In this document: piece after piece, positions 1 to 64,000 of the stretch
Numbering within the stretch: position 1 is the first letter of the stretch
How the letters are laid out: every line of letters starts with the position of its first letter
Source: Escherichia phage vB_Ec-M-J
Sequence record: OQ718158.1
Reading direction: 5' to 3' (one strand)
DNA length: 64,000 nt
Made by a program: the position numbers and the translations under genes
Notes under the pieces: model-generated
What the model was told of the DNA's origin: nothing
What the model saw: the letters and a program-made list of their open reading frames with translations, nothing else
Database searches by the model: none

Positions 1-70
1 AGTAGGCAGAGGAAGTCTGCCGTACTTTGTAGTTTCCAAGCTCCTTTTCCATTTTGCAAATTACATCAAA

Positions 71-98
71 TGTAATCAAAAGTAATCAAAAGTAATCA
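71..98. repeat. tandem ~10-bp direct repeat (A)AGTAATCA(A) x3
   Basis: tgtaatcaaa/agtaatcaaa/agtaatcacg read directly. Confidence 0.6.
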
Positions 99-375
99 CG
101 CAATGATTAGTACTGAATTATTACTTTCACCTTAATTTCAATTACCCCTTTACCCTTCGGGGTAAAATTCCATTACCCCTTGAGGCTCCAGCAAAAAGTT
201 GGTTAGTACTCCATCCTAAATCTCGATCCTAAAAATTTTGGAGTACCTATGAAATAAAAGTTGGATCTTCGAAATTTGAAATTTACGTTGGGACGTTTAT
301 GATTTGTGGGATATAATGATGTTTGTAGTCGGGTAGTTTTCAAGAATATCAGCACTGAATAATGAAAGAAAGCTA

Positions 376-403
376 TTGACATTATGATTCAGTACTGTAT
401 AAT
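376..403 (+). promoter_or_regulatory. sigma70-like promoter in left non-coding region
   Basis: TTGACA-16-TATAAT followed by GTTCTACATAGGG (same downstream box as early promoters). Confidence 0.5.
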
Positions 404-731
404 GTTCTACATAGGGTGATGAGTTGCTGCGAACAATTCATTTACTCTACCTCCTGTCGTGAGACAGTACAGAAAAGATAGTTCCTCCTGTGGTGGTACA
501 TCTTTTTGAACCTCATATGAAAATCGTAATAACAGTACTGATATTAACAGAATGGTGTCAGTACTGATTTTAATCTAAAGCATTATGCCACCAGCACAAG
601 CTGGTGGATTCCCTCTAACAGTATTCAGTACTACATGATGGTCTTCATCCTCCTAGGGTAACATAGTGAGGGCTATGATGGCAGTACTGAATACTCCCTT
701 TCAAAAGATAGATCTATGGTATAGTACTGAC

Positions 732-920
732 GGATTTTGGGCGTAGTTACCCTGGATGGATTTTGGACGTAGATATGTCTAGCCCTCCAGAAGTCTGGAA
801 GTAAAGATGGCTATCCATCTAGACGGCTAAACGGCTAGATTTCTGGATGGCTAGATGGCTAGACGTTTGGACGGCTAAACGGCTAGATGGTTACACGTCT
901 GGAAGTATAGACGGCTAAAT
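732..920. repeat. iteron-like cluster of short direct repeats
   Basis: GGATTTTGG(G/A)CGTAG x2; GTCTGGAAGTA x2; ACGGCTAAACGGCTAGAT x2; GGCTAGATGGCTAGACG. Confidence 0.6.
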
Positions 921-1355
921 CAAAATTTTATTTTGTTTTTCCAATAGTTCCCCTACCGCGTGGGGATAGTTTCCCCGCAGTATCTGGAGTTAGATTTTTC
1001 TGAATCTGGAATCATTATCTTATAAACTGGGGGCAATGTCAACGACCTGGACGGATATTTTTAAAAATTTTTTCAGTACTGAATTTTGGGCGTAACTATG
1101 CACCCGGTGGGCTTGAGTCTTTCTCGACTTGATGGAACTATTATACAGTACTGAAAAAATAAAGCAATACCCTGGAAGCAAAAAAGTTTTAATTAATTTG
1201 CTTGCTATCCTGGGCCGGACTATGGTACTATATTTCAGTACTGAGAAAGTGCGTTTACCTGCTAGGGTGCGGGAGTGTATCCTTTTTTTATATCTTGAAT
1301 TTTGGGCGTAATTCCGCACCCTCTGGGGTTTCCGCTTTCTCGCGTCTATGTAGTA

Positions 1356-1383
1356 ATTATACGCTTTTTCAGGATCAAGTCAA
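1356..1383 (-). promoter_or_regulatory. candidate leftward promoter
   Basis: minus strand TTGACT-16-TATAAT; transcribes toward a GCACCC..GGG box. Confidence 0.35.
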
Positions 1384-1676
1384 TACCTAAAAACAAAATA
1401 ATTGAAAATAATTTAACGCGTTTAAACGGCCCGTAAAGCCCTGGAATGATTGGAATGGTGCAAATGTATAGCTTAGGTGTATTAATGCGTTAGAATGCGT
1501 CTGAGGCCGTTTTACGGGGTATAGGGATGATTTGGTGGATTGATTCAGTACTGAATGATAGTACTACTATATAGAAAGATAGTTCCCCTGGATGGTTGCA
1601 GTACTGAATGATAGTACTGAATAATAGTTCCCCTATATAGAAAGAAAACTATTTTAAAAGTATTTGTAGAAAGTAC

Positions 1677-1734
1677 TTGCAAACTAAGTTTAACGGCGTA
1701 TAATGTTTTACATCGAGAGCGGGAACACTTCCCG
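1677..1734 (+). promoter_or_regulatory. early promoter + 5' stem-loop
   Basis: AAAGTACTTGCAA-16-TATAAT-GTTTTACATC then hairpin GCGGGAAcacTTCCCGC. Confidence 0.65.
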
Positions 1735-1759
1735 CTACATATTACGAGAGATTAAAACG

Positions 1760-2122
1760 ATGGCGACTCAAATCACTAAAATTATTGCTAACCTGGTTAA
1801 CTTTCGCGACGAGATGAAAGATCTTCCGGCAGAAACGGTAAAAATTCACATTTCAGCTTATCGGGAACTTATTGCAATGTTACCGCTTAAGCGTGAACAA
1901 TACGCCGCGACCGTGATGCTTGATGCGATGATCCATAAGATGATCGCCAGTGATTTAACGATGGTTTATCAGTATATGGGCGAAAATTTCGCGGTGTATA
2001 GTAAACCAGTACCAGGAATGGAAAGTACAGAAGTATTACACGGTTTAAATTTAAAACAAGATGCATGGGATAATATGCCTCGTTTCCTGGTATGGGCTGA
2101 CAGTGGCAAGATTTACGAATAA
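1760..2122 (+). CDS. hypothetical early protein (120 aa)
   Basis: ORF in track frame; start moved to ATG after RBS GAGAG; track start 1703 lies in promoter -10. Confidence 0.65.
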   Translation: MATQITKIIANLVNFRDEMKDLPAETVKIHISAYRELIAMLPLKREQYAATVMLDAMIHKMIASDLTMVYQYMGENFAVYSKPVPGMESTEVLHGLNLKQDAWDNMPRFLVWADSGKIYE

Positions 2123-2136
2123 GTTTTAAAAAGTAC

Positions 2137-2196
2137 TTGCAAACTAAGTTTAAAAGCGTATAATGTTTTACATCAGGTGGGGAATAGTTCCCCACT
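2137..2196 (+). promoter_or_regulatory. early promoter + 5' stem-loop
   Basis: TTGCAA-16-TATAAT-GTTTTACATC; hairpin GTGGGGAAtagTTCCCCAC. Confidence 0.65.
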
Positions 2197-2216
2197 ATAA
2201 TTAAGAGATTAATTTC

Positions 2217-2450
2217 ATGAGTACTATTTTAACTGTTTCTCAATCCGTTGCACTGACTGACCTATTAAACGCTTTAAGCCGTTGCACTGAGGTTGGCTTG
2301 TTTGATGTGGTAGACGTTGCACCGGACGTTATTAATCATTTTTGTGATGCGATGGAAGAATGTAAGGAAGATGATAGCCGTATGATGGCGGTCGCCTTTG
2401 AGGAAGTACAACCAGGTGAGATCAAAGGTTTACCAGTACTGAAAAAATAG
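2217..2450 (+). CDS. hypothetical early protein (77 aa)
   Basis: track ORF; own promoter and RBS. Confidence 0.65.
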   Translation: MSTILTVSQSVALTDLLNALSRCTEVGLFDVVDVAPDVINHFCDAMEECKEDDSRMMAVAFEEVQPGEIKGLPVLKK

Positions 2451-2453
2451 TAC

Positions 2454-2512
2454 TTGCAAACTAAGTTTAAAAGCGTATAATACTTTCTATCAGGTGGGGA
2501 ATAGTTCCCCAC
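2454..2512 (+). promoter_or_regulatory. early promoter + 5' stem-loop
   Basis: TTGCAA-16-TATAAT; hairpin GGTGGGGAAtagTTCCCCACT. Confidence 0.65.
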
Positions 2513-2532
2513 TATATAAGAGGATTTAAAAA

Positions 2533-2772
2533 ATGGCTAAATCAAAAATGTTCTTAGGTCACAAAAACAAAACTCATTGGAATGTAAGCCTTTGGATTAA
2601 TAACGATGAGTCATTGTACCGGTTGGCCCAGGACTTTATTAACGATAGCACTAATCGCAATGATGCGGCCCGTCATATGATGTTATTTTTAGAACAGACT
2701 GGACAAGATAAAACACCGGACGGATTCAAATATAGCACTACTGCGATCCGTGCGGCGATGGTTGGAATGTAA
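2533..2772 (+). CDS. hypothetical early protein; paralog of 4636..4875
   Basis: track ORF; shares HKNKTHWNVSLWINN...TPDGFKYSTTAIRAAMVGM with 4636 gene. Confidence 0.7.
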   Translation: MAKSKMFLGHKNKTHWNVSLWINNDESLYRLAQDFINDSTNRNDAARHMMLFLEQTGQDKTPDGFKYSTTAIRAAMVGM

Positions 2773-2798
2773 TAGAATAGAATTTATTTAAAGTACTA

Positions 2799-2823
2799 TT
2801 GCACGGGGATAGTACTTTATAAT
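2799..2823 (+). promoter_or_regulatory. degenerate promoter (short spacer)
   Basis: TTGCAC-13-TATAAT; the homologous element at 15302 has an intact 17-bp spacer. Confidence 0.3.
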
Positions 2824-2860
2824 AGTGTTTTATTCATACACCAACGATAAGGGCAACAGC

Positions 2861-3127
2861 ATGAATATTAAGTATTTTGCGACGCGTGAACAAGCTCGGA
2901 TCGCCGCACGGCAGGACGGGGCAACGTTTAAAGATATGGGCGTACAATCGGAACGTGGTAAACGTTGGGCCATTGTAAAGCGTAGTACCGCCAGATCATT
3001 ACAGTACTGGTTAGCGGCCTTAAAAAGTCCCGATAGTGTATCGCGTCGAGTGGTAGAAATAAAGCTCGACCGAAAGGGCAACCGCGTGACTGTGTACCGT
3101 ACTAAAAAGATTGCAGTACTTGAATAA
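2861..3127 (+). CDS. hypothetical early protein; paralog of 15375..15770
   Basis: start moved to ATG after RBS AAGGG; shares KYFATREQARIAAR...RKGNRVTVY with 15375 gene. Confidence 0.6.
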   Translation: MNIKYFATREQARIAARQDGATFKDMGVQSERGKRWAIVKRSTARSLQYWLAALKSPDSVSRRVVEIKLDRKGNRVTVYRTKKIAVLE

Positions 3128-3134
3128 AAAGTAC

Positions 3135-3193
3135 TTGCAAACTATGTTTAATGGCGTATAATGTTTTACATCGAGAGCGGGAACACTTCCCGC
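3135..3193 (+). promoter_or_regulatory. early promoter + 5' stem-loop
   Basis: TTGCAA-16-TATAAT-GTTTTACATC; hairpin GCGGGAAcacTTCCCGC. Confidence 0.65.
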
Positions 3194-3214
3194 CTATAAC
3201 CTGGAGTAATAAAA

Positions 3215-3445
3215 ATGACTAATATGTATATGACTGAAGTTAAAACCGTAAAAGATACTACCACGAATAAAACTACTTACTTACAGCGGATCTGCGGTGT
3301 ATGGCAACGTATCAGCAAATCAAAGTACTTTAAATTAACATCATATGCAAACCGTTCGGATTCATTCAGTACTGAAATAAAAGGTAATAAAGTACACCAA
3401 TACGGCACTTATTATTATTATAGCCTGGACGCGATTGCAGTCTAA
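3215..3445 (+). CDS. hypothetical early protein (76 aa)
   Basis: track ORF; promoter + RBS GGAG. Confidence 0.6.
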   Translation: MTNMYMTEVKTVKDTTTNKTTYLQRICGVWQRISKSKYFKLTSYANRSDSFSTEIKGNKVHQYGTYYYYSLDAIAV

Positions 3446-3475
3446 GCAGTTTACAAATCTTTACAATTGCCGGTA

Positions 3476-3504
3476 TTGACTTATTTTGTCAGTACTGGCA
3501 TAAT
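3476..3504 (+). promoter_or_regulatory. sigma70-like promoter upstream of conserved box
   Basis: TTGACT-17-CATAAT. Confidence 0.5.
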
Positions 3505-3536
3505 GTATTCATTGGCAGATAAGCCGTAGCCCATAG

Positions 3537-3565
3537 GGTGCGGGAGTGTATCTATAGAAAAATTA
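3537..3565 (+). promoter_or_regulatory. conserved ~29-bp box (TAGCCCAyAGGGTGC..GTGTATCTAT)
   Basis: one of about 10 copies in the window, always 25-50 bp downstream of a promoter. Confidence 0.5.
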
Positions 3566-3567
3566 GT

Positions 3568-3600
3568 TTAGTACAGTTACAATTGTGCACCCGGTGGGTT
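3568..3600 (-). promoter_or_regulatory. inverted copy of conserved box
   Basis: reverse complement of GTGCACCCGGTGGGTTAGC matches the box. Confidence 0.45.
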
Positions 3601-3619
3601 AGCTGTTGTCATGGGGTAT

Positions 3620-3648
3620 ATTATGCCAGTACTTGATAATGCTGTCAA
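3620..3648 (-). promoter_or_regulatory. leftward promoter convergent with 3476 promoter
   Basis: minus strand TTGACA-17-CATAAT. Confidence 0.45.
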
Positions 3649-3693
3649 TACTTTTTTAATATTCAGTACTGAAAACTATTTTTAAAAAGTACT

Positions 3694-3720
3694 TGCAAAC
3701 TATGTTTAAAGGCGTATAAT
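3694..3720 (+). promoter_or_regulatory. early promoter (no immediate hairpin; long leader)
   Basis: TTGCAA-15-TATAAT-GTTTTACATC. Confidence 0.6.
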
Positions 3721-3810
3721 GTTTTACATCAGGACGGGGAACGAAATAAGTAACTTCCCGTTAAGTAGCCCAGGAGTAAGGCACACGAAAAACTCCCCTG
3801 ATAAAATAGT
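3721..3810 (+). promoter_or_regulatory. structured ~90-nt leader, duplicated at 14175..14262
   Basis: CAGGACGGGGAACGAAA.AAGTAAC..CCCGTTAAGTAG.CCAGGAGTAAG...AAAAACTCCCCTGATAAAATAG nearly identical in both copies. Confidence 0.5.
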
Positions 3811-3838
3811 TTGACAATTGTTTTTAAAAGCGTATAAT
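3811..3838 (+). promoter_or_regulatory. second (tandem) promoter before 3871 gene
   Basis: TTGACA-16-TATAAT. Confidence 0.5.
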
Positions 3839-3870
3839 ACTTACATCAACTACTGAATGAGGGTTACAAA

Positions 3871-4545
3871 ATGAAAACTATCACTACTACTACTTTCGTT
3901 ATGGATTTTTCTGAATTGAATGAGGGTTGCAAAGCGAAAACTGTCACTAATACTACTTTCGTTATGGATTTTTCTGAATTGAACGCAGAACAAAAAACGT
4001 CAGCTATCGAACTGGTTCGGGAACGTGAAAAAAACTTAAACGATGATTATTTTTCTGAAAGTGAAATTGAATACTATAAAGAAACAGTACTACCGGAATA
4101 TGGCATTAATGACGCTGAAATACAATTCAGTGGTTTTTGGTCCCAGGGTGACGGTGCATCAATCAGTACTGACCACGTTGACGCAGTGAAGTTTTTACGC
4201 AAGGTAAGAGCATTAACTAAATATCGCTCAATCCGTCACTTGCTGAATGAAGATGATTTGGCGATGAGTGTAAAGCGTTCTCACTCCCACTACTCGCATG
4301 AGAATACTGTAAGCGGGTACATTGAATCGGCTTACACTGATTTAACCGCAAAACAAGAAACGTTAGTTAATGAGCTTGAGGAACTACTCACTGAAACTAT
4401 TCGTGAATTATCCCGCAAGTTGTACCGTGATTTAGAGAATGCATATGAGGATCAATTCACTACTGAAAACATTACGGCACTGATTGAGGGTAACGAATAT
4501 CAATTCAATGTTATTAATGGCGTAGTAGAATCAATCGAATATTAA
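3871..4545 (+). CDS. hypothetical protein (224 aa) with N-terminal tandem duplication
   Basis: track ORF; TTTFVMDFSELN(E/A) repeated twice near N-terminus. Confidence 0.7.
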   Translation: MKTITTTTFVMDFSELNEGCKAKTVTNTTFVMDFSELNAEQKTSAIELVREREKNLNDDYFSESEIEYYKETVLPEYGINDAEIQFSGFWSQGDGASISTDHVDAVKFLRKVRALTKYRSIRHLLNEDDLAMSVKRSHSHYSHENTVSGYIESAYTDLTAKQETLVNELEELLTETIRELSRKLYRDLENAYEDQFTTENITALIEGNEYQFNVINGVVESIEY

Positions 4546-4557
4546 TTTAAAAAGTAC

Positions 4558-4619
4558 TTGCAAACTAAGTTTAAAGGCGTATAATACTTTATATCGAGGC
4601 GGGGAGTGGTTCCCCGCTC
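4558..4619 (+). promoter_or_regulatory. early promoter + 5' stem-loop
   Basis: TTGCAA-16-TATAAT; hairpin GAGGCGGGGAgtggTTCCCCGCTC. Confidence 0.65.
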
Positions 4620-4635
4620 AAACGAGGATTAAAAA

Positions 4636-4875
4636 ATGGCTAGTACTAAAACTTACAACGGGCACAAAAACAAAACTCATTGGAATGTTTCCTTATGGAT
4701 TAATAACGGTGAGTCATTGTATCGGCTTGCTCAAAGTTGCATCGCACAAAGTAGAACTAAAGATATTGCTGCGGAATGTATGTACCGCAGATTAAAAGCC
4801 AACGGTACTACTACAACGCCGGACGGATTCAAGTATAGCACTACGGCGATCCGTGCTGCAATGGTTGGAATGTAA
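4636..4875 (+). CDS. hypothetical early protein; paralog of 2533..2772
   Basis: track ORF; conserved N- and C-terminal blocks with 2533 gene. Confidence 0.7.
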   Translation: MASTKTYNGHKNKTHWNVSLWINNGESLYRLAQSCIAQSRTKDIAAECMYRRLKANGTTTTPDGFKYSTTAIRAAMVGM

Positions 4876-4895
4876 TATTCAGTACTGTAACAATG

Positions 4896-4920
4896 GCGGG
4901 GAATGGTTCCCGCCTTTATT
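4896..4920 (+). terminator. hairpin + T-rich tail (terminator or 5' stabiliser)
   Basis: GGCGGGGAAtggTTCCCGCC then TTTATT. Confidence 0.45.
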
Positions 4921-4933
4921 GAGGGTTTATCTA

Positions 4934-5194
4934 ATGAGTAAAGTAATTAGCTATACAGTACTAAGCAAGTCATTATCTATTAGCCAGTGCACCGATGGTT
5001 ATTGGCTATTTGATGAAACGCGTGGAATGAATTTAGCTATGCGTGCAAAAACTGCTGAGGCGGCGTATCTTGAGGCACTGGAATACTACCAGGAACGTTT
5101 AACGGAAGTAGAAGAAGATTATAAAAGCCTCAAAGCGAAAGTAGATCATTTCGTCGGTCAATTCATCGAGGAAGACGACGACAAACAATATTGA
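4934..5194 (+). CDS. hypothetical early protein (86 aa)
   Basis: start moved to ATG after RBS GAGGG; track start 4853 runs through the hairpin. Confidence 0.55.
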   Translation: MSKVISYTVLSKSLSISQCTDGYWLFDETRGMNLAMRAKTAEAAYLEALEYYQERLTEVEEDYKSLKAKVDHFVGQFIEEDDDKQY

Positions 5195-5203
5195 AAAAGT
5201 ACT

Positions 5204-5261
5204 TGCAATTAGTTTTAAGTACTGTATAATGGTTTACATCAAAGGGAGAAATGGTTCTCCC
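5204..5261 (+). promoter_or_regulatory. early promoter + 5' stem-loop
   Basis: TTGCAA-15-TATAAT; hairpin GGGAGAAatggTTCTCCC. Confidence 0.65.
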
Positions 5262-5280
5262 TGGTAATGAGGAAAATAAA

Positions 5281-5502
5281 ATGGCTAATATCACTACTCT
5301 TTCCCAACTGGAAGCACTGGTTAAATCTATGCGGGAACATGCCGACAAAATCGGCGTACAAGATCCAGCCGTTTGCTTCTGCGACGAATTGAATGATGAT
5401 ACCCTGGTAATAGCAGAAGTCCAGGACGTTTCTAACTATTCCTCGCGTTACACTGGCGGCGTAGCAAATAAAGGTGACTTCTGTTTATACCTTACAAAAT
5501 AA
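5281..5502 (+). CDS. hypothetical early protein (73 aa)
   Basis: start moved to ATG after RBS GAGG; track start 5251 lies in hairpin. Confidence 0.6.
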   Translation: MANITTLSQLEALVKSMREHADKIGVQDPAVCFCDELNDDTLVIAEVQDVSNYSSRYTGGVANKGDFCLYLTK

Positions 5503-5505
5503 CAA

Positions 5506-5537
5506 CGCGGGGAGATAATAACTCCCCGTTACTTTTT
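5506..5537 (+). terminator. rho-independent terminator candidate
   Basis: CGGGGAGataataaCTCCCCG then TTACTTTTT. Confidence 0.5.
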
Positions 5538-5608
5538 CAGTACTGAATCATTTAATAGACGGATCTCGGCACCCGGTGGGTTAGTGACTGTTTCGTCTTG
5601 ATGTAGTA

Positions 5609-5637
5609 ATTATGCCAGTACTGGATGCACTTGTCAA
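5609..5637 (-). promoter_or_regulatory. leftward promoter reading into inverted box copy
   Basis: minus strand TTGACA-17-CATAAT; GCACCCGGTGGGTTAG downstream. Confidence 0.4.
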
Positions 5638-5670
5638 CAATTATTTTTCAAATACTTTTTATTAAAATAC

Positions 5671-5725
5671 TTGCAATTAGTTTTTAAACGCGTATAATGT
5701 TTTGCATAGGGGGAGCGGTTCCCCT
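5671..5725 (+). promoter_or_regulatory. early promoter + 5' stem-loop
   Basis: TTGCAA-16-TATAAT; hairpin GGGGGAGcggTTCCCC. Confidence 0.6.
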
Positions 5726-5745
5726 GGTAACTAAGGAATAAGAAA

Positions 5746-5982
5746 ATGGTCGAACAAATCAAATCAACGTCTTCGAATGTAACGGGAACGGTAGCACACT
5801 TTACTAGTGATGAATCGCGGGGCGTTCCCTATTGTGCTGTACATGTAAACACTGAGGGTAACTACTGGTTTACGGTTTACGGATCATATTCATTTGGACG
5901 GCCAGGGCATCAAAAAATTCTGGATAAAGTACAACCAACGGGTAAAAATATCACTGCCGAAATGTTTTATAAAAAATCATAA
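5746..5982 (+). CDS. hypothetical early protein (78 aa)
   Basis: track ORF; RBS AAGGAA. Confidence 0.6.
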   Translation: MVEQIKSTSSNVTGTVAHFTSDESRGVPYCAVHVNTEGNYWFTVYGSYSFGRPGHQKILDKVQPTGKNITAEMFYKKS

Positions 5983-5987
5983 AGTAC

Positions 5988-6046
5988 TTGCAATTAGTTT
6001 TTAGTACTGTATAATATTTTACATCGCAAGGGGGAGCGGTTCCCCC
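5988..6046 (+). promoter_or_regulatory. early promoter + 5' stem-loop
   Basis: TTGCAA-16-TATAAT; hairpin GGGGGAGcggTTCCCCC. Confidence 0.6.
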
Positions 6047-6066
6047 TGGTAACTAAGGATAATCAA

Positions 6067-6366
6067 ATGAAAATTGCAATCATCGCCCTGGCTTTATCTG
6101 TTTCCTCTTTCGCTGTTAATGCGTCATTAGATGTAAGTAGTGAAAAATTCATTCAGTGCACTGTTGCAATGACCGATGAAAGAACTGGCGAGATTGTATT
6201 AAAGGATTTAGAGATCCAGCCGGAAGCATTTAAAAACGGGCCGTTCCATGAAGAAGACGAAAAAGGTAGCACGACAATTTATTACGATGCCAGTACTAAA
6301 CGCGGTTCGGTCACTGTAATGGATACTGAGAAAGTAACTCATACTGGCGTTATTAATTGCCGTTGA
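6067..6366 (+). CDS. secreted/periplasmic small protein (signal peptide)
   Basis: N-terminus MKIAIIALALSVSSFAVNA-S looks like a Sec signal peptide. Confidence 0.65.
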   Translation: MKIAIIALALSVSSFAVNASLDVSSEKFIQCTVAMTDERTGEIVLKDLEIQPEAFKNGPFHEEDEKGSTTIYYDASTKRGSVTVMDTEKVTHTGVINCR

Positions 6367-6387
6367 TAGATACTACGGGGTAACATC

Positions 6388-6618
6388 ATGACTAAGCGAA
6401 TTGTTTTACTTAACGAAAGCAGTACTACACAACTACTTAACGCCGTGCATTATGATATTGAAACGAGCGTTAATCTTATCAGTACTGTCGTACTGTTGGA
6501 CACTGGAAAGGTCGCCAATGATAAAGCGATTGCAGGTATATTAACGGATCTTGAGCCTGGTAGCAGTGCACCCATAACGTTAAATGGTAAAGTGTTTAAT
6601 ATTTTACTCACTGATTAA
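6388..6618 (+). CDS. hypothetical protein (76 aa)
   Basis: track ORF directly after 6067 gene; RBS GGGG. Confidence 0.55.
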   Translation: MTKRIVLLNESSTTQLLNAVHYDIETSVNLISTVVLLDTGKVANDKAIAGILTDLEPGSSAPITLNGKVFNILLTD

Positions 6619-6624
6619 GTACAT

Positions 6625-6650
6625 AGCCCACCTGGTGGGCTTTTTTTGTT
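6625..6650 (+). terminator. rho-independent terminator
   Basis: AGCCCACctgGTGGGCT then TTTTTTTG. Confidence 0.7.
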
Positions 6651-6701
6651 TTTGTAGTATCGTAGTACTGAGATACTTTGAAAATAGTTTTAAAAAAGTA
6701 G

Positions 6702-6729
6702 TTGACATTACCGCAGAAAAGCGTAGAAT
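6702..6729 (+). promoter_or_regulatory. sigma70-like promoter with long leader
   Basis: TTGACA-16-TAGAAT. Confidence 0.5.
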
Positions 6730-6852
6730 GTATTACATCAAGACGGGGAGCACTAAGTAGACCGCCAGTAAGTCGAACGAAAAACTGGACACGTCGAGAA
6801 AACTTTGATACACTAATAAACGTAAACTAAACTTTAATTGAGGATTTATAAA

Positions 6853-7335
6853 ATGGCTAATGTAAAATCATTCATCAAAGCACTGGTAGCAAATGAAACT
6901 AACGTCGCGGCTGAGATCCTGGCTGAACTGGATAACGATACCATGAAAGCGGTACGCAATAATTTTAACATCGCGTACAGTACTGCGAAAGAACTACAAG
7001 CAAATAAAGCGGCAGAAATTGAAGCGGCAAAGGCTGCCCGTGAAGCAGAACTACAAGCAACAATCGAAAGTATTCAGGCGGCAGTAGTTGGATTGGATCT
7101 GGAAGTAGTTACAGAGATGGCACAAAAAGCCCTGGCGGTTAAGTATGGGGAAGACAAGCCAGAAGTAAAAGCCAAAAAATGGATTCAGGAACGCGTAGCG
7201 GTAGTACTGGATAATGGGGAAGAATATCTGATTCCGGTGCGTGGTAACTGTATTGCGGTAGTACTGGACGCGATTAACGCCAGCGGTATGACTCGCGAGG
7301 AATGGATCGAATCTCATCGCAAAGTTGAAGCATAA
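6853..7335 (+). CDS. hypothetical protein, Ala/Glu/Lys-rich helical N-terminus (160 aa)
   Basis: track ORF; start moved from TTG to ATG after RBS GAGG. Confidence 0.65.
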   Translation: MANVKSFIKALVANETNVAAEILAELDNDTMKAVRNNFNIAYSTAKELQANKAAEIEAAKAAREAELQATIESIQAAVVGLDLEVVTEMAQKALAVKYGEDKPEVKAKKWIQERVAVVLDNGEEYLIPVRGNCIAVVLDAINASGMTREEWIESHRKVEA

Positions 7336-7356
7336 CAATTAAAGTACTGAATCACT

Positions 7357-7386
7357 AGCCCACTGTATAAGTGGGCTTTTTTGTGT
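7357..7386 (+). terminator. rho-independent terminator
   Basis: AGCCCACtgtataaGTGGGCT then TTTTTTG. Confidence 0.7.
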
Positions 7387-7393
7387 TTATCGT

Positions 7394-7500
7394 TTACCAG
7401 GCCACCAGCACCGCCTAGAAACGATTCTAACGTATTAAACTGTTTATCTGATGCATTGCCCTAGCTGGTGGCGTGAAGGTCGTTAGAATGCGATTGAGAG
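7394..7500. repeat. long imperfect inverted repeat
   Basis: CCACCAGC..GCTGGTGG and CGATTCTAACG..CGTTAGAATGCG arms; CGTTAGAATGCG also at ~1486 and ~11794. Confidence 0.45.
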
Positions 7501-7536
7501 CGTTTAAAGTATTTTGCAAAAAGTAATAAAAAGTAC

Positions 7537-7597
7537 TTGCACGATTAAGAGATTAGCGTATAATGTTTTACATCGAGAGGGGGAAACGGTTCTCCTT
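7537..7597 (+). promoter_or_regulatory. early promoter + 5' stem-loop
   Basis: TTGCAC-16-TATAAT-GTTTTACATC; hairpin GGGGGAAacggTTCTCC. Confidence 0.6.
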
Positions 7598-7619
7598 CCA
7601 AATCAAAGGAATCAAAACA

Positions 7620-7847
7620 ATGGCTATCGTAATCACTCGCGTAACTGGTACTACTGGCAATTCTTCTACTGTTGCTGTAATTACTAATAAGAAAGGTGCG
7701 GAATTGCATTTTGCAATGGATAAATGGGCCGTTAATGAGTTCGGTCAGTGGGCAAGTGTAGCATACATTGAAACCTATCAAGTGCCGTCGATTAGTTTAA
7801 CTGATTTGGGCGTTGAGCGTATCCTTTGCCTTGATGAATTAAATTAA
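7620..7847 (+). CDS. hypothetical early protein (75 aa)
   Basis: start moved to ATG after RBS AAGGA; track start 7563 lies in promoter. Confidence 0.65.
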   Translation: MAIVITRVTGTTGNSSTVAVITNKKGAELHFAMDKWAVNEFGQWASVAYIETYQVPSISLTDLGVERILCLDELN

Positions 7848-7853
7848 AAAAGT

Positions 7854-7914
7854 ACTTGCAAAGTAAATCGAATAAAGTATAATACATTACATCAAGGGGA
7901 GAAATGGTTCTCCC
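7854..7914 (+). promoter_or_regulatory. early promoter + 5' stem-loop
   Basis: TTGCAA-18-TATAAT; hairpin GGGGAGAAatggTTCTCCCC. Confidence 0.6.
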
Positions 7915-7932
7915 CACTACAAGGAAACTAAA

Positions 7933-8076
7933 ATGAAAACTTGTCAATGTGGTCAGAAATCTATTACGGGTTTAAAGCGGGGCGTTGCTCTTTGCCAGTA
8001 CCATTATAATTTACAAGTATGGGGTAAAGAATGGGCCGACCAGGTGGAAGCAGCAAAGAAAGCAAAAAGTAAGTAA
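7933..8076 (+). CDS. small Cys/His-containing protein (47 aa), not in ORF track
   Basis: ATG after RBS AAGGAA; CQCG...LCQYH could bind metal. Confidence 0.5.
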   Translation: MKTCQCGQKSITGLKRGVALCQYHYNLQVWGKEWADQVEAAKKAKSK

Positions 8077-8094
8077 AATATTATCACAGTACTA

Positions 8095-8123
8095 TTGACA
8101 TAGTTTGATAGTACTGGCATAAT
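8095..8123 (+). promoter_or_regulatory. class-B early promoter
   Basis: ATTATCACAGTACTATTGACA-17-CATAAT; same cassette at 8389, 11231, 11502, 19423. Confidence 0.6.
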
Positions 8124-8156
8124 AGATTTTATCAAGACAACTAAGAGGAAACAATA

Positions 8157-8369
8157 ATGGCTATCATCACAAAAATCAAAGTTAACAAATCACTGGTTAA
8201 ACTTGAACAAGTGAAAGCAGGTTATAAAGTATCGTGGTGCGGTATGTATCGGATGTTCACCGATATAGACAATGCAATCAAGTACTACACTGACACCGTT
8301 GCCTCATTCGTTCGTGCTGATGTGGTTATGGCAGTGGCAACGCACAAAGCAGCGAAAGAAAGTAAGTAA
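8157..8369 (+). CDS. hypothetical early protein (70 aa)
   Basis: track ORF; RBS AAGAGGAAA. Confidence 0.65.
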   Translation: MAIITKIKVNKSLVKLEQVKAGYKVSWCGMYRMFTDIDNAIKYYTDTVASFVRADVVMAVATHKAAKESK

Positions 8370-8388
8370 AAATATTATCACAGTACTA

Positions 8389-8417
8389 TTGACATAGTTT
8401 GATAGTACTGGCATAAT
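8389..8417 (+). promoter_or_regulatory. class-B early promoter
   Basis: TTGACA-17-CATAAT, near-identical to 8095 copy. Confidence 0.6.
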
Positions 8418-8458
8418 AGATTTTATCAAGACAACATATTAATTTAAGGAATACAAAA

Positions 8459-8782
8459 ATGGCTAAAACTATCATTAACACCGTTTCCCTGGCTGCAATC
8501 CGTGCAATCAATGTTGACGGTAAACGTTGGACTGATTCATATGGCAATACTTATCATTCTTGTCATGTAAGCGTTGAACTGGATAACGGTTTGAATGATC
8601 TGGCGGTTGAATCATTTACTTATGGCTATGAAGATGCATATCAACAAACGGCGTTATCTCTCTTAAAGGAATCAGTAGACGGGCTTAATACTGATGAAAC
8701 CTCCCTTACTCGTGTGTGCAATGATCTTAATATCCCGTTGCATTGTACTGTACAGAATGTTAAACGCAAAAAAGATCTTTAA
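8459..8782 (+). CDS. hypothetical early protein; paralog of 14956..15279
   Basis: track ORF; shares RWTDS(Y/H)GNTYHSC.VS...FTYGY...KRKKD with 14956 gene. Confidence 0.7.
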   Translation: MAKTIINTVSLAAIRAINVDGKRWTDSYGNTYHSCHVSVELDNGLNDLAVESFTYGYEDAYQQTALSLLKESVDGLNTDETSLTRVCNDLNIPLHCTVQNVKRKKDL

Positions 8783-8861
8783 TTAGCTTTACTTTATGCA
8801 GATACTTTGATATAGTGTCTGCATAGGGGAAAGAAATTAAACTACTTAAGAGGATCGTATA

Positions 8862-9131
8862 ATGAAAAATATCAGTACTTTAATCGATGCAGGTACTCAT
8901 GTTCGTCGGTCTATGGTTGCAACCAGTACTACAAAACAAGTAGCGAGCGGTTATCTTGTATTTGTGCACGATGGTAAACTCCTGGAACGTTCAATCAATT
9001 TTGATGTTAAAAACAATTGCCGTTTTATTATCTTTAAGCGTGAGCAATATAAAATTGATTTACCAGCAAAGCCCATTAGTGGGGCGTACAACGTGCAATC
9101 ATTGTTTGAACGTCAACCATACACCTATTAA
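8862..9131 (+). CDS. hypothetical protein (89 aa)
   Basis: track ORF; RBS AAGAGGA. Confidence 0.55.
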   Translation: MKNISTLIDAGTHVRRSMVATSTTKQVASGYLVFVHDGKLLERSINFDVKNNCRFIIFKREQYKIDLPAKPISGAYNVQSLFERQPYTY

Positions 9132-9182
9132 TCAAAACATCGTTAGCGGTCGATTCAGGCCGCTTATATTGGGGATTATACC

Positions 9183-9455
9183 ATGAACGTTAATCAAGTA
9201 CTGAATGAGATCGAAAGCATCATTAAACCGATGAAGCGTACTGATGCTATGTTAACACCGGAAGAATGCCGCCTTTATGAGCGTTACAGCGTCGAACAAG
9301 TCCAGGCAATGGCTATGGCTACCCCAGCCGTTAAACCGCCTGAGAATGCGTTACAGGACGTTACAGGGGATTATATCATCAATCCAGTACTAGGGAAGAT
9401 GGCTGCAATCACCGAAGATCAACAAGACTACTTAAGCCAGTACTTAAAAGGTTAA
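9183..9455 (+). CDS. hypothetical protein (90 aa)
   Basis: track ORF; RBS GGGGA. Confidence 0.55.
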   Translation: MNVNQVLNEIESIIKPMKRTDAMLTPEECRLYERYSVEQVQAMAMATPAVKPPENALQDVTGDYIINPVLGKMAAITEDQQDYLSQYLKG

Positions 9456-9460
9456 TTAAT

Positions 9461-9670
9461 ATGCTTACTGTACAGGATAAGATCGACATCTTAAAGGTTA
9501 ATATGTATGTGATTGATGCAGTACCTGGTAAAGTATTTGCCTACGATGACACCACTGTAAGCGATTTCTACTATAGCCAGGCCGTGGGGGATCTTTCTGT
9601 ACAGTCGGTTATTGAAAACGTAGTTAATGCAGCGTATGAGCATTTACTTTCAAATAGTACTTGCAATTAG
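9461..9670 (+). CDS. hypothetical protein (69 aa)
   Basis: track ORF; 3' end runs into next promoter -35. Confidence 0.5.
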   Translation: MLTVQDKIDILKVNMYVIDAVPGKVFAYDDTTVSDFYYSQAVGDLSVQSVIENVVNAAYEHLLSNSTCN

Positions 9671-9720
9671 TTTTTAAACGCGTATAATGTTTTACATGAA
9701 GGGGAGAAATGATTCTCCCC
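9661..9720 (+). promoter_or_regulatory. early promoter + 5' stem-loop
   Basis: TTGCAA-16-TATAAT; hairpin GGGGAGAAatgaTTCTCCCC. Confidence 0.6.
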
Positions 9721-9739
9721 ACTAATTAAGGAATATGAA

Positions 9740-9886
9740 ATGAAAGCATCAAAAAAGAGTACTAACAAGAAAGCACGTTCAACCTTAGATGGGGTATTCC
9801 CTTTACGTTTCGTTGATGAAGTGGTTTCCTACCCGCCTGGCCTTACTCCTGAGATGGTAGAAAGTTTGCGTAAATCTAAAAAATAG
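9740..9886 (+). CDS. small basic protein (48 aa), not in ORF track
   Basis: ATG after RBS AAGGAA following promoter-hairpin. Confidence 0.5.
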   Translation: MKASKKSTNKKARSTLDGVFPLRFVDEVVSYPPGLTPEMVESLRKSKK

Positions 9887-9889
9887 TAC

Positions 9890-9949
9890 TTGCAATTAGT
9901 TTTTAGTACTGTATAATGTTTTACATGAAGGGGAGAAATGATTCTCCCC
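9890..9949 (+). promoter_or_regulatory. early promoter + 5' stem-loop
   Basis: TTGCAA-16-TATAAT; hairpin GGGGAGAAatgaTTCTCCCC. Confidence 0.6.
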
Positions 9950-9967
9950 AATAACAGGAGAAACAAA

Positions 9968-10120
9968 ATGAAACAATACAACGCTCGGTTTGATGTTACT
10001 ATCGGTAACGGCAAAGGTCAATTCTCTTTCAGTACTCGCAAAAGTTATACAGAAAACTTCCTGCGTAATTGTGCACTGACCGCCGCACAAATTAAACATT
10101 ACTTTCAGGCTAAAAAATGA
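9968..10120 (+). CDS. hypothetical small protein (50 aa)
   Basis: start moved to ATG after RBS AGGAG. Confidence 0.55.
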   Translation: MKQYNARFDVTIGNGKGQFSFSTRKSYTENFLRNCALTAAQIKHYFQAKK

Positions 10121-10206
10121 AATCATTAGCTTACTATAGTTCTGCGGTGATCGGTGCATTGATCGCGGCGTTGTTAGTAACCTATCTATTCTTTATGGTG
10201 ATTTAA
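10117..10206 (+). CDS. small hydrophobic peptide (29 aa, one predicted TM helix)
   Basis: ATGA overlap with upstream stop; MKSLAYYSSAVIGALIAALLVTYLFFMVI. Confidence 0.4.
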   Translation: MKSLAYYSSAVIGALIAALLVTYLFFMVI

Positions 10207-10350
10207 ATGAATCCAACAGGTTTAAACTATAAAAGTTGTTCGGCGTTTACGAAAGCAAATAAAGCGAATGCACGTAAAGCGAAAGTACAGGAATACATCA
10301 AGCAAGGCATGACGCGAAAAGCGGCGATTATAAAAGCTAAAAATAAATGA
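10207..10350 (+). CDS. small Lys/Ala-rich basic protein (47 aa)
   Basis: ATG immediately after upstream TAA. Confidence 0.4.
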   Translation: MNPTGLNYKSCSAFTKANKANARKAKVQEYIKQGMTRKAAIIKAKNK

Positions 10351-10440
10351 AAAAAGTGGTTGACTCCGGTCAGCCATTTTGCTATTATATATTCATTGAG
10401 AGATAGCTCACTAGCCCACAGGGTGCATAAGTGTATCTAT
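10351..10440 (+). promoter_or_regulatory. composite element: terminator-like hairpin overlapping promoter, then conserved box
   Basis: AAAAAGTGGTTGACtccgGTCAGCC; TTGACT-17-TATTAT; TAGCCCACAGGGTGCATAAGTGTATCTAT. Confidence 0.55.
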
Positions 10441-10481
10441 TATATGAGTATTGAGTACTGAAAACTATTTTTAAAAAGTAC

Positions 10482-10541
10482 TTGCAAACTATCTCAATAA
10501 GCGTATAATGTTTTACATCGAGAGGGGGAAACGGTTTCCCC
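10482..10541 (+). promoter_or_regulatory. early promoter + 5' stem-loop
   Basis: TTGCAA-16-TATAAT-GTTTTACATC; hairpin GGGGGAAacggTTTCCCC. Confidence 0.65.
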
Positions 10542-10561
10542 TGGTAATAAGGAAACAAATC

Positions 10562-10903
10562 ATGACTATCTCAATTGCTCAATCTAACTTTGAAAATGAA
10601 ATCATCGCCCAGGCACTGCGTTTAAATGATGGTCGGGCCGAAATTAATTACGGTTTCAATTCAGGCGGTTGCGAAAACTATCAGTACTTTGTAACGGCTG
10701 ATGGCGGTGTCCTGGGTATCAATACAGTTATTGTAAACATCCAAAAAATTAATTTCAATGATCCAGACGATAGCCAGTTTTACATCACTGGCGTAGACGT
10801 GAACTATGAGGATGACTCACTAACTGATGATCACACTGGCGAGCGGTTAGAAAGTGCATACGGTGAAGATGATTATCAGTCCGGTCCAGAAGATTTCGAA
10901 TAA
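10562..10903 (+). CDS. hypothetical acidic protein (113 aa)
   Basis: start moved to ATG after RBS AAGGAA. Confidence 0.65.
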   Translation: MTISIAQSNFENEIIAQALRLNDGRAEINYGFNSGGCENYQYFVTADGGVLGINTVIVNIQKINFNDPDDSQFYITGVDVNYEDDSLTDDHTGERLESAYGEDDYQSGPEDFE

Positions 10904-10916
10904 TATAAAAAATAGT

Positions 10917-10976
10917 TTGACAATAGATTATAGTACTGTATAATTAATTACATCAAGGGGAGAAAAACTTCTCCCC
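10917..10976 (+). promoter_or_regulatory. early promoter + 5' stem-loop
   Basis: TTGACA-16-TATAAT; hairpin GGGGAGAAaaacTTCTCCCC. Confidence 0.65.
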
Positions 10977-10998
10977 ACTAACAGAGAGAGAAAACAAA

Positions 10999-11211
10999 AT
11001 GGCTAATATCCGGTCGAAATTAAAAAATGCAAAACAAGTTTTATTTTCAGATCATGAATACTTTAATAAAGATATTACAGGAGTTACAAGTATCAAGGAA
11101 GTAAAAGAAAAAACCGGCGTTTTGTGTGATGTGCGATTAGTTGGGACATTTGGGAATAACGTGCTATATCGCTGCGGTGATTACAATTTTACACTGACTA
11201 TCATTAACTAA
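10999..11211 (+). CDS. hypothetical early protein (70 aa)
   Basis: track ORF; RBS GAGAGAGA. Confidence 0.6.
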   Translation: MANIRSKLKNAKQVLFSDHEYFNKDITGVTSIKEVKEKTGVLCDVRLVGTFGNNVLYRCGDYNFTLTIIN

Positions 11212-11230
11212 AAATATTATCACAGTACTA

Positions 11231-11259
11231 TTGACATAGTTTGATAGTACTGACATAAT
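11231..11259 (+). promoter_or_regulatory. class-B early promoter
   Basis: TTGACA-17-CATAAT. Confidence 0.55.
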
Positions 11260-11294
11260 AACTTTTATCAACTACACTACTAAGGAATTAAAAA

Positions 11295-11474
11295 ATGGCT
11301 ATCATCGCAAAAACTGAAATCGTTGGTCTGGATTCTATCATCATGACGTTTGAAGATCAAAAAGGTATGTATGTAGTTTCCTATGGTGATTATGTTCGGG
11401 AGTATGAAACGGTAGACGAAGCCTTTGAAAGTTATATTCGCCAGGTGAATAAAGCATACGACGACTACCGCTAA
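11295..11474 (+). CDS. small protein (59 aa), not in ORF track
   Basis: ATG after RBS AAGGAA downstream of class-B promoter. Confidence 0.5.
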   Translation: MAIIAKTEIVGLDSIIMTFEDQKGMYVVSYGDYVREYETVDEAFESYIRQVNKAYDDYR

Positions 11475-11501
11475 AATATATTACCAGTACTATTAAATCT
11501 A

Positions 11502-11529
11502 TTGACAACGTTTGATAGTACTGTATAAT
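11502..11529 (+). promoter_or_regulatory. class-B early promoter
   Basis: TTGACA-16-TATAAT. Confidence 0.55.
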
Positions 11530-11573
11530 AAGTTTTATAAACAGTAGTTAACTTAACCTAAGAGAGAAACAAA

Positions 11574-11717
11574 ATGATCGCACTGGATTCATTCATCGAC
11601 GCAGTACTGGCAAAAACTGGCGAGGATCTGACCGCAGAACAATACGCGATGATCGAGCAATGTCAGCAAAACGGTAAATCGGTGAAAGATACTGTTAAGA
11701 TTATCCGCAAGATGTAA
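11574..11717 (+). CDS. small protein (47 aa), not in ORF track
   Basis: ATG after RBS AAGAGAGAAA. Confidence 0.5.
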   Translation: MIALDSFIDAVLAKTGEDLTAEQYAMIEQCQQNGKSVKDTVKIIRKM

Positions 11718-11723
11718 TATTAT

Positions 11724-11752
11724 AGCCCACTGGTTAACGCTGGTGGGCTTTA
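11724..11752 (+). terminator. terminator-like hairpin
   Basis: AGCCCACtggttaacgctgGTGGGCT then TTTAAT. Confidence 0.45.
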
Positions 11753-11816
11753 ATCATTTACCCTATACAATGCCAGTACTAAACCGTTTATCTCGTTAGA
11801 ATGCGTTACAGGACGT

Positions 11817-12020
11817 TTGACAATGATTAGCATGAAATCAGTACAAAAACAAATAGAAACATTATCAAAAATTAAACGTAAACAATACTCGTTAGAATAT
11901 ACAATCAATGGTAACTATCATCTAATGAAAGAAAATAATTTTATAGTCATTGATGAATCATTGCAAGTTATTAGTATAGTACTGAAAGCATTAATTAATG
12001 ATAGAAAAAAATTAAAATAA
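11817..12020 (+). CDS. hypothetical protein (67 aa), AT-rich
   Basis: track ORF; no clear RBS or promoter. Confidence 0.4.
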   Translation: MTMISMKSVQKQIETLSKIKRKQYSLEYTINGNYHLMKENNFIVIDESLQVISIVLKALINDRKKLK

Positions 12021-12023
12021 TTG

Positions 12024-12052
12024 TTGACATACAATGCCAGTACTGGCATAAT
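12024..12052 (+). promoter_or_regulatory. sigma70-like promoter upstream of box and GATC cluster
   Basis: TTGACA-17-CATAAT. Confidence 0.5.
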
Positions 12053-12077
12053 ACTTACATCAAGACGAGAACGTCAC

Positions 12078-12106
12078 TAACCCATAGGGTGCACAAATGT
12101 AACTAT
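12078..12106 (+). promoter_or_regulatory. conserved box copy
   Basis: TAACCCATAGGGTGCACAAATGTAACTAT. Confidence 0.45.
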
Positions 12107-12110
12107 ATAA

Positions 12111-12190
12111 TATCGATCAATAAATGATCAAAAAAGTACTGGATCAATTTAGCATAAGGAGTATAATTCTGATCAATTCTTGATCAAAGG
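12111..12190. repeat. cluster of five GATCAA repeats
   Basis: cGATCAAtaaatGATCAAaaaagtactgGATCAAttt..ctGATCAAttcttGATCAAagg. Confidence 0.6.
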
Positions 12191-12348
12191 CAATATACGC
12201 AGTTGAATTTATATAGACAGTACAAAGGCGTTACTATCCGTGGTAATGCTGATGGATATGTAGTATCATACGGTTTGAATAAGATAAGCACTAGTAGTAT
12301 TATTGTAGCATTACAGTACTATAGTATTTTTATAATGAGGTTAAAATA

Positions 12349-12606
12349 ATGGCTGTTGGATTCGCGAAGGACGGGGCCGAGCAAGACGAGATTAACGCAG
12401 TTATTCAGGCCGCTGTAAACCACGCTAGAACGCAAATTAACGCACAAATAGAATCACTGATACATTGCCTCGACTGTGGCGATAAAATCCCTGAGAATCG
12501 CCGCCAGGTCGTTAAGGGGTGTAAGTACTGTATCACTTGCCAGGAGGATCATGATAGTACTTTTAAACGTCAACCGCGTAATTGTTGGCATAGATCTATG
12601 AGATAA
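12349..12606 (+). CDS. TraR/DksA-family C4 zinc-finger protein
   Basis: C-x2-C-x15-C-x2-C-x2-C (HCLDCGDKIPENRRQVVKGCKYCITCQ), typical of TraR/DksA zinc fingers. Confidence 0.7.
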   Translation: MAVGFAKDGAEQDEINAVIQAAVNHARTQINAQIESLIHCLDCGDKIPENRRQVVKGCKYCITCQEDHDSTFKRQPRNCWHRSMR

Positions 12607-12612
12607 AAAGTA

Positions 12613-12640
12613 TTGACAGTACTATCCAGTAGTGTATAAT
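12613..12640 (+). promoter_or_regulatory. early promoter
   Basis: TTGACA-16-TATAAT-GTTTTATATC. Confidence 0.55.
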
Positions 12641-12669
12641 GTTTTATATCTTAACTGAGGATAGAAATC

Positions 12670-13026
12670 ATGGGAATACAACATATCACGCGTACTACTG
12701 ACAATGGCGAGATCACTGGCTATCAAGTACAGGGCAAAGTAGCACAATTGCAGTACTGGTTTGTTAAACGTGGAATCATTGCACCGGATCTTGATTATGA
12801 CCGTGTAGCGTTTATTGATTCTCTTTATGTTGATCCTGATAGTCGGGGGAATGGTGAAGGTAACGAATTAATGAATGCCTTTATTGATGCCGCCGATGAT
12901 TCAGATTGTATCATCTTAGAATGCGATACGGGAGAAGATAACGCCTTTAATCTTAAAGAATGGTATGAAGGTTTCGGATTCGAGGTACTGATCGATAGTG
13001 AATATCCTATCATGATTTTATCATAG
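12670..13026 (+). CDS. GNAT-like acetyltransferase (putative)
   Basis: acetyl-CoA motif A-like VDPDSRGNGEGNELMNAF (R-x-x-G-x-G) and C-terminal Y..GFGFE. Confidence 0.5.
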   Translation: MGIQHITRTTDNGEITGYQVQGKVAQLQYWFVKRGIIAPDLDYDRVAFIDSLYVDPDSRGNGEGNELMNAFIDAADDSDCIILECDTGEDNAFNLKEWYEGFGFEVLIDSEYPIMILS

Positions 13027-13028
13027 TA

Positions 13029-13089
13029 CTTGCATTTAGTTTTCAGTACTGTATAATAGTTTACATGAAGGGGAGAATAGTTCTCCCCA
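13029..13089 (+). promoter_or_regulatory. early promoter + 5' stem-loop
   Basis: TTGCAT-17-TATAAT; hairpin GGGGAGAAtagTTCTCCCC. Confidence 0.6.
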
Positions 13090-13105
13090 CTACAAGGAAA
13101 GACAA

Positions 13106-13294
13106 ATGGAAAACTTATCAAGTATTTTAGTACAAGATGATTTCGGTAATCCTGGAAGTGCTATCATTGTTCGGGGTAATAAAGCAACGTTTGTTATTGC
13201 TGGTGGACCCGTACAGCGTAGCATTAAAAATAATGCTGTTACCATTAATAATGTACGCTATCGCTTAGATAAAGAATTAATTCATAAACTGTAA
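13106..13294 (+). CDS. hypothetical early protein (62 aa)
   Basis: track ORF; RBS AAGGAAAGA. Confidence 0.6.
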   Translation: MENLSSILVQDDFGNPGSAIIVRGNKATFVIAGGPVQRSIKNNAVTINNVRYRLDKELIHKL

Positions 13295-13302
13295 AAAAGT
13301 AC

Positions 13303-13363
13303 TGGACAATAGATTATAGTACTGTATAATAAGTTACATGAAGGGGAGAAAATGATTCTCCCC
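13303..13363 (+). promoter_or_regulatory. early promoter + 5' stem-loop
   Basis: TGGACA-16-TATAAT; hairpin GGGGAGAAaatgaTTCTCCCC. Confidence 0.55.
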
Positions 13364-13380
13364 ACTAAGAGGAAAGAAAA

Positions 13381-13593
13381 ATGCAAGGTCAACTAATCGT
13401 TCGTAAATGGTCTGATACTAACGCTAAACCGTGGGATGTACAATACATCGCCCCCAATGGTGAATCCAGATATCAACCAGGTGTAACGCATAGTACTGAG
13501 CAATTCGCCGCCGCTCATCGTGAACGTCTGTTACAATCAATGCAGCAAGGTTTCGGTGAAAAATTCATTCAGGATCATTGGCTGAAAGATTAA
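13381..13593 (+). CDS. hypothetical early protein (70 aa)
   Basis: track ORF; RBS AAGAGGAAAG. Confidence 0.6.
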   Translation: MQGQLIVRKWSDTNAKPWDVQYIAPNGESRYQPGVTHSTEQFAAAHRERLLQSMQQGFGEKFIQDHWLKD

Positions 13594-13600
13594 AAAGTTC

Positions 13601-13660
13601 TTGCACAGTACTGAATAAAGTGTATAATGTTTTATATCGAGAGGGGAATAGTTCCCCTCC
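13601..13660 (+). promoter_or_regulatory. early promoter + 5' stem-loop
   Basis: TTGCAC-16-TATAAT; hairpin GAGGGGAAtagTTCCCCTC. Confidence 0.6.
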
Positions 13661-13679
13661 TAACAAAAAGGAAAGTATA

Positions 13680-13853
13680 ATGATCCAAGTAGAATTATCA
13701 GTACTGAAAGATCTATTTTATCGGTTAGGTACTAATGGCGAGTATCCTAAAAGTGATACCGCAAAACTTTTTGTATCACTCGACTTATGGCAACGCGAAC
13801 AATTAGTAATGTCGTGGCGTAAAGGTAAAGCAGATCGCGAGGTGAAAGCATGA
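13680..13853 (+). CDS. hypothetical early protein (57 aa)
   Basis: start moved to ATG after RBS AAGGAAAG; track start 13578 is a TTG in the promoter. Confidence 0.55.
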   Translation: MIQVELSVLKDLFYRLGTNGEYPKSDTAKLFVSLDLWQREQLVMSWRKGKADREVKA

Positions 13854-13999
13854 AAGAATTCTTATTTGAAGTAGTGTTTCAAGGTGTCGGTAGTAACCAA
13901 CTGATTCGCTCAAGTGGTTACAATGTTAACCAGGCATGGAATAACATTAAACAAATGTACCCGAACGCTATCACATATCGCAACCCGAAAGAAGTTTAA
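13850..13999 (+). CDS. small protein (49 aa), not in ORF track
   Basis: ATGA overlap with upstream stop; coordinates +/-1. Confidence 0.4.
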   Translation: MKEFLFEVVFQGVGSNQLIRSSGYNVNQAWNNIKQMYPNAITYRNPKEV

Positions 14000-14005
14000 A
14001 AATAA

Positions 14006-14092
14006 TTGAAAAAGGGATTGACTCCGGTCAGTCCCTTTGCTATTATATACGCATAGAAACAAATTAGCCCACCGGGTGCATAAATGTATCTA
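14006..14092 (+). promoter_or_regulatory. composite element: hairpin/promoter + conserved box
   Basis: AAAAAGGGATTGACtccgGTCAGTCCC; TTGACT-17-TATTAT; TAGCCCACCGGGTGCATAAATGTATCTAT. Confidence 0.55.
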
Positions 14093-14146
14093 TTGTTTGC
14101 TGGTGGCTAGTACTATCAAGTACTGAAAACTATTTTTAAAAAGTAC

Positions 14147-14174
14147 TTGCAAAGTATCACGATAAGCGTATAAT
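14147..14174 (+). promoter_or_regulatory. early promoter (long leader)
   Basis: TTGCAA-16-TATAAT-GTTTTACATC. Confidence 0.6.
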
Positions 14175-14262
14175 GTTTTACATCAGGACGGGGAACGAAA
14201 CAAGTAACCCCGTTAAGTAGTCCAGGAGTAAGACATACGAAAAACTCCCCTGATAAAATAGT
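14175..14262 (+). promoter_or_regulatory. structured leader, second copy of 3721..3810
   Basis: near-identical sequence to 3721..3810. Confidence 0.5.
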
Positions 14263-14290
14263 TTGACAATAGAAAGTAAACGAGTATAAT
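14263..14290 (+). promoter_or_regulatory. second (tandem) promoter before 14324 gene
   Basis: TTGACA-16-TATAAT. Confidence 0.5.
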
Positions 14291-14323
14291 ACTTACATCA
14301 ACCACTGATAAGGAAACATTAAA

Positions 14324-14599
14324 ATGCGGATTCTACTGACAGCTAACGAAATCGAACAAGTACTGACTACTAACCTGGAAGACTGGAAACGTGAAGCAGA
14401 TATCCAGGCGGTTCAATGGCTTAATGATAAGTTAACGCCGGATGATTTAAGTAAGATTGTAGATCCTCAATTCTACGAAGATATTCACGACACCGCGTTA
14501 AGCGTCGAGGATGTACTTGATAAGCACTACATTGATACTGATTTACATGTTTACGGTCGTAAAAACTTTATCACTATTCACGACATTTACAATACTTAA
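14324..14599 (+). CDS. hypothetical early protein (91 aa)
   Basis: track ORF; RBS AAGGAAA. Confidence 0.65.
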   Translation: MRILLTANEIEQVLTTNLEDWKREADIQAVQWLNDKLTPDDLSKIVDPQFYEDIHDTALSVEDVLDKHYIDTDLHVYGRKNFITIHDIYNT

Positions 14600-14602
14600 G
14601 TA

Positions 14603-14662
14603 TTGACAAAGTATCTTAGTACTGTATAATAGTTTACATCGAGAGGGGAAACGGTTCCCCTC
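14603..14662 (+). promoter_or_regulatory. early promoter + 5' stem-loop
   Basis: TTGACA-16-TATAAT; hairpin GAGGGGAAacggTTCCCCTC. Confidence 0.65.
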
Positions 14663-14685
14663 CTAACAAAGAGAGAGAAATAAAA

Positions 14686-14868
14686 ATGGCTAAGTGCACT
14701 ATCTGCAAGAAAGAAATAGTATTAGTTCCAAGTGCCCGTGAACGTGCCGCTCGGTTTGGTGGCAAAGCGTCAGACTATACAAAAATGTTTACTGCCCATA
14801 CAGCTTGCCAGGTAGCAAAACGTTCACAAGAAAGCGTAGAATTAATGCGTAAACTTTCCAAAAAATAA
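14686..14868 (+). CDS. small basic protein with CxxC..C (60 aa)
   Basis: track ORF; MAKCTICKK...HTACQ. Confidence 0.6.
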   Translation: MAKCTICKKEIVLVPSARERAARFGGKASDYTKMFTAHTACQVAKRSQESVELMRKLSKK

Positions 14869-14871
14869 GTA

Positions 14872-14931
14872 TTGACAAAGTATCTTAGTACTGTATAATA
14901 GTTTACATCAAGCGAGGGGAATGGTTCCCCT
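14872..14931 (+). promoter_or_regulatory. early promoter + 5' stem-loop
   Basis: TTGACA-16-TATAAT; hairpin GAGGGGAAtggTTCCCCTC. Confidence 0.65.
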
Positions 14932-14955
14932 CCTAACAAAGAGAGAGAAATAAAA

Positions 14956-15279
14956 ATGGCTATGATCCTTACCCAGAAAGTAGAACTGAAAATTGTAACC
15001 TCCTTTGACATTAACGTTAATCGGTGGACTGATTCACACGGCAATACTTACCACTCTTGCTACGTGTCTGCGTTAATTGGCGACCGCTGGGAAGACCTGG
15101 GACACGAAACCTTTACATACGGTTACGGTACACAAGGCGAATACACGGGCTTGGAGATCATTAAAGAAACCGTTATAGGTTTCAACCCGAAAGAAAAAGT
15201 TATTCACCGCATCGAGGAAGAGATCAACAAAGAAATAACAGTTCGATACAACGATGTAAAACGTAAGAAAGACATGTAA
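14956..15279 (+). CDS. hypothetical early protein; paralog of 8459..8782
   Basis: track ORF; conserved RWTDSHGNTYHSC block. Confidence 0.7.
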   Translation: MAMILTQKVELKIVTSFDINVNRWTDSHGNTYHSCYVSALIGDRWEDLGHETFTYGYGTQGEYTGLEIIKETVIGFNPKEKVIHRIEEEINKEITVRYNDVKRKKDM

Positions 15280-15301
15280 TAGAATCCATTTAAAGTACTA
15301 T

Positions 15302-15330
15302 TTGACATTGCCCAGATAGTACTTTATAAT
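15302..15330 (+). promoter_or_regulatory. sigma70-like promoter
   Basis: TTGACA-17-TATAAT. Confidence 0.55.
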
Positions 15331-15374
15331 AGACTCTAACTTGTAGTACTAACTCAACTAATAGGATGTATACC

Positions 15375-15770
15375 ATGATTACTAAATTCTACGCTACCCG
15401 TGAAGCTGCCCGTATTGTTGCACGCGAGGAAGGAGCAGCATTTAAAGACATGGGCAAAGATGCACCGAAAGGTCAACGCTGGGCCGTACAGTTCAAAGAA
15501 ATCTCTGATATTGTGAATTCACCTGAGCCAGTACTGACAGCAGCAGAACTAAAACGAGCGGATATGCTGGCGGCAATACTTGACGCACAAGATGAGTTTA
15601 TCGCTGATTCTGATATCAAAGTACAGGTAAACCACACCGCATGGACTCACGCGGATCACCTGGCAAACCTTAAGCGTCCAAGTGAACTGATTCGCAACCA
15701 GAAAGAGATCCGACACGACCGTAAGGGTAATCGTGTAACAGTATACAGTAAACGCCGCCAGGTTATCTAA
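15375..15770 (+). CDS. hypothetical early protein; paralog of 2861..3127
   Basis: start moved to ATG aligning with paralog (MITKFYATRE); track start 15366 is also possible. Confidence 0.6.
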   Translation: MITKFYATREAARIVAREEGAAFKDMGKDAPKGQRWAVQFKEISDIVNSPEPVLTAAELKRADMLAAILDAQDEFIADSDIKVQVNHTAWTHADHLANLKRPSELIRNQKEIRHDRKGNRVTVYSKRRQVI

Positions 15771-15800
15771 TAACTTGCAGTACTAACAACACGGCGGGAT

Positions 15801-15826
15801 CAGTTCCCGCCTTTTTTATAGGACAA
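15801..15826 (+). terminator. rho-independent terminator
   Basis: GGCGGGAtcagtTCCCGCC then TTTTTTAT. Confidence 0.7.
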
Positions 15827-15831
15827 ACAAC

Positions 15832-16086
15832 ATGATTAAGGTTCAACTATCAAACGATAATGTATTACGGGTACACTATAAAGCACCTCAGAGAATCATC
15901 ACAAAGGCCGTACAGCTTGCTAATGAGTTTATTAATGGTAACCTATTACCTAGGAAGTTAAGCAACGGGAAACTGCGTGTAATCGACGTGGACACTAACA
16001 ACAGGATAGTAATCGAGAACACAGGAAAGATAAACCTTTATGAGCATCAACAATACAATAAGAAAATAAAACTAATATCACGTTGA
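15832..16086 (+). CDS. hypothetical protein (84 aa)
   Basis: track ORF; RBS AGGA. Confidence 0.55.
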   Translation: MIKVQLSNDNVLRVHYKAPQRIITKAVQLANEFINGNLLPRKLSNGKLRVIDVDTNNRIVIENTGKINLYEHQQYNKKIKLISR

Positions 16087-16112
16087 CAGTACTCAATTGT
16101 TTTAGTACTATG
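16084..16112 (+). promoter_or_regulatory. promoter (leader duplicated at 16359)
   Basis: TTGACA-17-TACTAT; GTACTCAA.TGTTTTAGTACTAT conserved in both copies. Confidence 0.45.
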
Positions 16113-16139
16113 TACACATACCAACACGGGAGAAACAAA

Positions 16140-16358
16140 ATGAAATTATCTAAAATCGAAAAGAAAACTATTGATGAAGCAGTTAAGCACGGTTATACCT
16201 TTCGTAATGATTCACATTTTACCAATTTTCAACAAGGGTATCGTACTATTAAAAAACTAATTGACAAAGGTTTATTAGTTGAAGTCAATAACGGTAACGG
16301 TATCGAGTATCAACCAACACAGGACGCATTTTATTTTAAGAAATATAATATTATCTAA
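16140..16358 (+). CDS. hypothetical protein (72 aa)
   Basis: start moved to ATG after RBS GGGAGAAA; track start 16083 is the TTG of the -35. Confidence 0.6.
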   Translation: MKLSKIEKKTIDEAVKHGYTFRNDSHFTNFQQGYRTIKKLIDKGLLVEVNNGNGIEYQPTQDAFYFKKYNII

Positions 16359-16387
16359 TTGACAGTACTCAAATGTTTTAGTACTAT
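16359..16387 (+). promoter_or_regulatory. promoter, duplicate of 16084
   Basis: TTGACA-17-TACTAT. Confidence 0.45.
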
Positions 16388-16415
16388 ATGTACATACCAA
16401 CACGGGGGAAACAAA

Positions 16416-16658
16416 ATGATTACTTTAGAAAAACGTATCAAAGAAACTACATCGCTGGTGGAACTGTTAACAGTACTCAAATGTAAAACAACACCATTCA
16501 GCACGCCGGACTTTATTAATATGGTTGATGTTAATGGTCGCTATCGTATCACGGTCGAACAAGGAGCGGCGAAAGTATTCAGTACTAAAAACACTAAGGA
16601 AGTGATCCACGCCGTTAATGTTAAAAAAGTAGTTGCCATTGATAGTAAAGTACTGTAA
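16416..16658 (+). CDS. hypothetical protein (80 aa)
   Basis: start moved to ATG after RBS GGGGGAAA. Confidence 0.6.
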   Translation: MITLEKRIKETTSLVELLTVLKCKTTPFSTPDFINMVDVNGRYRITVEQGAAKVFSTKNTKEVIHAVNVKKVVAIDSKVL

Positions 16659-16689
16659 TATAGTTTCATTAACTCAAGGAGAACATGCA

Positions 16690-17274
16690 ATGCGTAATTA
16701 TACTAAATTCATCCGTACACTGTCAGAAATGGAAACCAACAAAGAGATCCTTTCAGCTTGTCGGTTAGCTGGACTGGAGATCATCGGTGCTGGTTCTTCC
16801 CGTATAGTATTCGCTTTAAATGATCGGTTAGTGATTAAGGTCGCGAATTGTGATGCGGGTGTAGAACAAAATGAAACTGAATGTAAGGTATGGAATTTTT
16901 TAGACTATGACCGCCCTCAGTTGAAACAGTACTTTGCAAAGGTGCATATGCATTTATGCGATCCTGATAATATGTTTATCGTTATGGATCGGTTGAGTAC
17001 TGCAAGTAAAGGCAGTGTGAAGCACGTTAACGCGTGCAATGAATTAAAGTACAATATTAAACGTAATGCAATTGAACGCCAGCACCGCTTTGCTGATGCA
17101 CTACAACACGTCGATGATACATTATCAACACTAACGATAAGAGATATCAGAAAACAGAATATCGGCCAGGATCGTAATGGCCTTATTAAAGTACTTGATT
17201 ACGGTTTAACCTGCAATATCTGGAATCAGTACTATAAAAAGCGTGATGTGGCAGCAAGTAAGGTAACACGATAA
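16690..17274 (+). CDS. putative protein kinase-like protein (Hanks-type motifs)
   Basis: IIGAGSSRIV (G-x-G loop), VIKVA (Lys), IRDIRKQN (catalytic loop), VLDYGL (DFG-like) in canonical order and spacing; RBS AAGGAG. Confidence 0.5.
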   Translation: MRNYTKFIRTLSEMETNKEILSACRLAGLEIIGAGSSRIVFALNDRLVIKVANCDAGVEQNETECKVWNFLDYDRPQLKQYFAKVHMHLCDPDNMFIVMDRLSTASKGSVKHVNACNELKYNIKRNAIERQHRFADALQHVDDTLSTLTIRDIRKQNIGQDRNGLIKVLDYGLTCNIWNQYYKKRDVAASKVTR

Positions 17275-17280
17275 AAAAGA

Positions 17281-17370
17281 TTAAAAAAGGGATTGACTCC
17301 GGTCAGTCCCTTTGCTATTATATATTCATTGAGAGATAACTCACTGACCCATAGGGTGCGGAAGTGTATC
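17281..17370 (+). promoter_or_regulatory. composite element: hairpin/promoter + conserved box
   Basis: AAAAAAGGGATTGACtccgGTCAGTCCC; TTGACT-17-TATTAT; TGACCCATAGGGTGCGGAAGTGTATCTAT. Confidence 0.55.
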
Positions 17371-17416
17371 TATTATATAAGTATTCAGTACTGAAAACTA
17401 TTTTAAAAAAAAGTAC

Positions 17417-17476
17417 TTGCATTGTACTTAGAATCAAGTATAATGTTTTATATCGAGAGGGGGAAATGGTTCTCCC
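17417..17476 (+). promoter_or_regulatory. early promoter + 5' stem-loop
   Basis: TTGCAT-16-TATAAT; hairpin GGGGGAAatggTTCTCCC. Confidence 0.6.
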
Positions 17477-17498
17477 TGGTATATTAAGGAATAAAATC

Positions 17499-17720
17499 AT
17501 GACTACAATGACTTGCATTTACGCTTCCAATCTTCTGAATGATGCGGCCTTTAATGTTGATTCAGAATATCAATGTTATCGGGATGAAAATAAAAAAGTT
17601 TTTGTAGTTGATAATAATGGTTTCCATATTGAATTACAATCCGGCTTCACTGGCGTTGATGGTAAATCAGTATGGGGCGTACAGGATGATAAAGGTACAT
17701 ATCATTTTAAACGTAATTAA
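17499..17720 (+). CDS. hypothetical early protein (73 aa)
   Basis: start moved to ATG after RBS AAGGAATAA. Confidence 0.6.
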   Translation: MTTMTCIYASNLLNDAAFNVDSEYQCYRDENKKVFVVDNNGFHIELQSGFTGVDGKSVWGVQDDKGTYHFKRN

Positions 17721-17723
17721 GTA

Positions 17724-17782
17724 TTGACAAAGTATCTTAGTACTGTATAATAGTTTACATCAAGGGGAGAATAGTTCTCCCC
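17724..17782 (+). promoter_or_regulatory. early promoter + 5' stem-loop
   Basis: TTGACA-16-TATAAT; hairpin GGGGAGAAtagTTCTCCCC. Confidence 0.65.
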
Positions 17783-17803
17783 GATACTAAAAGGAATAAA
17801 ATC

Positions 17804-18211
17804 ATGACTACTACTAATCAAGCTCGGTCCATCGCCAACGATAAAAATCATGCTGAAATGGTCGCTGGTTACATTGAAGCTATGCAATTCAGTACTGTAC
17901 ACAATGAGAACGGCGAATACCTGGAAGATTATGAATTATCAGAGCAAGCCCATCAAGCGGCAGTGATTGCATGTTCACGTTTCCTTGCTGTACATGGTGA
18001 AGATATGGAAACAGTACAAAAACACCATAATCCTGATTATACTTATAGTCATGCGGGTCATGATCTCTTTCTTACTCGCGAAGGTCACGGCACTGGTTTT
18101 TGGGATCGTGATATCGGTCACTATGATGATATATTCACTAAGTACTGCGAAGAAATCAACGTTTGCGATCCCTATGTAGGCGATGATAATCTAATCTATA
18201 TGGGCGAATAA
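17804..18211 (+). CDS. hypothetical early protein, His-rich (135 aa)
   Basis: track ORF; RBS AAGGAATAA. Confidence 0.65.
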   Translation: MTTTNQARSIANDKNHAEMVAGYIEAMQFSTVHNENGEYLEDYELSEQAHQAAVIACSRFLAVHGEDMETVQKHHNPDYTYSHAGHDLFLTREGHGTGFWDRDIGHYDDIFTKYCEEINVCDPYVGDDNLIYMGE

Positions 18212-18217
18212 AAGTAT

Positions 18218-18276
18218 TTGACAAAGTATATCAGTACTGTATAATAGTTTACATCAAGGGGAGAATAGTTCTCCCC
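18218..18276 (+). promoter_or_regulatory. early promoter + 5' stem-loop
   Basis: TTGACA-16-TATAAT; hairpin GGGGAGAAtagTTCTCCCC. Confidence 0.65.
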
Positions 18277-18298
18277 ACCAATAAAAGGAAACAAAATT

Positions 18299-18571
18299 AT
18301 GTCCAGCTACTCCGCTACTATGATCATTAAAGATATGAACGGTAATCCTACTTCTGCTGGTGGATCATTTGGAAACATTAATTTAGATGGTCGGTTATCC
18401 ATGCAATCAGCCATCGATGCAGCGAAAGAAGTTTTTAAGAATGAATGTACTGTAAGTAAGCTGGATTATATGGGATTCGCTATCGAAAAAACTAATCGTT
18501 TTGTGAACTACAAAAATCCACTGATGATCGATACTAACCTGAAAGCAAACGAAGTGGGGTACTTATTATGA
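18299..18571 (+). CDS. hypothetical early protein (90 aa)
   Basis: track ORF; RBS AAGGAAAC. Confidence 0.65.
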   Translation: MSSYSATMIIKDMNGNPTSAGGSFGNINLDGRLSMQSAIDAAKEVFKNECTVSKLDYMGFAIEKTNRFVNYKNPLMIDTNLKANEVGYLL

Positions 18572-18759
18572 CAGTAGAAGAAGTTAAAAAAGTACTGGCA
18601 GTACTACGCTATCATAATCATTGCAAGGTGAAGAATGATCCTGATTATCTCGATTCATCCCTGGAAGAGGATACACTACAAGCAATAAGCCATATGCAAA
18701 AAATGCTTAAGCGTATGACCGAAAAGAATAGGCCGGACTATATCGGAAATAAAATTTAA
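18568..18759 (+). CDS. hypothetical protein (63 aa)
   Basis: track ORF; ATGA overlap with upstream gene. Confidence 0.55.
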   Translation: MTVEEVKKVLAVLRYHNHCKVKNDPDYLDSSLEEDTLQAISHMQKMLKRMTEKNRPDYIGNKI

Positions 18760-18766
18760 AAAGTAC

Positions 18767-18826
18767 TTGCATTGTAGTTAGATTAACGTATAATGTTTTA
18801 TATCGAGAGGGGGAAATGGTTTCCCC
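18767..18826 (+). promoter_or_regulatory. early promoter + 5' stem-loop
   Basis: TTGCAT-16-TATAAT; hairpin GAGGGGGAAatggTTTCCCCTC. Confidence 0.6.
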
Positions 18827-18846
18827 TCAAGTCCAGGAGATACACC

Positions 18847-19110
18847 ATGAACACTATCGAAATCACTATCAATGCACACGTATACGACAACGTAGTACTG
18901 CAAACTACTATGACCGCTAATGATACCAGTACTTTGCGGAATACTGTTATTAGTGCCGTATGTGCTGCAATCGGTGATGTCGCCCTGGAAAATGCAGAAC
19001 ACATCAACAACGGTTTCACTATGTGCAAACGTGATAACGCAAAACATATCATCGTAGAAGGTTACGGCGGTGTAGAATTTAATGTTTATATGAAAAAAGT
19101 ACTTGCATAA
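18847..19110 (+). CDS. hypothetical early protein (87 aa)
   Basis: start moved to ATG after RBS CAGGAGA. Confidence 0.6.
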   Translation: MNTIEITINAHVYDNVVLQTTMTANDTSTLRNTVISAVCAAIGDVALENAEHINNGFTMCKRDNAKHIIVEGYGGVEFNVYMKKVLA

Positions 19111-19159
19111 TAACTAAAACAAAGTATAATGTTTTGCATAGGGGGAGATATCCTCCCCC
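19104..19159 (+). promoter_or_regulatory. early promoter + 5' stem-loop
   Basis: TTGCAT-15-TATAAT; hairpin GGGGGAGAtatcCTCCCCC. Confidence 0.6.
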
Positions 19160-19177
19160 ACTAAAAGGAGTAATAAA

Positions 19178-19402
19178 ATGGCTAACTTTGATGAACTGAT
19201 GCGGGAAGTAGCTAACCTGGCAGAAGAGAAGAAATCATTCGATTCTATCTATAACACCGCTCACCGTGATTCAGTACTGGCATGTAACCAGGATCAAAAA
19301 GATGAACTAATCGCCACCTATCATGAAGCATGGAAGTACTACCGACAATGGGAGAAAGAAGAAAGTGAGTCTACCATCGAAGGTATCAATAATCTAATCT
19401 AA
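19178..19402 (+). CDS. hypothetical early protein (74 aa)
   Basis: track ORF; RBS AAGGAG. Confidence 0.65.
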   Translation: MANFDELMREVANLAEEKKSFDSIYNTAHRDSVLACNQDQKDELIATYHEAWKYYRQWEKEESESTIEGINNLI

Positions 19403-19422
19403 AAGTTTTATTTCAGTACTAT

Positions 19423-19450
19423 TGACATAGCTTGATAGTACTGATGTAAT
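19423..19450 (+). promoter_or_regulatory. class-B early promoter
   Basis: TTGACA-16-TGTAAT. Confidence 0.5.
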
Positions 19451-19478
19451 AACTTTACTAACTACAAGGGGAAACATA

Positions 19479-19736
19479 ATGGATCAATTCACACAATATC
19501 GGGTAAATCCTCAATCTATGGCCTACGTAGAAGACCATAAAACGTTACCAGTACTGCAACCAGTTAAAGGCCGTATCTATCGTGGCCTTGCCTGGGATAC
19601 GGCCCAGGATGGATATAAAACCGTCGCCGTGGGGATGTATTGCGGGAATGGTGAATGGTTTGATCCTAACAATCCGATTGCACTTGACAGTACTGAAAAA
19701 ATGAAATGGGCCGACTACATCGAAGATATTTCATAA
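19479..19736 (+). CDS. hypothetical early protein (85 aa)
   Basis: track ORF; RBS AAGGGGAAA. Confidence 0.6.
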   Translation: MDQFTQYRVNPQSMAYVEDHKTLPVLQPVKGRIYRGLAWDTAQDGYKTVAVGMYCGNGEWFDPNNPIALDSTEKMKWADYIEDIS

Positions 19737-19743
19737 AAACTAT

Positions 19744-19806
19744 TTGACAGTACTAACCAGTAATGTATAATGTTTTACATAGAGCGGGGGAATAGTTCTC
19801 CCGCCA
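19744..19806 (+). promoter_or_regulatory. early promoter + 5' stem-loop
   Basis: TTGACA-16-TATAAT-GTTTTACAT; hairpin GAGCGGGGGAAtagTTCTCCCGCC. Confidence 0.6.
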
Positions 19807-19826
19807 ATAGTTTGGAGTTAAACATT

Positions 19827-20027
19827 ATGTCTATCGCTATCGCCCTGGTTGAAGTACTGAAAGAAGCTAAAGCCAACCTTATCGATGTACAGATTAAGGA
19901 ATTGCAAAACGGCTTAATCGGCTGTACTTGTACCGCTGGTGGAGCGGCAGACTATCGAGAACACGAATCACTCGAATCACTGGTTCGGTATCTTACCATG
20001 ATCGTTGATGATTGGAGAATCATCTAA
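19827..20027 (+). CDS. hypothetical early protein (66 aa)
   Basis: start moved to ATG after RBS GGAG. Confidence 0.6.
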   Translation: MSIAIALVEVLKEAKANLIDVQIKELQNGLIGCTCTAGGAADYREHESLESLVRYLTMIVDDWRII

Positions 20028-20036
20028 CAAAAAAGA

Positions 20037-20126
20037 ATAAAAAAGGGATTGACTCCGGTCAGTCCCTTTGCTATTATATACGCATAGACAAAAACTAGCC
20101 CACAGGGTGCATAAGTGTATCCAAAA
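20037..20126 (+). promoter_or_regulatory. composite element: hairpin/promoter + conserved box
   Basis: AAAAAAGGGATTGACtccgGTCAGTCCC; TTGACT-17-TATTAT; TAGCCCACAGGGTGCATAAGTGTATCC. Confidence 0.55.
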
Positions 20127-20189
20127 TATATAGTTAATAACGGTGAGTAACTATCTGCTGGTGGAGTGAAAACTATTAATAAAAAAGTA

Positions 20190-20218
20190 TTGACAAAGTA
20201 TATCAGTACTGCAATAAT
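20190..20218 (+). promoter_or_regulatory. sigma70-like promoter
   Basis: TTGACA-16-CAATAAT. Confidence 0.45.
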
Positions 20219-20271
20219 GTATCTCGTAGGGCGGCAATGGTGCGACGGCCCACAAAGTTAGGAGCTTCAAA

Positions 20272-20604
20272 ATGACTACTTCAATCGCTATCGTTAAAGC
20301 TTTCATCCGTACTAATGTTTCCTCTGTATTCATCGACGGCCTCGACCGTAACGTAGAATACTCAATCATTATCGCACAAACGGCAAACGGTTCTCGGTAC
20401 ATCCTGAATGATAGTGAAGCAAATCACTACTACTTCACTAAAGCCACTGGCTTTAAACGCATCGATGCTGATGTAGTATACGCTAAGATGAATAAGCTGG
20501 TAGATAAGATTAACGCTAAAGGTACTATAGATTTACAGTACTGGACCGAAACCGATCCAGAATATGGATCTCACCGCTACCTGAATCCAGGTATTAAAAT
20601 GTAA
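20272..20604 (+). CDS. hypothetical protein (110 aa)
   Basis: track ORF; RBS TTAGGAG. Confidence 0.65.
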   Translation: MTTSIAIVKAFIRTNVSSVFIDGLDRNVEYSIIIAQTANGSRYILNDSEANHYYFTKATGFKRIDADVVYAKMNKLVDKINAKGTIDLQYWTETDPEYGSHRYLNPGIKM

Positions 20605-20611
20605 AAAGTAC

Positions 20612-20672
20612 TTGCATAGTACTTAGATTCATGTATAATGTTTTACATAGAGAGGGGGAAATGGTTCTCCCT
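20612..20672 (+). promoter_or_regulatory. early promoter + 5' stem-loop
   Basis: TTGCAT-16-TATAAT-GTTTTACAT; hairpin GAGGGGGAAatggTTCTCCCTC. Confidence 0.6.
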
Positions 20673-20693
20673 CCTAAATTAAGGAGTTTTATC

Positions 20694-21095
20694 ATGACCT
20701 TCTCAATCACTTCCTTCGCTGACGTTTTAGTACTGGCTCGGACTTTTGGTAAAGATGCACTGGAGTACGCTGTAAGTAATGGCACTATCCAACCGGAACA
20801 GTGCCGCATCATTGGAAACTGCAAACGTTGGGCGGTATCCAATACTATTGCACTGGAAAACTTCAACGATGGCAACAATGAATATTCTGTTGATGCAGTA
20901 TTCGAAGCCGTAGACCTGGGCGGTATCTATAACACTAACCTGAATGATGTGCGTATCGTTCGCACGGGGTTCGGTGCTTATGATGTATCTATCCGTGAAG
21001 CTATGGACAATGGATACATTAGCAAGGACTTACTTGCTCACATCATGCAGCTATGGACGGAACGTAACGAAGCACGCACTATCTTAGGGCTGTAA
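20694..21095 (+). CDS. hypothetical protein (133 aa)
   Basis: start moved to ATG after RBS AAGGAG. Confidence 0.65.
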   Translation: MTFSITSFADVLVLARTFGKDALEYAVSNGTIQPEQCRIIGNCKRWAVSNTIALENFNDGNNEYSVDAVFEAVDLGGIYNTNLNDVRIVRTGFGAYDVSIREAMDNGYISKDLLAHIMQLWTERNEARTILGL

Positions 21096-21120
21096 GCGTT
21101 ACACATCACTAAACATCATA

Positions 21121-21140
21121 GGCCGCTCTCTAGCGGCCTT
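21121..21140 (+). terminator. GC hairpin (weak terminator candidate)
   Basis: GGCCGCTctctAGCGGCC, no clean T-run. Confidence 0.3.
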
Positions 21141-21163
21141 AACTATATCAGGAGGGCATACAT

Positions 21164-21373
21164 ATGTTCTATACAGTATATAGCGTTATAGGCACTATTG
21201 CAGGCGTACATGATAACGTCGATAGTGCTATGCGTACAGTACTGCAACAGGTTCCACTTAAGCCTAAGACCATTAAGCAGATGACAGCACGACTAACCAG
21301 GGCGACGGCTGGCGTGGAAGTATGGCAGGACTATGGGGATACACAGATAATCGTAAGCGTAACGAAGGATTAA
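21164..21373 (+). CDS. hypothetical protein (69 aa); last gene before composition shift
   Basis: track ORF; strong RBS AGGAGG. Confidence 0.6.
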   Translation: MFYTVYSVIGTIAGVHDNVDSAMRTVLQQVPLKPKTIKQMTARLTRATAGVEVWQDYGDTQIIVSVTKD

Positions 21374-21565
21374 TGCGTAAAAGGATTTAGTACTGAATCA
21401 TAAAAAAGTCAAGGTATTTTTAAACTTCAGCGTTAAAAAAATGCATAGGTAATCCCTTGACTTTTATGAATAAAAAGGGATTGGACTATGGCAAAATGCG
21501 TAGGGGGCTAAAGGGCGGGTAACCTTTAGCGACTTCGATAAAGGGGTATTACTAATAAAATGTTA

Positions 21566-21594
21566 TTGACTTTTTATATGAATTGTATATTATA
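21566..21594 (+). promoter_or_regulatory. promoter at head of F1 array
   Basis: TTGACT-17-ATTATA. Confidence 0.5.
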
Positions 21595-21623
21595 TGATTG
21601 ATATTATTTTTAATGGAGTCCCT

Positions 21624-21821
21624 ATGCGTATTTTAACTCAAGAAGAGCACAACGACACACTCATATCCAACATGGCATATATCCTACATATGTCACATAT
21701 CCGTGGTATTGCATATAAGCGTGAATTGGTTATGAAACTTTTCATAGGAACTAACTATCAAGAAAAGTATATCGAACTATACTTACAAGAATTACGAAGG
21801 GACATAAAAGGAAGACGATGA
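21624..21821 (+). CDS. F1 paralog (small GTNYQ-motif protein)
   Basis: start moved to ATG after RBS GGAG; C-terminal FIGTNYQEKYIELYL. Confidence 0.55.
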   Translation: MRILTQEEHNDTLISNMAYILHMSHIRGIAYKRELVMKLFIGTNYQEKYIELYLQELRRDIKGRR

Positions 21822-22018
21822 AAATGCGTATTTTAAATAAAGAAGATTATCAAGAACTGTTACGTAAAAACATGGTAAAGATTTATAACACAGACACAAA
21901 CTTAGAACGAATTGAGTTATACCTTTTGATTACATTGGGAACAAGCTATCAGGGAAGATGGGTGATTCAATATATTGATGCATTGAAAAATGAAATATTG
22001 TCCACGAGGAAACAATGA
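21818..22018 (+). CDS. F1 paralog
   Basis: ATGA overlap; LGTSYQGRWVIQYI. Confidence 0.55.
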   Translation: MKMRILNKEDYQELLRKNMVKIYNTDTNLERIELYLLITLGTSYQGRWVIQYIDALKNEILSTRKQ

Positions 22019-22224
22019 AAACTATAACACGAACCCAATCATTCGGTCTTATCTTGAAATACATGGACTTAATGTTTGATATCAGCAAAGACCTTTCTAA
22101 AACTGAAATCCAAGTTGCAAGAGCAGAGATCCGCATGTTGGCTGTACTGAACACAAACCATCAGGAAGAGTATGTTGACGATTGGATTCATTTTTTAATA
22201 GAAGATATTAAGAGTAAACTATGA
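22015..22224 (+). CDS. F1 paralog
   Basis: ATGA overlap; LNTNHQEEYVDDWI. Confidence 0.55.
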   Translation: MKTITRTQSFGLILKYMDLMFDISKDLSKTEIQVARAEIRMLAVLNTNHQEEYVDDWIHFLIEDIKSKL

Positions 22225-22436
22225 TTTTTTTAACACCAGAAGAATATAAGATACGTTTTGTTTCTGTCCAGAATAAAATCTTACTGATATATGCTTCTTT
22301 AAATGTAGACCTTAACTTATCAAGGGCAATGGAGAAGGATTTACTCATGGGTGCATTTTTGGATACAGACTTTCAGGAGTATTATGTAGGGGAATACTTA
22401 ATTGCACTCAAGAATTATATTAAGAGTAAACTATGA
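22221..22436 (+). CDS. F1 paralog
   Basis: ATGA overlap; FLDTDFQEYYVGEY. Confidence 0.55.
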   Translation: MIFLTPEEYKIRFVSVQNKILLIYASLNVDLNLSRAMEKDLLMGAFLDTDFQEYYVGEYLIALKNYIKSKL

Positions 22437-22648
22437 ATATCATTGCAAACTCAAATCAATATACCGAACGCGTCGCTGCCAGACAACTTGAAATTCTCAT
22501 AGTATATGAAGAGACTGATGATTTGAACTTAGCATTAGTATTGGAAAATGATATACTATTGGGTGCATTCCTCGGCACAGACTATCAGGAGCATTTCTTG
22601 AATGAGTATATAATTGCACTCCAGAAATACATTAAGAGCAAACTATGA
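22433..22648 (+). CDS. F1 paralog
   Basis: ATGA overlap; LGTDYQEHFLNEYI. Confidence 0.55.
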   Translation: MNIIANSNQYTERVAARQLEILIVYEETDDLNLALVLENDILLGAFLGTDYQEHFLNEYIIALQKYIKSKL

Positions 22649-22863
22649 AACATTTAAGTAATTCCGAGAAGAATAAAATTATCATTGCTGCAATAAACAA
22701 ATATTTTACACTTCCTCACACAGAAGGTTTATGTGTAAGAGAACACAGGATAAACACCACCGATATACGCATGATGGCTGTACTGGGGACTAACTTTCAG
22801 GAAGAGTATGTTGTTGCACACATAGTTGCCCTCACTGATCTAATAAGGGACAAATGTAAATGA
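22645..22863 (+). CDS. F1 paralog
   Basis: ATGA overlap; LGTNFQEEYVVAHI. Confidence 0.55.
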   Translation: MKHLSNSEKNKIIIAAINKYFTLPHTEGLCVREHRINTTDIRMMAVLGTNFQEEYVVAHIVALTDLIRDKCK

Positions 22864-23117
22864 AACACTTAACACTAGATGAATATGAAACTATAGTCCG
22901 TAAACTAACCCCTATAGCAAGGATAGTCTACGATGACCCCAGCCTTACATGGAACCAAATGCGAGCTAAAGTTAATGAGCTATGGTTGCTGTACTTTATG
23001 GGAACGCAATATCAAGATAAGTTTTGCACAGAATATGTCGAACAATTAATGAATGTTATACAGGATAAACTAGATGATTATTGGCTCACAAAACATGAAG
23101 ACTTTATCAGGAGTTGA
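22860..23117 (+). CDS. F1 paralog
   Basis: ATGA overlap; MGTQYQDKFCTEYV. Confidence 0.55.
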   Translation: MKHLTLDEYETIVRKLTPIARIVYDDPSLTWNQMRAKVNELWLLYFMGTQYQDKFCTEYVEQLMNVIQDKLDDYWLTKHEDFIRS

Positions 23118-23346
23118 GTATCAAACTGCCCTATTCTCTTTAATCCATACCCTTAGAAAAAACAATGCCTTACATGGTGCACCTGAAGTGGATGTTATCA
23201 ACGGTGAACTTTATCTTATGAAATTCATTGGAACAAACTATCAAGATCTGTTCATTCAACGATACCTATCAGCATTAAGAAACCAAATCCAATATAAAAC
23301 CATCAAGGCCAAAAAAGAATGGAATAAACAATGCGACACAGACTAA
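23095..23346 (+). CDS. F1 paralog
   Basis: in-frame ATG chosen (track 23074); FIGTNYQDLFIQRYL. Confidence 0.5.
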   Translation: MKTLSGVEYQTALFSLIHTLRKNNALHGAPEVDVINGELYLMKFIGTNYQDLFIQRYLSALRNQIQYKTIKAKKEWNKQCDTD

Positions 23347-23582
23347 ATCACAAAATGTATTGTAAACTATTACAGACACTGGCACAGAAACACTATGACA
23401 CGGTATCTGAAATATTACCCTATGATATCATGCGTTTACTTCACTGTGAGGCCGAGATGCTTGTACTGATGACAGGCACTGATAAAAAAGCAATTGCCAA
23501 ATCAATAGATATGTTCATCGAAGCACAATGTCAACACATTAGAACCGAGATATGGAGACGAGAGAATGATAACACTAAATGA
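23331..23582 (+). CDS. F1 paralog (divergent, MTGTD)
   Basis: track ORF; LMTGTDKKAIAKSI. Confidence 0.45.
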   Translation: MRHRLNHKMYCKLLQTLAQKHYDTVSEILPYDIMRLLHCEAEMLVLMTGTDKKAIAKSIDMFIEAQCQHIRTEIWRRENDNTK

Positions 23583-23781
23583 GTTTCAGTATCATTGGAG
23601 GTTACAAGCTATAAGAAGGAAAGTTGTTAGTATTTCTTTAGACAAGTCTATTGCACAAGAGGACAAATGTGTTATAATAGCTGAAATGAAGTTGGGTGTA
23701 TTCGTAGGAACAAACTATCAAAACATCTACACTGACGTATTGTTAAGTGCCTTACGTAACAAGGTGATATCAAAAGAATGA
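23566..23781 (+). CDS. F1 paralog
   Basis: track ORF; FVGTNYQNIYTDVLL. Confidence 0.55.
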   Translation: MITLNEFQYHWRLQAIRRKVVSISLDKSIAQEDKCVIIAEMKLGVFVGTNYQNIYTDVLLSALRNKVISKE

Positions 23782-23996
23782 GAAAATTAATAGGTTACGA
23801 ATATGTTAAGCTTCTGAAAACATGTGCCAACAGAAGAGTAAAGATTCAATCTGATAAGAGCATCCCTGCCAACCTAAAACATGCAATGGTAGCTGAACTC
23901 TATGCAGGGGCACTCATAGGGACAAACTATCAACAAATGTATATAGACATGTGGGTTGATGCATTAGTCAAGGAGATCCAAAGTAAATGCAAATGA
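23778..23996 (+). CDS. F1 paralog
   Basis: ATGA overlap; LIGTNYQQMYIDMWV. Confidence 0.55.
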   Translation: MRKLIGYEYVKLLKTCANRRVKIQSDKSIPANLKHAMVAELYAGALIGTNYQQMYIDMWVDALVKEIQSKCK

Positions 23997-24205
23997 TTAA
24001 TTTAAGTAAAGATGAATATTATGTTCGTCTTGCAAAAACTTATCCAGCACGTAACGCCGTTTATAATAGTAACATTATTGAACGCTCAAAGAAGTTGATT
24101 GTAGTAAATGAGATTAAGATGCTTTCAGTCTTAGGAACAAACTATCAAGAGAATGCTGTACTGTTGTTAATTGATGCCCTCAAGAGAGAGATACAAAGTA
24201 AATGA
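23987..24205 (+). CDS. F1 paralog
   Basis: track ORF; LGTNYQENAVLLLI. Confidence 0.55.
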   Translation: MQMINLSKDEYYVRLAKTYPARNAVYNSNIIERSKKLIVVNEIKMLSVLGTNYQENAVLLLIDALKREIQSK

Positions 24206-24441
24206 TTAATTTATCTTTCCATGAATATCAAAAACGTTTAAATGCATCAAGGGATATAAGGATTCAAATCTTCAATAACAAAAAATTGAAACCTGACACC
24301 AGAAGAATCAAAATAATAGAAGCAGAGTTATGCAACTTCCTGGGGACGAACCATCAGGAAGGTAAGATAAAAAACTATCTTAGAGAACTAATGATTTGTA
24401 TCGAAAATAAATGTGATGCTTTGGAGAATAAAAATGATTAA
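24202..24441 (+). CDS. F1 paralog
   Basis: ATGA overlap; LGTNHQEGKIKNYL. Confidence 0.55.
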   Translation: MINLSFHEYQKRLNASRDIRIQIFNNKKLKPDTRRIKIIEAELCNFLGTNHQEGKIKNYLRELMICIENKCDALENKND

Positions 24442-24691
24442 TTTAAGTAAAGATGAATATACCGAGCGTATGACAAAAATTACGCACAAACGTAATACAA
24501 TCTATCACAACCCAGAAATTCAACACAGTAAGAAAATGATTATGATGCGTGAGTTAAAGATGGGTGTATTCTTGGGAACAAACTATCAAGAGCCAGAAGT
24601 AAATCGATTAATTGATGAGTTACTATTGGAAATCAAAGGTAAGCTGTACTTTCATCAAATGACCCAACCACTGAGGTGTACTGATCGATGA
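24434..24691 (+). CDS. F1 paralog
   Basis: start moved to ATG after RBS GGAG (track 24413); LGTNYQEPEVNRLI. Confidence 0.55.
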   Translation: MINLSKDEYTERMTKITHKRNTIYHNPEIQHSKKMIMMRELKMGVFLGTNYQEPEVNRLIDELLLEIKGKLYFHQMTQPLRCTDR

Positions 24692-24939
24692 ATGCGATGA
24701 ATATTGTGAATAACATCAGATTAGCAGAAAGATTTGATAGAATTGGGGAAGCACTGAGAAGATACGATAAAGAATATGGTCATTTGAGCTTTTCTATAGA
24801 AAAGAGATATGAACTTGAAGCAGAGTTTAAAATGCAGAGTCTCTTAGGCACACAGTATCAAAACCAATATATTCAAACTTGGATTGATTGTTTAATCCAG
24901 ACAATTTACGTAAGAAACATTAAATGCAAAATGAAATGA
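24688..24939 (+). CDS. F1 paralog
   Basis: ATGA overlap; LGTQYQNQYIQTWI. Confidence 0.55.
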   Translation: MNAMNIVNNIRLAERFDRIGEALRRYDKEYGHLSFSIEKRYELEAEFKMQSLLGTQYQNQYIQTWIDCLIQTIYVRNIKCKMK

Positions 24940-25184
24940 TATACTTAACCTATAATGAATACGTCGAGAGATTAGTTCGTGCCAAGAGATATACCAATAA
25001 ACGTCCAATTGACCTAAACCAAACCCCAGCAGAAAGGAGTGCAGAAGTATTATTCCAATCACTACCATATCTTCTGGGAACTGATAGACAAGAGGAATAT
25101 GTTGCACGTATGATTAGATATCTTAAAATCACTATTAAGGAAAAAGTAAATGCAAATGCAAATGAAATACTTAACAGACGATGA
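24924..25184 (+). CDS. F1 paralog
   Basis: track ORF; LGTDRQEEYVARMI. Confidence 0.5.
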   Translation: MQNEMIYLTYNEYVERLVRAKRYTNKRPIDLNQTPAERSAEVLFQSLPYLLGTDRQEEYVARMIRYLKITIKEKVNANANEILNRR

Positions 25185-25407
25185 GTTAAAAGAACGATTA
25201 ATTAAATCCAGAAAACTTACAAATCAACTTCCAAACGACACAAACAAGTCACATGCCGAAAGGAGTGCAGAAGTTTTATACATTCAACTCCTGTACTTTC
25301 TTGGAACTGACAGACAAGAGTATTACATTGAAAGTATGCTTCGATATCTTAAATTCTCTATAAAGGAAAAGGTACATGCTCAAGAATTTAAAAATCCTAA
25401 CAGTTAA
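25150..25407 (+). CDS. F1 paralog
   Basis: track ORF; LGTDRQEYYIESML; close paralog of 24924 gene. Confidence 0.5.
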   Translation: MQMQMKYLTDDELKERLIKSRKLTNQLPNDTNKSHAERSAEVLYIQLLYFLGTDRQEYYIESMLRYLKFSIKEKVHAQEFKNPNS

Positions 25408-25618
25408 TGAATATCATAAGATTGTAATGAAAACTAATAGTGCAATTTCTAAAAAATCAAACCCAAAGTACATACTGGAACACACATTTGAAGAACGTCA
25501 ATTAGCTTTAGTTGAAGCAAAACTTCTTGCACTATTAGGAACAAACTATCAGGAAGAATACATCAGAAAACTAATATACCTTTTAACTAAACACATCAGG
25601 AAAAGAAAAAAAGCATGA
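25376..25618 (+). CDS. F1 paralog
   Basis: track ORF; LGTNYQEEYIRKLI. Confidence 0.5.
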   Translation: MLKNLKILTVNEYHKIVMKTNSAISKKSNPKYILEHTFEERQLALVEAKLLALLGTNYQEEYIRKLIYLLTKHIRKRKKA

Positions 25619-25845
25619 AGCACTTGACAGATGATGAACATGGGCTTATAGTAATGGATGTAATCAACATCGAATACAAAAAGTTGATACGCTACCGTTG
25701 TTATGAAGATAAGCAACTCGTTCTAGCAGAACAGAAGTTGTTTCGACTCTTAAACACAAACTTCCAAGCACAATACGAAGAATCGTATATGTACCTTTTG
25801 GCGAGGAAAGCAAAAAGAGATTATGAAAATTTTAAGCCACAGTGA
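25615..25845 (+). CDS. F1 paralog
   Basis: ATGA overlap; LNTNFQAQYEESYM. Confidence 0.5.
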   Translation: MKHLTDDEHGLIVMDVINIEYKKLIRYRCYEDKQLVLAEQKLFRLLNTNFQAQYEESYMYLLARKAKRDYENFKPQ

Positions 25846-26038
25846 ACAAACAGAATTGTTAATCTTTAATACAAGTAAATTCTTAAACATAACATTGTCT
25901 GATATAGATGATGATGAAAAAGAGTTACTTAGAGCAGATTTAAGAGTTCTTTTATATATTGGAACTAACTTCCAAGAGCAATTCGTTGAGGACTACATCG
26001 ATGAACTTAAAGAATCTGTACTGAGAACATGCAAATGA
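25823..26038 (+). CDS. F1 paralog
   Basis: track ORF; IGTNFQEQFVEDYI. Confidence 0.5.
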   Translation: MKILSHSEQTELLIFNTSKFLNITLSDIDDDEKELLRADLRVLLYIGTNFQEQFVEDYIDELKESVLRTCK

Positions 26039-26262
26039 AAATCCTTTCACCAAGTGAATACCACGAACTATTAAGTAGTTTAATTCTAAAATTGTATATA
26101 GCAAAGACCACAGATTTACCTGATGAAGAAAAAAATATTCTAATGAGTGAAATCTATGTTAATTCTACCCTAGGGACTAACTATCAAGAATGCAATATTA
26201 ATGATTACATCAATGAACTAAAAAGGTTTATCCAATGCAAATGCGAATCATTACCGAAGTAG
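26029..26262 (+). CDS. F1 paralog
   Basis: track ORF; LGTNYQECNINDYI. Confidence 0.5.
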   Translation: MQMKILSPSEYHELLSSLILKLYIAKTTDLPDEEKNILMSEIYVNSTLGTNYQECNINDYINELKRFIQCKCESLPK

Positions 26263-26477
26263 AATACCTAACAATCATAAATGGACTGTTTTCGAAGTTA
26301 TTTGCCATTAACACATCAAAACTTCCAGATACTGATAAAATTATTAAGTTAAATGAAATCTACGTTCAAGCTACTCTAGGAACAAACTATCAAGAAGCCA
26401 ATGTGTATAATTACATTAATACACTCAAAAGGGTAATACAATTAAAATGCACAGACAGCACACACACAAACCCCTAG
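26235..26477 (+). CDS. F1 paralog
   Basis: track ORF; LGTNYQEANVYNYI; close paralog of 26029 gene. Confidence 0.5.
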   Translation: MQMRIITEVEYLTIINGLFSKLFAINTSKLPDTDKIIKLNEIYVQATLGTNYQEANVYNYINTLKRVIQLKCTDSTHTNP

Positions 26478-26677
26478 GAACAGCAGAATACATTGAACTA
26501 ATGGCTGCAAACTTCTCATCCTTTAAGAAACTGATGCAAGAATCAAATAATGATTTAGAATATCATATCAAAAGTTCAGATTTAAGATTGCTACTCACTC
26601 TAGGAACAGACAGTCAGTACAAATTCGTACAGGAGCATATTAGAGCACTTTTAAATGGCATCAGGGATAAACTATGA
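26447..26677 (+). CDS. F1 paralog
   Basis: track ORF; LGTDSQYKFVQEHI. Confidence 0.5.
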   Translation: MHRQHTHKPLGTAEYIELMAANFSSFKKLMQESNNDLEYHIKSSDLRLLLTLGTDSQYKFVQEHIRALLNGIRDKL

Positions 26678-26889
26678 AGGAAATATCAAATCAAGAGTAC
26701 TTGGCACTGTTCAGAAAAAATAGTCAAGAATTTCTGAATATTGATACAAGGACTGATATAAGTGAACTTCAGAAAAATCTTTTGCGTTCAGAGATGATAG
26801 TACTGACACTCTTAGGAACACAGCATCAAGAGAGAACTGTTAATTCACACATAGGTATTCTTATACAGATAGTACAGGAAAAGATATGA
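26674..26889 (+). CDS. F1 paralog
   Basis: ATGA overlap; LGTQHQERTVNSHI. Confidence 0.5.
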   Translation: MKEISNQEYLALFRKNSQEFLNIDTRTDISELQKNLLRSEMIVLTLLGTQHQERTVNSHIGILIQIVQEKI

Positions 26890-27107
26890 GAATCATAACA
26901 CAAAAAGATATTTTTAAGTACGCAAGGGTTCATGCATCTGAAATGAATGCTATATTATCAAAAAGTTACAATGACCCTTATACACAAGATGTACTGTATC
27001 AGGAATTATGGTTGAATATACTTATAGGTACTAACTACCAAGATGAGTGCGTTCAGAGGTATTTGACAGCTTTACGTGATGCTACAGCTAATGGAGTACG
27101 TGTTTAA
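26886..27107 (+). CDS. F1 paralog
   Basis: ATGA overlap; IGTNYQDECVQRYL. Confidence 0.5.
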   Translation: MRIITQKDIFKYARVHASEMNAILSKSYNDPYTQDVLYQELWLNILIGTNYQDECVQRYLTALRDATANGVRV

Positions 27108-27108
27108 T

Positions 27109-27360
27109 ATGAAAGTACTGAGTGAATTAGAAATGCATAATAGATTATACAAGTACTACCATTTACTTAAACCTATACAGAGGATTAAGTGTCCCTTTGA
27201 AGTGAAACAGGTTTTGATTTATGAGCATAAGTTCTTTGTATCATTAGGTACTAATCATCAAGAGTACTTTTTGAAGTTGTACTTGATTACATTAATAGAT
27301 TTAATTCACTATAAAACCACACAATCTAAACAAGCTAATAAAGAGAAATATGAAAACTAA
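27109..27360 (+). CDS. F1 paralog
   Basis: ATG 1 nt after upstream stop (track 27076); LGTNHQEYFLKLYL. Confidence 0.5.
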   Translation: MKVLSELEMHNRLYKYYHLLKPIQRIKCPFEVKQVLIYEHKFFVSLGTNHQEYFLKLYLITLIDLIHYKTTQSKQANKEKYEN

Positions 27361-27688
27361 TATAAAACTCAAGGTATATAAATCATTTGCAAGTACATAC
27401 ATCAAATGCCATACATGTAACTCTGTAATGGACTACAAAGGTAAGCCATTTGCACTTACTTACGATAATACAAGAGGTTTTTATATATCTTTTGCTGATT
27501 ACAAATATAACATATACGAACACATTGACATTGAAGATTTAAGTACTTTATCTGAAGAGGAATACTTTCAAGAATCATTAGTATGGGATTTGGAGTTTCC
27601 TATGTCATTGGTACATAAGATGATAGTACTAATAAAAGAAACTAAGCCTGTACCTAATGGTTATGAAGATCACATTATTGAGTATTAA
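27350..27688 (+). CDS. F2 paralog (EExxFQ-S motif protein)
   Basis: track ORF; SEEEYFQESL; N-terminal C-x-x-C. Confidence 0.6.
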   Translation: MKTNIKLKVYKSFASTYIKCHTCNSVMDYKGKPFALTYDNTRGFYISFADYKYNIYEHIDIEDLSTLSEEEYFQESLVWDLEFPMSLVHKMIVLIKETKPVPNGYEDHIIEY

Positions 27689-27702
27689 TATATAAGGTAA
27701 CT

Positions 27703-28044
27703 ATGAAAACTAATATACAACTCAATGTATACAGTTCAGAAGAACATACATATATCAAATGCAGTCTATGTAAAGATGTAATGGACTACAAAGGTAAGCC
27801 ATTCACAATTACCTATGATTCTGATGTTAATGATTTATATATATCATTTCTTAATTACGAAAATAAAATATACAAGCACGTTGATATTAAAGATTTAAGT
27901 ACTTTATCAGCAGAGGAATACTTTCAGGAATCATTAGTATGGGATTTAGAGTTTCCTATGCCATTAGTACATAAGATGGTAGTACTAATGAAAGAAGCTA
28001 AACCAGAGTTTAACGGTTATGAAGAACACACAATTGAGTATTAA
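27703..28044 (+). CDS. F2 paralog
   Basis: track ORF; SAEEYFQESL; close paralog of 27350 gene. Confidence 0.6.
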   Translation: MKTNIQLNVYSSEEHTYIKCSLCKDVMDYKGKPFTITYDSDVNDLYISFLNYENKIYKHVDIKDLSTLSAEEYFQESLVWDLEFPMPLVHKMVVLMKEAKPEFNGYEEHTIEY

Positions 28045-28260
28045 ATGAAAAGATTATCATACAAAGATTACACCAATCTTATCAGGACTTTACAACCAGA
28101 AATTAAAAGAATTAATTCTCTTCCTATATCTCCTACAGATTGTGCAGTACTGAAAGATGAGTTAATCTTAAAACACACAGTAGGAACAAACTATCAAGCT
28201 GATAGTGTTCGATATTTAATTTGGGGGTTGATGTGTCAAATAAAGTCCAAATGCAAATGA
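28045..28260 (+). CDS. F1 paralog
   Basis: ATG adjacent to upstream stop; VGTNYQADSVRYLI. Confidence 0.55.
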   Translation: MKRLSYKDYTNLIRTLQPEIKRINSLPISPTDCAVLKDELILKHTVGTNYQADSVRYLIWGLMCQIKSKCK

Positions 28261-28266
28261 CAGTAC

Positions 28267-28295
28267 TTGACAGTACTTTTCATTACTGATATAGT
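28267..28295 (+). promoter_or_regulatory. internal array promoter
   Basis: TTGACA-17-TATAGT. Confidence 0.45.
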
Positions 28296-28326
28296 ACCTG
28301 TACGTTAATCATTAGGGTAGAAAATT

Positions 28327-28572
28327 ATGTTGAATTTTTTAAATTTCCTTATCGTCTTGTGTATTGTTCTTGGGATTGCACCATTTGTATTGTATTTCAT
28401 GGAGTCCGATGAAATGCAAAAGATGAATTGCACAAGGACAGGACAGAGTAGAGAAGAGACGATTCTTATGCCTGTTACGGTTATTGTTAATAATATGCCC
28501 ATTACAAACATGGTCCCTACCCTAACGACAACGTACCAGTACTCTTGTACAGACGGAGAGAGGTGGAGATGA
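28327..28572 (+). CDS. small membrane protein (N-terminal TM helix)
   Basis: track ORF; MLNFLNFLIVLCIVLGIAPFVLYF hydrophobic. Confidence 0.5.
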   Translation: MLNFLNFLIVLCIVLGIAPFVLYFMESDEMQKMNCTRTGQSREETILMPVTVIVNNMPITNMVPTLTTTYQYSCTDGERWR

Positions 28573-28895
28573 CACGTAAATTCAATTGTATTGTACGTAA
28601 GAATTCATGTTACATTGTAGTAGCTGATTTTAATACAGGTGCTGGGTTGAAGATATTTGAGTACAGAAAATGCAATAATTCTTTTCATTGGAAATTGGGT
28701 GCAAGAAAAGCAAAAACAATTTCAGTACCGAATTTATGTTCTATCTCTGAAGAAGAAGAGTTTCAGTACTTGTTAGTACATGATGATTCTTTAGGATTTA
28801 CATTCGAAGACATGAAGGAAGTACAAAAGCAGATGATTGCACATTGTCATCTTCCAAAGAATTTTGTTCAACGCGTATGTGAATTCTACATATAA
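28569..28895 (+). CDS. F2 paralog
   Basis: ATGA overlap after RBS GGAGGTGGAG (track 28545); SEEEEFQYLL. Confidence 0.55.
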   Translation: MTRKFNCIVRKNSCYIVVADFNTGAGLKIFEYRKCNNSFHWKLGARKAKTISVPNLCSISEEEEFQYLLVHDDSLGFTFEDMKEVQKQMIAHCHLPKNFVQRVCEFYI

Positions 28896-28904
28896 GAGAA
28901 GAAT

Positions 28905-29216
28905 ATGAAATTTAATATAGCAAAAACATCGAGTATATGTATTTTTGGTTATGCCGAAGAGTTGGGTGATATTGACATTCTTTTGTACAAAAAGGATGGT
29001 GTTATGCATTTCAAGTACCAGGATGAAGAGGCAGACAATTATCTTTTACCTAATTTAGTACAAATGCAGGAAGAGGAATTATTCCAGTACAGCTTAATAT
29101 ACGACATTGATATTTGCACGATGCCAGTATTAATTAATATACAAAAAGTTATGCTCGATATGTATGATAAGCTAATACAAGGTATGTCAGGGAGGATCAT
29201 TGAAATCGATATATAA
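28905..29216 (+). CDS. F2 paralog
   Basis: track ORF; QEEELFQYSL. Confidence 0.55.
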   Translation: MKFNIAKTSSICIFGYAEELGDIDILLYKKDGVMHFKYQDEEADNYLLPNLVQMQEEELFQYSLIYDIDICTMPVLINIQKVMLDMYDKLIQGMSGRIIEIDI

Positions 29217-29412
29217 GAATTTACCTAATGAATATATGTTGAAGTACAAAGAGTTTATTAAAGATGTATATGTAGATCCTTTCAATATCAAATTTGCAGA
29301 GTTCGAAGTATCATTTTATCTAGGGACAATAGTACAGGACCAATACGTTGATAATCTAATAAGGTGTTTGAAAAAGGAGATACAATGCAGACCCAAAGGT
29401 ATAAAAAGGTAG
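29200..29412 (+). CDS. F1-like paralog
   Basis: track ORF; FYLGTIVQDQYVDNLI. Confidence 0.45.
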   Translation: MKSIYKNLPNEYMLKYKEFIKDVYVDPFNIKFAEFEVSFYLGTIVQDQYVDNLIRCLKKEIQCRPKGIKR

Positions 29413-29657
29413 ATTCTTTATTGTACGCTTCAAAGTACAGGGATTTTTGTTTACGCGGTTCTGGAGGGGGAGAGGAAGATTTCGCTCTGAGATTATCAGA
29501 ATTCAATATGTTATTTTATCTTGGTACAAAAGAACAAGAAGATACAGTACAGAAATTTATCAATCACCTTGTACAAAAAATTAATATGCAAATTTTGATG
29601 CTTGAGTTACAGAATGAGATAAATGAATATGAATCCAGAAATAGTTCAGGATCTTAA
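29385..29657 (+). CDS. F1-like paralog
   Basis: start moved to ATG after RBS AAGGAG (track 29364); FYLGTKEQEDTVQKFI. Confidence 0.45.
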   Translation: MQTQRYKKVDSLLYASKYRDFCLRGSGGGEEDFALRLSEFNMLFYLGTKEQEDTVQKFINHLVQKINMQILMLELQNEINEYESRNSSGS

Positions 29658-30033
29658 AAAAGTAATATTTCTTTTGAATACAAGAAGTTCTTTATATAAG
29701 GAGTTCAAGGATATTAAAACATCGTGTAATATAGATTTTTTTGAAACCATACATGCGGAGTTTCGTGATTTAATTATAGATGTATTGTTTGAATTTTCCG
29801 AGAAATATCAAGGTACAGTCTTCGGTGTTAAGAATGTTCTTCGTCCAAGTACAGGTACAAGGAAGATTGAGTTATCACATTTTACAATTGGTAACAACGA
29901 TTTATTCAGTTATAACCCCAGTACATCTTTATATTTTATTCCTAAAGGAGAAAAGAATAGTCCTATTCATTACGGATGGATTATATCTTATACAATAAAT
30001 GGAACGGAGTATCCTATCAAATGGCACGATTAG
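29623..30033 (+). CDS. hypothetical protein (136 aa)
   Basis: track ORF; no family motif. Confidence 0.5.
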   Translation: MNMNPEIVQDLKKVIFLLNTRSSLYKEFKDIKTSCNIDFFETIHAEFRDLIIDVLFEFSEKYQGTVFGVKNVLRPSTGTRKIELSHFTIGNNDLFSYNPSTSLYFIPKGEKNSPIHYGWIISYTINGTEYPIKWHD

Positions 30034-30173
30034 GGTGTGAAGATTATAATATGAATATATTATTAAGAAATATTAATGCAGATTATTGTGTATGGGTTAA
30101 GAATAGAGATATGATGTATTATGATTTTTATTTAGATTGTGCCATTAAGCGTTTTTTAAGAGAAGAACATTAA
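29976..30173 (+). CDS. hypothetical small protein (start uncertain)
   Basis: track ORF overlapping upstream gene end. Confidence 0.3.
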   Translation: MDYILYNKWNGVSYQMARLGCEDYNMNILLRNINADYCVWVKNRDMMYYDFYLDCAIKRFLREEH

Positions 30174-30355
30174 TGAAAACCGTTAATACAAAAGCAATAA
30201 ATGATTTAAATGATTCTTTATTAGTAAGTATCAAGATGTATTACAATATACATTTAAAGGGTGGTATAGATAATTACAATTATTATCTTTCATTAGTTAC
30301 AATAGAACATTTAAATTATATAGATCAGTTATTACATCCAAATCCACCAAATTAA
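30173..30355 (+). CDS. hypothetical small protein (60 aa)
   Basis: track ORF; start overlaps upstream stop. Confidence 0.35.
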   Translation: MKTVNTKAINDLNDSLLVSIKMYYNIHLKGGIDNYNYYLSLVTIEHLNYIDQLLHPNPPN

Positions 30356-30366
30356 GGAATACCAAT

Positions 30367-30927
30367 ATGAATGATATTGAGTTATTGGTACATAAGATTT
30401 GCACAATATCGTTAGTGCTGAACAATGCGAATACAGTACAGAGTTCCCTTTTAAGAATTAATAAAGTTGGGAGTAGTTTATATTTGGAAGTAAAAGCTGG
30501 TTTTGCAGGACAGTACAATGATAAAATCAAAGAAGAAGTTAAGGGAAATGAAGATGCTTTCATTGAGGTTTGTGCAACAGTTGGTTCAAATCCAATTTCA
30601 GTATCACCTTTAATGCGAAATGAAAATTCAGAATTTGATTCCAGTTTTGAAGGTTATTTGTGGTACAATGCTGGTGATGATTATTTTATATATCAGAATT
30701 CCAAAACGGATTATAGTGAAGAAGGTATAAAATTCATTGATCCTTACAATGAAGCAGAAGTATTTCAGACATCCCTAATATACAATGCAAATCAAATGAA
30801 GTATCTTATGTTGTTTAGTACAATGCATTTGAATCCATTGAAAGATAATTTAAAATTTTTCATTCGTTTAGAATTAGTTGATATTGCTTATGATCTTTTA
30901 ATGCAAGGATACAGTTATGAAGTATAA
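30367..30927 (+). CDS. F2 paralog (LLMQGYSYEV C-terminus)
   Basis: track ORF; EAEVFQTSL; C-terminal 60 aa near-identical to 31004 gene. Confidence 0.6.
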   Translation: MNDIELLVHKICTISLVLNNANTVQSSLLRINKVGSSLYLEVKAGFAGQYNDKIKEEVKGNEDAFIEVCATVGSNPISVSPLMRNENSEFDSSFEGYLWYNAGDDYFIYQNSKTDYSEEGIKFIDPYNEAEVFQTSLIYNANQMKYLMLFSTMHLNPLKDNLKFFIRLELVDIAYDLLMQGYSYEV

Positions 30928-30928
30928 A

Positions 30929-30997
30929 ATGCTGTATACAAAAGATATGATTTATGTTGAATTAGAAGTCAATGACGATGTATCCATCAATAGGTAA
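30929..30997 (+). pseudogene. 22-codon remnant of an MLYT-type F2 gene
   Basis: MLYTKDMIYVELEVNDD matches N-termini of 31512 and 31844 genes, then stops. Confidence 0.5.
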
Positions 30998-31003
30998 TAA
31001 TAT

Positions 31004-31510
31004 ATGAATGAGATAGAATTATTAGCACACAAGATTAGTACAGTAATGCTTATGCTCAAGAATAATCATTCTATGCATAAGTACATTTTTATAGGTGATT
31101 TACGCATAGAAGATAGATATGATAAATTATCGTTTATGTTTAAAGATGAAAGTAATGCAAAAGTTTGTTTTGCAGCATTTGCCCAAGGCAATCCAGAACA
31201 AGCATCTCCTGTTATATACGAAAATAGTGAAGGGTATTTGTGGGTCAACACAAACGATTATTTCTTTTATGTTTTGAAACAAGATGATGAAGTAGAAGCA
31301 CGAATTGATTTAATTGATATTAGTTCAGATTGTAGTGCTGAATTATTTCAGAAATCGTTATTATACAGTCCTCGTCAAATACATTATCTAAAGTTATTCA
31401 GTTCATTGTACGCGAATCCTTTAATTAAGGGTTTTAAATTTTATATCAAAATTCCGCACCTTTCAAACGTTTATGATTTATTAATGCAAGGATATAGTTA
31501 TGAAGTATAA
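31004..31510 (+). CDS. F2 paralog (LLMQGYSYEV C-terminus)
   Basis: track ORF; SAELFQKSL. Confidence 0.6.
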   Translation: MNEIELLAHKISTVMLMLKNNHSMHKYIFIGDLRIEDRYDKLSFMFKDESNAKVCFAAFAQGNPEQASPVIYENSEGYLWVNTNDYFFYVLKQDDEVEARIDLIDISSDCSAELFQKSLLYSPRQIHYLKLFSSLYANPLIKGFKFYIKIPHLSNVYDLLMQGYSYEV

Positions 31511-31511
31511 A

Positions 31512-31811
31512 ATGCTGTATACATTAACATTAATATATGTAGAATTAGAATCCGATTCAGATGCATGGAATTTGGTTAAAGAGGTCGATACCAATCAATG
31601 GTACATGGCAAATTTAGACGCACAGGTTGTTACGGATTATTTTATAGATTTTAATACATTATCTGAAGAAGAATTTTTCCAAATGCAATTGGTGGTTGAC
31701 ATGTACGGACATGACATGGTAACATTAAGAAATATACAGAAAGCCGTTAATGAATTCCAAAGCAAGAAAGATTATGAGGTAGGAGCGTATTATGACATCG
31801 ACGTACAGTGA
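31512..31811 (+). CDS. F2 paralog (MLYT type)
   Basis: ATG 1 nt after upstream stop (track 31500 in frame); SEEEFFQMQL. Confidence 0.55.
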   Translation: MLYTLTLIYVELESDSDAWNLVKEVDTNQWYMANLDAQVVTDYFIDFNTLSEEEFFQMQLVVDMYGHDMVTLRNIQKAVNEFQSKKDYEVGAYYDIDVQ

Positions 31812-31843
31812 AAGCAATGAGTACAATAGTTATGAAGTATAAA

Positions 31844-32149
31844 ATGCTTTATACATTATCAGGGATATATGTAGAATTAGAACCCGATTATCCAGATGGA
31901 TGGAATTTTATCAAACGCTCCGAAAGAAATACATGGTACATGGCACATTTGGATAATGACGTAATATTAGACAATTTTGTGGATTTTAATACATTATCAG
32001 AAGAAGAATTCTTCCAAATGCAATGTGTGCTTGACACAAAAGGATTTGATGTGCTATTATTAAAGAATATACAGAAAGCTGTTAACGAATTAATATCCAA
32101 TGACGAGTTAGGCAAAGTGAGGCTGTTCCATGATCTCGAAGTACAATGA
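31844..32149 (+). CDS. F2 paralog (MLYT type)
   Basis: start at MLYT ATG (track 31808 is GTG); preceded by fossil ...agttatgaagtataaa; SEEEFFQMQC. Confidence 0.5.
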   Translation: MLYTLSGIYVELEPDYPDGWNFIKRSERNTWYMAHLDNDVILDNFVDFNTLSEEEFFQMQCVLDTKGFDVLLLKNIQKAVNELISNDELGKVRLFHDLEVQ

Positions 32150-32705
32150 AAGCAATGAGTACAATGAAATTCAGTACACCTACGCTAATGCAATCCTTAT
32201 GGGACAAAAGTTAGCTTGTATTGTTGCAGCCTTATATAATGCACAGAAAGATTACAAGCGTCACATCCACAAATGTATTGGTATTATTCCATCGAAGTAC
32301 AATACATATATTGCGTGCACGAGACATTTTGATAAACGATTCAATACACCTGATACCCCAAATGCCCATAGTGTTATTGGTCTTTTGGATTTTGCCCCTG
32401 GTGCTGTTATTGGAAAGAATGATTTAGAGTACGCATGGTATAATAAAAATGCCCCGTTAGTAATGGTAAAATATGATACAGAAACGAACAAAGCAATAGA
32501 GTACAATACATATAAATCAGAGGAAGAATTTTTCCAAGGTTCATTGCTTGTGCCAGTGCGTTTGTTATTTTATAATGTCATAATGAGTACAGTACACGAT
32601 AGTCCATTACACAAGAATCACAAAATTAATTTCAATTTTTGTGCTTATGCGATTGATGGTGTTTATGAGTGCTTAATGGAGGTATTGAGTTATGAAGCTG
32701 AATAA
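32130..32705 (+). CDS. F2 paralog
   Basis: track ORF (start uncertain); SEEEFFQGSL. Confidence 0.5.
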   Translation: MISKYNESNEYNEIQYTYANAILMGQKLACIVAALYNAQKDYKRHIHKCIGIIPSKYNTYIACTRHFDKRFNTPDTPNAHSVIGLLDFAPGAVIGKNDLEYAWYNKNAPLVMVKYDTETNKAIEYNTYKSEEEFFQGSLLVPVRLLFYNVIMSTVHDSPLHKNHKINFNFCAYAIDGVYECLMEVLSYEAE

Positions 32706-33033
32706 TACATTTGATATTAAGAAGTTAAGAGAATGGTTTAATAGTATTGAAATTGACGCCATTCCTTATCATACATATGAACAAAGTGATTTACAAAGTA
32801 TTGATATCAGTGAGTTGTACAAATATTATCAGAGTGCATTAGAGATGCATAAGTTATTTTTGAGTACAAATTTCATTCTAAATTACAATTTTGAGGAATT
32901 TAATAATTATAATTTAGTACAGAAATATGTAGTAGCAAAGTACATGTACAATCAAGGAATTAAAGATTGCCTCGAATTCAATACCGTTCTTATTTTAGTT
33001 GAGGTAATTTTATGCACCGCATGTCTGATTTAG
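32692..33033 (+). CDS. hypothetical protein (113 aa)
   Basis: track ORF; no clear family motif. Confidence 0.4.
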   Translation: MKLNNTFDIKKLREWFNSIEIDAIPYHTYEQSDLQSIDISELYKYYQSALEMHKLFLSTNFILNYNFEEFNNYNLVQKYVVAKYMYNQGIKDCLEFNTVLILVEVILCTACLI

Positions 33034-33509
33034 AGTTCAGTTTAGATGCAGCCTTTAAATTTGTTCACAAAATAGAAACAATATATCGTACATTATGTGC
33101 AATAACATCAGTATCAAAAGAGTTTGATGTTGGTGAAAGGTATCAGGTGTGGAATAATTCATTTTATAATAAAGAACATTCTGCGACGGCATTTTATATT
33201 TTAGCATTTAATCCCAGCAATTGTTACCCAGAGAAGCATGAACGTTATCCAAATGACGACATGTGGTTTGAGTACAAAGAAGATGCTGATATGTCGTCAA
33301 TTGTAGTTCCTGATGATTTTAATGCACAAGATTTAACAGAAGAGTGGTGGTTCCAGCAGAATTTAGTACATGATGATATTGATTTATTTTTCTATATTGC
33401 ATTTAAAATGCTTTATCACAACAATATAGTTAAAGAAAGTTTATCGTTTTCATGTCTATATATTGATGATTTGTACAATGAAATTCAAATAAACATGCCT
33501 GTATCGTAA
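33012..33509 (+). CDS. F2 paralog
   Basis: track ORF; TEEWWFQQNL. Confidence 0.55.
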   Translation: MHRMSDLEFSLDAAFKFVHKIETIYRTLCAITSVSKEFDVGERYQVWNNSFYNKEHSATAFYILAFNPSNCYPEKHERYPNDDMWFEYKEDADMSSIVVPDDFNAQDLTEEWWFQQNLVHDDIDLFFYIAFKMLYHNNIVKESLSFSCLYIDDLYNEIQINMPVS

Positions 33510-33527
33510 GATATGGGCTTTTTTTGT

Positions 33528-33556
33528 TTGACACGAGTACAAATGCATGGTACAAT
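33528..33556 (+). promoter_or_regulatory. internal array promoter
   Basis: TTGACA-17-TACAAT, preceded by T-run. Confidence 0.5.
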
Positions 33557-33581
33557 GTGTAATCATTTTAAGGAGATACCT

Positions 33582-34157
33582 ATGGAAAATTTTAAAATAC
33601 CAGATGATTTCAATTCAGTACAAGAGATTGTACACAAGGTTCATTATATTTTTAATGAATTAATTATTGCCAATTCATCCGGTATGCAAATTGAGTTAAA
33701 GGATATTGATAGAGAAGAAGTTTTTTTGGGTTCCCCAAATTCAATCATTCCTTTTTATGGTCAGGACCGTTTATGGTTCATGAGAGATACCCCAATTGAC
33801 AAATACAAAATACAAACAAAATCAGAGTTTTATTCTATTTTTGAATATCTTAATATTACATTACAAACACAAGATATAAATGCAATAAGTGCCATGAGTG
33901 CTGAGGAATATTTTCAGTACAGTACATTGCATAGTCCAGAAGAAATCTTTGTTGTTATGCTCGTTGCAAAATTGAGTACAGTTGATTTTGGGACGTACCC
34001 AAATAAATCATTCAAGATTATTATTCCTGCATTCGTTGATCTTTATGATTTCATTGTGCACAAGAAAGAAAGTACAGTGTACGATATGTATCGTTCAAAT
34101 ATCAGTTTATTTGCATCAAGTGCAGTAAATGCAGTGATTACAGGGGAATTAAAATGA
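33582..34157 (+). CDS. F2 paralog
   Basis: start moved to ATG after RBS AAGGAG (track 33513 overlaps promoter); SAEEYFQYST. Confidence 0.6.
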   Translation: MENFKIPDDFNSVQEIVHKVHYIFNELIIANSSGMQIELKDIDREEVFLGSPNSIIPFYGQDRLWFMRDTPIDKYKIQTKSEFYSIFEYLNITLQTQDINAISAMSAEEYFQYSTLHSPEEIFVVMLVAKLSTVDFGTYPNKSFKIIIPAFVDLYDFIVHKKESTVYDMYRSNISLFASSAVNAVITGELK

Positions 34158-34762
34158 ACATAGATCAATTAATGAAGTACAGTACAAATACAATTCCAGT
34201 GCTAAGTAAAGCATTAGATGCATTCAATGCTAAGTACCCTGAAGGTTCAGAGTTAAATATTCCTTTTACCACAGAAGGGATTGTTGATACGTACATTGTA
34301 AACATCAGTAGTACAGGTATTGTTTTGAAGCAAAAGTACGGCGAAAGTGAATATTATGGATTGAAGCTGGATAATATTTCAGGAGAGAAGACACCTTATG
34401 AGTTTTGGGTTCCGAATAACATTGAGTCATGGAAAACAAATATTAATAAGAGAGACGAAAGAAATTTACCTCTTGTACAAAATAATGAAAAAAGAATTGA
34501 TGTATTTTATTATTACAGTACAGCCCAGTTTCCAGAAGAGATTTATTTAAATTCAGAGGTGCATGAAGATATTGAATCATTTTTCTTTCAGTTATCATTG
34601 GTACAGGATATCATGCCTGTGCAAATGTTCAGGGATGAAATAAATTTAGCGAAAGAGATTTCGGATATGTTACCTGAATTTAGTGTTCTTTATGGTAGTA
34701 GAGCTTTACCTGAAAATGTTTACAAAGAATTTATTTCCATTGTTAAAGGGTTGAATATATAA
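34154..34762 (+). CDS. F2 paralog
   Basis: ATGA overlap; ESFFFQLSL. Confidence 0.55.
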   Translation: MNIDQLMKYSTNTIPVLSKALDAFNAKYPEGSELNIPFTTEGIVDTYIVNISSTGIVLKQKYGESEYYGLKLDNISGEKTPYEFWVPNNIESWKTNINKRDERNLPLVQNNEKRIDVFYYYSTAQFPEEIYLNSEVHEDIESFFFQLSLVQDIMPVQMFRDEINLAKEISDMLPEFSVLYGSRALPENVYKEFISIVKGLNI

Positions 34763-34763
34763 T

Positions 34764-34958
34764 ATGACCGCCTATGATATCAAACAAAGGCATACGAAGT
34801 TTGATTTGTTCACATACCAATTCCACAATGATATAGTGAATTTTAACATCAATGCGTCCTTGCATCCTACATCACAAGATGATTTTGACAACAGAGTGCT
34901 TAACATCGTGGTGCTTTTGTGTTATAATCATTTCAGTGAATATTTTAACGCCAAATGA
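34764..34958 (+). CDS. hypothetical small protein (64 aa)
   Basis: track ORF; no family motif. Confidence 0.35.
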   Translation: MTAYDIKQRHTKFDLFTYQFHNDIVNFNINASLHPTSQDDFDNRVLNIVVLLCYNHFSEYFNAK

Positions 34959-34965
34959 GGCACAC

Positions 34966-35484
34966 ATGTATCAGGCCAAGTACAATACATCATATGCATT
35001 TGCACACAACATTTTGAAGATCATCAAAGCGTTAGAGGGTGGATTGCTTAGTCATAAGTACACCAAAGTAGGTGACAATTGGTTCAGAAATGATGATGAG
35101 TTCAGAAGTCATAAGATTGTTTACAGCAATAATTACAGTGCCAATTACCTTCAGGATGTTGCTATGTGCTTCGAATACGTGTTACAGTTCAGGGGTTCCA
35201 TCAGTCCTGATCTAAGAGAACACATGTACATTCGATACCTACCAATGCTTAAGGATGAGAAATCAATATTCAATTCAGTACACCACAGAGTACGAGAGAG
35301 AACATTCAGGGATATTTTAGAAGATGAAGCTGCATATTTCCAGCAATCATTGATTGATGCTCCTGATGTGTTACAGATGCAGAATTTGTATAATGTATTA
35401 GATGCGAACATCGATACGGATATCTTTTTTTCCTTAAGTGATTATGAAACATTTTTGGAAGATTTAAAGGAAATAGGATTATGA
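34966..35484 (+). CDS. F2 paralog
   Basis: start moved to ATG after RBS TGAGG (track 34852); DEAAYFQQSL. Confidence 0.55.
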   Translation: MYQAKYNTSYAFAHNILKIIKALEGGLLSHKYTKVGDNWFRNDDEFRSHKIVYSNNYSANYLQDVAMCFEYVLQFRGSISPDLREHMYIRYLPMLKDEKSIFNSVHHRVRERTFRDILEDEAAYFQQSLIDAPDVLQMQNLYNVLDANIDTDIFFSLSDYETFLEDLKEIGL

Positions 35485-35825
35485 GTAGATTTTCAGTTTA
35501 TATAGTAAACGTCAGTAAAGATGGTAGTTTAATTGAATTTGATGTAGTTGATAACAATGATAATTCATATGGTATTAAGGTACAGGACAATGATGTACAG
35601 TTCAGTACAAGGACAAATTTTGAGAATCCAGTCCAAGTTCCGAATTTCATAGAAGATGAAGCTGCACGATTCCAACACGAAACGGCCTTTGATAATTTAG
35701 CGATGCATATTATTATGCAACAGAGTTTAGTTCAATTGCTTCAGGTATTCAGACAAAATATATATGTACATGAAGTGTCGATTAATGGCATTCAAAGTTC
35801 CGTTTTGTTCGGTACAAATATGTAA
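35481..35825 (+). CDS. F2 paralog
   Basis: ATGA overlap; DEAARFQHET. Confidence 0.5.
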   Translation: MSRFSVYIVNVSKDGSLIEFDVVDNNDNSYGIKVQDNDVQFSTRTNFENPVQVPNFIEDEAARFQHETAFDNLAMHIIMQQSLVQLLQVFRQNIYVHEVSINGIQSSVLFGTNM

Positions 35826-35835
35826 GGAAAGTACA

Positions 35836-36390
35836 ATGAGTTCAATGAGTTTATTAGATACATTAGAAAAAGACAGAAGTGCCATTAAGAGATTAAAAAA
35901 TCTTGTCCAGAGCATTGCGAACAACGCTGAGAAGTTCAGTGACAATCTTAGTATAGGTGATATAACCAGTACAGGAATAAAAACCCTGAAGTCAGATTTA
36001 TTAATTCATAAGGAAGATAAATTATTATTTGTATTGAGTTCAGATTTAATGGTTGCAAGTAATGGTTTCAATTCGATATCAACACAAGATGGTAGCACAG
36101 GATTATATCTATCACAGGGTGTCCAGACGAACGAACAAAAGTGTTTTAGTTCAGGAGTACAGAATCCCTTTAAGTTCAGTACAGAACAAGCTACAGAGCT
36201 TTTAGATGCTTCAGAAGAGATGTTATTTCAGTACAAAACGGTTCATACAGATTTTGAATTACGATGCATGTACGCTGTTAAGCATTATGTTCAGGAGTTC
36301 GAGAATTTAAGTTATCTTTTAGTTCGAACGAATACAAAGAACATTGGTGCATTAGAAGATTACATTTCAAAAGTTGTTAAAGGGTGCTAA
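35836..36390 (+). CDS. F2 paralog
   Basis: start moved to ATG after RBS AAGGA (track 35764); EEMLFQYKT. Confidence 0.55.
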   Translation: MSSMSLLDTLEKDRSAIKRLKNLVQSIANNAEKFSDNLSIGDITSTGIKTLKSDLLIHKEDKLLFVLSSDLMVASNGFNSISTQDGSTGLYLSQGVQTNEQKCFSSGVQNPFKFSTEQATELLDASEEMLFQYKTVHTDFELRCMYAVKHYVQEFENLSYLLVRTNTKNIGALEDYISKVVKGC

Positions 36391-36553
36391 AGGGTGCTGA
36401 TGAAAGAGTTATTTGAAGAACAGTTCGATACATATGTGGATAATATTCTTTATTCTAGTCGTGCTAGTCAACGAGGAAATCGTGCTTACAACATAGATTA
36501 CCTATTAACGGTGCTGAGTTCACAGTACACCTACGCTGTGCAGAGGACATATT

Positions 36554-36757
36554 ATGGATAATTTTAGAGATGTTGCAAAGGAGAAGTTCAAGTGCAGTTT
36601 AGATTACGGTTTAAATGATTTTCTTACATGCACAATGTACAGGAATGATGATTATGAGCAATCCGTAATTTCGTTGCACAGATATTTCGAAATAATTTAC
36701 GCAAGATATCTTAGAAGGTTAGATGGGACAGGGGATTGGAATTATGATTACGTTTGA
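36554..36757 (+). CDS. hypothetical small protein (67 aa)
   Basis: track ORF. Confidence 0.35.
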   Translation: MDNFRDVAKEKFKCSLDYGLNDFLTCTMYRNDDYEQSVISLHRYFEIIYARYLRRLDGTGDWNYDYV

Positions 36758-36968
36758 AGAGCCGGAAGTGGTATATTGCTTTAGTGTGAAAGGTTTTGAA
36801 TACATGATGGATTCGATTTTGAAGGATACATATTTGGTTCAGATTGAAGTTACAGATAATACAGATAATGCATTACAGCGAGTATTGAATATATACGAGA
36901 GGACGAGTCGAAGGCTTTGTGCGATGAAAAGGATTGAAGAAATCAAGCTTTCTAGGCTGAATAAATAG
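36744..36968 (+). CDS. hypothetical small protein
   Basis: in-frame ATG after RBS GGGGA (track 36723). Confidence 0.35.
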   Translation: MITFEEPEVVYCFSVKGFEYMMDSILKDTYLVQIEVTDNTDNALQRVLNIYERTSRRLCAMKRIEEIKLSRLNK

Positions 36969-37174
36969 AGACGTTTCATTTTCACAGGCCGCAGGAGGGG
37001 GGGTCAAAAAAATTTTCGCTGAAAAACATGTTAAGGTATATGTTTAATATAAAGTTTTAAAATGTGTTCACAGAGTACAGTTCATGTTTCCTTAAACAAA
37101 AAAATACCCAGCCGCCGAACGTGCTCCTTATATTGGAGTTTACCTTATTAATTACAGTAGAGATTACAATTGAA

Positions 37175-37558
37175 ATGAAGATGCAAATAAAATATAATGA
37201 ATTTTGTGCAAGGACATTCATGTACACTGGTGAATTAGTTACGCACTGTAACTTATACAAGGGTGATTTAAACTACACAAGGGACAAGCTTATAAAATAC
37301 GAAAATGCTGACTTTTATTTGATGGATTTTAGTACTGGGTTTCATGGGATATCTATCGAGATGCCGGACTATACCGTACTTGATGATGCTGCACTGTTTC
37401 AGGAGGCATTAGTATTTGATAAGAAGTACATCTGTACATTAGAAGAGATAGTTGAAATCCAGCGTAGAATTAAATGTATTCACAGGGAATGTATAGATAT
37501 CTGGTGCAGGACTGGTGAGGCTGATTTCTGGAAATTTTTTAATCTAGGGGAAGAGTGA
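37175..37558 (+). CDS. F2 paralog (CNL.KGD subfamily)
   Basis: start chosen by alignment with 37555 and 37911 paralogs (track 37064); DAALFQEAL. Confidence 0.5.
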   Translation: MKMQIKYNEFCARTFMYTGELVTHCNLYKGDLNYTRDKLIKYENADFYLMDFSTGFHGISIEMPDYTVLDDAALFQEALVFDKKYICTLEEIVEIQRRIKCIHRECIDIWCRTGEADFWKFFNLGEE

Positions 37559-37914
37559 TGGAATTTGATTTTGTAATATCAGTACATTCTTTTAAGAACA
37601 GTTTTCAGTACTTTTGTAATTTAAACAAAGGTGATTTAATGCACAGTGCAAATGAGTATATTCATTACACTCAGGGTAAATTTACATTCATTGATTACAA
37701 TTCATTACAGTATCCACATCAAGATATGCCGGACTATACAGTAATGGATGCCGCTGAACTATTTCAGGAGTCATTAGTATTTGATAAGAAGTACTTGTGT
37801 ACATTTGAAGAAGTAATTGCAATACAAAATGAAATGAAAGAGTATGACTCTTTGAATAAAGGCAATGTCAGTATTAATCAAGAATACAAATTCAATATAG
37901 GAATTCCAGAATGA
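37555..37914 (+). CDS. F2 paralog (CNL.KGD subfamily)
   Basis: ATGA overlap; AAELFQESLVFDKKYLCT. Confidence 0.6.
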   Translation: MMEFDFVISVHSFKNSFQYFCNLNKGDLMHSANEYIHYTQGKFTFIDYNSLQYPHQDMPDYTVMDAAELFQESLVFDKKYLCTFEEVIAIQNEMKEYDSLNKGNVSINQEYKFNIGIPE

Positions 37915-38255
37915 CATTTGATTTTTCTATGTTTATACCTAAGATTAGTACTTCACTGGAAGTGTATTGCAATCTTAACAAAGGTGATTATGAACACAAA
38001 ATGGATCAGTACATTAAATTTAATGGTTCTTACTTTAGCTTCATTGATTATCAGGCCAAAGGAACAGTTGTAGAAAATATGAAAGACTATGCAACTGTAC
38101 ATGGTGAGGCTGAAATATTTCAAGAGTCATTAATATTTGACAAGAAGTACTTGTGTACACTAGAGGAAGTTATTGAACTCCAACAGAAGATGAAAGAATA
38201 TAGAAGAATCTGCATAGAGACTGATTCCAAAGATAGGTATTGTTTTAAGCTATGA
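37911..38255 (+). CDS. F2 paralog (CNL.KGD subfamily)
   Basis: ATGA overlap; EAEIFQESLIFDKKYLCT. Confidence 0.6.
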   Translation: MTFDFSMFIPKISTSLEVYCNLNKGDYEHKMDQYIKFNGSYFSFIDYQAKGTVVENMKDYATVHGEAEIFQESLIFDKKYLCTLEEVIELQQKMKEYRRICIETDSKDRYCFKL

Positions 38256-38437
38256 ATAAAAAAGAACAAATGGAATCATTCATGAATACAATACTTCGAC
38301 GATTCGTAATTGATATTAGACATAACAACAGCATTAGGAATGATATGTACTTCGGTACATATGATATTAGTGAATTGTATATAGCTAATATTCACATGGT
38401 GTACCGAGATTATATCAAGACACAACACAGGAGTTGA
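38252..38437 (+). CDS. F1-like divergent paralog
   Basis: ATGA overlap; YFGTYDISELYIANI. Confidence 0.4.
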   Translation: MNKKEQMESFMNTILRRFVIDIRHNNSIRNDMYFGTYDISELYIANIHMVYRDYIKTQHRS

Positions 38438-38438
38438 T

Positions 38439-38909
38439 ATGAGTTTTTCAAGAGCATTAGAAATTGCTAAGTTAATTGATTTATGTAAAAAGGAAATAGT
38501 ACTCAATCGTCTCAATGGGTATCTATTCAAGGAAGGTAAAGCTTATTGTCGAATGATATACGATGACAGTAGTGAGTACATTCACATGTACGAAGAAAAC
38601 TTAGATTCTTCTGAAACAACACTCACTGGGTGTGATGTTAATCTGGAAGATAATTACATGTACTTCTGTCGTGATGCTGATATTTTAATACAATATACTG
38701 ACATTATAACTGGTGCAGCAGAAAAACATCTTCCGTATTCAGTACTGGATAATGACTGGGGAAGTGAAGAGTTCTACTTCCAGCAGAATACTATCTACGA
38801 GGAATATGTGCTTGACAAGCTTGTCATTCTGTGGTACTTTAATAATACCGATTGTCCTAGCTTCTATCTGGACTTGGATCTACTACGAGTTATTAAAGAG
38901 GATATATGA
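38439..38909 (+). CDS. F2 paralog (WG.EE.YFQ / WYF subfamily)
   Basis: track ORF; DNDWGSEEFYFQQNT...VILWYF. Confidence 0.6.
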   Translation: MSFSRALEIAKLIDLCKKEIVLNRLNGYLFKEGKAYCRMIYDDSSEYIHMYEENLDSSETTLTGCDVNLEDNYMYFCRDADILIQYTDIITGAAEKHLPYSVLDNDWGSEEFYFQQNTIYEEYVLDKLVILWYFNNTDCPSFYLDLDLLRVIKEDI

Positions 38910-39346
38910 GTTTAGCAAGTGCACTTAAACTGGCACACAAAATACATCACTTCCACGATAACATAAAAAGTGGTTTCTATGGTGATAAAGTAAGTGCATT
39001 TGGTAATGAGTATTATCTATCAGGTATAAAGACATACTCTGATGATATTTTACTTATGGGCCATGATAAAGACAATACTATACAGTACTCTTCATGTAGT
39101 CAATATACTAGTTTTTTTGTATATATTCCAGGTACTAAGATTACTTTTGACACATCAAATACACCTGTTGACTTCGGGATACTTGATGGGCCGTGGGGTA
39201 CTGAAGAGTATTACTTCCAACAGAGTCTTATTTTTAACCAAGAAATGCTTGATTCCTTGGTTGTTTTGTGGTACTTTAAGGAATTGAATTTTGAACCCTT
39301 CTTCCTTGACTGGGGAGCATGTGAATATTTAAGTACAGGGGATTAG
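38906..39346 (+). CDS. F2 paralog (WYF subfamily)
   Basis: ATGA overlap; GPWGTEEYYFQQSL. Confidence 0.6.
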   Translation: MSLASALKLAHKIHHFHDNIKSGFYGDKVSAFGNEYYLSGIKTYSDDILLMGHDKDNTIQYSSCSQYTSFFVYIPGTKITFDTSNTPVDFGILDGPWGTEEYYFQQSLIFNQEMLDSLVVLWYFKELNFEPFFLDWGACEYLSTGD

Positions 39347-39348
39347 TA

Positions 39349-39837
39349 ATGTCATTACAAAGTGCATTGAAAGAAGCAAAGAAGATTCATGAGTACATGA
39401 TTATGGTACAAGAAGGTTCAGTGCCTGGTGTGTATAAAACATCTGATACTGAATTTTTTGTAAAAGACCGCGACGATTATGATGAGTCAGAGATACATGC
39501 AGAAACGTTAGTACTACACACTGATACGGGTGATACTGATGACTGTGAATATCATATGTACAATCAATACATTAGTTATTGTAGAGATGAAGATATTATA
39601 ATTTACAGCCCTGATTACGATGATTATGACACAATCATTCCGTATTCAGTACTGGAAGGTCCGTGGGACAGTGAGGAATATTACTTCCAGAACAGTACTG
39701 TGTACAATGAAGAAGAATTAGATGTTATTGTAATTATGTGGTACTTTAAAAGTATTGGTTCTGGTAGTTTCTATTTCGATTATGAATACGTAGAGAATAC
39801 TGTAGGGGAAGATAATGTCATTACGAAGTGCTCTTGA
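39349..39837 (+). CDS. F2 paralog (WYF subfamily)
   Basis: track ORF; GPWDSEEYYFQNST. Confidence 0.6.
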   Translation: MSLQSALKEAKKIHEYMIMVQEGSVPGVYKTSDTEFFVKDRDDYDESEIHAETLVLHTDTGDTDDCEYHMYNQYISYCRDEDIIIYSPDYDDYDTIIPYSVLEGPWDSEEYYFQNSTVYNEEELDVIVIMWYFKSIGSGSFYFDYEYVENTVGEDNVITKCS

Positions 39838-40258
39838 TAAAGCAAAAGAACTACAGGCATATATTGAAGATATTAAGGCTGGGAAGTTCGAAGAAGTATA
39901 CAAAGCCGAGAATGGTAACTACTACAAGGATTGTGATTTTGCTACAACTACAGTTATTCTTGGGTTGAATTCCAAAAGTCCCGCAGATTTTTCACAATAC
40001 AATCCAGATGCAGAATTTATCAGTTATGCTTATGGTGGTGAAATCCGTTTTTATAATCGCAGCAGACCTTTAAAATTGAACTTTGAAGTACTGAAAGGTC
40101 CGTGGGATAGTGAAGAGTATTACTTTCAGAATAGTACTTTGTATGATGATGAAGTACTAGATACTTTAGTTATTATGTGGTACTTTAAAAGTATTGATAG
40201 CACAAGATTTTATTTGGATTATGAATATGTACGTGCAGCACATAAGGGTAAACGATGA
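39815..40258 (+). CDS. F2 paralog (WYF subfamily)
   Basis: track ORF; GPWDSEEYYFQNST. Confidence 0.6.
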   Translation: MSLRSALDKAKELQAYIEDIKAGKFEEVYKAENGNYYKDCDFATTTVILGLNSKSPADFSQYNPDAEFISYAYGGEIRFYNRSRPLKLNFEVLKGPWDSEEYYFQNSTLYDDEVLDTLVIMWYFKSIDSTRFYLDYEYVRAAHKGKR

Positions 40259-40569
40259 AATTCTTATACAGTATTCAGTACATTCCAGGTACAATTAGTT
40301 TAATGTATTTCTTCGATCATGATAATTTCCAGCACCTTGCCGTTAGAAGATGTAATGAATCTTTAATGATTGAATATCTTCACGATTGTGATTATATTCC
40401 CGACTTTCTTGAATGTGATTACAGAGATGATCATGAAACATTTCTTTTTCAGGAATCACTTATATGGGATAAGAGAATTAATTTTCATGCCTTAATTGAG
40501 ATACAAAAACAAGTGAAGTACTACTGGGATTACTTAATTACCCAAGAATATATAGAGATTGAAATATAA
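40255..40569 (+). CDS. F2 paralog
   Basis: ATGA overlap; HETFLFQESL. Confidence 0.55.
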   Translation: MKFLYSIQYIPGTISLMYFFDHDNFQHLAVRRCNESLMIEYLHDCDYIPDFLECDYRDDHETFLFQESLIWDKRINFHALIEIQKQVKYYWDYLITQEYIEIEI

Positions 40570-41012
40570 TGTACGAAAGTGATCTTAAGCACGCTGAAGA
40601 ATTAGTTAATATAGTAAAGTTCTTTCAAAATAATATAAAGTACTTAGACTATAAAGGGGCATATATTAGTACTATAAGTGTTGGTACTGATATTCTAGGA
40701 TTAGGTAATGAATATAAGTACGAGTCACATGATTATGATTTGGAATTCAAGTACTTCGTATGGGATTCTGGAACTTTCTATTATATAGAGGAAGGTGGAA
40801 AATATTTTGAATTCACAGAAGAAGAAGTACTATTTTTAAATTCAGAAGATGCTTACTTCCAGTACAGTACTATATACCCAAATGGGGCGTTAAGAGCTTT
40901 AGTAGTTTTTAATGCATTCCTGAAAGAGAACTTTAATAATTCTATATTCATTGATTTAGATTATGTATATGAACTAAATCAGGTGATATATATGGAGTCC
41001 AGAGAAAAATGA
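40569..41012 (+). CDS. F2 paralog
   Basis: track ORF; EDAYFQYST. Confidence 0.55.
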   Translation: MYESDLKHAEELVNIVKFFQNNIKYLDYKGAYISTISVGTDILGLGNEYKYESHDYDLEFKYFVWDSGTFYYIEEGGKYFEFTEEEVLFLNSEDAYFQYSTIYPNGALRALVVFNAFLKENFNNSIFIDLDYVYELNQVIYMESREK

Positions 41013-41455
41013 GTTATGAAAGTGCACTAAAAAAGGCTAATGATATTCTACGCGTTGTTCAGTTCTTAAAGGACTATCCTGATTATGTAGATGATGAACG
41101 AAGAGAAGTTTCTAATGGCACGAAGATTACAATTGATTCTTTATTTGACACTAGCAACGACAACTGTAGTACTATTGAATTAGCATACGATTATATTTCA
41201 TTGAACAGAAAATATGATGAAGTTACGATAGAGCGTCATGAGAATGAAGAATCTTTTAAAATTTCTGATATTTTATCTCTGAGTACAGAAGAAGGGTACT
41301 TCCAGGGAAGTACTGTTTATAATGAAGGAACACTTGACAATCTATGTACATTTAGTGTACTATATCAGAAGTCAGTACTGGATATATTTTATCTAGACAC
41401 TGAAAAACTTGATAGGTTAGTTGATTTCGTTACTATAGAAGAGGCATCCTTTTGA
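41009..41455 (+). CDS. F2 paralog
   Basis: ATGA overlap; TEEGYFQGST. Confidence 0.55.
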   Translation: MSYESALKKANDILRVVQFLKDYPDYVDDERREVSNGTKITIDSLFDTSNDNCSTIELAYDYISLNRKYDEVTIERHENEESFKISDILSLSTEEGYFQGSTVYNEGTLDNLCTFSVLYQKSVLDIFYLDTEKLDRLVDFVTIEEASF

Positions 41456-41985
41456 GAAAAATTAACATTAATGATTATGATGCATTACAAGATTTATCAA
41501 AAAAGATTCGCACTATCGTACCAGTACTGAAAAAATGCAGTACTGGATTAATTGATCCTAGTACAGTTATTAGTGAGAAGTACGATTTCCATAAACTGTT
41601 ACAAGGGAATGGTGCATTCCAGAAGTGTGAGATACGTGAGAAACACGTCATTGATACATCATTGCTTTCAATTGGTTCAGCCGTTCATAAGAATGTTGTA
41701 TACCTTGAATCCAGATCTGAAACTATTCGACAGATGACTTTTAAGAAAAAGTGTACTGAAATTGACGTGTACACTATGATATGGGGTTATCCAGAGTTAT
41801 ATCGTACTATTAATATTCCTAAGTACAATTACAATTCATTTGAAGAACAGTGCTTTCAACTATCTTGTACTGATCCTGACTATGCTATTATTCAGTTCTA
41901 TATGGAATTACAGATGGCATTTAACAGTAATTTAAATATCAATTTATTAAAGGTTGATTTCGATGAAGTATTCAAAAACATTTAA
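41452..41985 (+). CDS. F2 paralog
   Basis: ATGA overlap; FEEQCFQLSC. Confidence 0.5.
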   Translation: MRKININDYDALQDLSKKIRTIVPVLKKCSTGLIDPSTVISEKYDFHKLLQGNGAFQKCEIREKHVIDTSLLSIGSAVHKNVVYLESRSETIRQMTFKKKCTEIDVYTMIWGYPELYRTINIPKYNYNSFEEQCFQLSCTDPDYAIIQFYMELQMAFNSNLNINLLKVDFDEVFKNI

Positions 41986-42181
41986 TCGAATTGAATACAT
42001 GAGAACTGTGAGTGCAGTGTGGGACATATGGTTCACTACTAAACCAAAAATGGATTACCATGACTTTAAGCTATTGTTCTTCGTTGGCTCTAACAAACAG
42101 GATGTTGCAATGAAGGGTTATATTCAGCACTTACAGGAACTAATCCAGAAGAGAATATATGAAAATAATAGACCAAGATGA
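41954..42181 (+). CDS. F1 paralog (embedded in F2 array)
   Basis: track ORF; FVGSNKQDVAMKGYI. Confidence 0.45.
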   Translation: MISMKYSKTFNRIEYMRTVSAVWDIWFTTKPKMDYHDFKLLFFVGSNKQDVAMKGYIQHLQELIQKRIYENNRPR

Positions 42182-42350
42182 TATTGCTAAACTATTCAAT
42201 ATATATTCTTCTAAAATGATGCAAACCGACTCATATAGTACTGAATTCAAAGAATTAAAAGTACTGATGTATTTGGGCACACAGTATCAGGAACAAGTTG
42301 TTAAAGAATATATTGATTCTTTACAGAAGGATATCCGTTATGTACAATGA
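42159..42350 (+). CDS. F1 paralog (embedded in F2 array)
   Basis: track ORF; LGTQYQEQVVKEYI. Confidence 0.5.
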   Translation: MKIIDQDDIAKLFNIYSSKMMQTDSYSTEFKELKVLMYLGTQYQEQVVKEYIDSLQKDIRYVQ

Positions 42351-42894
42351 ACTTGACTTAGCATTTGAGCGTGTAAAAATCTTCATTGAAACTTATCTTA
42401 TGCATGAAACTATACTGAAAACAAAAGGAATATGGTTCACTGATAAATTTCTTACTATGGCTATGAGAGGTGGAATGAAACATCTGTACTGCACAGATAA
42501 TGCAAGAATTTCAGTACTGAATTATGATGAAAGTGTAGCATCCAGTACCAGTTTAATTTCTACATACAATGATAATGTTATTAGTATTATGTGCAATATG
42601 AATGTCCCATCTATTTCTGTATATAAAAACTGTGATAGTTCATTGGAGTACAAGATTGAGCAGTACTTATATCCTAACACAGAAGAAAACATCTTTCAAA
42701 ATAGTCTTATGTGGGATGATACATCTACTAAGTGCATATATCTTTATAATAAATTAAAAGAGTACATTGTTGATAGTTCAATTAGTACTGCTGTATTCAG
42801 TGTTACTGTTTTTAATGATAATCGTGAAGATATGAGTTATTACAGAGACATTGTAAGAATACATGCAATGTATAAGGATCTACTATGTTATTAA
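42340..42894 (+). CDS. F2 paralog
   Basis: start moved to ATG after RBS GAAGG (track 42298); EENIFQNSL. Confidence 0.5.
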   Translation: MYNELDLAFERVKIFIETYLMHETILKTKGIWFTDKFLTMAMRGGMKHLYCTDNARISVLNYDESVASSTSLISTYNDNVISIMCNMNVPSISVYKNCDSSLEYKIEQYLYPNTEENIFQNSLMWDDTSTKCIYLYNKLKEYIVDSSISTAVFSVTVFNDNREDMSYYRDIVRIHAMYKDLLCY

Positions 42895-43487
42895 ATGCAA
42901 ATAAATGTTGTAGTACTGAGGTTCATTTGTATTTTAAGAAATTAGTAAATGATATTATCTATATGCAAGAAATCATTTATCACAAAAGAATGGACTTAGA
43001 AAAAGCATTAGTTCAGTTCTCTTTTAATCTCGATGGTGATATATCGTTAGATGGTGATGGATTGCGTATAGCATTTGACGGTAATACAAATAGGGTTTTC
43101 TTTTGGATAGATAATAAATTATGTTCATCAATATGTCGTACTTTTTATAACCCTATTTCGGACTTATATCAATTGGTGTATTCTAAAGGTGCAGTTGAAG
43201 CATCATACGGTGATAGCTTTGCACTAGGGAAGAGTATCCCATATATGCAATCATTTGATATTGAATTAGTCAGTACTGATGAAGATGCAATGTTCACAAA
43301 TGATATAACAATGCAGCGTGAATCTGCAATGAGATATATTACAAATTCTATGCATACATTCTTCGAAAGAGCAGAATTTGATAATGTGTACATAGCAAAT
43401 GTAAATATTTTTACTGACCTTTGTCAGTTCTTGAGAAGTATTTTTGATTTCGATGAAAGCTATTGTAAGCTTTATACTGAGGTTTAA
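42885..43487 (+). CDS. hypothetical protein (200 aa), weak F2-like
   Basis: track ORF; motif degenerate (DEDAMFTND). Confidence 0.45.
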   Translation: MLLNANKCCSTEVHLYFKKLVNDIIYMQEIIYHKRMDLEKALVQFSFNLDGDISLDGDGLRIAFDGNTNRVFFWIDNKLCSSICRTFYNPISDLYQLVYSKGAVEASYGDSFALGKSIPYMQSFDIELVSTDEDAMFTNDITMQRESAMRYITNSMHTFFERAEFDNVYIANVNIFTDLCQFLRSIFDFDESYCKLYTEV

Positions 43488-43492
43488 ATGCC

Positions 43493-43852
43493 ATGAATAC
43501 CATTAGTATTACGTACTACACAACGAAAAAATACGTTTGTTGTTTACTTTCATTAAAGACAAATGATGATATGTTTGAAATGGCGGCATATACATTAGGA
43601 TTATCCGAGGATGGTTTTCAATGTCATGAAGCGTACTCAAATACACGTGAAGATACAATTGATACTACTTTAATGCAAGAAGATGAGTTGTTTCAAGAAA
43701 GTTTAGTATGGGATAAAAAATACTATTGTGATTTTGATTTTCTTTGTTTAATCCAGAAAGAAATGAAAAGGATCTTCGACAATTATCCGGTGAAGAGATT
43801 GAGTACTAAGCCGGAGCAGTACAGGAGAATTTTATTCCGTTATGAAGACTGA
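43493..43852 (+). CDS. F2 paralog
   Basis: track ORF; EDELFQESLVWDKKYYC. Confidence 0.55.
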   Translation: MNTISITYYTTKKYVCCLLSLKTNDDMFEMAAYTLGLSEDGFQCHEAYSNTREDTIDTTLMQEDELFQESLVWDKKYYCDFDFLCLIQKEMKRIFDNYPVKRLSTKPEQYRRILFRYED

Positions 43853-44180
43853 ATTAGTAAAAATAATGTACGCAACTCACACCAAGTTATTATTGGTTAA
43901 AATGGATTACAACAGAAAACATAATGAATTCTGTACATTAATCCGAAATGAGGAATCATTTACATTGCGTACAAATGATAAGCCAATGCTAACTATAAAT
44001 GATTTTTCAGGTTTAGATACAGGTGAATTGTTTCAGGAGTCATTAGTACTGGATAGTAGTATACATTTGGAAATTGAAGTACTACAACAGTACCAGATAC
44101 TTTTGAATCGTATTATGGAAAATTATCCATGTGAAGTTGGTGGACCAATGCAATTCAAATCAAAGATGTATGAACTATGA
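43842..44180 (+). CDS. F2 paralog
   Basis: track ORF; TGELFQESL. Confidence 0.55.
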   Translation: MKTELVKIMYATHTKLLLVKMDYNRKHNEFCTLIRNEESFTLRTNDKPMLTINDFSGLDTGELFQESLVLDSSIHLEIEVLQQYQILLNRIMENYPCEVGGPMQFKSKMYEL

Positions 44181-44187
44181 GGTTAGT

Positions 44188-44721
44188 ATGTTAGATAAAA
44201 TAAAGAACGAGGGAACTCTATACAATCATCTTAAGTTGGATACGTTCGAGGCAGCAATCAGTACTGCACAAGATATAATTGATATTATCAAGTACATTAA
44301 AGAAAATAAGTTAAAATGTGTGAAAACGCCAGAACGTACAATGTACAAAGATGACGACCTTCACGTATCAGTTGTTAAGCCAAAAGATAAGGATGGTAAT
44401 AGAGATTTCTATAATAACAGTGCACAGTATGAATGTGAATATGATCCCGAATTTAGAGGTGGATTCATGTGCTTCAGTAAAACAGATACTTCACATGTTG
44501 AGATACGTACATTAAAAGGTCTAGGTAGATTTGAGTTCATGGATATAGAACTAAATGAAGAAAACTACTTCCAACAATCATTACTTAATACTGAATACAA
44601 TTTAGGTGTACTATTCATGTACAAGTACTTATATGAGCACTTAAATGAAGACTTCTATCTGGACTTAGAAGATTACCATTTAGTATGGAAAGAAATGGTA
44701 GAACTTCGTGAGAACTCTTGA
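44188..44721 (+). CDS. F2 paralog
   Basis: start moved to ATG after RBS GAGG (track 44131); EENYFQQSL. Confidence 0.55.
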   Translation: MLDKIKNEGTLYNHLKLDTFEAAISTAQDIIDIIKYIKENKLKCVKTPERTMYKDDDLHVSVVKPKDKDGNRDFYNNSAQYECEYDPEFRGGFMCFSKTDTSHVEIRTLKGLGRFEFMDIELNEENYFQQSLLNTEYNLGVLFMYKYLYEHLNEDFYLDLEDYHLVWKEMVELRENS

Positions 44722-44747
44722 CACCCTCCAAATCTTTGTGATATAAT
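44718..44747 (+). promoter_or_regulatory. internal array promoter
   Basis: TTGACA-18-TATAAT with TG extended -10. Confidence 0.5.
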
Positions 44748-44780
44748 CTCTTTATATTAATTGTAAAGGGTTATATCACA

Positions 44781-45263
44781 ATGTCCAAAGACCTATCATT
44801 TAGCAATGCACAAAAAATCGCACAAAATATCATTAAACTTCATAAGTTCCTTTTAACAGTTAAAGAGAATATAATTCTCCCACGATGCACACTTTATGCG
44901 TACAAAAATTATTTGTCAATGAATAGCAATTTGTTGCATACTACAGATGAGAATTTCTGTGGTATTCGTGTACTTGACGATGCACCAACAGGGGATTTTA
45001 TCTCATATTGTTTCCATACATCTGATAGTTTTAAGTACTATCATCCTAGATTTAATGATGATGAATATGAATATGACACATTTAATGTTAGATCAGAAGA
45101 AGAATTCTTCCAGTACAGTACTTTGTACAATGAGAGAATCGTGTTTAGTTCTACAATTTTTACAGTACTTAAAGATGAACTCAATGACGCAGATGATAGA
45201 TTCTATATGGATTTAAACTTCGTAGATGAAATCATTGAGTACATGGAGAAAAATGGTCTATGA
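44781..45263 (+). CDS. F2 paralog
   Basis: track ORF; SEEEFFQYST. Confidence 0.6.
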   Translation: MSKDLSFSNAQKIAQNIIKLHKFLLTVKENIILPRCTLYAYKNYLSMNSNLLHTTDENFCGIRVLDDAPTGDFISYCFHTSDSFKYYHPRFNDDEYEYDTFNVRSEEEFFQYSTLYNERIVFSSTIFTVLKDELNDADDRFYMDLNFVDEIIEYMEKNGL

Positions 45264-45742
45264 TTACAACAGAATATGATTACGATGGTGTTTTAGAATT
45301 TGCATCTAACATTCATCGCATTGCAAAGGAGTTCAGAAGTCCCCAACCTTTCGGTGGAATGCCTTTTGGTGGAATGTTCCAATATGACCAATTCAGTTCA
45401 ACCAAAGGAAGACTTGCCTTTAAAAATAATAAGGGCAATCAAGTATATGCTGAGTTCTTTGACGATAATGACTTTCACTACAGAGCTGAATATATTTCAT
45501 ATTGCCAAGGGTCTGATTTGAAGATTAACATTGATACATTTAGAGATTCAGTGTTTATCCCTTATAGTGAGTTAGTTTTCATGACAGAAGAAATGTACTT
45601 CCAAGGGTCTTGTATTCATGATGCAAAAGTACTTAATGCTATATTACTTTATGGTGCACTACTTCATCATTACAAATACAAACAACGATTCTTTATAGAT
45701 TTAGTTGTATACCATCAATGCGTGGATTATTTGAATGCATAA
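45260..45742 (+). CDS. F2 paralog
   Basis: ATGA overlap; TEEMYFQGSC. Confidence 0.6.
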   Translation: MITTEYDYDGVLEFASNIHRIAKEFRSPQPFGGMPFGGMFQYDQFSSTKGRLAFKNNKGNQVYAEFFDDNDFHYRAEYISYCQGSDLKINIDTFRDSVFIPYSELVFMTEEMYFQGSCIHDAKVLNAILLYGALLHHYKYKQRFFIDLVVYHQCVDYLNA

Positions 45743-46097
45743 TACAACAACAATTCAGTACATGACGGATGGCAATGATTGCTTTGCTTCAAGATATGAA
45801 TTCATCAAGAACCATTTTGTAACCTATATCCCTGAATATAATCAGTTTTATCTACAGATTTACCAAAATGATTCATATATGAATGAGATATATTCTGAAA
45901 TAAAAATCCCTGATTATAGTACTTTATCAGAAGAGGAATTGTTTCAGGAGAGCACTGTCAATACTGAAGATGTGTACGAACTAATGGAATACCAGAAGGT
46001 ACTTAAATATTTCCATGAAGTTCAGGATATACAAATGGATAGTGTTAAAACGTGGAATTATAACACATACGAGGTAAATTATGTTCGAAATGATTAA
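45735..46097 (+). CDS. F2 paralog
   Basis: track ORF; SEEELFQEST. Confidence 0.55.
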   Translation: MHNTTTIQYMTDGNDCFASRYEFIKNHFVTYIPEYNQFYLQIYQNDSYMNEIYSEIKIPDYSTLSEEELFQESTVNTEDVYELMEYQKVLKYFHEVQDIQMDSVKTWNYNTYEVNYVRND

Positions 46098-46494
46098 AAT
46101 TATGCAACGATGCATTGTTGACCAACATGGAATATATGGATATAGTTTAAGTGCAGCTATTGACAAAAACAAAACAACCTATGTAAGCTATAATTCAGTA
46201 CTTGGATTTGATATATTCATTGATGCCAACAATAAAATCAAACAAGCCAAGGATGTATCTATAATGACCCCTGATGAGCTATTTCAGTACAGCTTAGTTC
46301 TGCCCACCTGTATTGATTTACAACGCCTAGGAGCTATACAGAAGGTTTTACGCGAACATAAAGTACAACCAAATAAAATTACACACATTCCAGAAACATT
46401 CTACAAACCCATAGAAGTAGAAACACCTGATTATATGTTAAGTGATGATGAGTTCTACAAGAAACACTTCCCTGGTAAAGTTTGGAGAGATTAA
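46081..46494 (+). CDS. F2 paralog
   Basis: track ORF; PDELFQYSL. Confidence 0.55.
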   Translation: MFEMIKIMQRCIVDQHGIYGYSLSAAIDKNKTTYVSYNSVLGFDIFIDANNKIKQAKDVSIMTPDELFQYSLVLPTCIDLQRLGAIQKVLREHKVQPNKITHIPETFYKPIEVETPDYMLSDDEFYKKHFPGKVWRD

Positions 46495-46976
46495 TGAACC
46501 GAAAGTACAGAGAAACTATGAAGTTCGCTAAGGAGTGTTTAGAGACAGTTGATTTCATTTTCGATAACAAAGACTCATTGGGTCGCCACTTCGTAATTAC
46601 AAAGAAAGAAGATAAGAGATACAAATGTCAACGATTAGGATACAGTATTGAGTTCTCCTTAATGATTGATGGCATGATAAACTCCTTATATGAATGTGGT
46701 AAGACTGATTACATTTCATTTAGATCTTGGAGTGAACGTGTCATGTTCTTGACTCCAAATGGAGTTGTATATCCTTTTCTTGATGATTTATCAGAAGAAA
46801 GTTACTTTCAAAATAGTTTAATTTACACAGAAAAAGAACTCAAAATGCTATTCATTATGTCGTACTTTAAAAAGTACTGCAATTTTAAATCATTATCTTT
46901 TGAGATCTCTGCAATGAAAGTATTCATTAAAAATGTAAAAGAATTAAAGAGGATTTACGATGTACATAGAAAATGA
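46482..46976 (+). CDS. F2 paralog
   Basis: track ORF; SEESYFQNSL. Confidence 0.55.
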   Translation: MERLMNRKYRETMKFAKECLETVDFIFDNKDSLGRHFVITKKEDKRYKCQRLGYSIEFSLMIDGMINSLYECGKTDYISFRSWSERVMFLTPNGVVYPFLDDLSEESYFQNSLIYTEKELKMLFIMSYFKKYCNFKSLSFEISAMKVFIKNVKELKRIYDVHRK

Positions 46977-47502
46977 TAATGTAAAATGCATTGCCGACAT
47001 TTGTATAAAATTAATGAAAATTTTCATTAACCCAAAATACAAGACTCGTTCTTTACGTCATAATATTGATGATCATTGTGTAATTACTATTCTAGGTAGT
47101 ATGCTTGATGTAAAGTACGATGGTAAATTGTTATTCGGTGTCCGAGAAGAGAAGATAGATGATGTCTTCTTTTCTCCTAAAGATAAGTTTGAACCTTCTG
47201 ATTATAAAGTAATTATTCGTGATGATAGTATCTACATTAGTAGTGACTATTCAAATTACGTCGAACAGATATACACTGAAAATGTTGACTACAACCATGA
47301 ACTACTAGATTTACCAACATCAGACATAGATATGGAGAGAATCAAATTTTCATTATCAAATAATGAGTACTTAGGTATACAAACATATTATGCACTTCAG
47401 GGAAAGATTCCACCTGCGATGTATATAAGAATTGAGATTGGTAATGTATTCAGTGATACGGTTATATCAATTGCTGATAAAATATTGAAGGTACAATTAT
47501 GA
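46960..47502 (+). CDS. hypothetical protein (180 aa)
   Basis: track ORF; no clear family motif. Confidence 0.45.
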   Translation: MYIENDNVKCIADICIKLMKIFINPKYKTRSLRHNIDDHCVITILGSMLDVKYDGKLLFGVREEKIDDVFFSPKDKFEPSDYKVIIRDDSIYISSDYSNYVEQIYTENVDYNHELLDLPTSDIDMERIKFSLSNNEYLGIQTYYALQGKIPPAMYIRIEIGNVFSDTVISIADKILKVQL

Positions 47503-48056
47503 ATTTTACTAATTATAATTTACATAGACTTGAATTACGTCATTGTATTGCATTTGCAAAAACATTAATGTGCATCATTGATACACTATCATCTAAAACT
47601 TTTCGAAAGGATAATGATTTATGCCTTAAAAAAGGTAAAGTACAAAAATACGATTATACAGATGAAACGTATTTTGATATCTTTTTGGGAACAAATGATA
47701 GTACAAGAGTAGGATGTTTGGGAACAGTTGGAACACATTGCTTTACATGGAATCCAAATTCAAGTAAAGTACGAATTGACACCAACGATACATGTTATGC
47801 TGACCTTAGTACTGAATCTGATTTAGAATCAGTTATGTTCCAACACATGTTAATTCATAAACCAAATGAAATTCTTTATCTTGTTGCTTTTAGTTATCTC
47901 TTACAAAATTATAAATCAGGTTTTACTATTGAAACTGATATCGATGAGATTATGGATGAGATTCCTAGTTTAAAAGATATTCTTGAAGAAAAAGATTTCT
48001 ATCAGGACTTTAGAGATTTATACAACATGCACAGGGAGTTATCTGATAATGAATAA
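47499..48056 (+). CDS. F2 paralog
   Basis: ATGA overlap; ESVMFQHML. Confidence 0.5.
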   Translation: MNFTNYNLHRLELRHCIAFAKTLMCIIDTLSSKTFRKDNDLCLKKGKVQKYDYTDETYFDIFLGTNDSTRVGCLGTVGTHCFTWNPNSSKVRIDTNDTCYADLSTESDLESVMFQHMLIHKPNEILYLVAFSYLLQNYKSGFTIETDIDEIMDEIPSLKDILEEKDFYQDFRDLYNMHRELSDNE

Positions 48057-48567
48057 AGATGATATTCTAATCAGACTAATCAACAGTCTGTTAAAATTCG
48101 TGAATAGTGATAGTGATACACACAATGTAGGTGACATTGAATTCAAATCATTTGGAATGTACGGTGAGGACAAAACATATTATGCATCAATGAAATTCCA
48201 AGATTATTATGAAATGTTAATTGCGTTAACATACGAAGATGTGGACCCAAGATGGAGTTCCAGTATTTCTCTGTCGAGAATGGTAATTCGTAGTAAACAT
48301 CGTTACATTTCGTCAAAGAATACTCCTAATTTGTTTGATATTGTTTTGAATGAAAATACCAACCCCCCATCTAAACATGATATCGTACCTTTAACTGATG
48401 AAGTACAGTTTCAATTGAGTACCATTTGTGATGAAGATGTGATATCATGTATGAAAATTTACGAGAAGATTGGTAGTGATATCCCTAAGAACTATTACAT
48501 AACAATAGATGGAACGTACCTCCGAGATGAGGCTCTAGCGTACATTGACAGCGTTTTACCAAAATAA
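48049..48567 (+). CDS. F2 paralog
   Basis: start moved to ATG after RBS AGGGAG (track 47983); DEVQFQLST. Confidence 0.5.
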   Translation: MNKDDILIRLINSLLKFVNSDSDTHNVGDIEFKSFGMYGEDKTYYASMKFQDYYEMLIALTYEDVDPRWSSSISLSRMVIRSKHRYISSKNTPNLFDIVLNENTNPPSKHDIVPLTDEVQFQLSTICDEDVISCMKIYEKIGSDIPKNYYITIDGTYLRDEALAYIDSVLPK

Positions 48568-48590
48568 AGACCCTTATGGGTCTTTTTGTG
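48568..48590 (+). terminator. rho-independent terminator
   Basis: AGACCCttatGGGTCT then TTTTTG. Confidence 0.7.
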
Positions 48591-48598
48591 TTTAGTGC

Positions 48599-48627
48599 TT
48601 TACATGAGCATTCAGGTGTGTTATAAT
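48599..48627 (+). promoter_or_regulatory. internal array promoter
   Basis: TTTACA-17-TATAAT. Confidence 0.5.
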
Positions 48628-48654
48628 CGCTTTTAACAGAGTACAGGAGAAGAT

Positions 48655-49218
48655 ATGAGTACTGAATTAATTAAAGAAATCACATTGTTGGTAAAGCATT
48701 GTTTTAAGTTCATTGATGATAATGGTTCACGCCAGTACATTAAAGTTAATGAGAAATATAACATTAACGTCCTAAAGAATGAAACCGTTAACAGTTATGC
48801 AAACATTGAGTTAGATGTTGAGGACAAATACACAGCATTACACATCATTTCGTCCGGCGATAGAAAACAAGATTATCGTTCTACATTTTATGATGATAGT
48901 GTTACTGTTGGTTATAAATTTCATAAAAATAAAATTGCCTATAAGAATACATACACACATGAAGTAATTGAAGAGTACAATTATAAAATTAAAAAAGACG
49001 AGTACGATGTACTTTTATTCAATGCGAACCTCATACACAACGCTGGTACTGTTCGCAATCTTATGTTAGCATATGAAATTCCAAAGATTATAGAAAGAAA
49101 TGAATTGATAATCTTTAAAACTATATTAAAATTCAGTACAGAAGAATTAGAAGATCTAGTACTGGCTCTTAAGACGTTCATCAATGAACATGTACCTGTT
49201 AAATTAGAGGACTTATAA
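48655..49218 (+). CDS. hypothetical protein (187 aa)
   Basis: track ORF; RBS CAGGAGAAG; motif absent. Confidence 0.5.
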   Translation: MSTELIKEITLLVKHCFKFIDDNGSRQYIKVNEKYNINVLKNETVNSYANIELDVEDKYTALHIISSGDRKQDYRSTFYDDSVTVGYKFHKNKIAYKNTYTHEVIEEYNYKIKKDEYDVLLFNANLIHNAGTVRNLMLAYEIPKIIERNELIIFKTILKFSTEELEDLVLALKTFINEHVPVKLEDL

Positions 49219-49802
49219 TGCAAGCTGAACACATTCAAATTATGAAATTGATGCATGACATTGCAGAACTATCTGAAAAGCACAACATTACTGAACATGA
49301 GCCTATTGGAAATTATCGTCTTAAAGTTGAATGCAAATCACCATATCGTTTTGGTTCAGTAGTACTGGAGTCTTATAAAGTTTACGATTATGGAACGACG
49401 AAAAAAGGTTCATGGGATACTATGGCAATGTATATCCGAACATCAAGGCATAGTGAGCAAATCGGTTCCATTACTCCAAACATGATATTTGTCAATGCTT
49501 TACACGAAGATATTAATCGAATTGTTGAATCTAATTTTGATGACGTAGAGAATGATACATATTTGGAAATTCCACCAGAACTAGATCAAAGTGAAGACAT
49601 TCGTGAAGCATACATTTTCCAGAGATCAGTACTTGACAACTTCAAGGAGTTTGAGTACATGATGCTTTGCTATGAAACTGCAAAAGCTATTGACACTGGT
49701 GAATTGGTAATGTATAGTAAGTTCATTAACTGTGAATCCGATACATTAAAAGAGCTACACACGGCAATCAAAAACATCAAGGATACATATGAACGCTTAT
49801 AG
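49218..49802 (+). CDS. F2 paralog
   Basis: track ORF; REAYIFQRSV. Confidence 0.5.
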   Translation: MQAEHIQIMKLMHDIAELSEKHNITEHEPIGNYRLKVECKSPYRFGSVVLESYKVYDYGTTKKGSWDTMAMYIRTSRHSEQIGSITPNMIFVNALHEDINRIVESNFDDVENDTYLEIPPELDQSEDIREAYIFQRSVLDNFKEFEYMMLCYETAKAIDTGELVMYSKFINCESDTLKELHTAIKNIKDTYERL

Positions 49803-50367
49803 TTATATGACAGCCCGACACCAACAGCTATATGATATCAGTACAAAGATGCTACACATTGTTGGTAGTGCCAAAGAAATTAACAAACATTACCTCATTC
49901 GTGATGTGTCATTTTCATCTAAATGTATGTCCAAAGAATATTACGATCACGGTATTCTTACTATTTCTGGTGCCAGGAATATTTGTATTGTAAAAAATAA
50001 TAGTAAAAGTAATGAAGAGTGCGAGATTAGATCCGATATCCAAATTAATGATGATGGAAGTTTTTCACACCATCCATTTCATATTAGTACTGTTGGTGTT
50101 TTATATAATATTAAAGTACTATTCGGTGATAAAGAGTATGAGTTAAAAGCTATCAATCCAGAATCAAGTACAGTTGATGAAGAACTGTTTCAGATGAGCA
50201 CCGTTATACCTGAAGAGGTTCTTAGTACTGTTATTTTTTGTAGTTTAATTTATCACACATACAAAAAGTTCCAGTTCGATTTCCACATTTTAGGAACGTA
50301 CATCTTCAATACTTTGAATGTTGATCGTTTAAAAGCATTAAATGCAGCAATGGATAAGGTGCTATAA
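49789..50367 (+). CDS. F2 paralog
   Basis: track ORF (start could be 49807); DEELFQMST. Confidence 0.5.
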   Translation: MNAYSYMTARHQQLYDISTKMLHIVGSAKEINKHYLIRDVSFSSKCMSKEYYDHGILTISGARNICIVKNNSKSNEECEIRSDIQINDDGSFSHHPFHISTVGVLYNIKVLFGDKEYELKAINPESSTVDEELFQMSTVIPEEVLSTVIFCSLIYHTYKKFQFDFHILGTYIFNTLNVDRLKALNAAMDKVL

Positions 50368-50795
50368 TGACAAGAGATGAATGCTTATACATATGGGATA
50401 TAATTGAAACTACACTTTCAAATCCAGAAAATTATAAAACAAAAAAAAGACAACGACACAAAATATGGATAGATTTGTTCGTTGAGGGCATACACGCAGT
50501 GACTATTTGGGATTCACCGAGGGCATCATCATCTACTCTGTTGGACAATGAATGCATTGATTGCATTAATTCCAATTTTCATCTCCACGGTACTACATAT
50601 TTCGGCACATTTCTGGATATTGAAAGTAAAGATGATATTGATTCACTTGCGTTACAATACCAAGTACTGTATGATACTAAATTAATTTACGATTTAGTAC
50701 TAGCTTCTTATGTGTATAAATTAATGATGAAATATAATCATATTTCAGTTTCAGTTTATACTAAGGATATTCTTTCATTAAGAGACAAAACATGA
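50367..50795 (+). CDS. hypothetical protein (142 aa)
   Basis: track ORF; motif degenerate. Confidence 0.45.
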   Translation: MTRDECLYIWDIIETTLSNPENYKTKKRQRHKIWIDLFVEGIHAVTIWDSPRASSSTLLDNECIDCINSNFHLHGTTYFGTFLDIESKDDIDSLALQYQVLYDTKLIYDLVLASYVYKLMMKYNHISVSVYTKDILSLRDKT

Positions 50796-51298
50796 GTTTA
50801 TTAAATGCACGAGAATTAGTTGAGATGTATGAGATCTTATCTTCATATAAAAATTCCCCAAAAGATGTAATTCTCAACAAAAAGTTCCATGTCAATGTTG
50901 ATCATATGAAAAATATAGATATGATTTCTTTAGTGGAAAGTCGTAAATCGGGTCTTGAGCGTGATATCATGCGTTTGATTTATATTAACAAACCATCATA
51001 TACTAATGATAGTTCAATTAGTAATGAGACGTTTTTGTACACTCCTTATACTGATTGTACTTTAGTTTCAATGTCTAATCAGAAACAAGATACTATCCAA
51101 TTCATCAATACCAGTACTGATAACATTGAAGAAAATGAATTCCAAAACAATACATTAAGTTCATGTAGTAGTGTTATAACCTTTATGTCATATCTGTGGT
51201 CAATCAAATCAAATGCAATTGTATATAGTTCTAATTACACACAAGATAGTATTGTTGAATCATTTAAAGTTCTAAAGGAATACTATGAAAATAACTAA
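50792..51298 (+). CDS. F2 paralog
   Basis: ATGA overlap; EENEFQNNT. Confidence 0.5.
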   Translation: MSLLNARELVEMYEILSSYKNSPKDVILNKKFHVNVDHMKNIDMISLVESRKSGLERDIMRLIYINKPSYTNDSSISNETFLYTPYTDCTLVSMSNQKQDTIQFINTSTDNIEENEFQNNTLSSCSSVITFMSYLWSIKSNAIVYSSNYTQDSIVESFKVLKEYYENN

Positions 51299-51866
51299 TG
51301 ATTTTATTAGAAGCTTAGTGCACCCTATGCTTGGTGTTATGAAAAAACTACAGACTCTACCTGAAGACAACGATTACAAGTTTAATCGTTTTGATTCGGA
51401 TGTGTTTTGTATTGAAATGGAAATTAATAACAATCGTTATTTTCATTTAAAATTCAAAGAATCGTCGAGTTCGCACTACAACTTTGACATGAATTTTAAA
51501 ATAAGCAATGATATTGAAGAAAACGCAATATCAAATCATATTAGCAGAAATGGTTTCATGCATAGAACTAATATGTTCAATAATAAAAACAGTATTATAT
51601 CTAAATGGAATCATCAATTCACTAAAATTTGTGATATTGATTGCAGTACATTTGGTGAAGAACAATACTTTCAGTTAAGTACAATACATGAACTTCCACC
51701 ATATGATTGTGTAAAAACATGGTTTGATATTCATAATATAATTGATGATGCAATCGTACTTCCATTTGGGTTGTCAATATCATATACTGCACCTAAAACG
51801 TTTGTTTTTACTGAAGATATGATTATGAAAAAGATATGGGCGATGATGCCACTTATGCTTGATTAA
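51285..51866 (+). CDS. F2 paralog
   Basis: track ORF; GEEQYFQLSTIHEL. Confidence 0.55.
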   Translation: MKITNDFIRSLVHPMLGVMKKLQTLPEDNDYKFNRFDSDVFCIEMEINNNRYFHLKFKESSSSHYNFDMNFKISNDIEENAISNHISRNGFMHRTNMFNNKNSIISKWNHQFTKICDIDCSTFGEEQYFQLSTIHELPPYDCVKTWFDIHNIIDDAIVLPFGLSISYTAPKTFVFTEDMIMKKIWAMMPLMLD

Positions 51867-51877
51867 CGGAGAACTAC

Positions 51878-52429
51878 ATGAATCAAAGTCATGATCTTTT
51901 TAAATTATGTGCATCCAAAGATGTGGAAGGATGGGCAGATAAAATCAATACAATTATTAACCGTTATCTTGGCTTCTGTGCACGATCACGAAGTGAAGGT
52001 TCAATGCGTTTCCAAATAACCATGACAATCGATGGTGTTACGATTTATGTCAACGAAGAACGTCTTGGTATTAATCTCTATGATAGTTGTGTCTTTGCTA
52101 TTCACCAGAAAATGGGGGCAGGTTGGGGTTGTAATAATATGAACACCAATGCATTTTTCTGGGTAGGTCATAGCAACACAGTACTTGATCCTTCAAAGAA
52201 ATCAAACCTTTTAGATGATAATTTGGTATATGATTTAGCTTACTCTGAAGAACAACATTTCCAGTTAAGTACAATACATAGCTTAGTTCAATATGACGAT
52301 TGTATCAAAGCATTAGAATTATGCCATTCACTTGAACTTAAAGAAAAATTGATACAAATTTACCCATTGTTCTTCCATGAAGAAGTACAATGCACACTAG
52401 ATCATATTTTATATGGGTACGACAAATGA
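51878..52429 (+). CDS. F2 paralog
   Basis: track ORF; SEEQHFQLSTIHSL; paralog of 51285 gene. Confidence 0.55.
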   Translation: MNQSHDLFKLCASKDVEGWADKINTIINRYLGFCARSRSEGSMRFQITMTIDGVTIYVNEERLGINLYDSCVFAIHQKMGAGWGCNNMNTNAFFWVGHSNTVLDPSKKSNLLDDNLVYDLAYSEEQHFQLSTIHSLVQYDDCIKALELCHSLELKEKLIQIYPLFFHEEVQCTLDHILYGYDK

Positions 52430-53028
52430 GAAAAAGTTATCAAGAAGCTATTGACCTAATTCGAGAAGTTATTAAGGCGGCTCCAGGTGCGATAGCATTC
52501 AAGAAGTCCCTATATAAAAAGTATGGTCCCATGTCAAGTATGTGCTGTCAAAAGAAACGTAGTAAATTTACTACGCAGTACTGGCATGATTCTATTATCC
52601 TGAGTAATGAACATCAGCGTATTTTAACAATCGAATCAGTAGATAATCAATATGGTGAAGGAATGATTTGTGTTCCTGACTATGATGAAATTAATTTCAA
52701 TTGTGGAGATTATGAGACAACATTATTATTACACGAGGGTTACCCTGAAGGTGATGTAATGGCAGAGTATAATCCAAAAACCAAAATACTGAAACGTGGT
52801 ATGCAGTTCAAAATCAATAACAAAGATGATGTGGAAGCAGCACTAATGCAACTTAGTACTAGTGAACCTATCACTATTGATGTAGAAGAGTTATGGGGCA
52901 TCATTTCAGTACTTAATGAGTGTTATAAAATTAAATCATTACATAAGTACTCTATCATTTTACATACTAATTGTGCAATGATAAAATGCAAGAACATACA
53001 AGAGATGGTGGTTCCAGATGAACTTTAA
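52426..53028 (+). CDS. F2-like paralog
   Basis: ATGA overlap (track 52390); variant motif EAALMQLST. Confidence 0.45.
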   Translation: MRKSYQEAIDLIREVIKAAPGAIAFKKSLYKKYGPMSSMCCQKKRSKFTTQYWHDSIILSNEHQRILTIESVDNQYGEGMICVPDYDEINFNCGDYETTLLLHEGYPEGDVMAEYNPKTKILKRGMQFKINNKDDVEAALMQLSTSEPITIDVEELWGIISVLNECYKIKSLHKYSIILHTNCAMIKCKNIQEMVVPDEL

Positions 53029-53602
53029 AGAAATAGAAAGTAAAATTAAGTACTTCAAAGATATTAAAAAACTTTGGGAAAAGTATAAAATTGATTATCA
53101 GTTCCAAGATGATGATACTGTTCAAAACATTGATATTAATATTCGTGTGAAGTTCAAGAATGGTAGTTATGGTGAAGTTAAATTGAATGCTATTGGTGTA
53201 TTCCTTAAAGATTATGATGGTTCTTCACTTGCTCAATTCGATTTCACACCTGATCCTGATGATATGTTACTGAGTGAAATCAATGCATATGACCTTGAGA
53301 TGTTTAGTGGGAAGCCTTTACTATTCCGCTTATCAGATGAATGGGATGAGGTTTACTACACATACAAAGATGGAGTGATTCGAGACGTGAATGATGAAGT
53401 AGTAAATGATATGGAAGAACGTCTATTTCAAGAATCATGTGTGTCATCGGAGTCATATACATATCAATATCTTCTTGACATGTTCGATTTGTATAGTAAA
53501 ATAGATTCAGAAATGAGTACTTTAAGTATTCAATACCTTACAATCAACGACTATGCACAACTTGAAACAGTAGTGAAAGCTCTGGTCAAAGTACTGAAAT
53601 AG
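53018..53602 (+). CDS. F2 paralog
   Basis: track ORF; EERLFQESC. Confidence 0.5.
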   Translation: MNFKEIESKIKYFKDIKKLWEKYKIDYQFQDDDTVQNIDINIRVKFKNGSYGEVKLNAIGVFLKDYDGSSLAQFDFTPDPDDMLLSEINAYDLEMFSGKPLLFRLSDEWDEVYYTYKDGVIRDVNDEVVNDMEERLFQESCVSSESYTYQYLLDMFDLYSKIDSEMSTLSIQYLTINDYAQLETVVKALVKVLK

Positions 53603-53611
53603 GAATGAATT

Positions 53612-54025
53612 ATGAAACTGTATCATGCGAGTACTGTAAAAATTGATAACTTTTATATCCCGTATGGTGGCCTTCATATGGGAGGCAAACACAGTGCTCT
53701 AGAAGCTGCATTACGCAAGCTGAGAAGCCCACTAAACGTCGTTGACGCTGATACAGTATACTTGCATACCTTAGAAGTTGATGTTGATAACGTGCTTCTA
53801 TGGGAAGATTTAGGTAGTGATGATGAGTGGCGTGGGCTGATTGAACATTGTAATTCTAAAGGTTACGATGCTGTTCAGTACACAAATGAATACGAGCCGG
53901 ATAATGTTCCTAGTTATATGATTTGGGATACATCTAAAATTCGTATTATTGAAGTTGATGCGATGCATATGGATGATGCAGAAATGATCATCGAAGATTT
54001 CCTTGATGAATATGAAGGTGTATAA
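53612..54025 (+). CDS. hypothetical acidic protein (137 aa)
   Basis: track ORF; RBS AGGAATGAA; no family motif. Confidence 0.5.
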   Translation: MKLYHASTVKIDNFYIPYGGLHMGGKHSALEAALRKLRSPLNVVDADTVYLHTLEVDVDNVLLWEDLGSDDEWRGLIEHCNSKGYDAVQYTNEYEPDNVPSYMIWDTSKIRIIEVDAMHMDDAEMIIEDFLDEYEGV

Positions 54026-54543
54026 TGATTGAACCTATGACAGTACTAGCACGTACTAAACTATTATTGAAGATTGCTGAGATATTCACTGTTCTTATGT
54101 ACAAAAATAAAGACATAACTGACTTAGGTATTAAGCAACCTTGGTCTGTGTCAAGGTTCTCTGCATTCTACAGATTATCATATAATGGTGAAACTGTTCT
54201 TGATTTTAATCCAAAAGCCAAGTTTATGAATTACGCTGCATTATATGAATGTAATGGTGGATTAACAAATGACTTCACTGAAATAAAAGTACAATCAGAA
54301 TCATTAGAATTTAATGACTTACTATATCCAGAATTTAAGTTAACTGAAGAAATACTTTTCCAGTACTCTCTGATTCTCAAAGATACCAAAAGTCTTGAGT
54401 ACTACAAAGAGTTAGTAGATATTTTTAAGAATACTCGATTTACAAAAGATATTGTGATATTCTGGTATGCAGAGCATGTTACTGAGGAATTGCTTGAAGA
54501 ATTTCTTCTAAATATGACAGCAATCAAGGAGAAGTTATGTTAG
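54025..54543 (+). CDS. F2 paralog
   Basis: track ORF; TEEILFQYSL. Confidence 0.55.
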   Translation: MIEPMTVLARTKLLLKIAEIFTVLMYKNKDITDLGIKQPWSVSRFSAFYRLSYNGETVLDFNPKAKFMNYAALYECNGGLTNDFTEIKVQSESLEFNDLLYPEFKLTEEILFQYSLILKDTKSLEYYKELVDIFKNTRFTKDIVIFWYAEHVTEELLEEFLLNMTAIKEKLC

Positions 54544-55010
54544 ACATTTTAGGAAACATCGATACAGCAAATTATTTTATTCAAGATGCACTGTTCAATA
54601 CAGTACAGAAAGGGTTGGATGTACGATGTAATATCCATCAGGGAGATGGGTATTTTGTTGATATCACTGAAACACGCAAGAACGTGTTCAATTTAAACAT
54701 TACCACATTGACACGTCAGAACATTGCACGTATTTTGGTCAATAAAGATGAAGTAGTTCTTCGTTATAATTCCAAATTCCTGTTCACATACAAGAAGAAG
54801 ACTGACATGTTCAGTACTAATTTGTTTGATGAACCCTTCAATCTGGAAGACTTAGAAGCAACATTCTTTACACAGAATACTATGCTGAAATTCAATGATG
54901 TTGAATTTTCATCAGAAGTAATGTCTGAAACACTACAAATGGTTAAGGTAGTATTCTATGCTTTTCAACAGTTTAACGAAGAACGAAACAAGGTTAACAA
55001 CAACAGATGA
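54537..55010 (+). CDS. F2-like paralog
   Basis: track ORF; variant EATFFTQNT. Confidence 0.45.
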   Translation: MLDILGNIDTANYFIQDALFNTVQKGLDVRCNIHQGDGYFVDITETRKNVFNLNITTLTRQNIARILVNKDEVVLRYNSKFLFTYKKKTDMFSTNLFDEPFNLEDLEATFFTQNTMLKFNDVEFSSEVMSETLQMVKVVFYAFQQFNEERNKVNNNR

Positions 55011-55023
55011 ACTAATCGCGGCG

Positions 55024-55371
55024 ATGGGAGCCAATGAGAAATACTTCAATGGGATTCATTTTTTTAAAACGTATCTTAGTGAAAGTAAAGTACTATATGT
55101 ATACGGTTCCCAGTACTGCATTGTCGCAAAGCACCCAGATTCGATTTCACTAAAATTTAACACTTATTCAAAAAACTTCTTGACGATTAATAAAAGCAAT
55201 GTTACTATGTCTGGTATAGGGAATCAGGTTGTTGAGATTCCTTTGGACTCAATTGATTCTATTGAGTTCTTTCAATACGAGTGCTTAGGTGTTGATTTTG
55301 GTACTGTCAGTACTGAATCTATGCGAACATTAATTAATTTACTTAAAGGTAAAGTTCATGCTTTTAACTAA
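55024..55371 (+). CDS. F2-like paralog
   Basis: first in-frame ATG after upstream stop (track 54958); IEFFQYEC. Confidence 0.45.
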   Translation: MGANEKYFNGIHFFKTYLSESKVLYVYGSQYCIVAKHPDSISLKFNTYSKNFLTINKSNVTMSGIGNQVVEIPLDSIDSIEFFQYECLGVDFGTVSTESMRTLINLLKGKVHAFN

Positions 55372-55858
55372 TTCGATGAAGAATTCATTTAAAATTATCA
55401 AAGAAATACTAAATGGGTCTAAAACTTCTAGTGGGTCTTCCTTTACTAGTGACCAGATCCAACACAGTACAAAGGATTGTACTGTAATCTTTGGGTTACA
55501 TAGTCTGCGTTTGACAATAGTAAATAATATTGATAACACAGCAATTGTAATCACCCCATGTCATATTCAGAATGAAACAGGTGCATACTTACACCACATG
55601 GGGACTGTATTCTACATCTTCAATACTGAAGAAAACATTGTTAAAGAATACAACACACTCAATGTTGATGCAGGTGAGTTATTCCAATTGAGTACTGTCA
55701 ATGATTGTAACTTCAGTGACAATGCAGAAGTACTTCCATTGTTTCTAAGTCTTCTCAATAACATGGAAAAACTAACCACTGCATACAACAAAAGTGACGT
55801 ACCGCAAGCAGTATTGAATATCACCGAAGCAATGGAGAAATACAAAGCTGTGACCTAA
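55358..55858 (+). CDS. F2 paralog
   Basis: track ORF; AGELFQLST. Confidence 0.5.
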   Translation: MLLTNSMKNSFKIIKEILNGSKTSSGSSFTSDQIQHSTKDCTVIFGLHSLRLTIVNNIDNTAIVITPCHIQNETGAYLHHMGTVFYIFNTEENIVKEYNTLNVDAGELFQLSTVNDCNFSDNAEVLPLFLSLLNNMEKLTTAYNKSDVPQAVLNITEAMEKYKAVT

Positions 55859-55900
55859 TATATGTGCACATGGAGTGCCTTTGAAGATCAAGGATAGATC

Positions 55901-56374
55901 ATGGAGATTAAAACTGTTGAGAATGGAAAGATAGATGACATTTTAGAGTTGGACGCATTCAAAGTTCATGATATAATGTTCAATGTAAAGGACATAATTC
56001 AGTGCTTGTTTTTATGCAGTAAAACTATGCACGACTTCTTTCACAATCCAAATACTAATGTTTTCATACTAACAATCAGTACTAGCAATTCGTTTATCAT
56101 GGGTATGCCTATGAGTACAAATGACGAGTACATTGATTGTGTTATTCGTAACAATGATAATATTACCCCACAATCTGAAGTACGTAAGAAAAAGAATACA
56201 TACACTATCAAAGATGATAAAATCATGATGTGTTGTAGTAAAGGGTTTATTTTGGATAATTTTAAAGTGAAAGATAGTTATCATGATTTTAAAGTATCAG
56301 AGACACAAACTAATGTAGTTCTTTACGCAAGTGATATTGAAAGCCTAACAGTTAAAGATCCCGATTTGGAGTAA
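55901..56374 (+). CDS. hypothetical protein (157 aa)
   Basis: track ORF. Confidence 0.5.
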   Translation: MEIKTVENGKIDDILELDAFKVHDIMFNVKDIIQCLFLCSKTMHDFFHNPNTNVFILTISTSNSFIMGMPMSTNDEYIDCVIRNNDNITPQSEVRKKKNTYTIKDDKIMMCCSKGFILDNFKVKDSYHDFKVSETQTNVVLYASDIESLTVKDPDLE

Positions 56375-56376
56375 GT

Positions 56377-56508
56377 ATGGCTAAAAATGTAAACAACTTT
56401 GTACAAAAGCATATGAATGAGTTTAATAAACCTCAAACACATGTGGACCGTAAAAAAGCAATGAAGAATGGTAAAGTAAAACACAAGTCGAGATTTATTC
56501 TCGACTAA
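56377..56508 (+). CDS. small Lys-rich basic protein (43 aa), not in ORF track
   Basis: ATG 2 nt after upstream stop; MAKNVNNFVQKHMNEFNKPQTHVDRKKAMKNGKVKHK. Confidence 0.35.
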   Translation: MAKNVNNFVQKHMNEFNKPQTHVDRKKAMKNGKVKHKSRFILD

Positions 56509-56541
56509 TTTTTTATCCGAAATTTAGGAGATTGTATTACT

Positions 56542-57390
56542 ATGGATACAACAGATTTTCGTAATTTCAAAAAGTATTCAGTACTTGAACATATCAACGA
56601 ATTTCTGAATTCCCCAACACCATTTGGTATCAGTACATCAGATACATACGATGGATATAGAATCTTCCCATGCAATGACTTTCAAATTTCTGTCAAAAAA
56701 GGTACTTCAAAAGAAGTTGCAATTCGTGATGTAGTACTGTATAGCGATTCTTCTATTTCTTACTGTCATGATGTGAACAATTTTGAATCTCTTTCAACAC
56801 CTAATTGTTCATACTACAAATCCAATGACACAATGATGTACAAAGAAGAACACATCAATGGGGTTTCGTTTTATAAAACCGCCAGCGATAAATCATATAC
56901 ATCTAGAGATGATTTTGGAAAATATACATGCACTATGTATACGGATGATGAAAAATCAAATCGTATTCATTCATTCGAATCCAAATTCAAAGAGAGTGAA
57001 GTTTCAAATATCACTATACAAGAAAAGGTTACCGAAGATGGTGTTGTGTATCGTAGTACTGCATTCTTCCGAATGAAAGATATTGCAACTGGTCGCCCAA
57101 TGATGTATAATATTGACATATTCATGAAAGGTGAATCATCGGAAGTGGTGATTAGTACTGGTTATCGTGCCAACTACACATTTACAATGGAATCACCTGA
57201 TGCATCGTTGGTACATCTATTCAACAATTTATATACTTTCCAATTCGAACTTGGTTTCGAAACAAATGAATATCAAATATTTGAGATATTAAAAAGTAAT
57301 ATTATTAATAAATTGGAATATTACTTCAAGTTAGGCGGGAAGATGAACATAGTTAATACTATGTTACGCAACATAAAAGAAACAATGTAA
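56542..57390 (+). CDS. hypothetical protein (282 aa)
   Basis: track ORF; RBS AGGAG. Confidence 0.65.
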   Translation: MDTTDFRNFKKYSVLEHINEFLNSPTPFGISTSDTYDGYRIFPCNDFQISVKKGTSKEVAIRDVVLYSDSSISYCHDVNNFESLSTPNCSYYKSNDTMMYKEEHINGVSFYKTASDKSYTSRDDFGKYTCTMYTDDEKSNRIHSFESKFKESEVSNITIQEKVTEDGVVYRSTAFFRMKDIATGRPMMYNIDIFMKGESSEVVISTGYRANYTFTMESPDASLVHLFNNLYTFQFELGFETNEYQIFEILKSNIINKLEYYFKLGGKMNIVNTMLRNIKETM

Positions 57391-57406
57391 TTATGGAGGA
57401 TTTGGT

Positions 57407-57700
57407 ATGGATACTAAATTCAAACTTATGTTCAAAACAGAGCCGTATATCCCTTATACTGGTGAACGTTTTATTCCACCTGGTGCAGTGGAGATTGAGC
57501 ATCCTGATGGAACAAAATTGTATCTCAGCCCATGTTCGTATGAACGTGCAGTTGAAATGCTAATTATGAATAGTAAACATTGTAGTAATAAGTACATTAG
57601 CTACTTATACAATGAACATATTCTAGAATTTAATGATGAGAATATGTTCATGCTGGCTATTAACGATTTCAATAACTGGCACGAAAGTTTGACTATTTGA
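57407..57700 (+). CDS. hypothetical protein (97 aa)
   Basis: track ORF; RBS GGAGGA. Confidence 0.6.
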   Translation: MDTKFKLMFKTEPYIPYTGERFIPPGAVEIEHPDGTKLYLSPCSYERAVEMLIMNSKHCSNKYISYLYNEHILEFNDENMFMLAINDFNNWHESLTI

Positions 57701-57707
57701 TAAAATA

Positions 57708-57738
57708 TTGTGGACATGACAATTCCTTGTGATATAAT
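57708..57738 (+). promoter_or_regulatory. extended -10 promoter
   Basis: TTGTGG ... TGTGATATAAT (TGn-TATAAT). Confidence 0.45.
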
Positions 57739-57771
57739 GTTCACATCTTTTTTTGATAAATGGAGATATAG

Positions 57772-58158
57772 ATGAATACAAGTTCTGTTCTAAAAGCTAT
57801 TGGTGGTGTACTTCTGATTGAAGTCCAGGGTGAACCTAAGCTATGTTGCTTAGAAGACATGAAGAATACTAAACACTTCAGTACTGGACAGATTTTCAAT
57901 GCTATTCGTGTTCTTAACGACAAATCAGTACAAGACTATGGAAAGGTATGGCCTTCGTATGTAAATCCTGAAGGTGAAATTAGTGCTGATTGGAAAACAA
58001 TTGAAGCAGTACGTGTGAGTTGTGAGAGCGATTGGGATTTCATCGTTGAAGTATGTGACCAACTGCAAGAAGATGTGCCAGAGATTGTCGAACGTAAAGA
58101 AGTTCTAGCACAACTTGATAAATTCCGTCACGGTACTCTACCGTATGACGTAATCTAA
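57772..58158 (+). CDS. hypothetical protein (128 aa)
   Basis: track ORF; RBS TGGAGA. Confidence 0.6.
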   Translation: MNTSSVLKAIGGVLLIEVQGEPKLCCLEDMKNTKHFSTGQIFNAIRVLNDKSVQDYGKVWPSYVNPEGEISADWKTIEAVRVSCESDWDFIVEVCDQLQEDVPEIVERKEVLAQLDKFRHGTLPYDVI

Positions 58159-58209
58159 TCTGATTTATTAAAAACTATCTAACTAACATTATATAAAAAG
58201 GAATTTAAA

Positions 58210-58515
58210 ATGGAAGACAACGGAATGAAATTTGATATGTTTGAAGGTGTACCAGAGTTCGATTTCAATAAACTTGAAAATGGTGAAGAATCAGAACTAG
58301 TAAGTGTTACACTAAAATCAGATACCAAAAAGAAATATTCCCCATCAGTTCGTGCTCGTTCTCAAGAAGAATATGAAACCTTCATTGAGAGTATTCATTA
58401 CGAAACGTTCCATCATGCAGATGGTACTCCGTATGAAGTTCGTGTTACAGTACTGAAGCCTGAAGTAAACCCAATGGAAAATCTACGTCCTGTTTACTGC
58501 TGGGCAAGCCACTAA
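58210..58515 (+). CDS. hypothetical protein (101 aa)
   Basis: track ORF; RBS AAAGGAA. Confidence 0.6.
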   Translation: MEDNGMKFDMFEGVPEFDFNKLENGEESELVSVTLKSDTKKKYSPSVRARSQEEYETFIESIHYETFHHADGTPYEVRVTVLKPEVNPMENLRPVYCWASH

Positions 58516-58524
58516 TAAACCAAA

Positions 58525-58555
58525 GGACGGGATATAATATCTCGTCCTTTTTTTG
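58525..58555 (+). terminator. rho-independent terminator
   Basis: GGACGGGATataatATCTCGTCC then TTTTTTTG. Confidence 0.7.
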
Positions 58556-58566
58556 TCGGGAGATAT

Positions 58567-59415
58567 ATGAAACTTTATCTAATCGTTGACTACAGTAAGG
58601 GTTATTATGACTACGCAGAAGAATCTGAAGGGTATTGCTCGTCTACTAATGTCAATGTACGCACAAGTAATACACATGAGCATGAATCTATTACAAGCCT
58701 AAAAGATTTCATCGCATATCGAGCATTTGAAAAGAATTTCTGTCGTAGTAGATATTCGAAGTTTGAGTACCCGTTAATTGATGTTCCTGATGAATTGATG
58801 TTCCAGTTAATGCTCACTGGAGTACAAGATTATGATTACATCGCGTACAATCACATTACTAAGAAAATTTATATCGGTACGTCAACACATGACATTTCTA
58901 TGTATGCATCATGCCCCGATGATCGAATGAATGATAGAAAATCATACTATAGTGGATCAGTTGGTTCAAATGATTCATTAAATGAAAATTTATTCTTTGA
59001 GTACGAGTTTGATAATCATCGAGGGAATAAAGACCGAGAAGATTATTGTACTGAAATTGATAGTACCAATGGATATGAAGAAGTGAAAGAAGCGTTAATG
59101 CCATATATCCTTGACAAGTACTACAAAGATTTTCAGTACTGTAGTAATTTTCTAATCAGAAATTCTATCATAATAGGTCGTCAAAGTACTGCATTCTCTA
59201 AGTACTACAATGATTCCCCTGTTGCTGAAAATGAAAACTGTAATGTTCTCTCAATCCCACGTGAAGATATGGTATTCATGTTCACATCTTTCATTGAAGA
59301 TGATGAGTTGTATGTAAAAAACAAGCACAGGTTCATGCCAAGTAAGATTGAGGTTATGAGAAGCTTAAGTGCAGATATCTTAACGAATTTCACTGAAAAA
59401 ACAGAATACAACTGA
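58567..59415 (+). CDS. hypothetical protein (282 aa)
   Basis: track ORF; RBS GGGAGA. Confidence 0.65.
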   Translation: MKLYLIVDYSKGYYDYAEESEGYCSSTNVNVRTSNTHEHESITSLKDFIAYRAFEKNFCRSRYSKFEYPLIDVPDELMFQLMLTGVQDYDYIAYNHITKKIYIGTSTHDISMYASCPDDRMNDRKSYYSGSVGSNDSLNENLFFEYEFDNHRGNKDREDYCTEIDSTNGYEEVKEALMPYILDKYYKDFQYCSNFLIRNSIIIGRQSTAFSKYYNDSPVAENENCNVLSIPREDMVFMFTSFIEDDELYVKNKHRFMPSKIEVMRSLSADILTNFTEKTEYN

Positions 59416-59445
59416 GACATACCATAAGTTTATGATATAATGTAA

Positions 59446-59477
59446 GGTGACAGCAGAATATGTTGTCACCTTTTTTT
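59446..59477 (+). terminator. rho-independent terminator
   Basis: GGTGACAgcagaatatgtTGTCACC then TTTTTTT. Confidence 0.7.
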
Positions 59478-59479
59478 AA

Positions 59480-60005
59480 TCCTGAAAGGTTCCATATGGA
59501 AATGATTGAAGCCTAATCCACTCGAAAAGTAGAGGGTAGATGAGTAGTCCTTTCAGTACGAACAGCAAATGAAACCCGTTAGATGATGGCATAGTTTGAA
59601 CCACTCACGGCAATGCGGCTGTATAAAGAACTCCAATAGGATAAAGAGAGTTCCTCGATAGACATATAAGGATCGCACCTTACCAATTATCTAAGGGAGA
59701 TTTCATGAGAAATTTGCGGTCGTAATTTATACAAAATAGTTGCGTCCAAAATTCGTGAAATCAAATACAAGTACTGGTCATATGGTATTTGTATTATGTG
59801 TCGGGATGTTTAAGACCGACGACCGTTGCTACAAGAACCGCGATAGAGAGAAACAGAGCAACCCGCTTTCGCCTCGTAAGAGAATTCGTGATATGAACTA
59901 TGTGAAGGCCACCAGCGTCAAACTTTTTTTGTTCTTTCCCCTGCGGGGGGATGAAATATGCTCAAGCAAACCCCGTCAATATTAATTAAAACAAATCATA
60001 GTACT
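59480..60005. other. ~520-bp GC-richer non-coding island (candidate structured RNA or degraded gene)
   Basis: no RBS-supported ORF; composition differs from flanks; ends with CCCCtgcGGGG hairpin. Confidence 0.3.
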
Positions 60006-60009
60006 TTCG

Positions 60010-60038
60010 TTGAATTAGACATGCGAAGCGTGTATAAT
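60010..60038 (+). promoter_or_regulatory. sigma70-like promoter
   Basis: TTGAAT-17-TATAAT. Confidence 0.5.
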
Positions 60039-60096
60039 TCGACTGGTGTTGATGAAGTCAACGCCATGTACAGTCATTGATGTTTCCATAGGAATA

Positions 60097-60642
60097 ATGA
60101 TGTCATTTATTAAAAAATCTAAAAGCGTCACTTATAAAACACTAGAATTTGTTGATTCAGACAATCAGAACCAAGACCAGGAGAATTTTACTGGTTTTGT
60201 TGTGATTAAAGAAAAGGGATGTATTTCGTACATCAAAGAGTTGCAGTGCGGTTTTGAATTAACTTCCATTAAGTTATTCCCAACCAAGAAGCCTACAATT
60301 CTTAAAGCTCGTTATGGGAACTACTACGAAGAGCGTTATAGTAATAATCTAATCAGTGCGAAAGCACATATCGTCAATGGTGAACTAGAAGGAGAATATA
60401 GAAAATTCAACCCACAAGGAAAATGTGTTTGGGTTAAATACTTCAATTCAGGAAATGATGTAACATCAGAAATTATTGAGTTTTTAGGTTTAACATGTAC
60501 CCTTGAAACTCTTCATGATTACAAATTTAATACTGAAGAAGAGTTTAATCTGATGATGCGTTATGGATCACATTTTAAATTTTTATATGAATACAACATT
60601 GACAGTAGTACTTTTGATGACATAGTACTTAACTGTCTATAA
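60097..60642 (+). CDS. hypothetical protein (start uncertain: 60049, 60097 or 60100)
   Basis: track ORF 60046 (GTG) begins at predicted TSS; RBS-like AGGA before ATGATG. Confidence 0.5.
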   Translation: MMSFIKKSKSVTYKTLEFVDSDNQNQDQENFTGFVVIKEKGCISYIKELQCGFELTSIKLFPTKKPTILKARYGNYYEERYSNNLISAKAHIVNGELEGEYRKFNPQGKCVWVKYFNSGNDVTSEIIEFLGLTCTLETLHDYKFNTEEEFNLMMRYGSHFKFLYEYNIDSSTFDDIVLNCL

Positions 60643-60658
60643 TCAAAGGAAATTATGT

Positions 60659-61183
60659 ATGTCGAAGAAGGATGCTTCGAAGAAAAAACAATCAGTACAT
60701 TTCAGTACTGGAAAAGATAACTGGACTACTCCAAAGGATTTCTTTGAAGATTTGGATGAACTCTGGGAATTTACACTAGATGCAGCGTGTGTCAAAGAAA
60801 CTGCATTGTGTGATAAGTTCTTTACACCAGAAGACAATTCACTTGAACAGGACTGGGGAAACAATATCGTGTGGCTCAACCCACCGTACAGTGATTTGAA
60901 AACGTGGTTATCTAAGGCAGTTGATGCATATAATAACGGGGCAACTGTAGTTATTCTTGTACCCTCAAGAACCGATACAATTGCTTTTCAGGATTATGCT
61001 GCTAAAATATGTGATTGTATTTGTTTTATAAAAGGTCGCTTAAAGTTCGGCATTCCTGAAGAACCAGATAAAAAGACGGACAGTGCACCATTCCCTAGTT
61101 GTTTAATAGTACTTGATAAGTATTTGACTCCAGCTAAAATCAACTATCTTAAATCTCTTGGTCAGGTGATGAAGAACATATGA
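60659..61183 (+). CDS. DNA N6-adenine methyltransferase (phage Dam-like family)
   Basis: WTTPKDFFEDLDELWEFTLDAAC ... IVWLNPPYS: NPPY catalytic motif in the arrangement of small phage Dam-type MTases. Confidence 0.7.
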   Translation: MSKKDASKKKQSVHFSTGKDNWTTPKDFFEDLDELWEFTLDAACVKETALCDKFFTPEDNSLEQDWGNNIVWLNPPYSDLKTWLSKAVDAYNNGATVVILVPSRTDTIAFQDYAAKICDCICFIKGRLKFGIPEEPDKKTDSAPFPSCLIVLDKYLTPAKINYLKSLGQVMKNI

Positions 61184-61713
61184 AAGAAACATGTATATTA
61201 TCATTTATGCGATGTAACCCAATACATCACGGACATGGTTTAGTGTTTGAAAAAGCTCAAGCACTACAAGAACAGTACAATGCGGATTTGAAAATATTCC
61301 TTAGTACCAGTACTGATGCCGTCAAAAACCCATTACCTCCTGAACTGAAAATGTACTATACAGAAGGATTTTACCCATCTGTACAAGAAAATATCTATAC
61401 AGAAGATAATCTGTTTGATATAATGAGAGAACTGGATGGAAAGTACTTAGATGTTCTTTTCATATGTGGTTCAGATAGACTTGAACCATTCCAAAAAACA
61501 CTTGACACGTACAATGGGAAGTTATATAATTTTTGTTCAATCAAGGCAGTTCAAGCTGGAATTGACCGAAATGTAAGTCGCTACAGTTCCACACAGATGC
61601 GTGAGTTTGCCAAGAATGAAGATTTTAATAGCTTCAGTACTTTTCTACCTGGTAATGATGATGCACTGAAAATTAAACTATTTGAAGATGTAATAAAATA
61701 CATGAGGAAATAA
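61180..61713 (+). CDS. HxGH-motif nucleotidyltransferase (NMN/NaMN adenylyltransferase-like)
   Basis: FMRCNPIHHGH near N-terminus and SSTQMR near C-terminus (ISSTxxR-like); ATGA overlap with MTase gene. Confidence 0.55.
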   Translation: MKETCILSFMRCNPIHHGHGLVFEKAQALQEQYNADLKIFLSTSTDAVKNPLPPELKMYYTEGFYPSVQENIYTEDNLFDIMRELDGKYLDVLFICGSDRLEPFQKTLDTYNGKLYNFCSIKAVQAGIDRNVSRYSSTQMREFAKNEDFNSFSTFLPGNDDALKIKLFEDVIKYMRK

Positions 61714-61715
61714 CT

Positions 61716-62009
61716 ATGTCAGTACTGTTTAAAACTAACCCAGTACTTTGGGATCAGAATGAGGATTCGGGTTTCCGTTCAATCCATGTTGAATTCAAAG
61801 GTAATACGGTGGTTGCAATCATTGCAAACAAAACTTTAGGAAACTGGACTGCACAAGTTGTTCCTATGGGATATTCTTATACATCTGATGAAGTTGCGTT
61901 TCTGGCTGAATTATATAGTCAAACACCATTCATCATCAATGTTCTAGAGCGTAGTGATAAGTTAACACATGACGAAGTAATTGACTTCCTGGCGAACTTA
62001 CATGTCTGA
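61716..62009 (+). CDS. hypothetical protein (97 aa)
   Basis: track ORF; start 2 nt after upstream stop. Confidence 0.55.
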   Translation: MSVLFKTNPVLWDQNEDSGFRSIHVEFKGNTVVAIIANKTLGNWTAQVVPMGYSYTSDEVAFLAELYSQTPFIINVLERSDKLTHDEVIDFLANLHV

Positions 62010-62289
62010 TGATTCGAATCTAACAGGTTATTTTTTGCAAGAATCAATGATCAAATTCAGTGAACATTTTCCAGTACTAGATGGTGTGGAGATGTGGCAT
62101 GTAAAACCACTCTTCCACACTTTCAGTAAAGAGCACAAAATGTTATTGACTGAGGCTTGTAAATCGAATAAAATATGCCAAATCAAGATTGGTGTAAATG
62201 TCTACAAAGGATTAGTCATCTTTTTTGACAACAACAGCAACTACTTTTATATTGTTAAGGAGCATTACGTTGACAAATACAAATACTAA
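61981..62289 (+). CDS. hypothetical protein (102 aa)
   Basis: track ORF. Confidence 0.5.
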   Translation: MTSWRTYMSDDSNLTGYFLQESMIKFSEHFPVLDGVEMWHVKPLFHTFSKEHKMLLTEACKSNKICQIKIGVNVYKGLVIFFDNNSNYFYIVKEHYVDKYKY

Positions 62290-62887
62290 TACATACTTTC
62301 GTTATCTTCGCCTAGGGCTTTCCCTACGCCCAATCCGTGGTAAGTGTGATTCACTTGCTGATTTGGATTATGCATATGCATTACATTGTGATGGTGTTCA
62401 ATATGTATTAGGTGACTATGGCACATTCGAAGAATCCAATGACAGTTCAGAAATTATTGCTGGTGTTGCTAACCTTAACAACATTGCCAATAGTTCTCGT
62501 CATGAAATCGTTCTTGAAATTCAGAACTTCATTGAGAAAAATACTGGCAAGCGTACATGGTCATATGTCGGTACTGATGCACAAATGTCAATCGCATTTG
62601 GTAACGAAGATGGTTATGTAGCACAACTTATTATGGATTTCGAATCAGAAGAGAAGTTCCTAGAATACAAGGAAAAAATCATCCAATCCTTGTTGCAAAT
62701 GGGTATTCCTGAAGATCGTATGCCTGAAATTCAAAGCATTGATGAGTTTGTTCTTATCCCATCTGATGAAAAATATGATGCGATGTTTACAGCACTGAAC
62801 ATTCCTGGTGTAGTTGTTGAGTACTTCGATGATGGTGATGCTGACATTTACCTAGATCTCGACGACGATGATGACGATGATGAATAA
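62270..62887 (+). CDS. hypothetical protein with poly-Asp C-terminal tail
   Basis: in-frame TTG after RBS AAGGAG (track 62225 is also TTG); ends DLDDDDDDDE. Confidence 0.5.
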   Translation: MTNTNTNTYFRYLRLGLSLRPIRGKCDSLADLDYAYALHCDGVQYVLGDYGTFEESNDSSEIIAGVANLNNIANSSRHEIVLEIQNFIEKNTGKRTWSYVGTDAQMSIAFGNEDGYVAQLIMDFESEEKFLEYKEKIIQSLLQMGIPEDRMPEIQSIDEFVLIPSDEKYDAMFTALNIPGVVVEYFDDGDADIYLDLDDDDDDDE

Positions 62888-62894
62888 TACATAT

Positions 62895-62923
62895 AGCCCG
62901 ACATAAGTTCGGGCTATTTTTTT
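62895..62923 (+). terminator. rho-independent terminator
   Basis: AGCCCGacataagttCGGGCT then ATTTTTTT. Confidence 0.7.
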
Positions 62924-62933
62924 AAGGGGAAAT

Positions 62934-63203
62934 ATGAATTACAAACATATACAATTCACTTATATGGAATTATTTAAATTACACCATAATCACAGAAGTA
63001 CTAACACAATTAATAAAAATGCGTTTACTCATAAATTATGGTCAAATTACCTAGAAGAATTACGTGAGTATTTTATTGATACTGAAATTTTCATTAATGG
63101 AAAAAAACGAAAGATACTTAGAGTCGATAGTTTTGGTGGTAGATTAGTACTTTCATATAAATTTGATAACGACTTATTCTCTGTTGATTTGGTGAATATA
63201 TGA
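62934..63203 (+). CDS. F3 paralog (MNYK..QFTY family)
   Basis: track ORF; N-terminus MNYKHIQFTYMELF. Confidence 0.55.
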   Translation: MNYKHIQFTYMELFKLHHNHRSTNTINKNAFTHKLWSNYLEELREYFIDTEIFINGKKRKILRVDSFGGRLVLSYKFDNDLFSVDLVNI

Positions 63204-63460
63204 ATTATAAAGATTTCCAATTAACATTCAAGTGCATTCGTGACCTAGCAAATAAAAATAATAGTATATTTTTAGAAGATACATGTATTGAAATGATTAA
63301 TATTGTGCGTGAGAGGATTAAAGAAAAATTCAGTACTGTAATTATCAACAACGATCATGCAGAATTTTCAGATATAATCATTAAGCTCGATGGTAAAGTA
63401 GAGGTACAGTTCTACACTGATTTTGGATTTACGAGTGTTCCTCTGGAGATATTCCCTTGA
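63200..63460 (+). CDS. F3 paralog
   Basis: ATGA overlap; MNYKDFQLTFKCI. Confidence 0.55.
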   Translation: MNYKDFQLTFKCIRDLANKNNSIFLEDTCIEMINIVRERIKEKFSTVIINNDHAEFSDIIIKLDGKVEVQFYTDFGFTSVPLEIFP

Positions 63461-63768
63461 AATTAAATTTGAATGATGTTCAATTCACGTATAAAAATAT
63501 ATATGGTTTGTATGACATGTATCTTTTTAGTGGGAAGATTGGTGAACATGTCGAATCAAAAGAATCACCATTTATTAATAATTACTATGATTACTTAGAT
63601 TCTATTGCTGAATATATAAAAAAGAATTACAGTACTTACACTGATGGAGATGACATATTTGAATATTCAGGTGTAAAATCTTATCAAGGTATTATCCATG
63701 TAGAATTTCTTGAAAAAACTGATAGGGAATTTATGGAGATTAAAGTTATGAAGTTAACGGACCTATAA
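63457..63768 (+). CDS. F3 paralog
   Basis: ATGA overlap; MKLNLNDVQFTYKNIYGLY. Confidence 0.55.
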   Translation: MKLNLNDVQFTYKNIYGLYDMYLFSGKIGEHVESKESPFINNYYDYLDSIAEYIKKNYSTYTDGDDIFEYSGVKSYQGIIHVEFLEKTDREFMEIKVMKLTDL

Positions 63769-63778
63769 GAGTTGACAT

Positions 63779-64000
63779 ATGAATATTAATGATATACAAT
63801 TCACATACAAATTTTTGTATATCCAATACGCTACGGTTGATGCTGGAGAATATCTCTACGGTGAAATCTATCGTTCGGTATGGATAAAGTTTTTGGATGA
63901 ATTACATGAATATTACCATGATTTGTGTATAGTTCGTGATAATAAAATATACAAATTCCGCGATATTGTTAGTCATAGCGGTAAGCTACGATTGGAATTA
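63779..64000 (+). CDS. F3 paralog (3'-truncated by window end)
   Basis: ATG after RBS AAGAG; MNINDIQFTYKFLYIQY; no stop before window end. Confidence 0.5.
   Translation, partial: MNINDIQFTYKFLYIQYATVDAGEYLYGEIYRSVWIKFLDELHEYYHDLCIVRDNKIYKFRDIVSHSGKLRLEL

Follow-up and report, generated by a model that had tools for sequence, protein, structure and literature searches.

A 28-kb tandem array of 42 diverged paralogues of an undescribed gene family in an Escherichia coli jumbo phage

Why would a phage carry some 28 kb of small, faintly similar genes on one strand, and what might their products do? The window analysed here, 64,000 nucleotides of Escherichia phage vB_Ec-M-J (OQ718158.1), is from an E. 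coli jumbo phage of Asteriusvirus type (121Q/PBECO4-like) in the 121Q/RaK2 group. A sequence-only reading had described a giant tandem array of about 47 genes, in which nearly every open reading frame (ORF) would share a C-terminal motif. A hidden Markov model (HMM) of this family, F2, was seeded with the motif and iterated on the ORFs of the window itself, and it converged on 41 ORFs (whole-protein E-values 6.5e−07 to 1.8e−22). A 42nd member, at 49218-49802, was gained once members from phages 121Q and RaK2 entered the HMM, which found no further member among the remaining 117 ORFs of the window. The array is therefore real, with all 42 members inside 27350-55858, on the + strand and head-to-tail (Table 1), but both the gene count and "nearly every ORF" were too high. 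Beyond the 42 firm members there are at most five marginal candidates (at 41452, 48655, 50367, 50792, and 54958; hhalign probability ≤42%), and the family accounts for 42 of the 67 non-nested ORFs of at least 50 amino acids, 42 of the 55 of at least 100 amino acids, and 69.5% of the bases between 27350 and 55858. Five copies of a second small family, F1, which is unrelated to F2, are scattered through the array, and an adjoining array holds 30 F1 copies.

The genes are as tightly packed as had been claimed: neighbouring genes overlap at 49 of 66 junctions, in 13 cases as ATGA, and only 6 junctions have gaps longer than 35 nt. Promoter-like sites at 28267, 33528, 44718, and 48599 fall exactly within these rare intergenic gaps; promoter-like sites overall are no more numerous than in shuffled sequence, and it is their placement in gaps alone that is suggestive. 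Some called starts appear too early. The real start of the gene at 33513..34157 is probably near 33582, about 70 nt after the longest-ORF start, judging from the WPEC5 annotation, and the gene at 37064..37558 probably also starts later than its longest ORF. For the gene at 34852..35484, the annotated start of the orthologue corresponds to 34966, and phrog_28680 aligned over residues 39-210.

Table 1. Members of the F2 array and putative regulatory sites. E-values are from the window-only F2 HMM unless stated otherwise.
Feature	Position	Strand	E-value or other support
F2, short form, 112 aa, SEEEYFQESL	27350..27688	+	4.7e-16
F2, short form, 113 aa	27703..28044	+	6.6e-13
Sigma-70-like promoter, TTGACA-17-TATAGT, with TG, in 66-nt gap	28267..28295	+	11/12 consensus matches; putative
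F2, short form, 116 aa	28545..28895	+	5.6e-15
F2, short form, 103 aa	28905..29216	+	4.4e-16
F2, long form, 186 aa, LLMQGYSYEV tail	30367..30927	+	1.3e-17
F2, long form, 168 aa, LLMQGYSYEV tail	31004..31510	+	1.7e-16
F2, short form, 103 aa	31500..31811	+	3.3e-16
F2, short form, 113 aa	31808..32149	+	4.1e-17
F2, long form, 191 aa, allele swapped vs WPEC5	32130..32705	+	3.1e-16
F2, long form, 165 aa	33012..33509	+	2.6e-13
Terminator-like hairpin 33497-33518, then promoter-like site 33528-33556	33497..33556	+	likely operon boundary
F2, long form, longest ORF 214 aa	33513..34157	+	5.5e-13
F2, long form, 202 aa	34154..34762	+	1.5e-11
F2, long form, longest ORF 210 aa	34852..35484	+	1.2e-13
F2, long form, 208 aa	35764..36390	+	2.3e-13
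F2, CNL-KGD sub-family, longest ORF 164 aa	37064..37558	+	3.7e-12
F2, short form, 119 aa, structure predicted	37555..37914	+	9.8e-18
F2, short form, 114 aa	37911..38255	+	4.6e-16
F2, long form, 156 aa, WYF sub-family	38439..38909	+	1.8e-19
F2, long form, 146 aa, WYF sub-family	38906..39346	+	6.5e-18
F2, long form, 162 aa, structure predicted	39349..39837	+	1.8e-22
F2, long form, 147 aa, WYF sub-family	39815..40258	+	3.9e-21
F2, short form, 104 aa	40255..40569	+	1.2e-14
F2, long form, 147 aa	40569..41012	+	1.3e-14
F2, long form, 148 aa, TEEGYFQGST	41009..41455	+	7.6e-16
F2, long form, longest ORF 198 aa, annotated start near 42340	42298..42894	+	6.2e-12
F2, short form, 119 aa	43493..43852	+	1.6e-15
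F2, short form, 112 aa	43842..44180	+	8.2e-10
F2, long form, longest ORF 196 aa, annotated start 44188	44131..44721	+	6.9e-14
Sigma-70-like promoter, TTGACA-18-TATAAT, with TG, in 59-nt gap	44718..44747	+	12/12 consensus matches; putative
F2, long form, 160 aa	44781..45263	+	8.1e-17
F2, long form, 160 aa, TEEMYFQGSC	45260..45742	+	6e-18
F2, short form, 120 aa	45735..46097	+	3.8e-14
F2, 137 aa, weakest firm member	46081..46494	+	6.5e-07
F2, long form, 164 aa	46482..46976	+	1.3e-16
F2, long form, 185 aa	47499..48056	+	1.9e-11
F2, long form, 194 aa	47983..48567	+	3.3e-14
Terminator-like hairpin 48566-48585, then promoter-like site 48599-48627	48566..48627	+	putative operon boundary within array
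F2, divergent, 194 aa	49218..49802	+	0.0055; 1.7e-08 with 121Q and RaK2 members
F2, long form, 192 aa	49789..50367	+	3.9e-12
F2, long form, 193 aa	51285..51866	+	5e-16
F2, long form, 183 aa	51878..52429	+	3.1e-09
F2, long form, 194 aa	53018..53602	+	5.1e-12
F2, long form, 172 aa	54025..54543	+	1.8e-11
F2, last member, 166 aa	55358..55858	+	2.8e-09

Common to the 42 ORFs is a C-terminal region of about 60 to 80 amino acids with the motif [STD]-x-E-E-x-[YFL]-F-Q-x-S-[LT], whose F and Q are invariant in all members, while the residue following the Q varies strongly (E, N, G, Q, Y, M, L, H, K, or T). Each of the example strings given earlier (SEEEYFQESL, SEEYYFQNST, TEEGYFQGST, TEEMYFQGSC, and EENYFQQSL) was found in the array, and the proposed distance of about 45 to 70 residues from the C-terminus describes most of the 29 ORFs matching the strict regular expression (44-69 residues; full range, 43-84). 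The three proposed sub-families also hold: genes with PW[DG]-x-EE-x-YFQ...WYFK at 38439-40258, genes with CNLNKGD...FQESLVFDKKYLCT at 37064-38255, and two genes with identical LLMQGYSYEV tails. The closest paralogue lies no more than two family positions away for 17 of the 42 members, and mean pairwise identity of the domain is 20%, as expected from the suggested history of duplication and divergence. The 42 tandem, same-strand paralogues are the product of repeated local duplication and long divergence.

The sequence-only reading did not recognise a described family, and the searches agree with it. None of 10 scanned members reached the Pfam gathering score, NCBIfam gave only weak, chance-level matches (5 of 45 sequences), and a profile search of PDB sequences returned no match. 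F2 does match PHROGs 9317, 12674, 19795, 15629, 13866, 34636, and 28680 (E-values down to 1e−116), all listed as "unknown function." These profiles weakly cross-match one another; in PHROGs, the family is split over at least seven groups that carry no annotation and is not recognised as one superfamily.

Structure prediction does not support the view that the conserved C-terminal part is a module of its own, preceded by an N-terminus free to diversify. AlphaFold2 predicts one compact whole-protein domain for both the long form at 39349..39837 (pLDDT 86.3, pTM 0.83) and the short form at 37555..37914 (pLDDT 82.9, pTM 0.80), with the core elements of the two models in the same order, and Foldseek aligns paralogues over their full length (TM 0.5-0.6 at 15-21% identity). 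All Foldseek matches are uncharacterised proteins, and the named ones come without exception from RaK2-group jumbo phages. The median pI of the F2 proteins is 4.9 versus 6.2 for the other ORFs of the window, and no membrane-spanning segments were seen in them, except in two ORFs that probably have their starts called too far upstream. The products are predicted to be soluble, mostly acidic, single-domain alpha+beta proteins of 100 to 210 amino acids, in which two or three helices would stand behind an antiparallel sheet of 5 to 7 strands, with an additional N-terminal helix in long forms. In the models, the conserved motif stretch starts the first long helix. From the secondary-structure positions, we infer that the motif may act as the keystone of the fold, capping the helix with acidic residues at its N-terminal end and anchoring it through the aromatic residue that comes next, rather than serve in catalysis or cleavage.

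Phages 121Q (41 copies), RaK2 (at least 26), and GAP32 (about 10) carry syntenic arrays, and in all three the dam methylase and cytidyltransferase genes that follow downstream are the same; at least 22 tandem copies are also present on a metagenomic contig. Across several genera, F2 identity is 20-40%; the gene at 46482..46976 is closest to the RaK2 copies among the window members, and there is no clean one-to-one orthology between Asteriusvirus and Alcyoneusvirus copies. F2 is a multigene family specific to the lineage of RaK2-like jumbo phages. At closer range, most array genes are 93-100% identical to those of the close relative WPEC5, but the gene at 32130 is 65% identical to WPEC5 and 94% to 121Q, a single-gene allele swap between phages. 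Coverage of the left third of the array ranges from 2% to 93% across 35 phage records. In 35 reciprocal-best orthologue pairs with 121Q, all reading frames are intact, pooled omega is 0.26, and dN is 0.17, compared with 0.07-0.09 in flanking genes. The dN/dS comparison with 121Q does not show a concentration of divergence in the N-termini: omega is 0.26 in the N-terminal and 0.25 in the C-terminal part, purifying in both. Such purifying, non-diversifying selection on orthologues fits stable specialised functions as well as an arms race.

For function, the context in related phages offers some guidance. The equivalent region of phage CBB is predicted to be early, with RpoD-like promoters (PMC5259590), and the related phage PA5oct depends on host RNA polymerase (PMC7318152). 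The virion proteome of phAPEC6 has no entry between gp347 and gp549 (PMC7247149), a range that includes the F2 member gp442c, although a missing entry in a single virion proteome says little when proteins are small. Judging from context alone, we tentatively propose that the array is an early-expressed repertoire of host-takeover or anti-defence binding proteins, with which the acidity, the promoter-like sites, and the lack of detection in the virion are compatible. The genes would be transcribed early, in a few long operons, by host sigma-70 RNA polymerase, and the proteins would remain in the cytoplasm and not enter the virion. They would form a repertoire of stoichiometric binding proteins built on one scaffold, each paralogue being retained to bind a host protein of its own, whether one with housekeeping duties or one that takes part in immunity. 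Single-gene exchange between phages could then tune the repertoire to different hosts.

The paralogues might instead serve the phage's own programme, assembling with each other or with phage proteins instead of acting on host proteins. They could, for instance, form a hetero-oligomeric scaffold, act as chaperones, or regulate replication or assembly. The conservation of array position and gene order across genera and the purifying selection on every paralogue would suit such a role, and the shared conserved helix could act as a common oligomerisation interface. We nevertheless regard it as rather unlikely, given that copy number differs widely among relatives (about 10, at least 22, at least 26, 41, and 42), that one-to-one orthology between the two genera is lacking, and that single genes are swapped or lost among close relatives, an unusual pattern if they encoded the parts of a fixed machine. 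The array could also be mostly dispensable filler, duplicates with little or no individual function that piled up after capsid enlargement. This would follow the ratchet of Hua et al., who proposed that genomes expand via tandem duplication and pointed to 121Q, with its array of more than 30 genes (PMC5646251), an idea echoed in the phAPEC6 paper (PMC7247149). The dN about twice that of flanking genes is in line with it. We consider filler improbable because of the selection data, since neutral filler would have decayed: omega is low and frames are intact in 35 of 35 pairs, the family is kept in several genera, the motif F and Q are invariant, and tight translational coupling is retained.

Competition with other phages or mobile elements, through superinfection exclusion or immunity to rival toxins, would fit the same context of probably early, cytoplasmic, acidic, diversified proteins exchanged gene by gene. 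Bacterial polymorphic immunity-protein arrays have a similar tandem, divergent layout. Yet no toxin-like or nuclease-like partners are interleaved, the scanned non-family ORFs in and around the array had no Pfam match, and, the two ORFs with doubtful starts aside, no signal peptide or membrane segment was seen, unlike in many exclusion proteins; there seems to be little chance that this is the role. Least credible, and in our view very improbable, is that the motif marks proteins for cleavage or packaging, either as a protease site (TEV-like E-x-x-Y-x-Q/[GS]) or as a capsid-targeting sequence. A few members fit the TEV consensus exactly, such as EEGYFQG (41009-41455) and EEMYFQG (45260-45742), but the motif is predicted to lie within a helix of a compact domain, in blocks with mean pLDDT >90, and the residue after the Q is highly variable. 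T4-type prohead proteases, moreover, cleave after Glu. The array gene range also yielded no protein in the phAPEC6 virion proteome (PMC7247149).

We also compared the array with known systems. Earlier papers on the same phage group and genome region (PMC5646251, PMC7247149, and PMC3622015) devote a single sentence each to it and neither define the family nor describe its motif, structure, distribution, or function; their tandem-duplication reading agrees with our analysis, and for RaK2 "10% paralogues" were remarked on (PMC3622015). The published array remark may have meant the F1 array of 30 copies rather than F2. Mean pairwise identity is 20-25% in F2 and F1, hence neither is "very similar" as published. 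Bacillus phage G encodes about 35 zinc-ribbon proteins, a lineage-specific expansion with predicted DNA binding, described in a survey that does not report F2 (Iyer et al. 2021, PMC7824862). In both cases, a family of small proteins of no known function is present in dozens of copies in a jumbo phage, but that of phage G has a zinc-ribbon fold, and F2 has an acidic alpha+beta domain in which no Cys or His is conserved.

The MGF360/505/110 families of African swine fever virus (ASFV) and the multigene families of poxviruses act in immune evasion and host range. Like F2, they consist of tandem diverged paralogues that lie in a variable genome region and have isolate-dependent copy number and alleles; they share neither sequence nor fold kinship with F2 and infect another domain of hosts, so that an immune-evasion role is an analogy only. 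Poxvirus "gene accordions" are recent tandem amplifications of anti-defence loci. In phage T6, SegB is reported to drive the amplification of anti-defence loci (PMC13096335). Both resemble F2 in that tandem duplication would help a virus to adapt in its conflict with the host, but their copies are recent, near-identical, and reversible, whereas F2 paralogues are ancient (20% identity) and each is under purifying selection. Also among the closest systems we count sheet-plus-helix binding platforms, namely polo-box domains, MHC-like viral decoys, and p32/Mam33.

The family of acidic paralogues that fills the tandem array (F2) has 42 members, all of which are located on the + strand between 27350 and 55858, within 28.5 kb. 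To delimit the family, we seeded an HMM with the regions around the motif [STD]-x-E-E-x-[YFL]-F-Q-x-S-[LT], using all + strand open reading frames (ORFs) of at least 50 aa after nested ones were dropped. Iterated on the window's own proteins, the HMM converged at 41 ORFs (whole-protein E values from 6.5e-07 to 1.8e-22), and a profile enriched in members from phages 121Q and RaK2 added 49218-49802 as the 42nd. The F2 HMM found no members among the other 117 ORFs of the window. The F and Q of the motif are invariant in every F2 alignment. Of the 67 ORFs in the array, 42 are members of the family, as are 42 of the 55 that reach 100 aa, and members cover 69.5% of the bases; the rest consists of five genes of a separate small-protein family (F1) and 20 ORFs that are unrelated or could not be assigned. 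The 13 other array ORFs of at least 100 aa were examined as hidden F2 members and left out because they gave only weak hints (hhalign probability of at most 42%). The array of about 47 genes described in the sequence-only reading is real, but its count comes down to 42 firm members and at most five marginal ones. Every motif string quoted in that reading is present in F2 members, its three sub-families are all real, and the packing is as densely head-to-tail as it had stated: 49 of the 66 junctions overlap (ATGA in 13 of them), and there are just six gaps of more than 35 nt.

Within the window, F2 domains share a mean pairwise identity of 20%, and the median identity to the best paralogue is 35%. 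For 17 of the 42 members, the closest paralogue is no more than two family positions away, in agreement with the repeated duplication and divergence that had been read from the sub-families. The F2 array is a tandemly duplicated multigene family and a lineage-specific expansion.

The AlphaFold2 model of 39349-39837 (162 aa), built from a 45-sequence alignment, has a mean pLDDT of 86.3 and a pTM of 0.83. From the N-terminus onward, it has a helix (residues 3-22), seven strands (28-97), three helices (99-103, 109-117 and 121-135) and a strand (141-144) before the last helix. The motif, here EEYYFQNS, occupies residues 109-116 and opens the first long helix, in blocks with a mean pLDDT of 96-97. 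The model of a 119-aa short form, 37555-37914 (pLDDT 82.9, pTM 0.80), is without the N-terminal helix and has the same core as the long form, with five strands, the motif helix (66-75), a long helix (84-100) and a terminal strand. Given the models of both forms, an F2 protein is predicted to be one compact domain with no free N-terminal part, unlike the initial picture of a conserved C-terminal module and a diversified N-terminus. Sequence similarity among F2 members is detectable in the C-terminal half only, and BLAST joins the N-terminal parts only inside six small sub-families; full-length paralogues with 15-21% identity align at TM 0.5-0.6 (Foldseek). A conserved N-terminal helix was rejected as a second signature of the family, an HMM for it recovering only 8 window members. 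In the models, the acidic pair that follows S/T/D at the helix start, and the aromatics after it, look like a helix cap and core anchor. The F2 fold is confidently predicted and, as modeled, matches nothing solved.

Profile searches bear out the view of F2 as an undescribed family. None of 10 members scanned reached the Pfam gathering score (best E value, 0.02), 45 sequences scanned against NCBIfam gave chance-level matches only, and the F2 profile had no match among PDB sequences at E values up to 10. Significant full-length profile matches, which define PHROG membership, link F2 members to PHROGs 9317, 12674, 19795, 15629, 13866, 34636 and 28680, all annotated "unknown function." The E value to the closest PHROG was between 1e-50 and 1e-116 in 8 of 10 members scanned, and 2.2e-31 and 1.2e-08 in the other two. 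Because these matches are spread over seven PHROGs, the family is fragmented in that resource. Among 5.8 billion proteins, a word-indexed profile search yielded 43 matches, all unnamed or "hypothetical" and located on jumbo-phage-sized contigs of ~350 kb wherever the contig was long enough to judge. When 1.84 billion cluster representatives were searched exhaustively with HMMER, only 114 matches had E ≤ 0.001; these are 65-193 aa long with one exception and carry the domain in their C-terminal part in nearly all cases. Ten of these that were looked up comprised Asteriusvirus (E. coli) and Alcyoneusvirus (Klebsiella) proteins, sequences from metagenomes and a repeat protein of a snail, the last a spurious match. 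In related phage records, the coding sequences under the array are all annotated "hypothetical protein." We found no functional work on the family in the literature on Asteriusvirus or Alcyoneusvirus, and F2 is not reported in the large jumbo-phage survey of Iyer et al., which describes an expansion of zinc-ribbon proteins in phage G (PMC7824862).

In a megablast search, the window's first 20 kb and the array are 83-98% identical to the 350-385-kb E. coli jumbo phages WPEC5, CMSTMSU, Turkey3, 121Q, PBECO4 and phAPEC6. Phage 121Q, which is classified as Asteriusvirus, has 40-41 F2 members in the same order as in the window; 35 reciprocal-best pairs are 41-94% identical in amino acids, leaving six window genes and five 121Q-only genes without a reciprocal partner. 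For more distant relatives, pairwise tblastn was insufficient (marginal for RaK2, not reaching GAP32), and the syntenic loci of these two phages were therefore scanned with the F2 HMM. In RaK2 (Klebsiella, Alcyoneusvirus), at least 26 members with the motif TEEGYFQxS, as in the window, lie at the syntenic site and are followed downstream by ORF441/445, a dam methylase and a cytidyltransferase; no clean one-to-one orthology was found between RaK2 and window members. GAP32 (Cronobacter, Mimasvirus) has about 10 tandem genes at the syntenic site; the HMM match is significant for two of them, and the motif is present in the remainder. A 109-kb metagenomic contig with a GC content of 0.33 also has a tandem array, of at least 22 F2 genes (JGI 3300007747, Ga0101111_1000018, 28048-48563). 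As these genes are only 36-42% identical to Asteriusvirus, RaK2 or GAP32 members, they indicate a further, unclassified lineage with an F2 array. Foldseek gave additional pointers to phage BF of Serratia and, with a very weak match (E = 0.57), to a phage of Erwinia. The search of related genomes that had been recommended traces F2 in an uncultivated lineage and in three or more named genera, and shows it to be a large, ancient multigene family confined to the RaK2-like clade.

Across the 35 pairs with 121Q, F2 genes have a dN of 0.170, a dS of 0.665 and an omega of 0.26 (Nei-Gojobori), and therefore each paralogue is maintained by selection. Flanking genes compared to 121Q have a dN of 0.07-0.09 and an omega of 0.12-0.18, so that the rate of evolution in F2 is about double that of the genes around it. 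The proposed test revealed no concentration of divergence in the N-termini: omega is 0.26 in the N-terminal part and 0.25 in the C-terminal domain. Most F2 members are 93-100% identical to their copies in WPEC5, a 97%-identical relative. The gene at 32130-32705 is 65% identical to its WPEC5 counterpart and 94% identical to the 121Q allele, while the WPEC5 genes neighboring that counterpart are 98-100% identical; this allele swap implies gene-sized recombination between lineages. Additionally, WPEC5 has only one gene in place of the window's two leftmost F2 genes, and coverage of the left third of the array ranges from 2% to 93% across 35 phage records. To judge from these alignments, single F2 genes are evidently exchanged between lineages.

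Near-consensus sigma-70 sites with an extended -10 are found in the rare gaps of the array, at 28267, 44718 (12/12 matches) and 48599. A further promoter-like site, at 33528, lies in a stretch that is free if 33513-34157 starts as annotated for its WPEC5 orthologue, and terminator-like hairpins are found at 33497 and 48566. Despite near-consensus sites in up to four of the six gaps, the total of promoter-like sites in the array does not exceed that in shuffled sequence, and so it is their placement alone that is suggestive. The equivalent region of phage CBB is predicted to be early, with RpoD-like promoters (PMC5259590), and the related phage PA5oct is dependent on host RNA polymerase (PMC7318152). 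Virion proteins are those detected in purified particles, and none of the 62 proteins in the virion proteome of the relative phAPEC6 belongs to the range gp348-gp548 (PMC7247149), which includes its F2 member P0018 (gp442c). The median pI is 4.9 for F2 members versus 6.2 for other ORFs, and F2 members have no membrane-spanning segments, save two ORFs whose called starts are probably too long. We infer that F2 proteins are expressed early by the host polymerase and reside in the cytoplasm.

The F1 family is found both beside and within the F2 array.

Location of F1 genes relative to the F2 array
Feature	Coordinates	Strand	Remark
F1 array	21594-27360	+	25 contiguous copies just upstream of F2 array
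F1 copy	28045-28260		inside F2 array
F1 copy	29200-29412		inside F2 array
F1 copy	29364-29657		inside F2 array
F1 copy	41954-42181		inside F2 array
F1 copy	42159-42350		inside F2 array

In total, the window encodes 30 of these small helical proteins (63-97 aa), and the 121Q and RaK2 loci encode 26 and 11, respectively. Their mean pairwise identity is 25%, and their omega relative to 121Q is 0.39. Treating F1 and F2 as one family was rejected (hhalign probability, 0.5%), and the four F1 members scanned had no Pfam matches. The F1 array may be the array of "more than 30 genes" of Hua et al. 2017.

Downstream of the F2 array, 58567-59415 encodes a 282-aa protein with relatives in RaK2 (ORF445) and GAP32 (GAP32_066), at 260-286 aa; around residues 70-75 these proteins have a motif resembling [DE]-x-x-[MV]-F-Q. 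GAP32_066 matches the F2 HMM at an E value of 0.003, and the window copy has an hhalign probability of 1.9%; on this similarity, the protein could be a distant F2 relative or founder gene. The adjacent 59416-59739 (324 nt) has no ORF of 50 aa or more. It contains a promoter-like TGATATAAT followed at once by a strong terminator-like hairpin (59444-59472), has no Rfam or tRNA match, and in its remainder is no more stably folded than shuffled sequence (z = -1.15). No tRNA or Rfam elements were found anywhere in the window. Smaller paralogue groups of 2-4 members each occur among the small upstream ORFs in 1-21000 (for example, 1703/7563/10508/18793 and 13578/17364/20631). The 64-kb window is entirely + strand, AT-rich, "hypothetical" early-type DNA, and GC content falls from 0.39 to ~0.31 across the arrays.

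F2 members, putative anti-defense or host-takeover proteins, are acidic, soluble and non-virion, and their locus is variable and mosaic. We tentatively propose, with slightly less than even confidence, that they are stoichiometric binders of diverse host proteins on one scaffold, acting in takeover or anti-defense, with a repertoire tuned by duplication, loss and gene-by-gene recombination. It is improbable that the array is near-neutral filler, a reading disfavored by the selection on F2 genes. A phage-internal role in assembly or regulation seems unlikely, and we see a slim chance that F2 acts in inter-phage competition. The motif itself could conceivably be a cleavage or targeting signal, but the predicted structure and the variability after Q make this highly improbable. 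EEGYFQG (in 41009-41455) and EEMYFQG (in 45260-45742) are exact TEV consensus sequences (E-x-x-Y-x-Q-G), which matters if these proteins are expressed with TEV-cleavable tags. A TEV/NIa-type substrate, however, requires E-x-x-Y-x-Q and then G or S in an exposed linker. In F2, the residue after Q varies, and the motif is helical, of high pLDDT and inside the domain; we rejected it as a protease site and judge the resemblance to be a coincidence.

In a phage genome of 350-380 kb, F2 takes up about 8%, as a single family that is in no curated database and is without a solved structural relative. Arrays of paralogues are already known from jumbo phages, and the F2 array has been noticed before, although mentioned only in passing in genome papers. 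What is new is the definition of F2 as one superfamily with a diagnostic motif, a predicted fold and a traced distribution, as well as its evolutionary pattern, that of an ancient family kept by purifying selection and mosaic at the level of single genes. What had been a block of "hypothetical proteins" becomes a testable target. If its members inhibit host proteins, they would represent dozens of new host-takeover or anti-defense factors, and phages with the array are in development as therapeutic agents against E. coli, Klebsiella and Cronobacter.

The proposal of host-protein binders has a more specific and rather doubtful form, in which the array would be a phage-encoded binder library: an unseen alpha+beta scaffold copied ~40 times, with each copy neutralizing a different host defense system or factor and single genes shuffled by recombination. 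If true, this would make the array a source of dozens of new anti-defense proteins and would be one reason for so much "dark" early DNA in RaK2-like jumbo phages. Should the binder idea be wrong, the array would remain a clean natural experiment on the birth, retention and exchange of a phage multigene family. The F2 array belongs among viral lineage-specific multigene expansions and, as a binder library, would be to bacterial viruses what the multigene families for immune evasion are to ASFV and poxviruses.

Follow-up and report, generated by a model that had tools for sequence, protein, structure and literature searches.

Introduction

Tandem duplications with "novel joints" are known in phages from the classic T4 rII and lambda cases, in which a segment is duplicated head to tail, the joint of its right and left ends is the only new sequence, little or no homology is involved when the joint arises, and homologous exchange between the copies later makes the duplication unstable. 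Birth-and-death evolution of multigene families and phage mosaicism, generated by homologous exchange at conserved gene boundaries, provide a broader framework that comprises duplication, divergence under purifying selection, loss and allele exchange. Two other systems are close to the case described here. In the hyperplastic regions of T4-type phages, small non-essential genes are inserted, deleted and replaced among close relatives via short conserved gene-boundary sequences, the PeSLs, which are intergenic cassettes of a promoter and a stem-loop terminator (Arbiol et al. 2010, PMC2839356; PMC4122927). In poxviruses, large dsDNA viruses, recombination drives changes in the copy number of small genes (genomic accordions) and the homogenisation of gene arrays, with breakpoints that define the repeat unit and later contraction (e.g. 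Sasani et al. 2018, PMC6115191).

The array analysed here lies in a window of 64,000 nucleotides from Escherichia phage vB_Ec-M-J (OQ718158.1), an Asteriusvirus jumbo coliphage of the 121Q/PBECO4 group; the literature on Asteriusvirus paralogs and duplications that we searched does not describe it. Apart from the differences that follow, the array shares the features listed above with each of these systems. Unlike the T4 rII and lambda duplications, its copies are old or derived from different alleles (dS 0.6-1.1) and have been fixed in nature rather than selected in the laboratory, and every unit took in exactly one small overlapping gene along with the translation signals of that gene. Its boundaries differ from PeSLs in being coding overlaps (LONG stop/SHORT start and SHORT stop/LONG start), without a promoter or terminator signal. 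Accordions are recent, near-identical arrays under strong selection, whereas here there are two copies per unit at dS 0.6-1.1; as in accordions, the copy number varies between isolates, at 0-0.8% flank divergence. From birth-and-death evolution and mosaicism nothing fundamental differs. The locus is a new instance of a known process, with no new mechanism. PeSL-like promoter/hairpin cassettes were observed in this window at 0.4-20.6 kb only.

We consider it likely that recombination in three layers has left its record at this locus, an array of overlapping small jumbo-phage genes. On comparison with about 20 related genomes, the simplest reading of the two stubs found between its genes is that each is the novel joint of a tandem duplication and not a decayed gene.

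Results

Organization of the array

The order of elements across 30367-33033 is LONG-A, a stub, LONG-B, SHORT-1, a second stub, SHORT-2, LONG-C and gene N (Table 1). LONG-A and LONG-B (both phrog_19795) flank joint 1 in direct orientation, and SHORT-1 and SHORT-2 (both phrog_33987) are placed likewise around joint 2. The LONG genes match the PHROG 19795 profile over their full length (E 2.7e-33 to 1.8e-84), as the SHORT genes do that of PHROG 33987 (E 7.7e-42 and 3.5e-53). LONG-A and LONG-B share 44% amino acid identity (dS 1.1, dN/dS 0.47) and SHORT-1 and SHORT-2 share 60% (dS 0.60, dN/dS 0.48), the dN/dS of the intact array genes being 0.26-0.5. An AF2 model of SHORT-2 reached a pLDDT of 81. 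Neighbouring LONG and SHORT genes overlap in translation, and their products may act as partners. The preliminary description of this DNA was correct in giving the first gene an end at SYEV-stop.

Table 1. Coordinates of the genes, joints and repeats of the array.
Feature	Position	Strand	Basis
LONG-A, 186 aa, ends ...LLMQGYSYEV-stop; "A" allele of the first LONG slot (phrog_19795)	30367..30927	+	
J_L copy 1 (AGTTATGAAGTATAAA): LONG stop overlapping the SHORT-type start ATGAAGTATAAA	30913..30928	+	
Joint 1, left half: SHORT 5' stub, codons 1-21, A4/PBECO4 ("S3") allele, pseudogene fragment	30917..30980	+	
Joint 1, right half: 3'-end fossil of the gene natively before the LONG slot, with LONG ribosome-binding site (AGGT) and spacer	30981..31003	+	
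LONG-B, 168 aa, "B" allele of the LONG slot, second tandem copy here	31004..31510	+	
J_L copy 2, paired with copy 1 to form the 583-nt direct repeat	31496..31511	+	
Tandem-duplication unit 2, two copies: 31496-31827 (332 nt) and 31828-32165 (338 nt)	31496..32165	+	
SHORT-1, 103 aa (phrog_33987), stop TGA 31809-31811 within J_S	31500..31811	+	
16-codon mini-ORF, MTSTYSESNEYN joined to SYEV-stop	31792..31842	+	
Joint 2: 16 nt from LONG-C codons 7-12 (window-type allele) and AGTT from a LONG 3' end	31812..31831	+	
SHORT-2, 105 aa (phrog_33987), starts MKYKMLYT	31832..32149	+	
LONG-C, 191 aa (phrog_19795), ends ...CLMEVLSYEAE-stop	32130..32705	+	
J_L copy 4 (AGTTATGAAG) and then gene N, 113 aa (phrog_36216)	32688..33033	+	

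A Pfam scan of ten array proteins gave no match above threshold, and the PHROG families matched, PHROG 19795 and PHROG 33987 among them, are all annotated "unknown function". A profile search of 1.84 billion representatives retrieved 107 small proteins, all of them nameless and therefore no functional lead. The search for LONG-C homologs returned 7 clusters, none outside this phage group, and IMG/VR scans with LONG-B and LONG-C as queries matched 121Q alone. As judged from these searches, the LONG/SHORT family is restricted to Asteriusvirus-type jumbo phages. A shared EExFFQ motif resembles, by eye only, a TEV-type protease site.

Repeated junction modules

The genes overlap through two modules. 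The first, in which the LONG stop overlaps the next start, has the form AGTTATGAAG; the string AGTTATGAAGTATAAA is present in three exact copies, at 30913, 31496 and 31828, compared with a chance expectation of 0.26 in shuffles with up to 2 mismatches allowed (three copies were reached in 0/100 shuffles). In the second, J_S, the SHORT stop overlaps the next start (ATGAyCTCGAAGTAC). A junction string reported in the preliminary description at ~31810 and ~32140 corresponds to two exact copies of GAAAGCAATGAGTACAAT, at 31810 and 32148 (0.01 expected from shuffles); within LONG-C it is an allele-specific 18-nt insertion (32148-32165). The direct-repeat periods are 583 nt for unit 1 and 332, 335 and 338 nt for unit 2. 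The three repeated strings on which that description had relied are thus located within a few bases of where it placed them and exceed chance, and the 30.3-32.2 kb region does contain repeated junction segments. Its general interpretation, that this paralog array carries recombination scars, is correct.

Could these likenesses be due to chance or to faulty assembly? The region is AT-rich and repetitive (~30% G+C), and Ecwhy_1, CMSTMSU and some other related GenBank records carry an UNVERIFIED flag. The probability of this explanation is nevertheless negligible, as the exact 16- and 18-nt repeats are far above the shuffled expectation and the joints recur in 13 and 7 independent GenBank genomes, plus 16 further contigs. 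The architecture of the window is itself found in 6 GenBank genomes and 16 independent contigs, gut metagenomes among them, and is therefore not an assembly artefact; exact-protein contig look-ups gave no other architecture. The repeat statistics and the recurrence in independent genomes led us to rule this explanation out.

Anatomy of joint 1

Joint 1 has a head-to-tail order: SHORT nt 1-63/64 come first, and the ~24 nt that end at a LONG ATG come after them. A 22-codon ORF that reproduces the N-terminus of the genes at 31512 and 31844 had been proposed here. We confirmed the ORF (30929..30997), but its peptide is MLYTKDMIYVELEVNDDVSINR followed by a stop, not one ending in NDD, and ATG 30917, which overlaps the LONG-A end, is the more natural start (MKYKMLYT..., 26 aa). 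The similarity to the intact genes holds on alignment (48/63 and 45/63 identities with the 5' ends of SHORT-1 and SHORT-2, the three forming the 64-nt repeat family D1, at 78% and 91%-to-reference), but it does not show descent from them, the S3 allele of PBECO4 being closer (56/63) and the intact SHORT of A4 reaching 93.5% over 62 nt. The first stub thus derives, on these alignments, not from SHORT-1 or SHORT-2 but from a different SHORT allele, which is intact in A4, PBECO4 and UE-S1.

The remainder of the joint has another source. Positions 30978-30997 match the native junction between the upstream gene and LONG (20/20 in UE-S1, 16/17 in PBECO4), and the distance of the matched junction from the LONG ATG is the same. 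The 30981-31003 string occurs once in the window. The 3' part of the stub thus has its source in the gene before the LONG slot, as one would expect of a duplication joint but not of a truncated SHORT. Its ORF measures 26 aa here, 14 aa in class III (+1 frameshift) and 18 aa in BF17 (12-nt duplication), and therefore no ORF is conserved in it. When the gaps of the 21-56 kb interval were checked for likeness to a gene 5' end, 30928-31003 was the sole such gap.

Anatomy of joint 2

Only 20 nt of truly non-genic DNA (31812-31831) separate SHORT-1 from SHORT-2. The order is again head to tail: LONG-C nt 1-36 run into AGTT, which in turn leads into the SHORT ATG. The 31792-31827 segment is 89% identical to the LONG-C start (repeat D10, vs 32130-32165), and homology to 121Q resumes at 31826, which is the native LONG-end/SHORT-start junction. 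Each copy of unit 2 is made up of AGTT, SHORT and the initial 36 nt of LONG-C. The string agttatgaagtataaa upstream of 31844, previously regarded as a SYEV-stop end left without its gene, is indeed present, but it is no fossil, as 12 of its 16 bases are the first four SHORT codons (ATG AAG TAT AAA) and AGTT alone is not part of the gene. True fossils are found at 30981-31003 and 31812-31827 instead.

The mini-ORF across joint 2 fuses a LONG-C-type start (J_S plus codons 7-12) in frame to J_L, and we consider that it may be translated. One could imagine that the stubs are functional small ORFs, encoding micropeptides or acting as translational "bridges" that take ribosomes from the preceding gene to LONG-B or SHORT-2. 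The mini-ORF begins inside the SHORT-1 end, its TAA stop overlaps the SHORT-2 start, an SD-like GGAG can be read upstream of it, the AAGGA found upstream of the other SHORT copies has been lost from SHORT-2, and the frame is kept in 7/7 genomes bearing it. An in-frame outcome is, however, expected by chance one time in three, and the seven genomes are nearly identical here, so that this conservation says little; the ORF of the first stub is clearly unconserved. Moreover, searches of the scars for Rfam families, RNA folding, promoters and terminators gave nothing above shuffled controls: the fold z-scores were -0.24 and -0.01, promoter-like sites numbered 29 vs 23.2 +/- 5.0 in shuffles with none conspicuous at the joints, and terminator-like sites sought across 30000-33100 numbered zero. 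A functional role of the stubs is for these reasons highly improbable.

Presence and absence among related phages

The interpretation of the joints rests on comparison with about 20 related genomes. Copy number, which the preliminary description had suggested comparing, varies among them. Classes IV, V and VI are single-copy and joint-free, and in these homology breaks exactly at the joints (BLAST starts 30980, the position at which it begins in genomes lacking joint 1, and 31826). The joint-free arrangements are A'-S3-C (PBECO4, SP27, G17, SD-6_S16 and CRJP21), A'-S2'-C (121Q) and B-S (A4). The identity of LONG-A is 99% in class I/II relatives and 94% in ph0011, whose sole LONG gene it is; LONG-B is 98-100% identical over class I and class III genomes, and the sole LONG gene of A4 is of this type (89% over the full length). 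LONG-A, A' and B are alternative alleles of one slot. SHORT-2 shares 80% amino acid identity with the single SHORT of 121Q. LONG-C is 96-98% identical to that of PBECO4/121Q and only 76% to the allele of the nearest relatives, and in the class I phage WPEC3 two alleles have visibly combined into a chimeric LONG-C.

Genomes with 0-0.8% flank divergence (class I vs II, III vs IV) differ in whether they carry the stub+LONG-B block, e.g. JP4 vs PBECO4 (0.7%/0.6%), slurp01 vs SD-6_S16 (0.0%, left flank) and Ecwhy_1 vs the class I phage fEgEco12 (0.0%/0.8%), and genomes with and without it are interleaved on both flank trees. Ecwhy_1 is short by exactly one 583-nt period, with the crossover within the identical junction stretch. 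Loss of the block is mediated by the 583-nt direct repeat (J_L copies 1 and 2); the LONG-end/SHORT-start repeats are spaced by 578-583 nt, and the junction repeats comprise 34 identical nt in the lineage of the window and ~85 near-identical nt in PBECO4-like phages. Loss or gain between close relatives is bounded by a coding overlap, the J_L repeat, and by no PeSL. The direction of each difference (loss or re-acquisition) is one that we infer.

Gene bodies can also be lost or gained between junction modules. In UE-S1, A4 and ph0011 the N body lies directly 3' of SHORT with the start MTSKY..., the LONG-C start (MTSKYN) being joined to N codon 5 at an AAT microhomology, which shows that such events do occur. 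The stubs might accordingly be remnants of a complete SHORT at 30917-31003 and a complete LONG at 31792-31842, whose bodies were later deleted with the ends left behind; the second stub indeed reads as an "empty" LONG, with a start module fused in frame to a stop module. We regard this as unlikely. The SHORT fragment of the first stub is followed by an upstream-gene tail and no SHORT tail, which requires an extra coincidence, two events are needed where one suffices, and an intact gene was found at either position in 0 of ~35 GenBank records and 16 contigs (~50 in all).

Discussion

Duplication therefore remains our preferred origin of both stubs, and we propose that it took place in two steps, followed by a third process. 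Judging from the anatomy of joint 1, an illegitimate exchange at an ATG microhomology would have duplicated a LONG-containing unit, with one end ~23 nt before the start codon of LONG and the other at nt 63-64 of the next SHORT. The exchange would have involved either a single genome or two co-infecting ones with different LONG alleles. The product would have been a SHORT stub abutting an upstream-gene tail and ribosome-binding site, and then a complete LONG-B. The anatomy of joint 2 suggests that an event at an AT microhomology then duplicated AGTT, a complete SHORT and the first 36 nt of LONG-C, which would have yielded SHORT-1 and SHORT-2 with 20 non-genic bases between them. Because each surviving duplication took in an entire ORF and the translation signals belonging to it, the intact copies are under purifying selection while the stubs drift.

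Comparison of genomes shows the third process, in which the direct repeats of LONG ends and SHORT starts served as substrates for homologous unequal exchange, and the stub+LONG-B block was removed or re-introduced repeatedly. Homologous exchange between co-infecting relatives, in addition, swaps whole alleles (LONG-A/A'/B, SHORT S1/S2/S3, LONG-C/C') and creates intragenic chimeras, which is why the joints hold fossils of alleles now absent from the genome. The unequal crossing-over that had been put forward for the scars is thus applicable to the later losses and gains only, the joints being illegitimate (2-3 nt microhomology). Similarly, of the gene birth and death suggested earlier, we retain birth, as the joints were most probably made when the duplications arose, and not the later decay of stub genes.

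Simple in-situ duplication followed by divergence is not the whole story, since dS between LONG-A' and LONG-B is about 1.07 and the neutral stub is still about 90-100% like its parent. The divergence of LONG-A' and LONG-B may reflect either an exchange between already-diverged genomes or a later allele replacement of copy 1. At joint 2 the same sequence is expected from duplication in one step and from a two-step history (SHORT+LONG duplicated, LONG body deleted); the one-step history is favoured only by parsimony and by the lack of an intact intermediate in ~50 genomes and contigs.

A more far-reaching, and in our view rather unlikely, reading is that the overlap modules are built-in cassette boundaries, which would permit in-frame insertion, deletion and swapping of genes between co-infecting jumbo phages across a superfamily of 30+ early genes, and would be maintained for a diversifying host-takeover/anti-defence repertoire. 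If true, this would be a coding-sequence counterpart of PeSL shuffling.

The results carry a warning for annotation: the 22-26-codon and 16-codon ORFs are seams and not genes, and agttatgaagtataaa is a gene start and not a fossil. The joints can be considered as "time capsules" that keep a record of alleles replaced since then. In one-step tandem duplication, an overlapping ORF is captured whole and with the ribosome-binding site attached, and the repeats that result serve later homologous loss or gain. The array provides a base-pair-resolved view of the birth, loss and swapping of small genes in the early-gene arrays of jumbo phages.

Organization of the locus

The window derives from an Asteriusvirus-type jumbo coliphage, whose closest match is WPEC3 (97.2%) and whose relatives include CMSTMSU, fEgEco12, Turkey3, 121Q and PBECO4. 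The genes around the locus all lie on the + strand and overlap each other. They comprise LONG genes (phrog_19795), SHORT genes (phrog_33987) and gene N, together with two short segments, termed stubs.

Features of the locus and of related regions (window positions unless a relative is named)
Feature	Position	Strand	Remarks
LONG-A	30367-30927	+	186 aa, C-terminus ...LLMQGYSYEV*
First stub (joint 1)	30917-31003	+	
LONG-B	31004-31510	+	168 aa, C-terminus as in LONG-A
SHORT-1 (S1)	31500-31811	+	103 aa, N-terminus MKYKMLYT...
Second stub (joint 2 region)	31792-31842	+	
SHORT-2 (S2)	31832-32149	+	105 aa
LONG-C	32130-32705	+	191 aa, C-terminus ...SYEAE*
Gene N	32692-33033	+	113 aa
Intergenic cassette (examples)	1698, 7558, 10503, 13622, 18788, 20633	+	
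Extra gene, Turkey3 region (L009)	1173-1502		
Extra gene, A4 region (L031)	2158-2508		
LONG-C-start/N fusion, UE-S1 region (L030)	~3354		
LONG-C-start/N fusion, A4 region (L031)	~3309		
LONG-C-start/N fusion, ph0011 region (L032)	3347		

Both protein families are labelled as being of unknown function, and none of the array proteins scanned matched Pfam. At least 30 small + strand genes (~27350-54543, with others at 24924, 26886 and 58567) encode the motif EE-x-[FY]-[FY]-Q-x-S-[LT]-[IV], the F and Q of which are invariant in both paralog alignments. The motif-sharing genes, including LONG and SHORT, form one large paralogous superfamily. It has no Pfam family and is narrow: among 5.8 billion proteins there are 7 close clusters, and a profile search gave ~107 representative clusters among 1.84 billion. 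The structure model of LONG-C is weak (pLDDT 64). Since the genes sit in an early-type array, one might guess that they act in host takeover or in anti-defence. A run of ~25 consecutive genes of 66-91 aa at ~21594-27107, most with a 4-nt overlap (ATGA type), resembles a further paralog array, distinct from the first.

Origin of the two stubs

The preliminary description had noted repeated strings within the array and had read the stubs as gene remnants and fossil ends left by unequal crossing-over. The repeats are genuine: AGTTATGAAGTATAAA occurs in three exact copies (30913, 31496 and 31828; expected 0.26 even at ≤2 mismatches) and GAAAGCAATGAGTACAAT in two (31810 and 32148; expected 0.01), and a repeat finder detected direct repeats spaced at 583 nt and at 332, 335 and 338 nt.

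The small ORF reported after LONG-A exists, but its peptide is MLYTKDMIYVELEVNDDVSINR* and it most naturally begins at 30917, with an ATG that overlaps the LONG-A stop. The left part of this first stub (30917-30980) is a 21-codon 5' fragment of a SHORT gene, as had been proposed, but not of SHORT-1 (48/63 identities) or SHORT-2 (45/63); the alleles of PBECO4 (56/63) and A4 (93.5% over 62 nt of its intact SHORT, protein N-terminus MKYKMLYTKDMIYVELEGDEDGWNL) match better. The remainder (30981-31003) is not SHORT sequence and is homologous to the 3' end of the LONG slot's native upstream neighbour. Positions 30978-30997 (ATGTATCCATCAATAGGTAA) match the native junction of UE-S1 (20/20) and of PBECO4 (16/17), with an unchanged position relative to the LONG start codon, and in every genome without the first joint the BLAST alignment starts at 30980. 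ATGTATCCATCAATAGGTAA occurs only once in the window, and is therefore a fossil of an allele now absent from its native place.

This order, in which a fragment of the right-hand gene precedes the end of the left-hand gene and a second complete copy comes next, argues that the first stub is a head-to-tail duplication joint. The duplicated unit would have extended from ~-23 of LONG to ~+63 of SHORT, its ends being joined at an ATG microhomology. LONG-B would have retained its translation signals, because the duplicated tail contains an AGGT ribosome-binding site. Internal deletion of once-complete genes could not account for the upstream-gene tail; for the second stub such deletion is possible, albeit less parsimonious than duplication.

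Within the second stub, 31792-31827 shares 89% identity with the initial 36 nt of the window's LONG-C and is followed by AGTT and the SHORT-2 start. This segment contains the stop codon of SHORT-1 (31809-31811), and SHORT-2 begins with the ATG at 31832, which leaves just 20 nt (31812-31831) outside any gene. Homology with the native LONG-end/SHORT-start junction of 121Q starts at 31826. The simplest history would be a single duplication of a unit made up of AGTT, SHORT and 36 nt from LONG-C; the resulting copies, 332 and 338 nt long, would have been joined at an AT microhomology. The 16 bases agttatgaagtataaa, previously taken for a fossil LONG end, are mostly the first four codons of SHORT itself; annotations of related genomes place the SHORT start at the ATG within them. 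The 18-nt junction string, found at 31810 and 32148, is an allele-specific insertion in the LONG-C N-terminus (KYNESNEYNEIQ), a site reading KYRTSN(D/E)IQ in PBECO4-type phages and KYNEIQ in 121Q. In Ecwhy_1, fEgEco12 and Turkey3 the stub keeps this string while the current LONG-C allele is without it, which makes the stub a record of an older allele.

A function of the stubs themselves is unsupported. They have no Rfam family, and their RNA fold, promoter and terminator signals do not exceed shuffled controls. The ORF of the first stub is not conserved (26 codons in the window, 14 in class III through a +1 frameshift, 18 in BF17 through a 12-nt duplication). On the other hand, SHORT-2 has lost the AAGGA found before the other SHORT copies, and the 16-codon ORF of the second stub might hand ribosomes to it. 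A 7-bp inverted repeat (GTATAAA-ATGC-TTTATAC, 31837-31854) surrounds the second in-frame ATG of SHORT-2, with imperfect versions at 30922-30939 and 31505-31522; the fold energy of the region around 31837-31854 is no better than that of shuffles.

Architectures and allele exchange among relatives

The orthologous region was taken from 20 GenBank relatives and the window segments were mapped onto each. This revealed six architectures, which differ, among other things, in the presence or absence of the stub+LONG-B block; copy number differs among the relatives, a comparison that the preliminary description had proposed as a check.

Architectures in the window and its relatives (A, A', B, C and C', LONG alleles; S, SHORT alleles; N*, N carrying the fused LONG-C start)
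Class	Genomes	Order
I	window, WPEC3, CMSTMSU, fEgEco12, Turkey3; WPEC5 and EC.P1 (by joint searches)	A, stub, B, S1, stub, S2, C, N
II	Ecwhy_1	A, S1, stub, S2, C', N
III	JP4, slurp01, ECO103, TH47, BF17, ELP-22; EC22.5-2 (joint 1 present by joint search)	A', stub, B, S3, C, N
IV	PBECO4, CRJP21, SP27, SD-6_S16, G17	A', S3, C, N
V	121Q	A', S2', C, N
VI (without LONG-C)	UE-S1; A4; ph0011	A', S3, N*; B, S, N*; A, S, N*

Of roughly 33 records from this group in GenBank, 13 contain the first joint and 7 the second. The exact LONG-B protein was found in 16 further contigs, gut metagenomes among them; all 10 contig loci returned have the class I layout, the remainder being collapsed as similar places. 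Frameshifts break SHORT-2 and LONG-C in the CMSTMSU record (L002, 3030-3161 and 3327-3755; flagged UNVERIFIED_ORG), and are more likely sequencing errors than real pseudogenes. A further insertion/deletion polymorphism is an extra gene (~110-116 aa) that separates the first LONG gene from the 60-aa upstream gene, seen only in Turkey3 and A4; the A4 protein has a signal-peptide-like N-terminus (MFNKIMFILTFVFLSFINTAHTAQA...).

The intact copies are deeply diverged and under purifying selection (dN/dS 0.26-0.5; dS 1.1 between A and B, 1.07 between A' and B, and 0.60 between S1 and S2), while LONG-B of the window and that of JP4 differ by a dS of 0.016. In both flank trees (left and right), genomes carrying the block are interleaved with those that lack it. 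Flank divergence is 0.7% (left) and 0.6% (right) between JP4 (class III, with the block) and PBECO4 (IV, without), 0.0% (left) between slurp01 (III, with) and SD-6_S16 (IV, without), and 0.0% (left) and 0.8% (right) between Ecwhy_1 (II, without) and fEgEco12 (I, with). The birth of LONG-B from LONG-A' after these splits is ruled out, as they are too recent for such divergence; the block must thus have been lost or re-acquired several times through homologous exchange at the junction repeat, which is identical over 34 nt in class I and nearly identical over ~85 nt in class III. The Ecwhy_1 crossover maps inside this repeat.

Since the only LONG gene is of type B in A4, of type A' in UE-S1 and of type A in ph0011, these three types are alternative alleles of one slot, and genomes of classes I and III hold two such alleles in tandem. 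The first stub resembles its parent far more closely than LONG-B resembles LONG-A'. Either the two genomes that took part in the founding exchange had already diverged, or another allele later replaced the first copy.

Exchange of alleles is clearly frequent. LONG-C of the window is 96-98% identical to that of PBECO4/121Q, but only 76% to the allele of its otherwise nearest relatives (Ecwhy_1, fEgEco12, Turkey3), and LONG-C of WPEC3 (L001, 3331-3924) is a visible chimera that alternates between both allele types along its length. Class VI genomes show an in-frame fusion, at an AAT microhomology, of the LONG-C start (MTSKYN) to codon 5 of N, and their N gene begins MTSKY(N/C).... Whether this reflects deletion of LONG-C or the pre-insertion state, it adds a third case in which a gene body was gained or lost between the same junction modules.

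Relation to known systems

In outcome, the locus resembles the PeSL-mediated modular shuffling of T4-type phages (PMC2839356), but its boundaries are coding overlaps rather than promoter/terminator cassettes, and it therefore falls outside that category. Unlike poxvirus accordions (PMC6115191), it has only two, deeply diverged copies per unit. Cassettes resembling the promoter/stem-loop (PeSL-type) cassettes of T4-type phages occur elsewhere in the window, with 26 intergenic copies on the + strand at 397-20648 (0.15 expected). Each consists of a -35-like AAAAAGTACTTGCA, 17 nt, GTATAAT, GTTTTACATCGAGAG, a GC-rich hairpin (~-13 to -16 kcal/mol, z ~-2), AAGGA and the start codon. None was found beyond 20.65 kb in the window, where genes overlap instead.

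To conclude, the observation of the preliminary description is confirmed, and its interpretation as recombination scars was right in outline, although it erred in several particulars, among them the parentage of the first stub, the meaning of agttatgaagtataaa and the reading of joints as dead genes. The locus fits the classic description of novel joints formed by tandem duplication, followed by homologous loss, and is a well-resolved fresh instance of a known evolutionary process.
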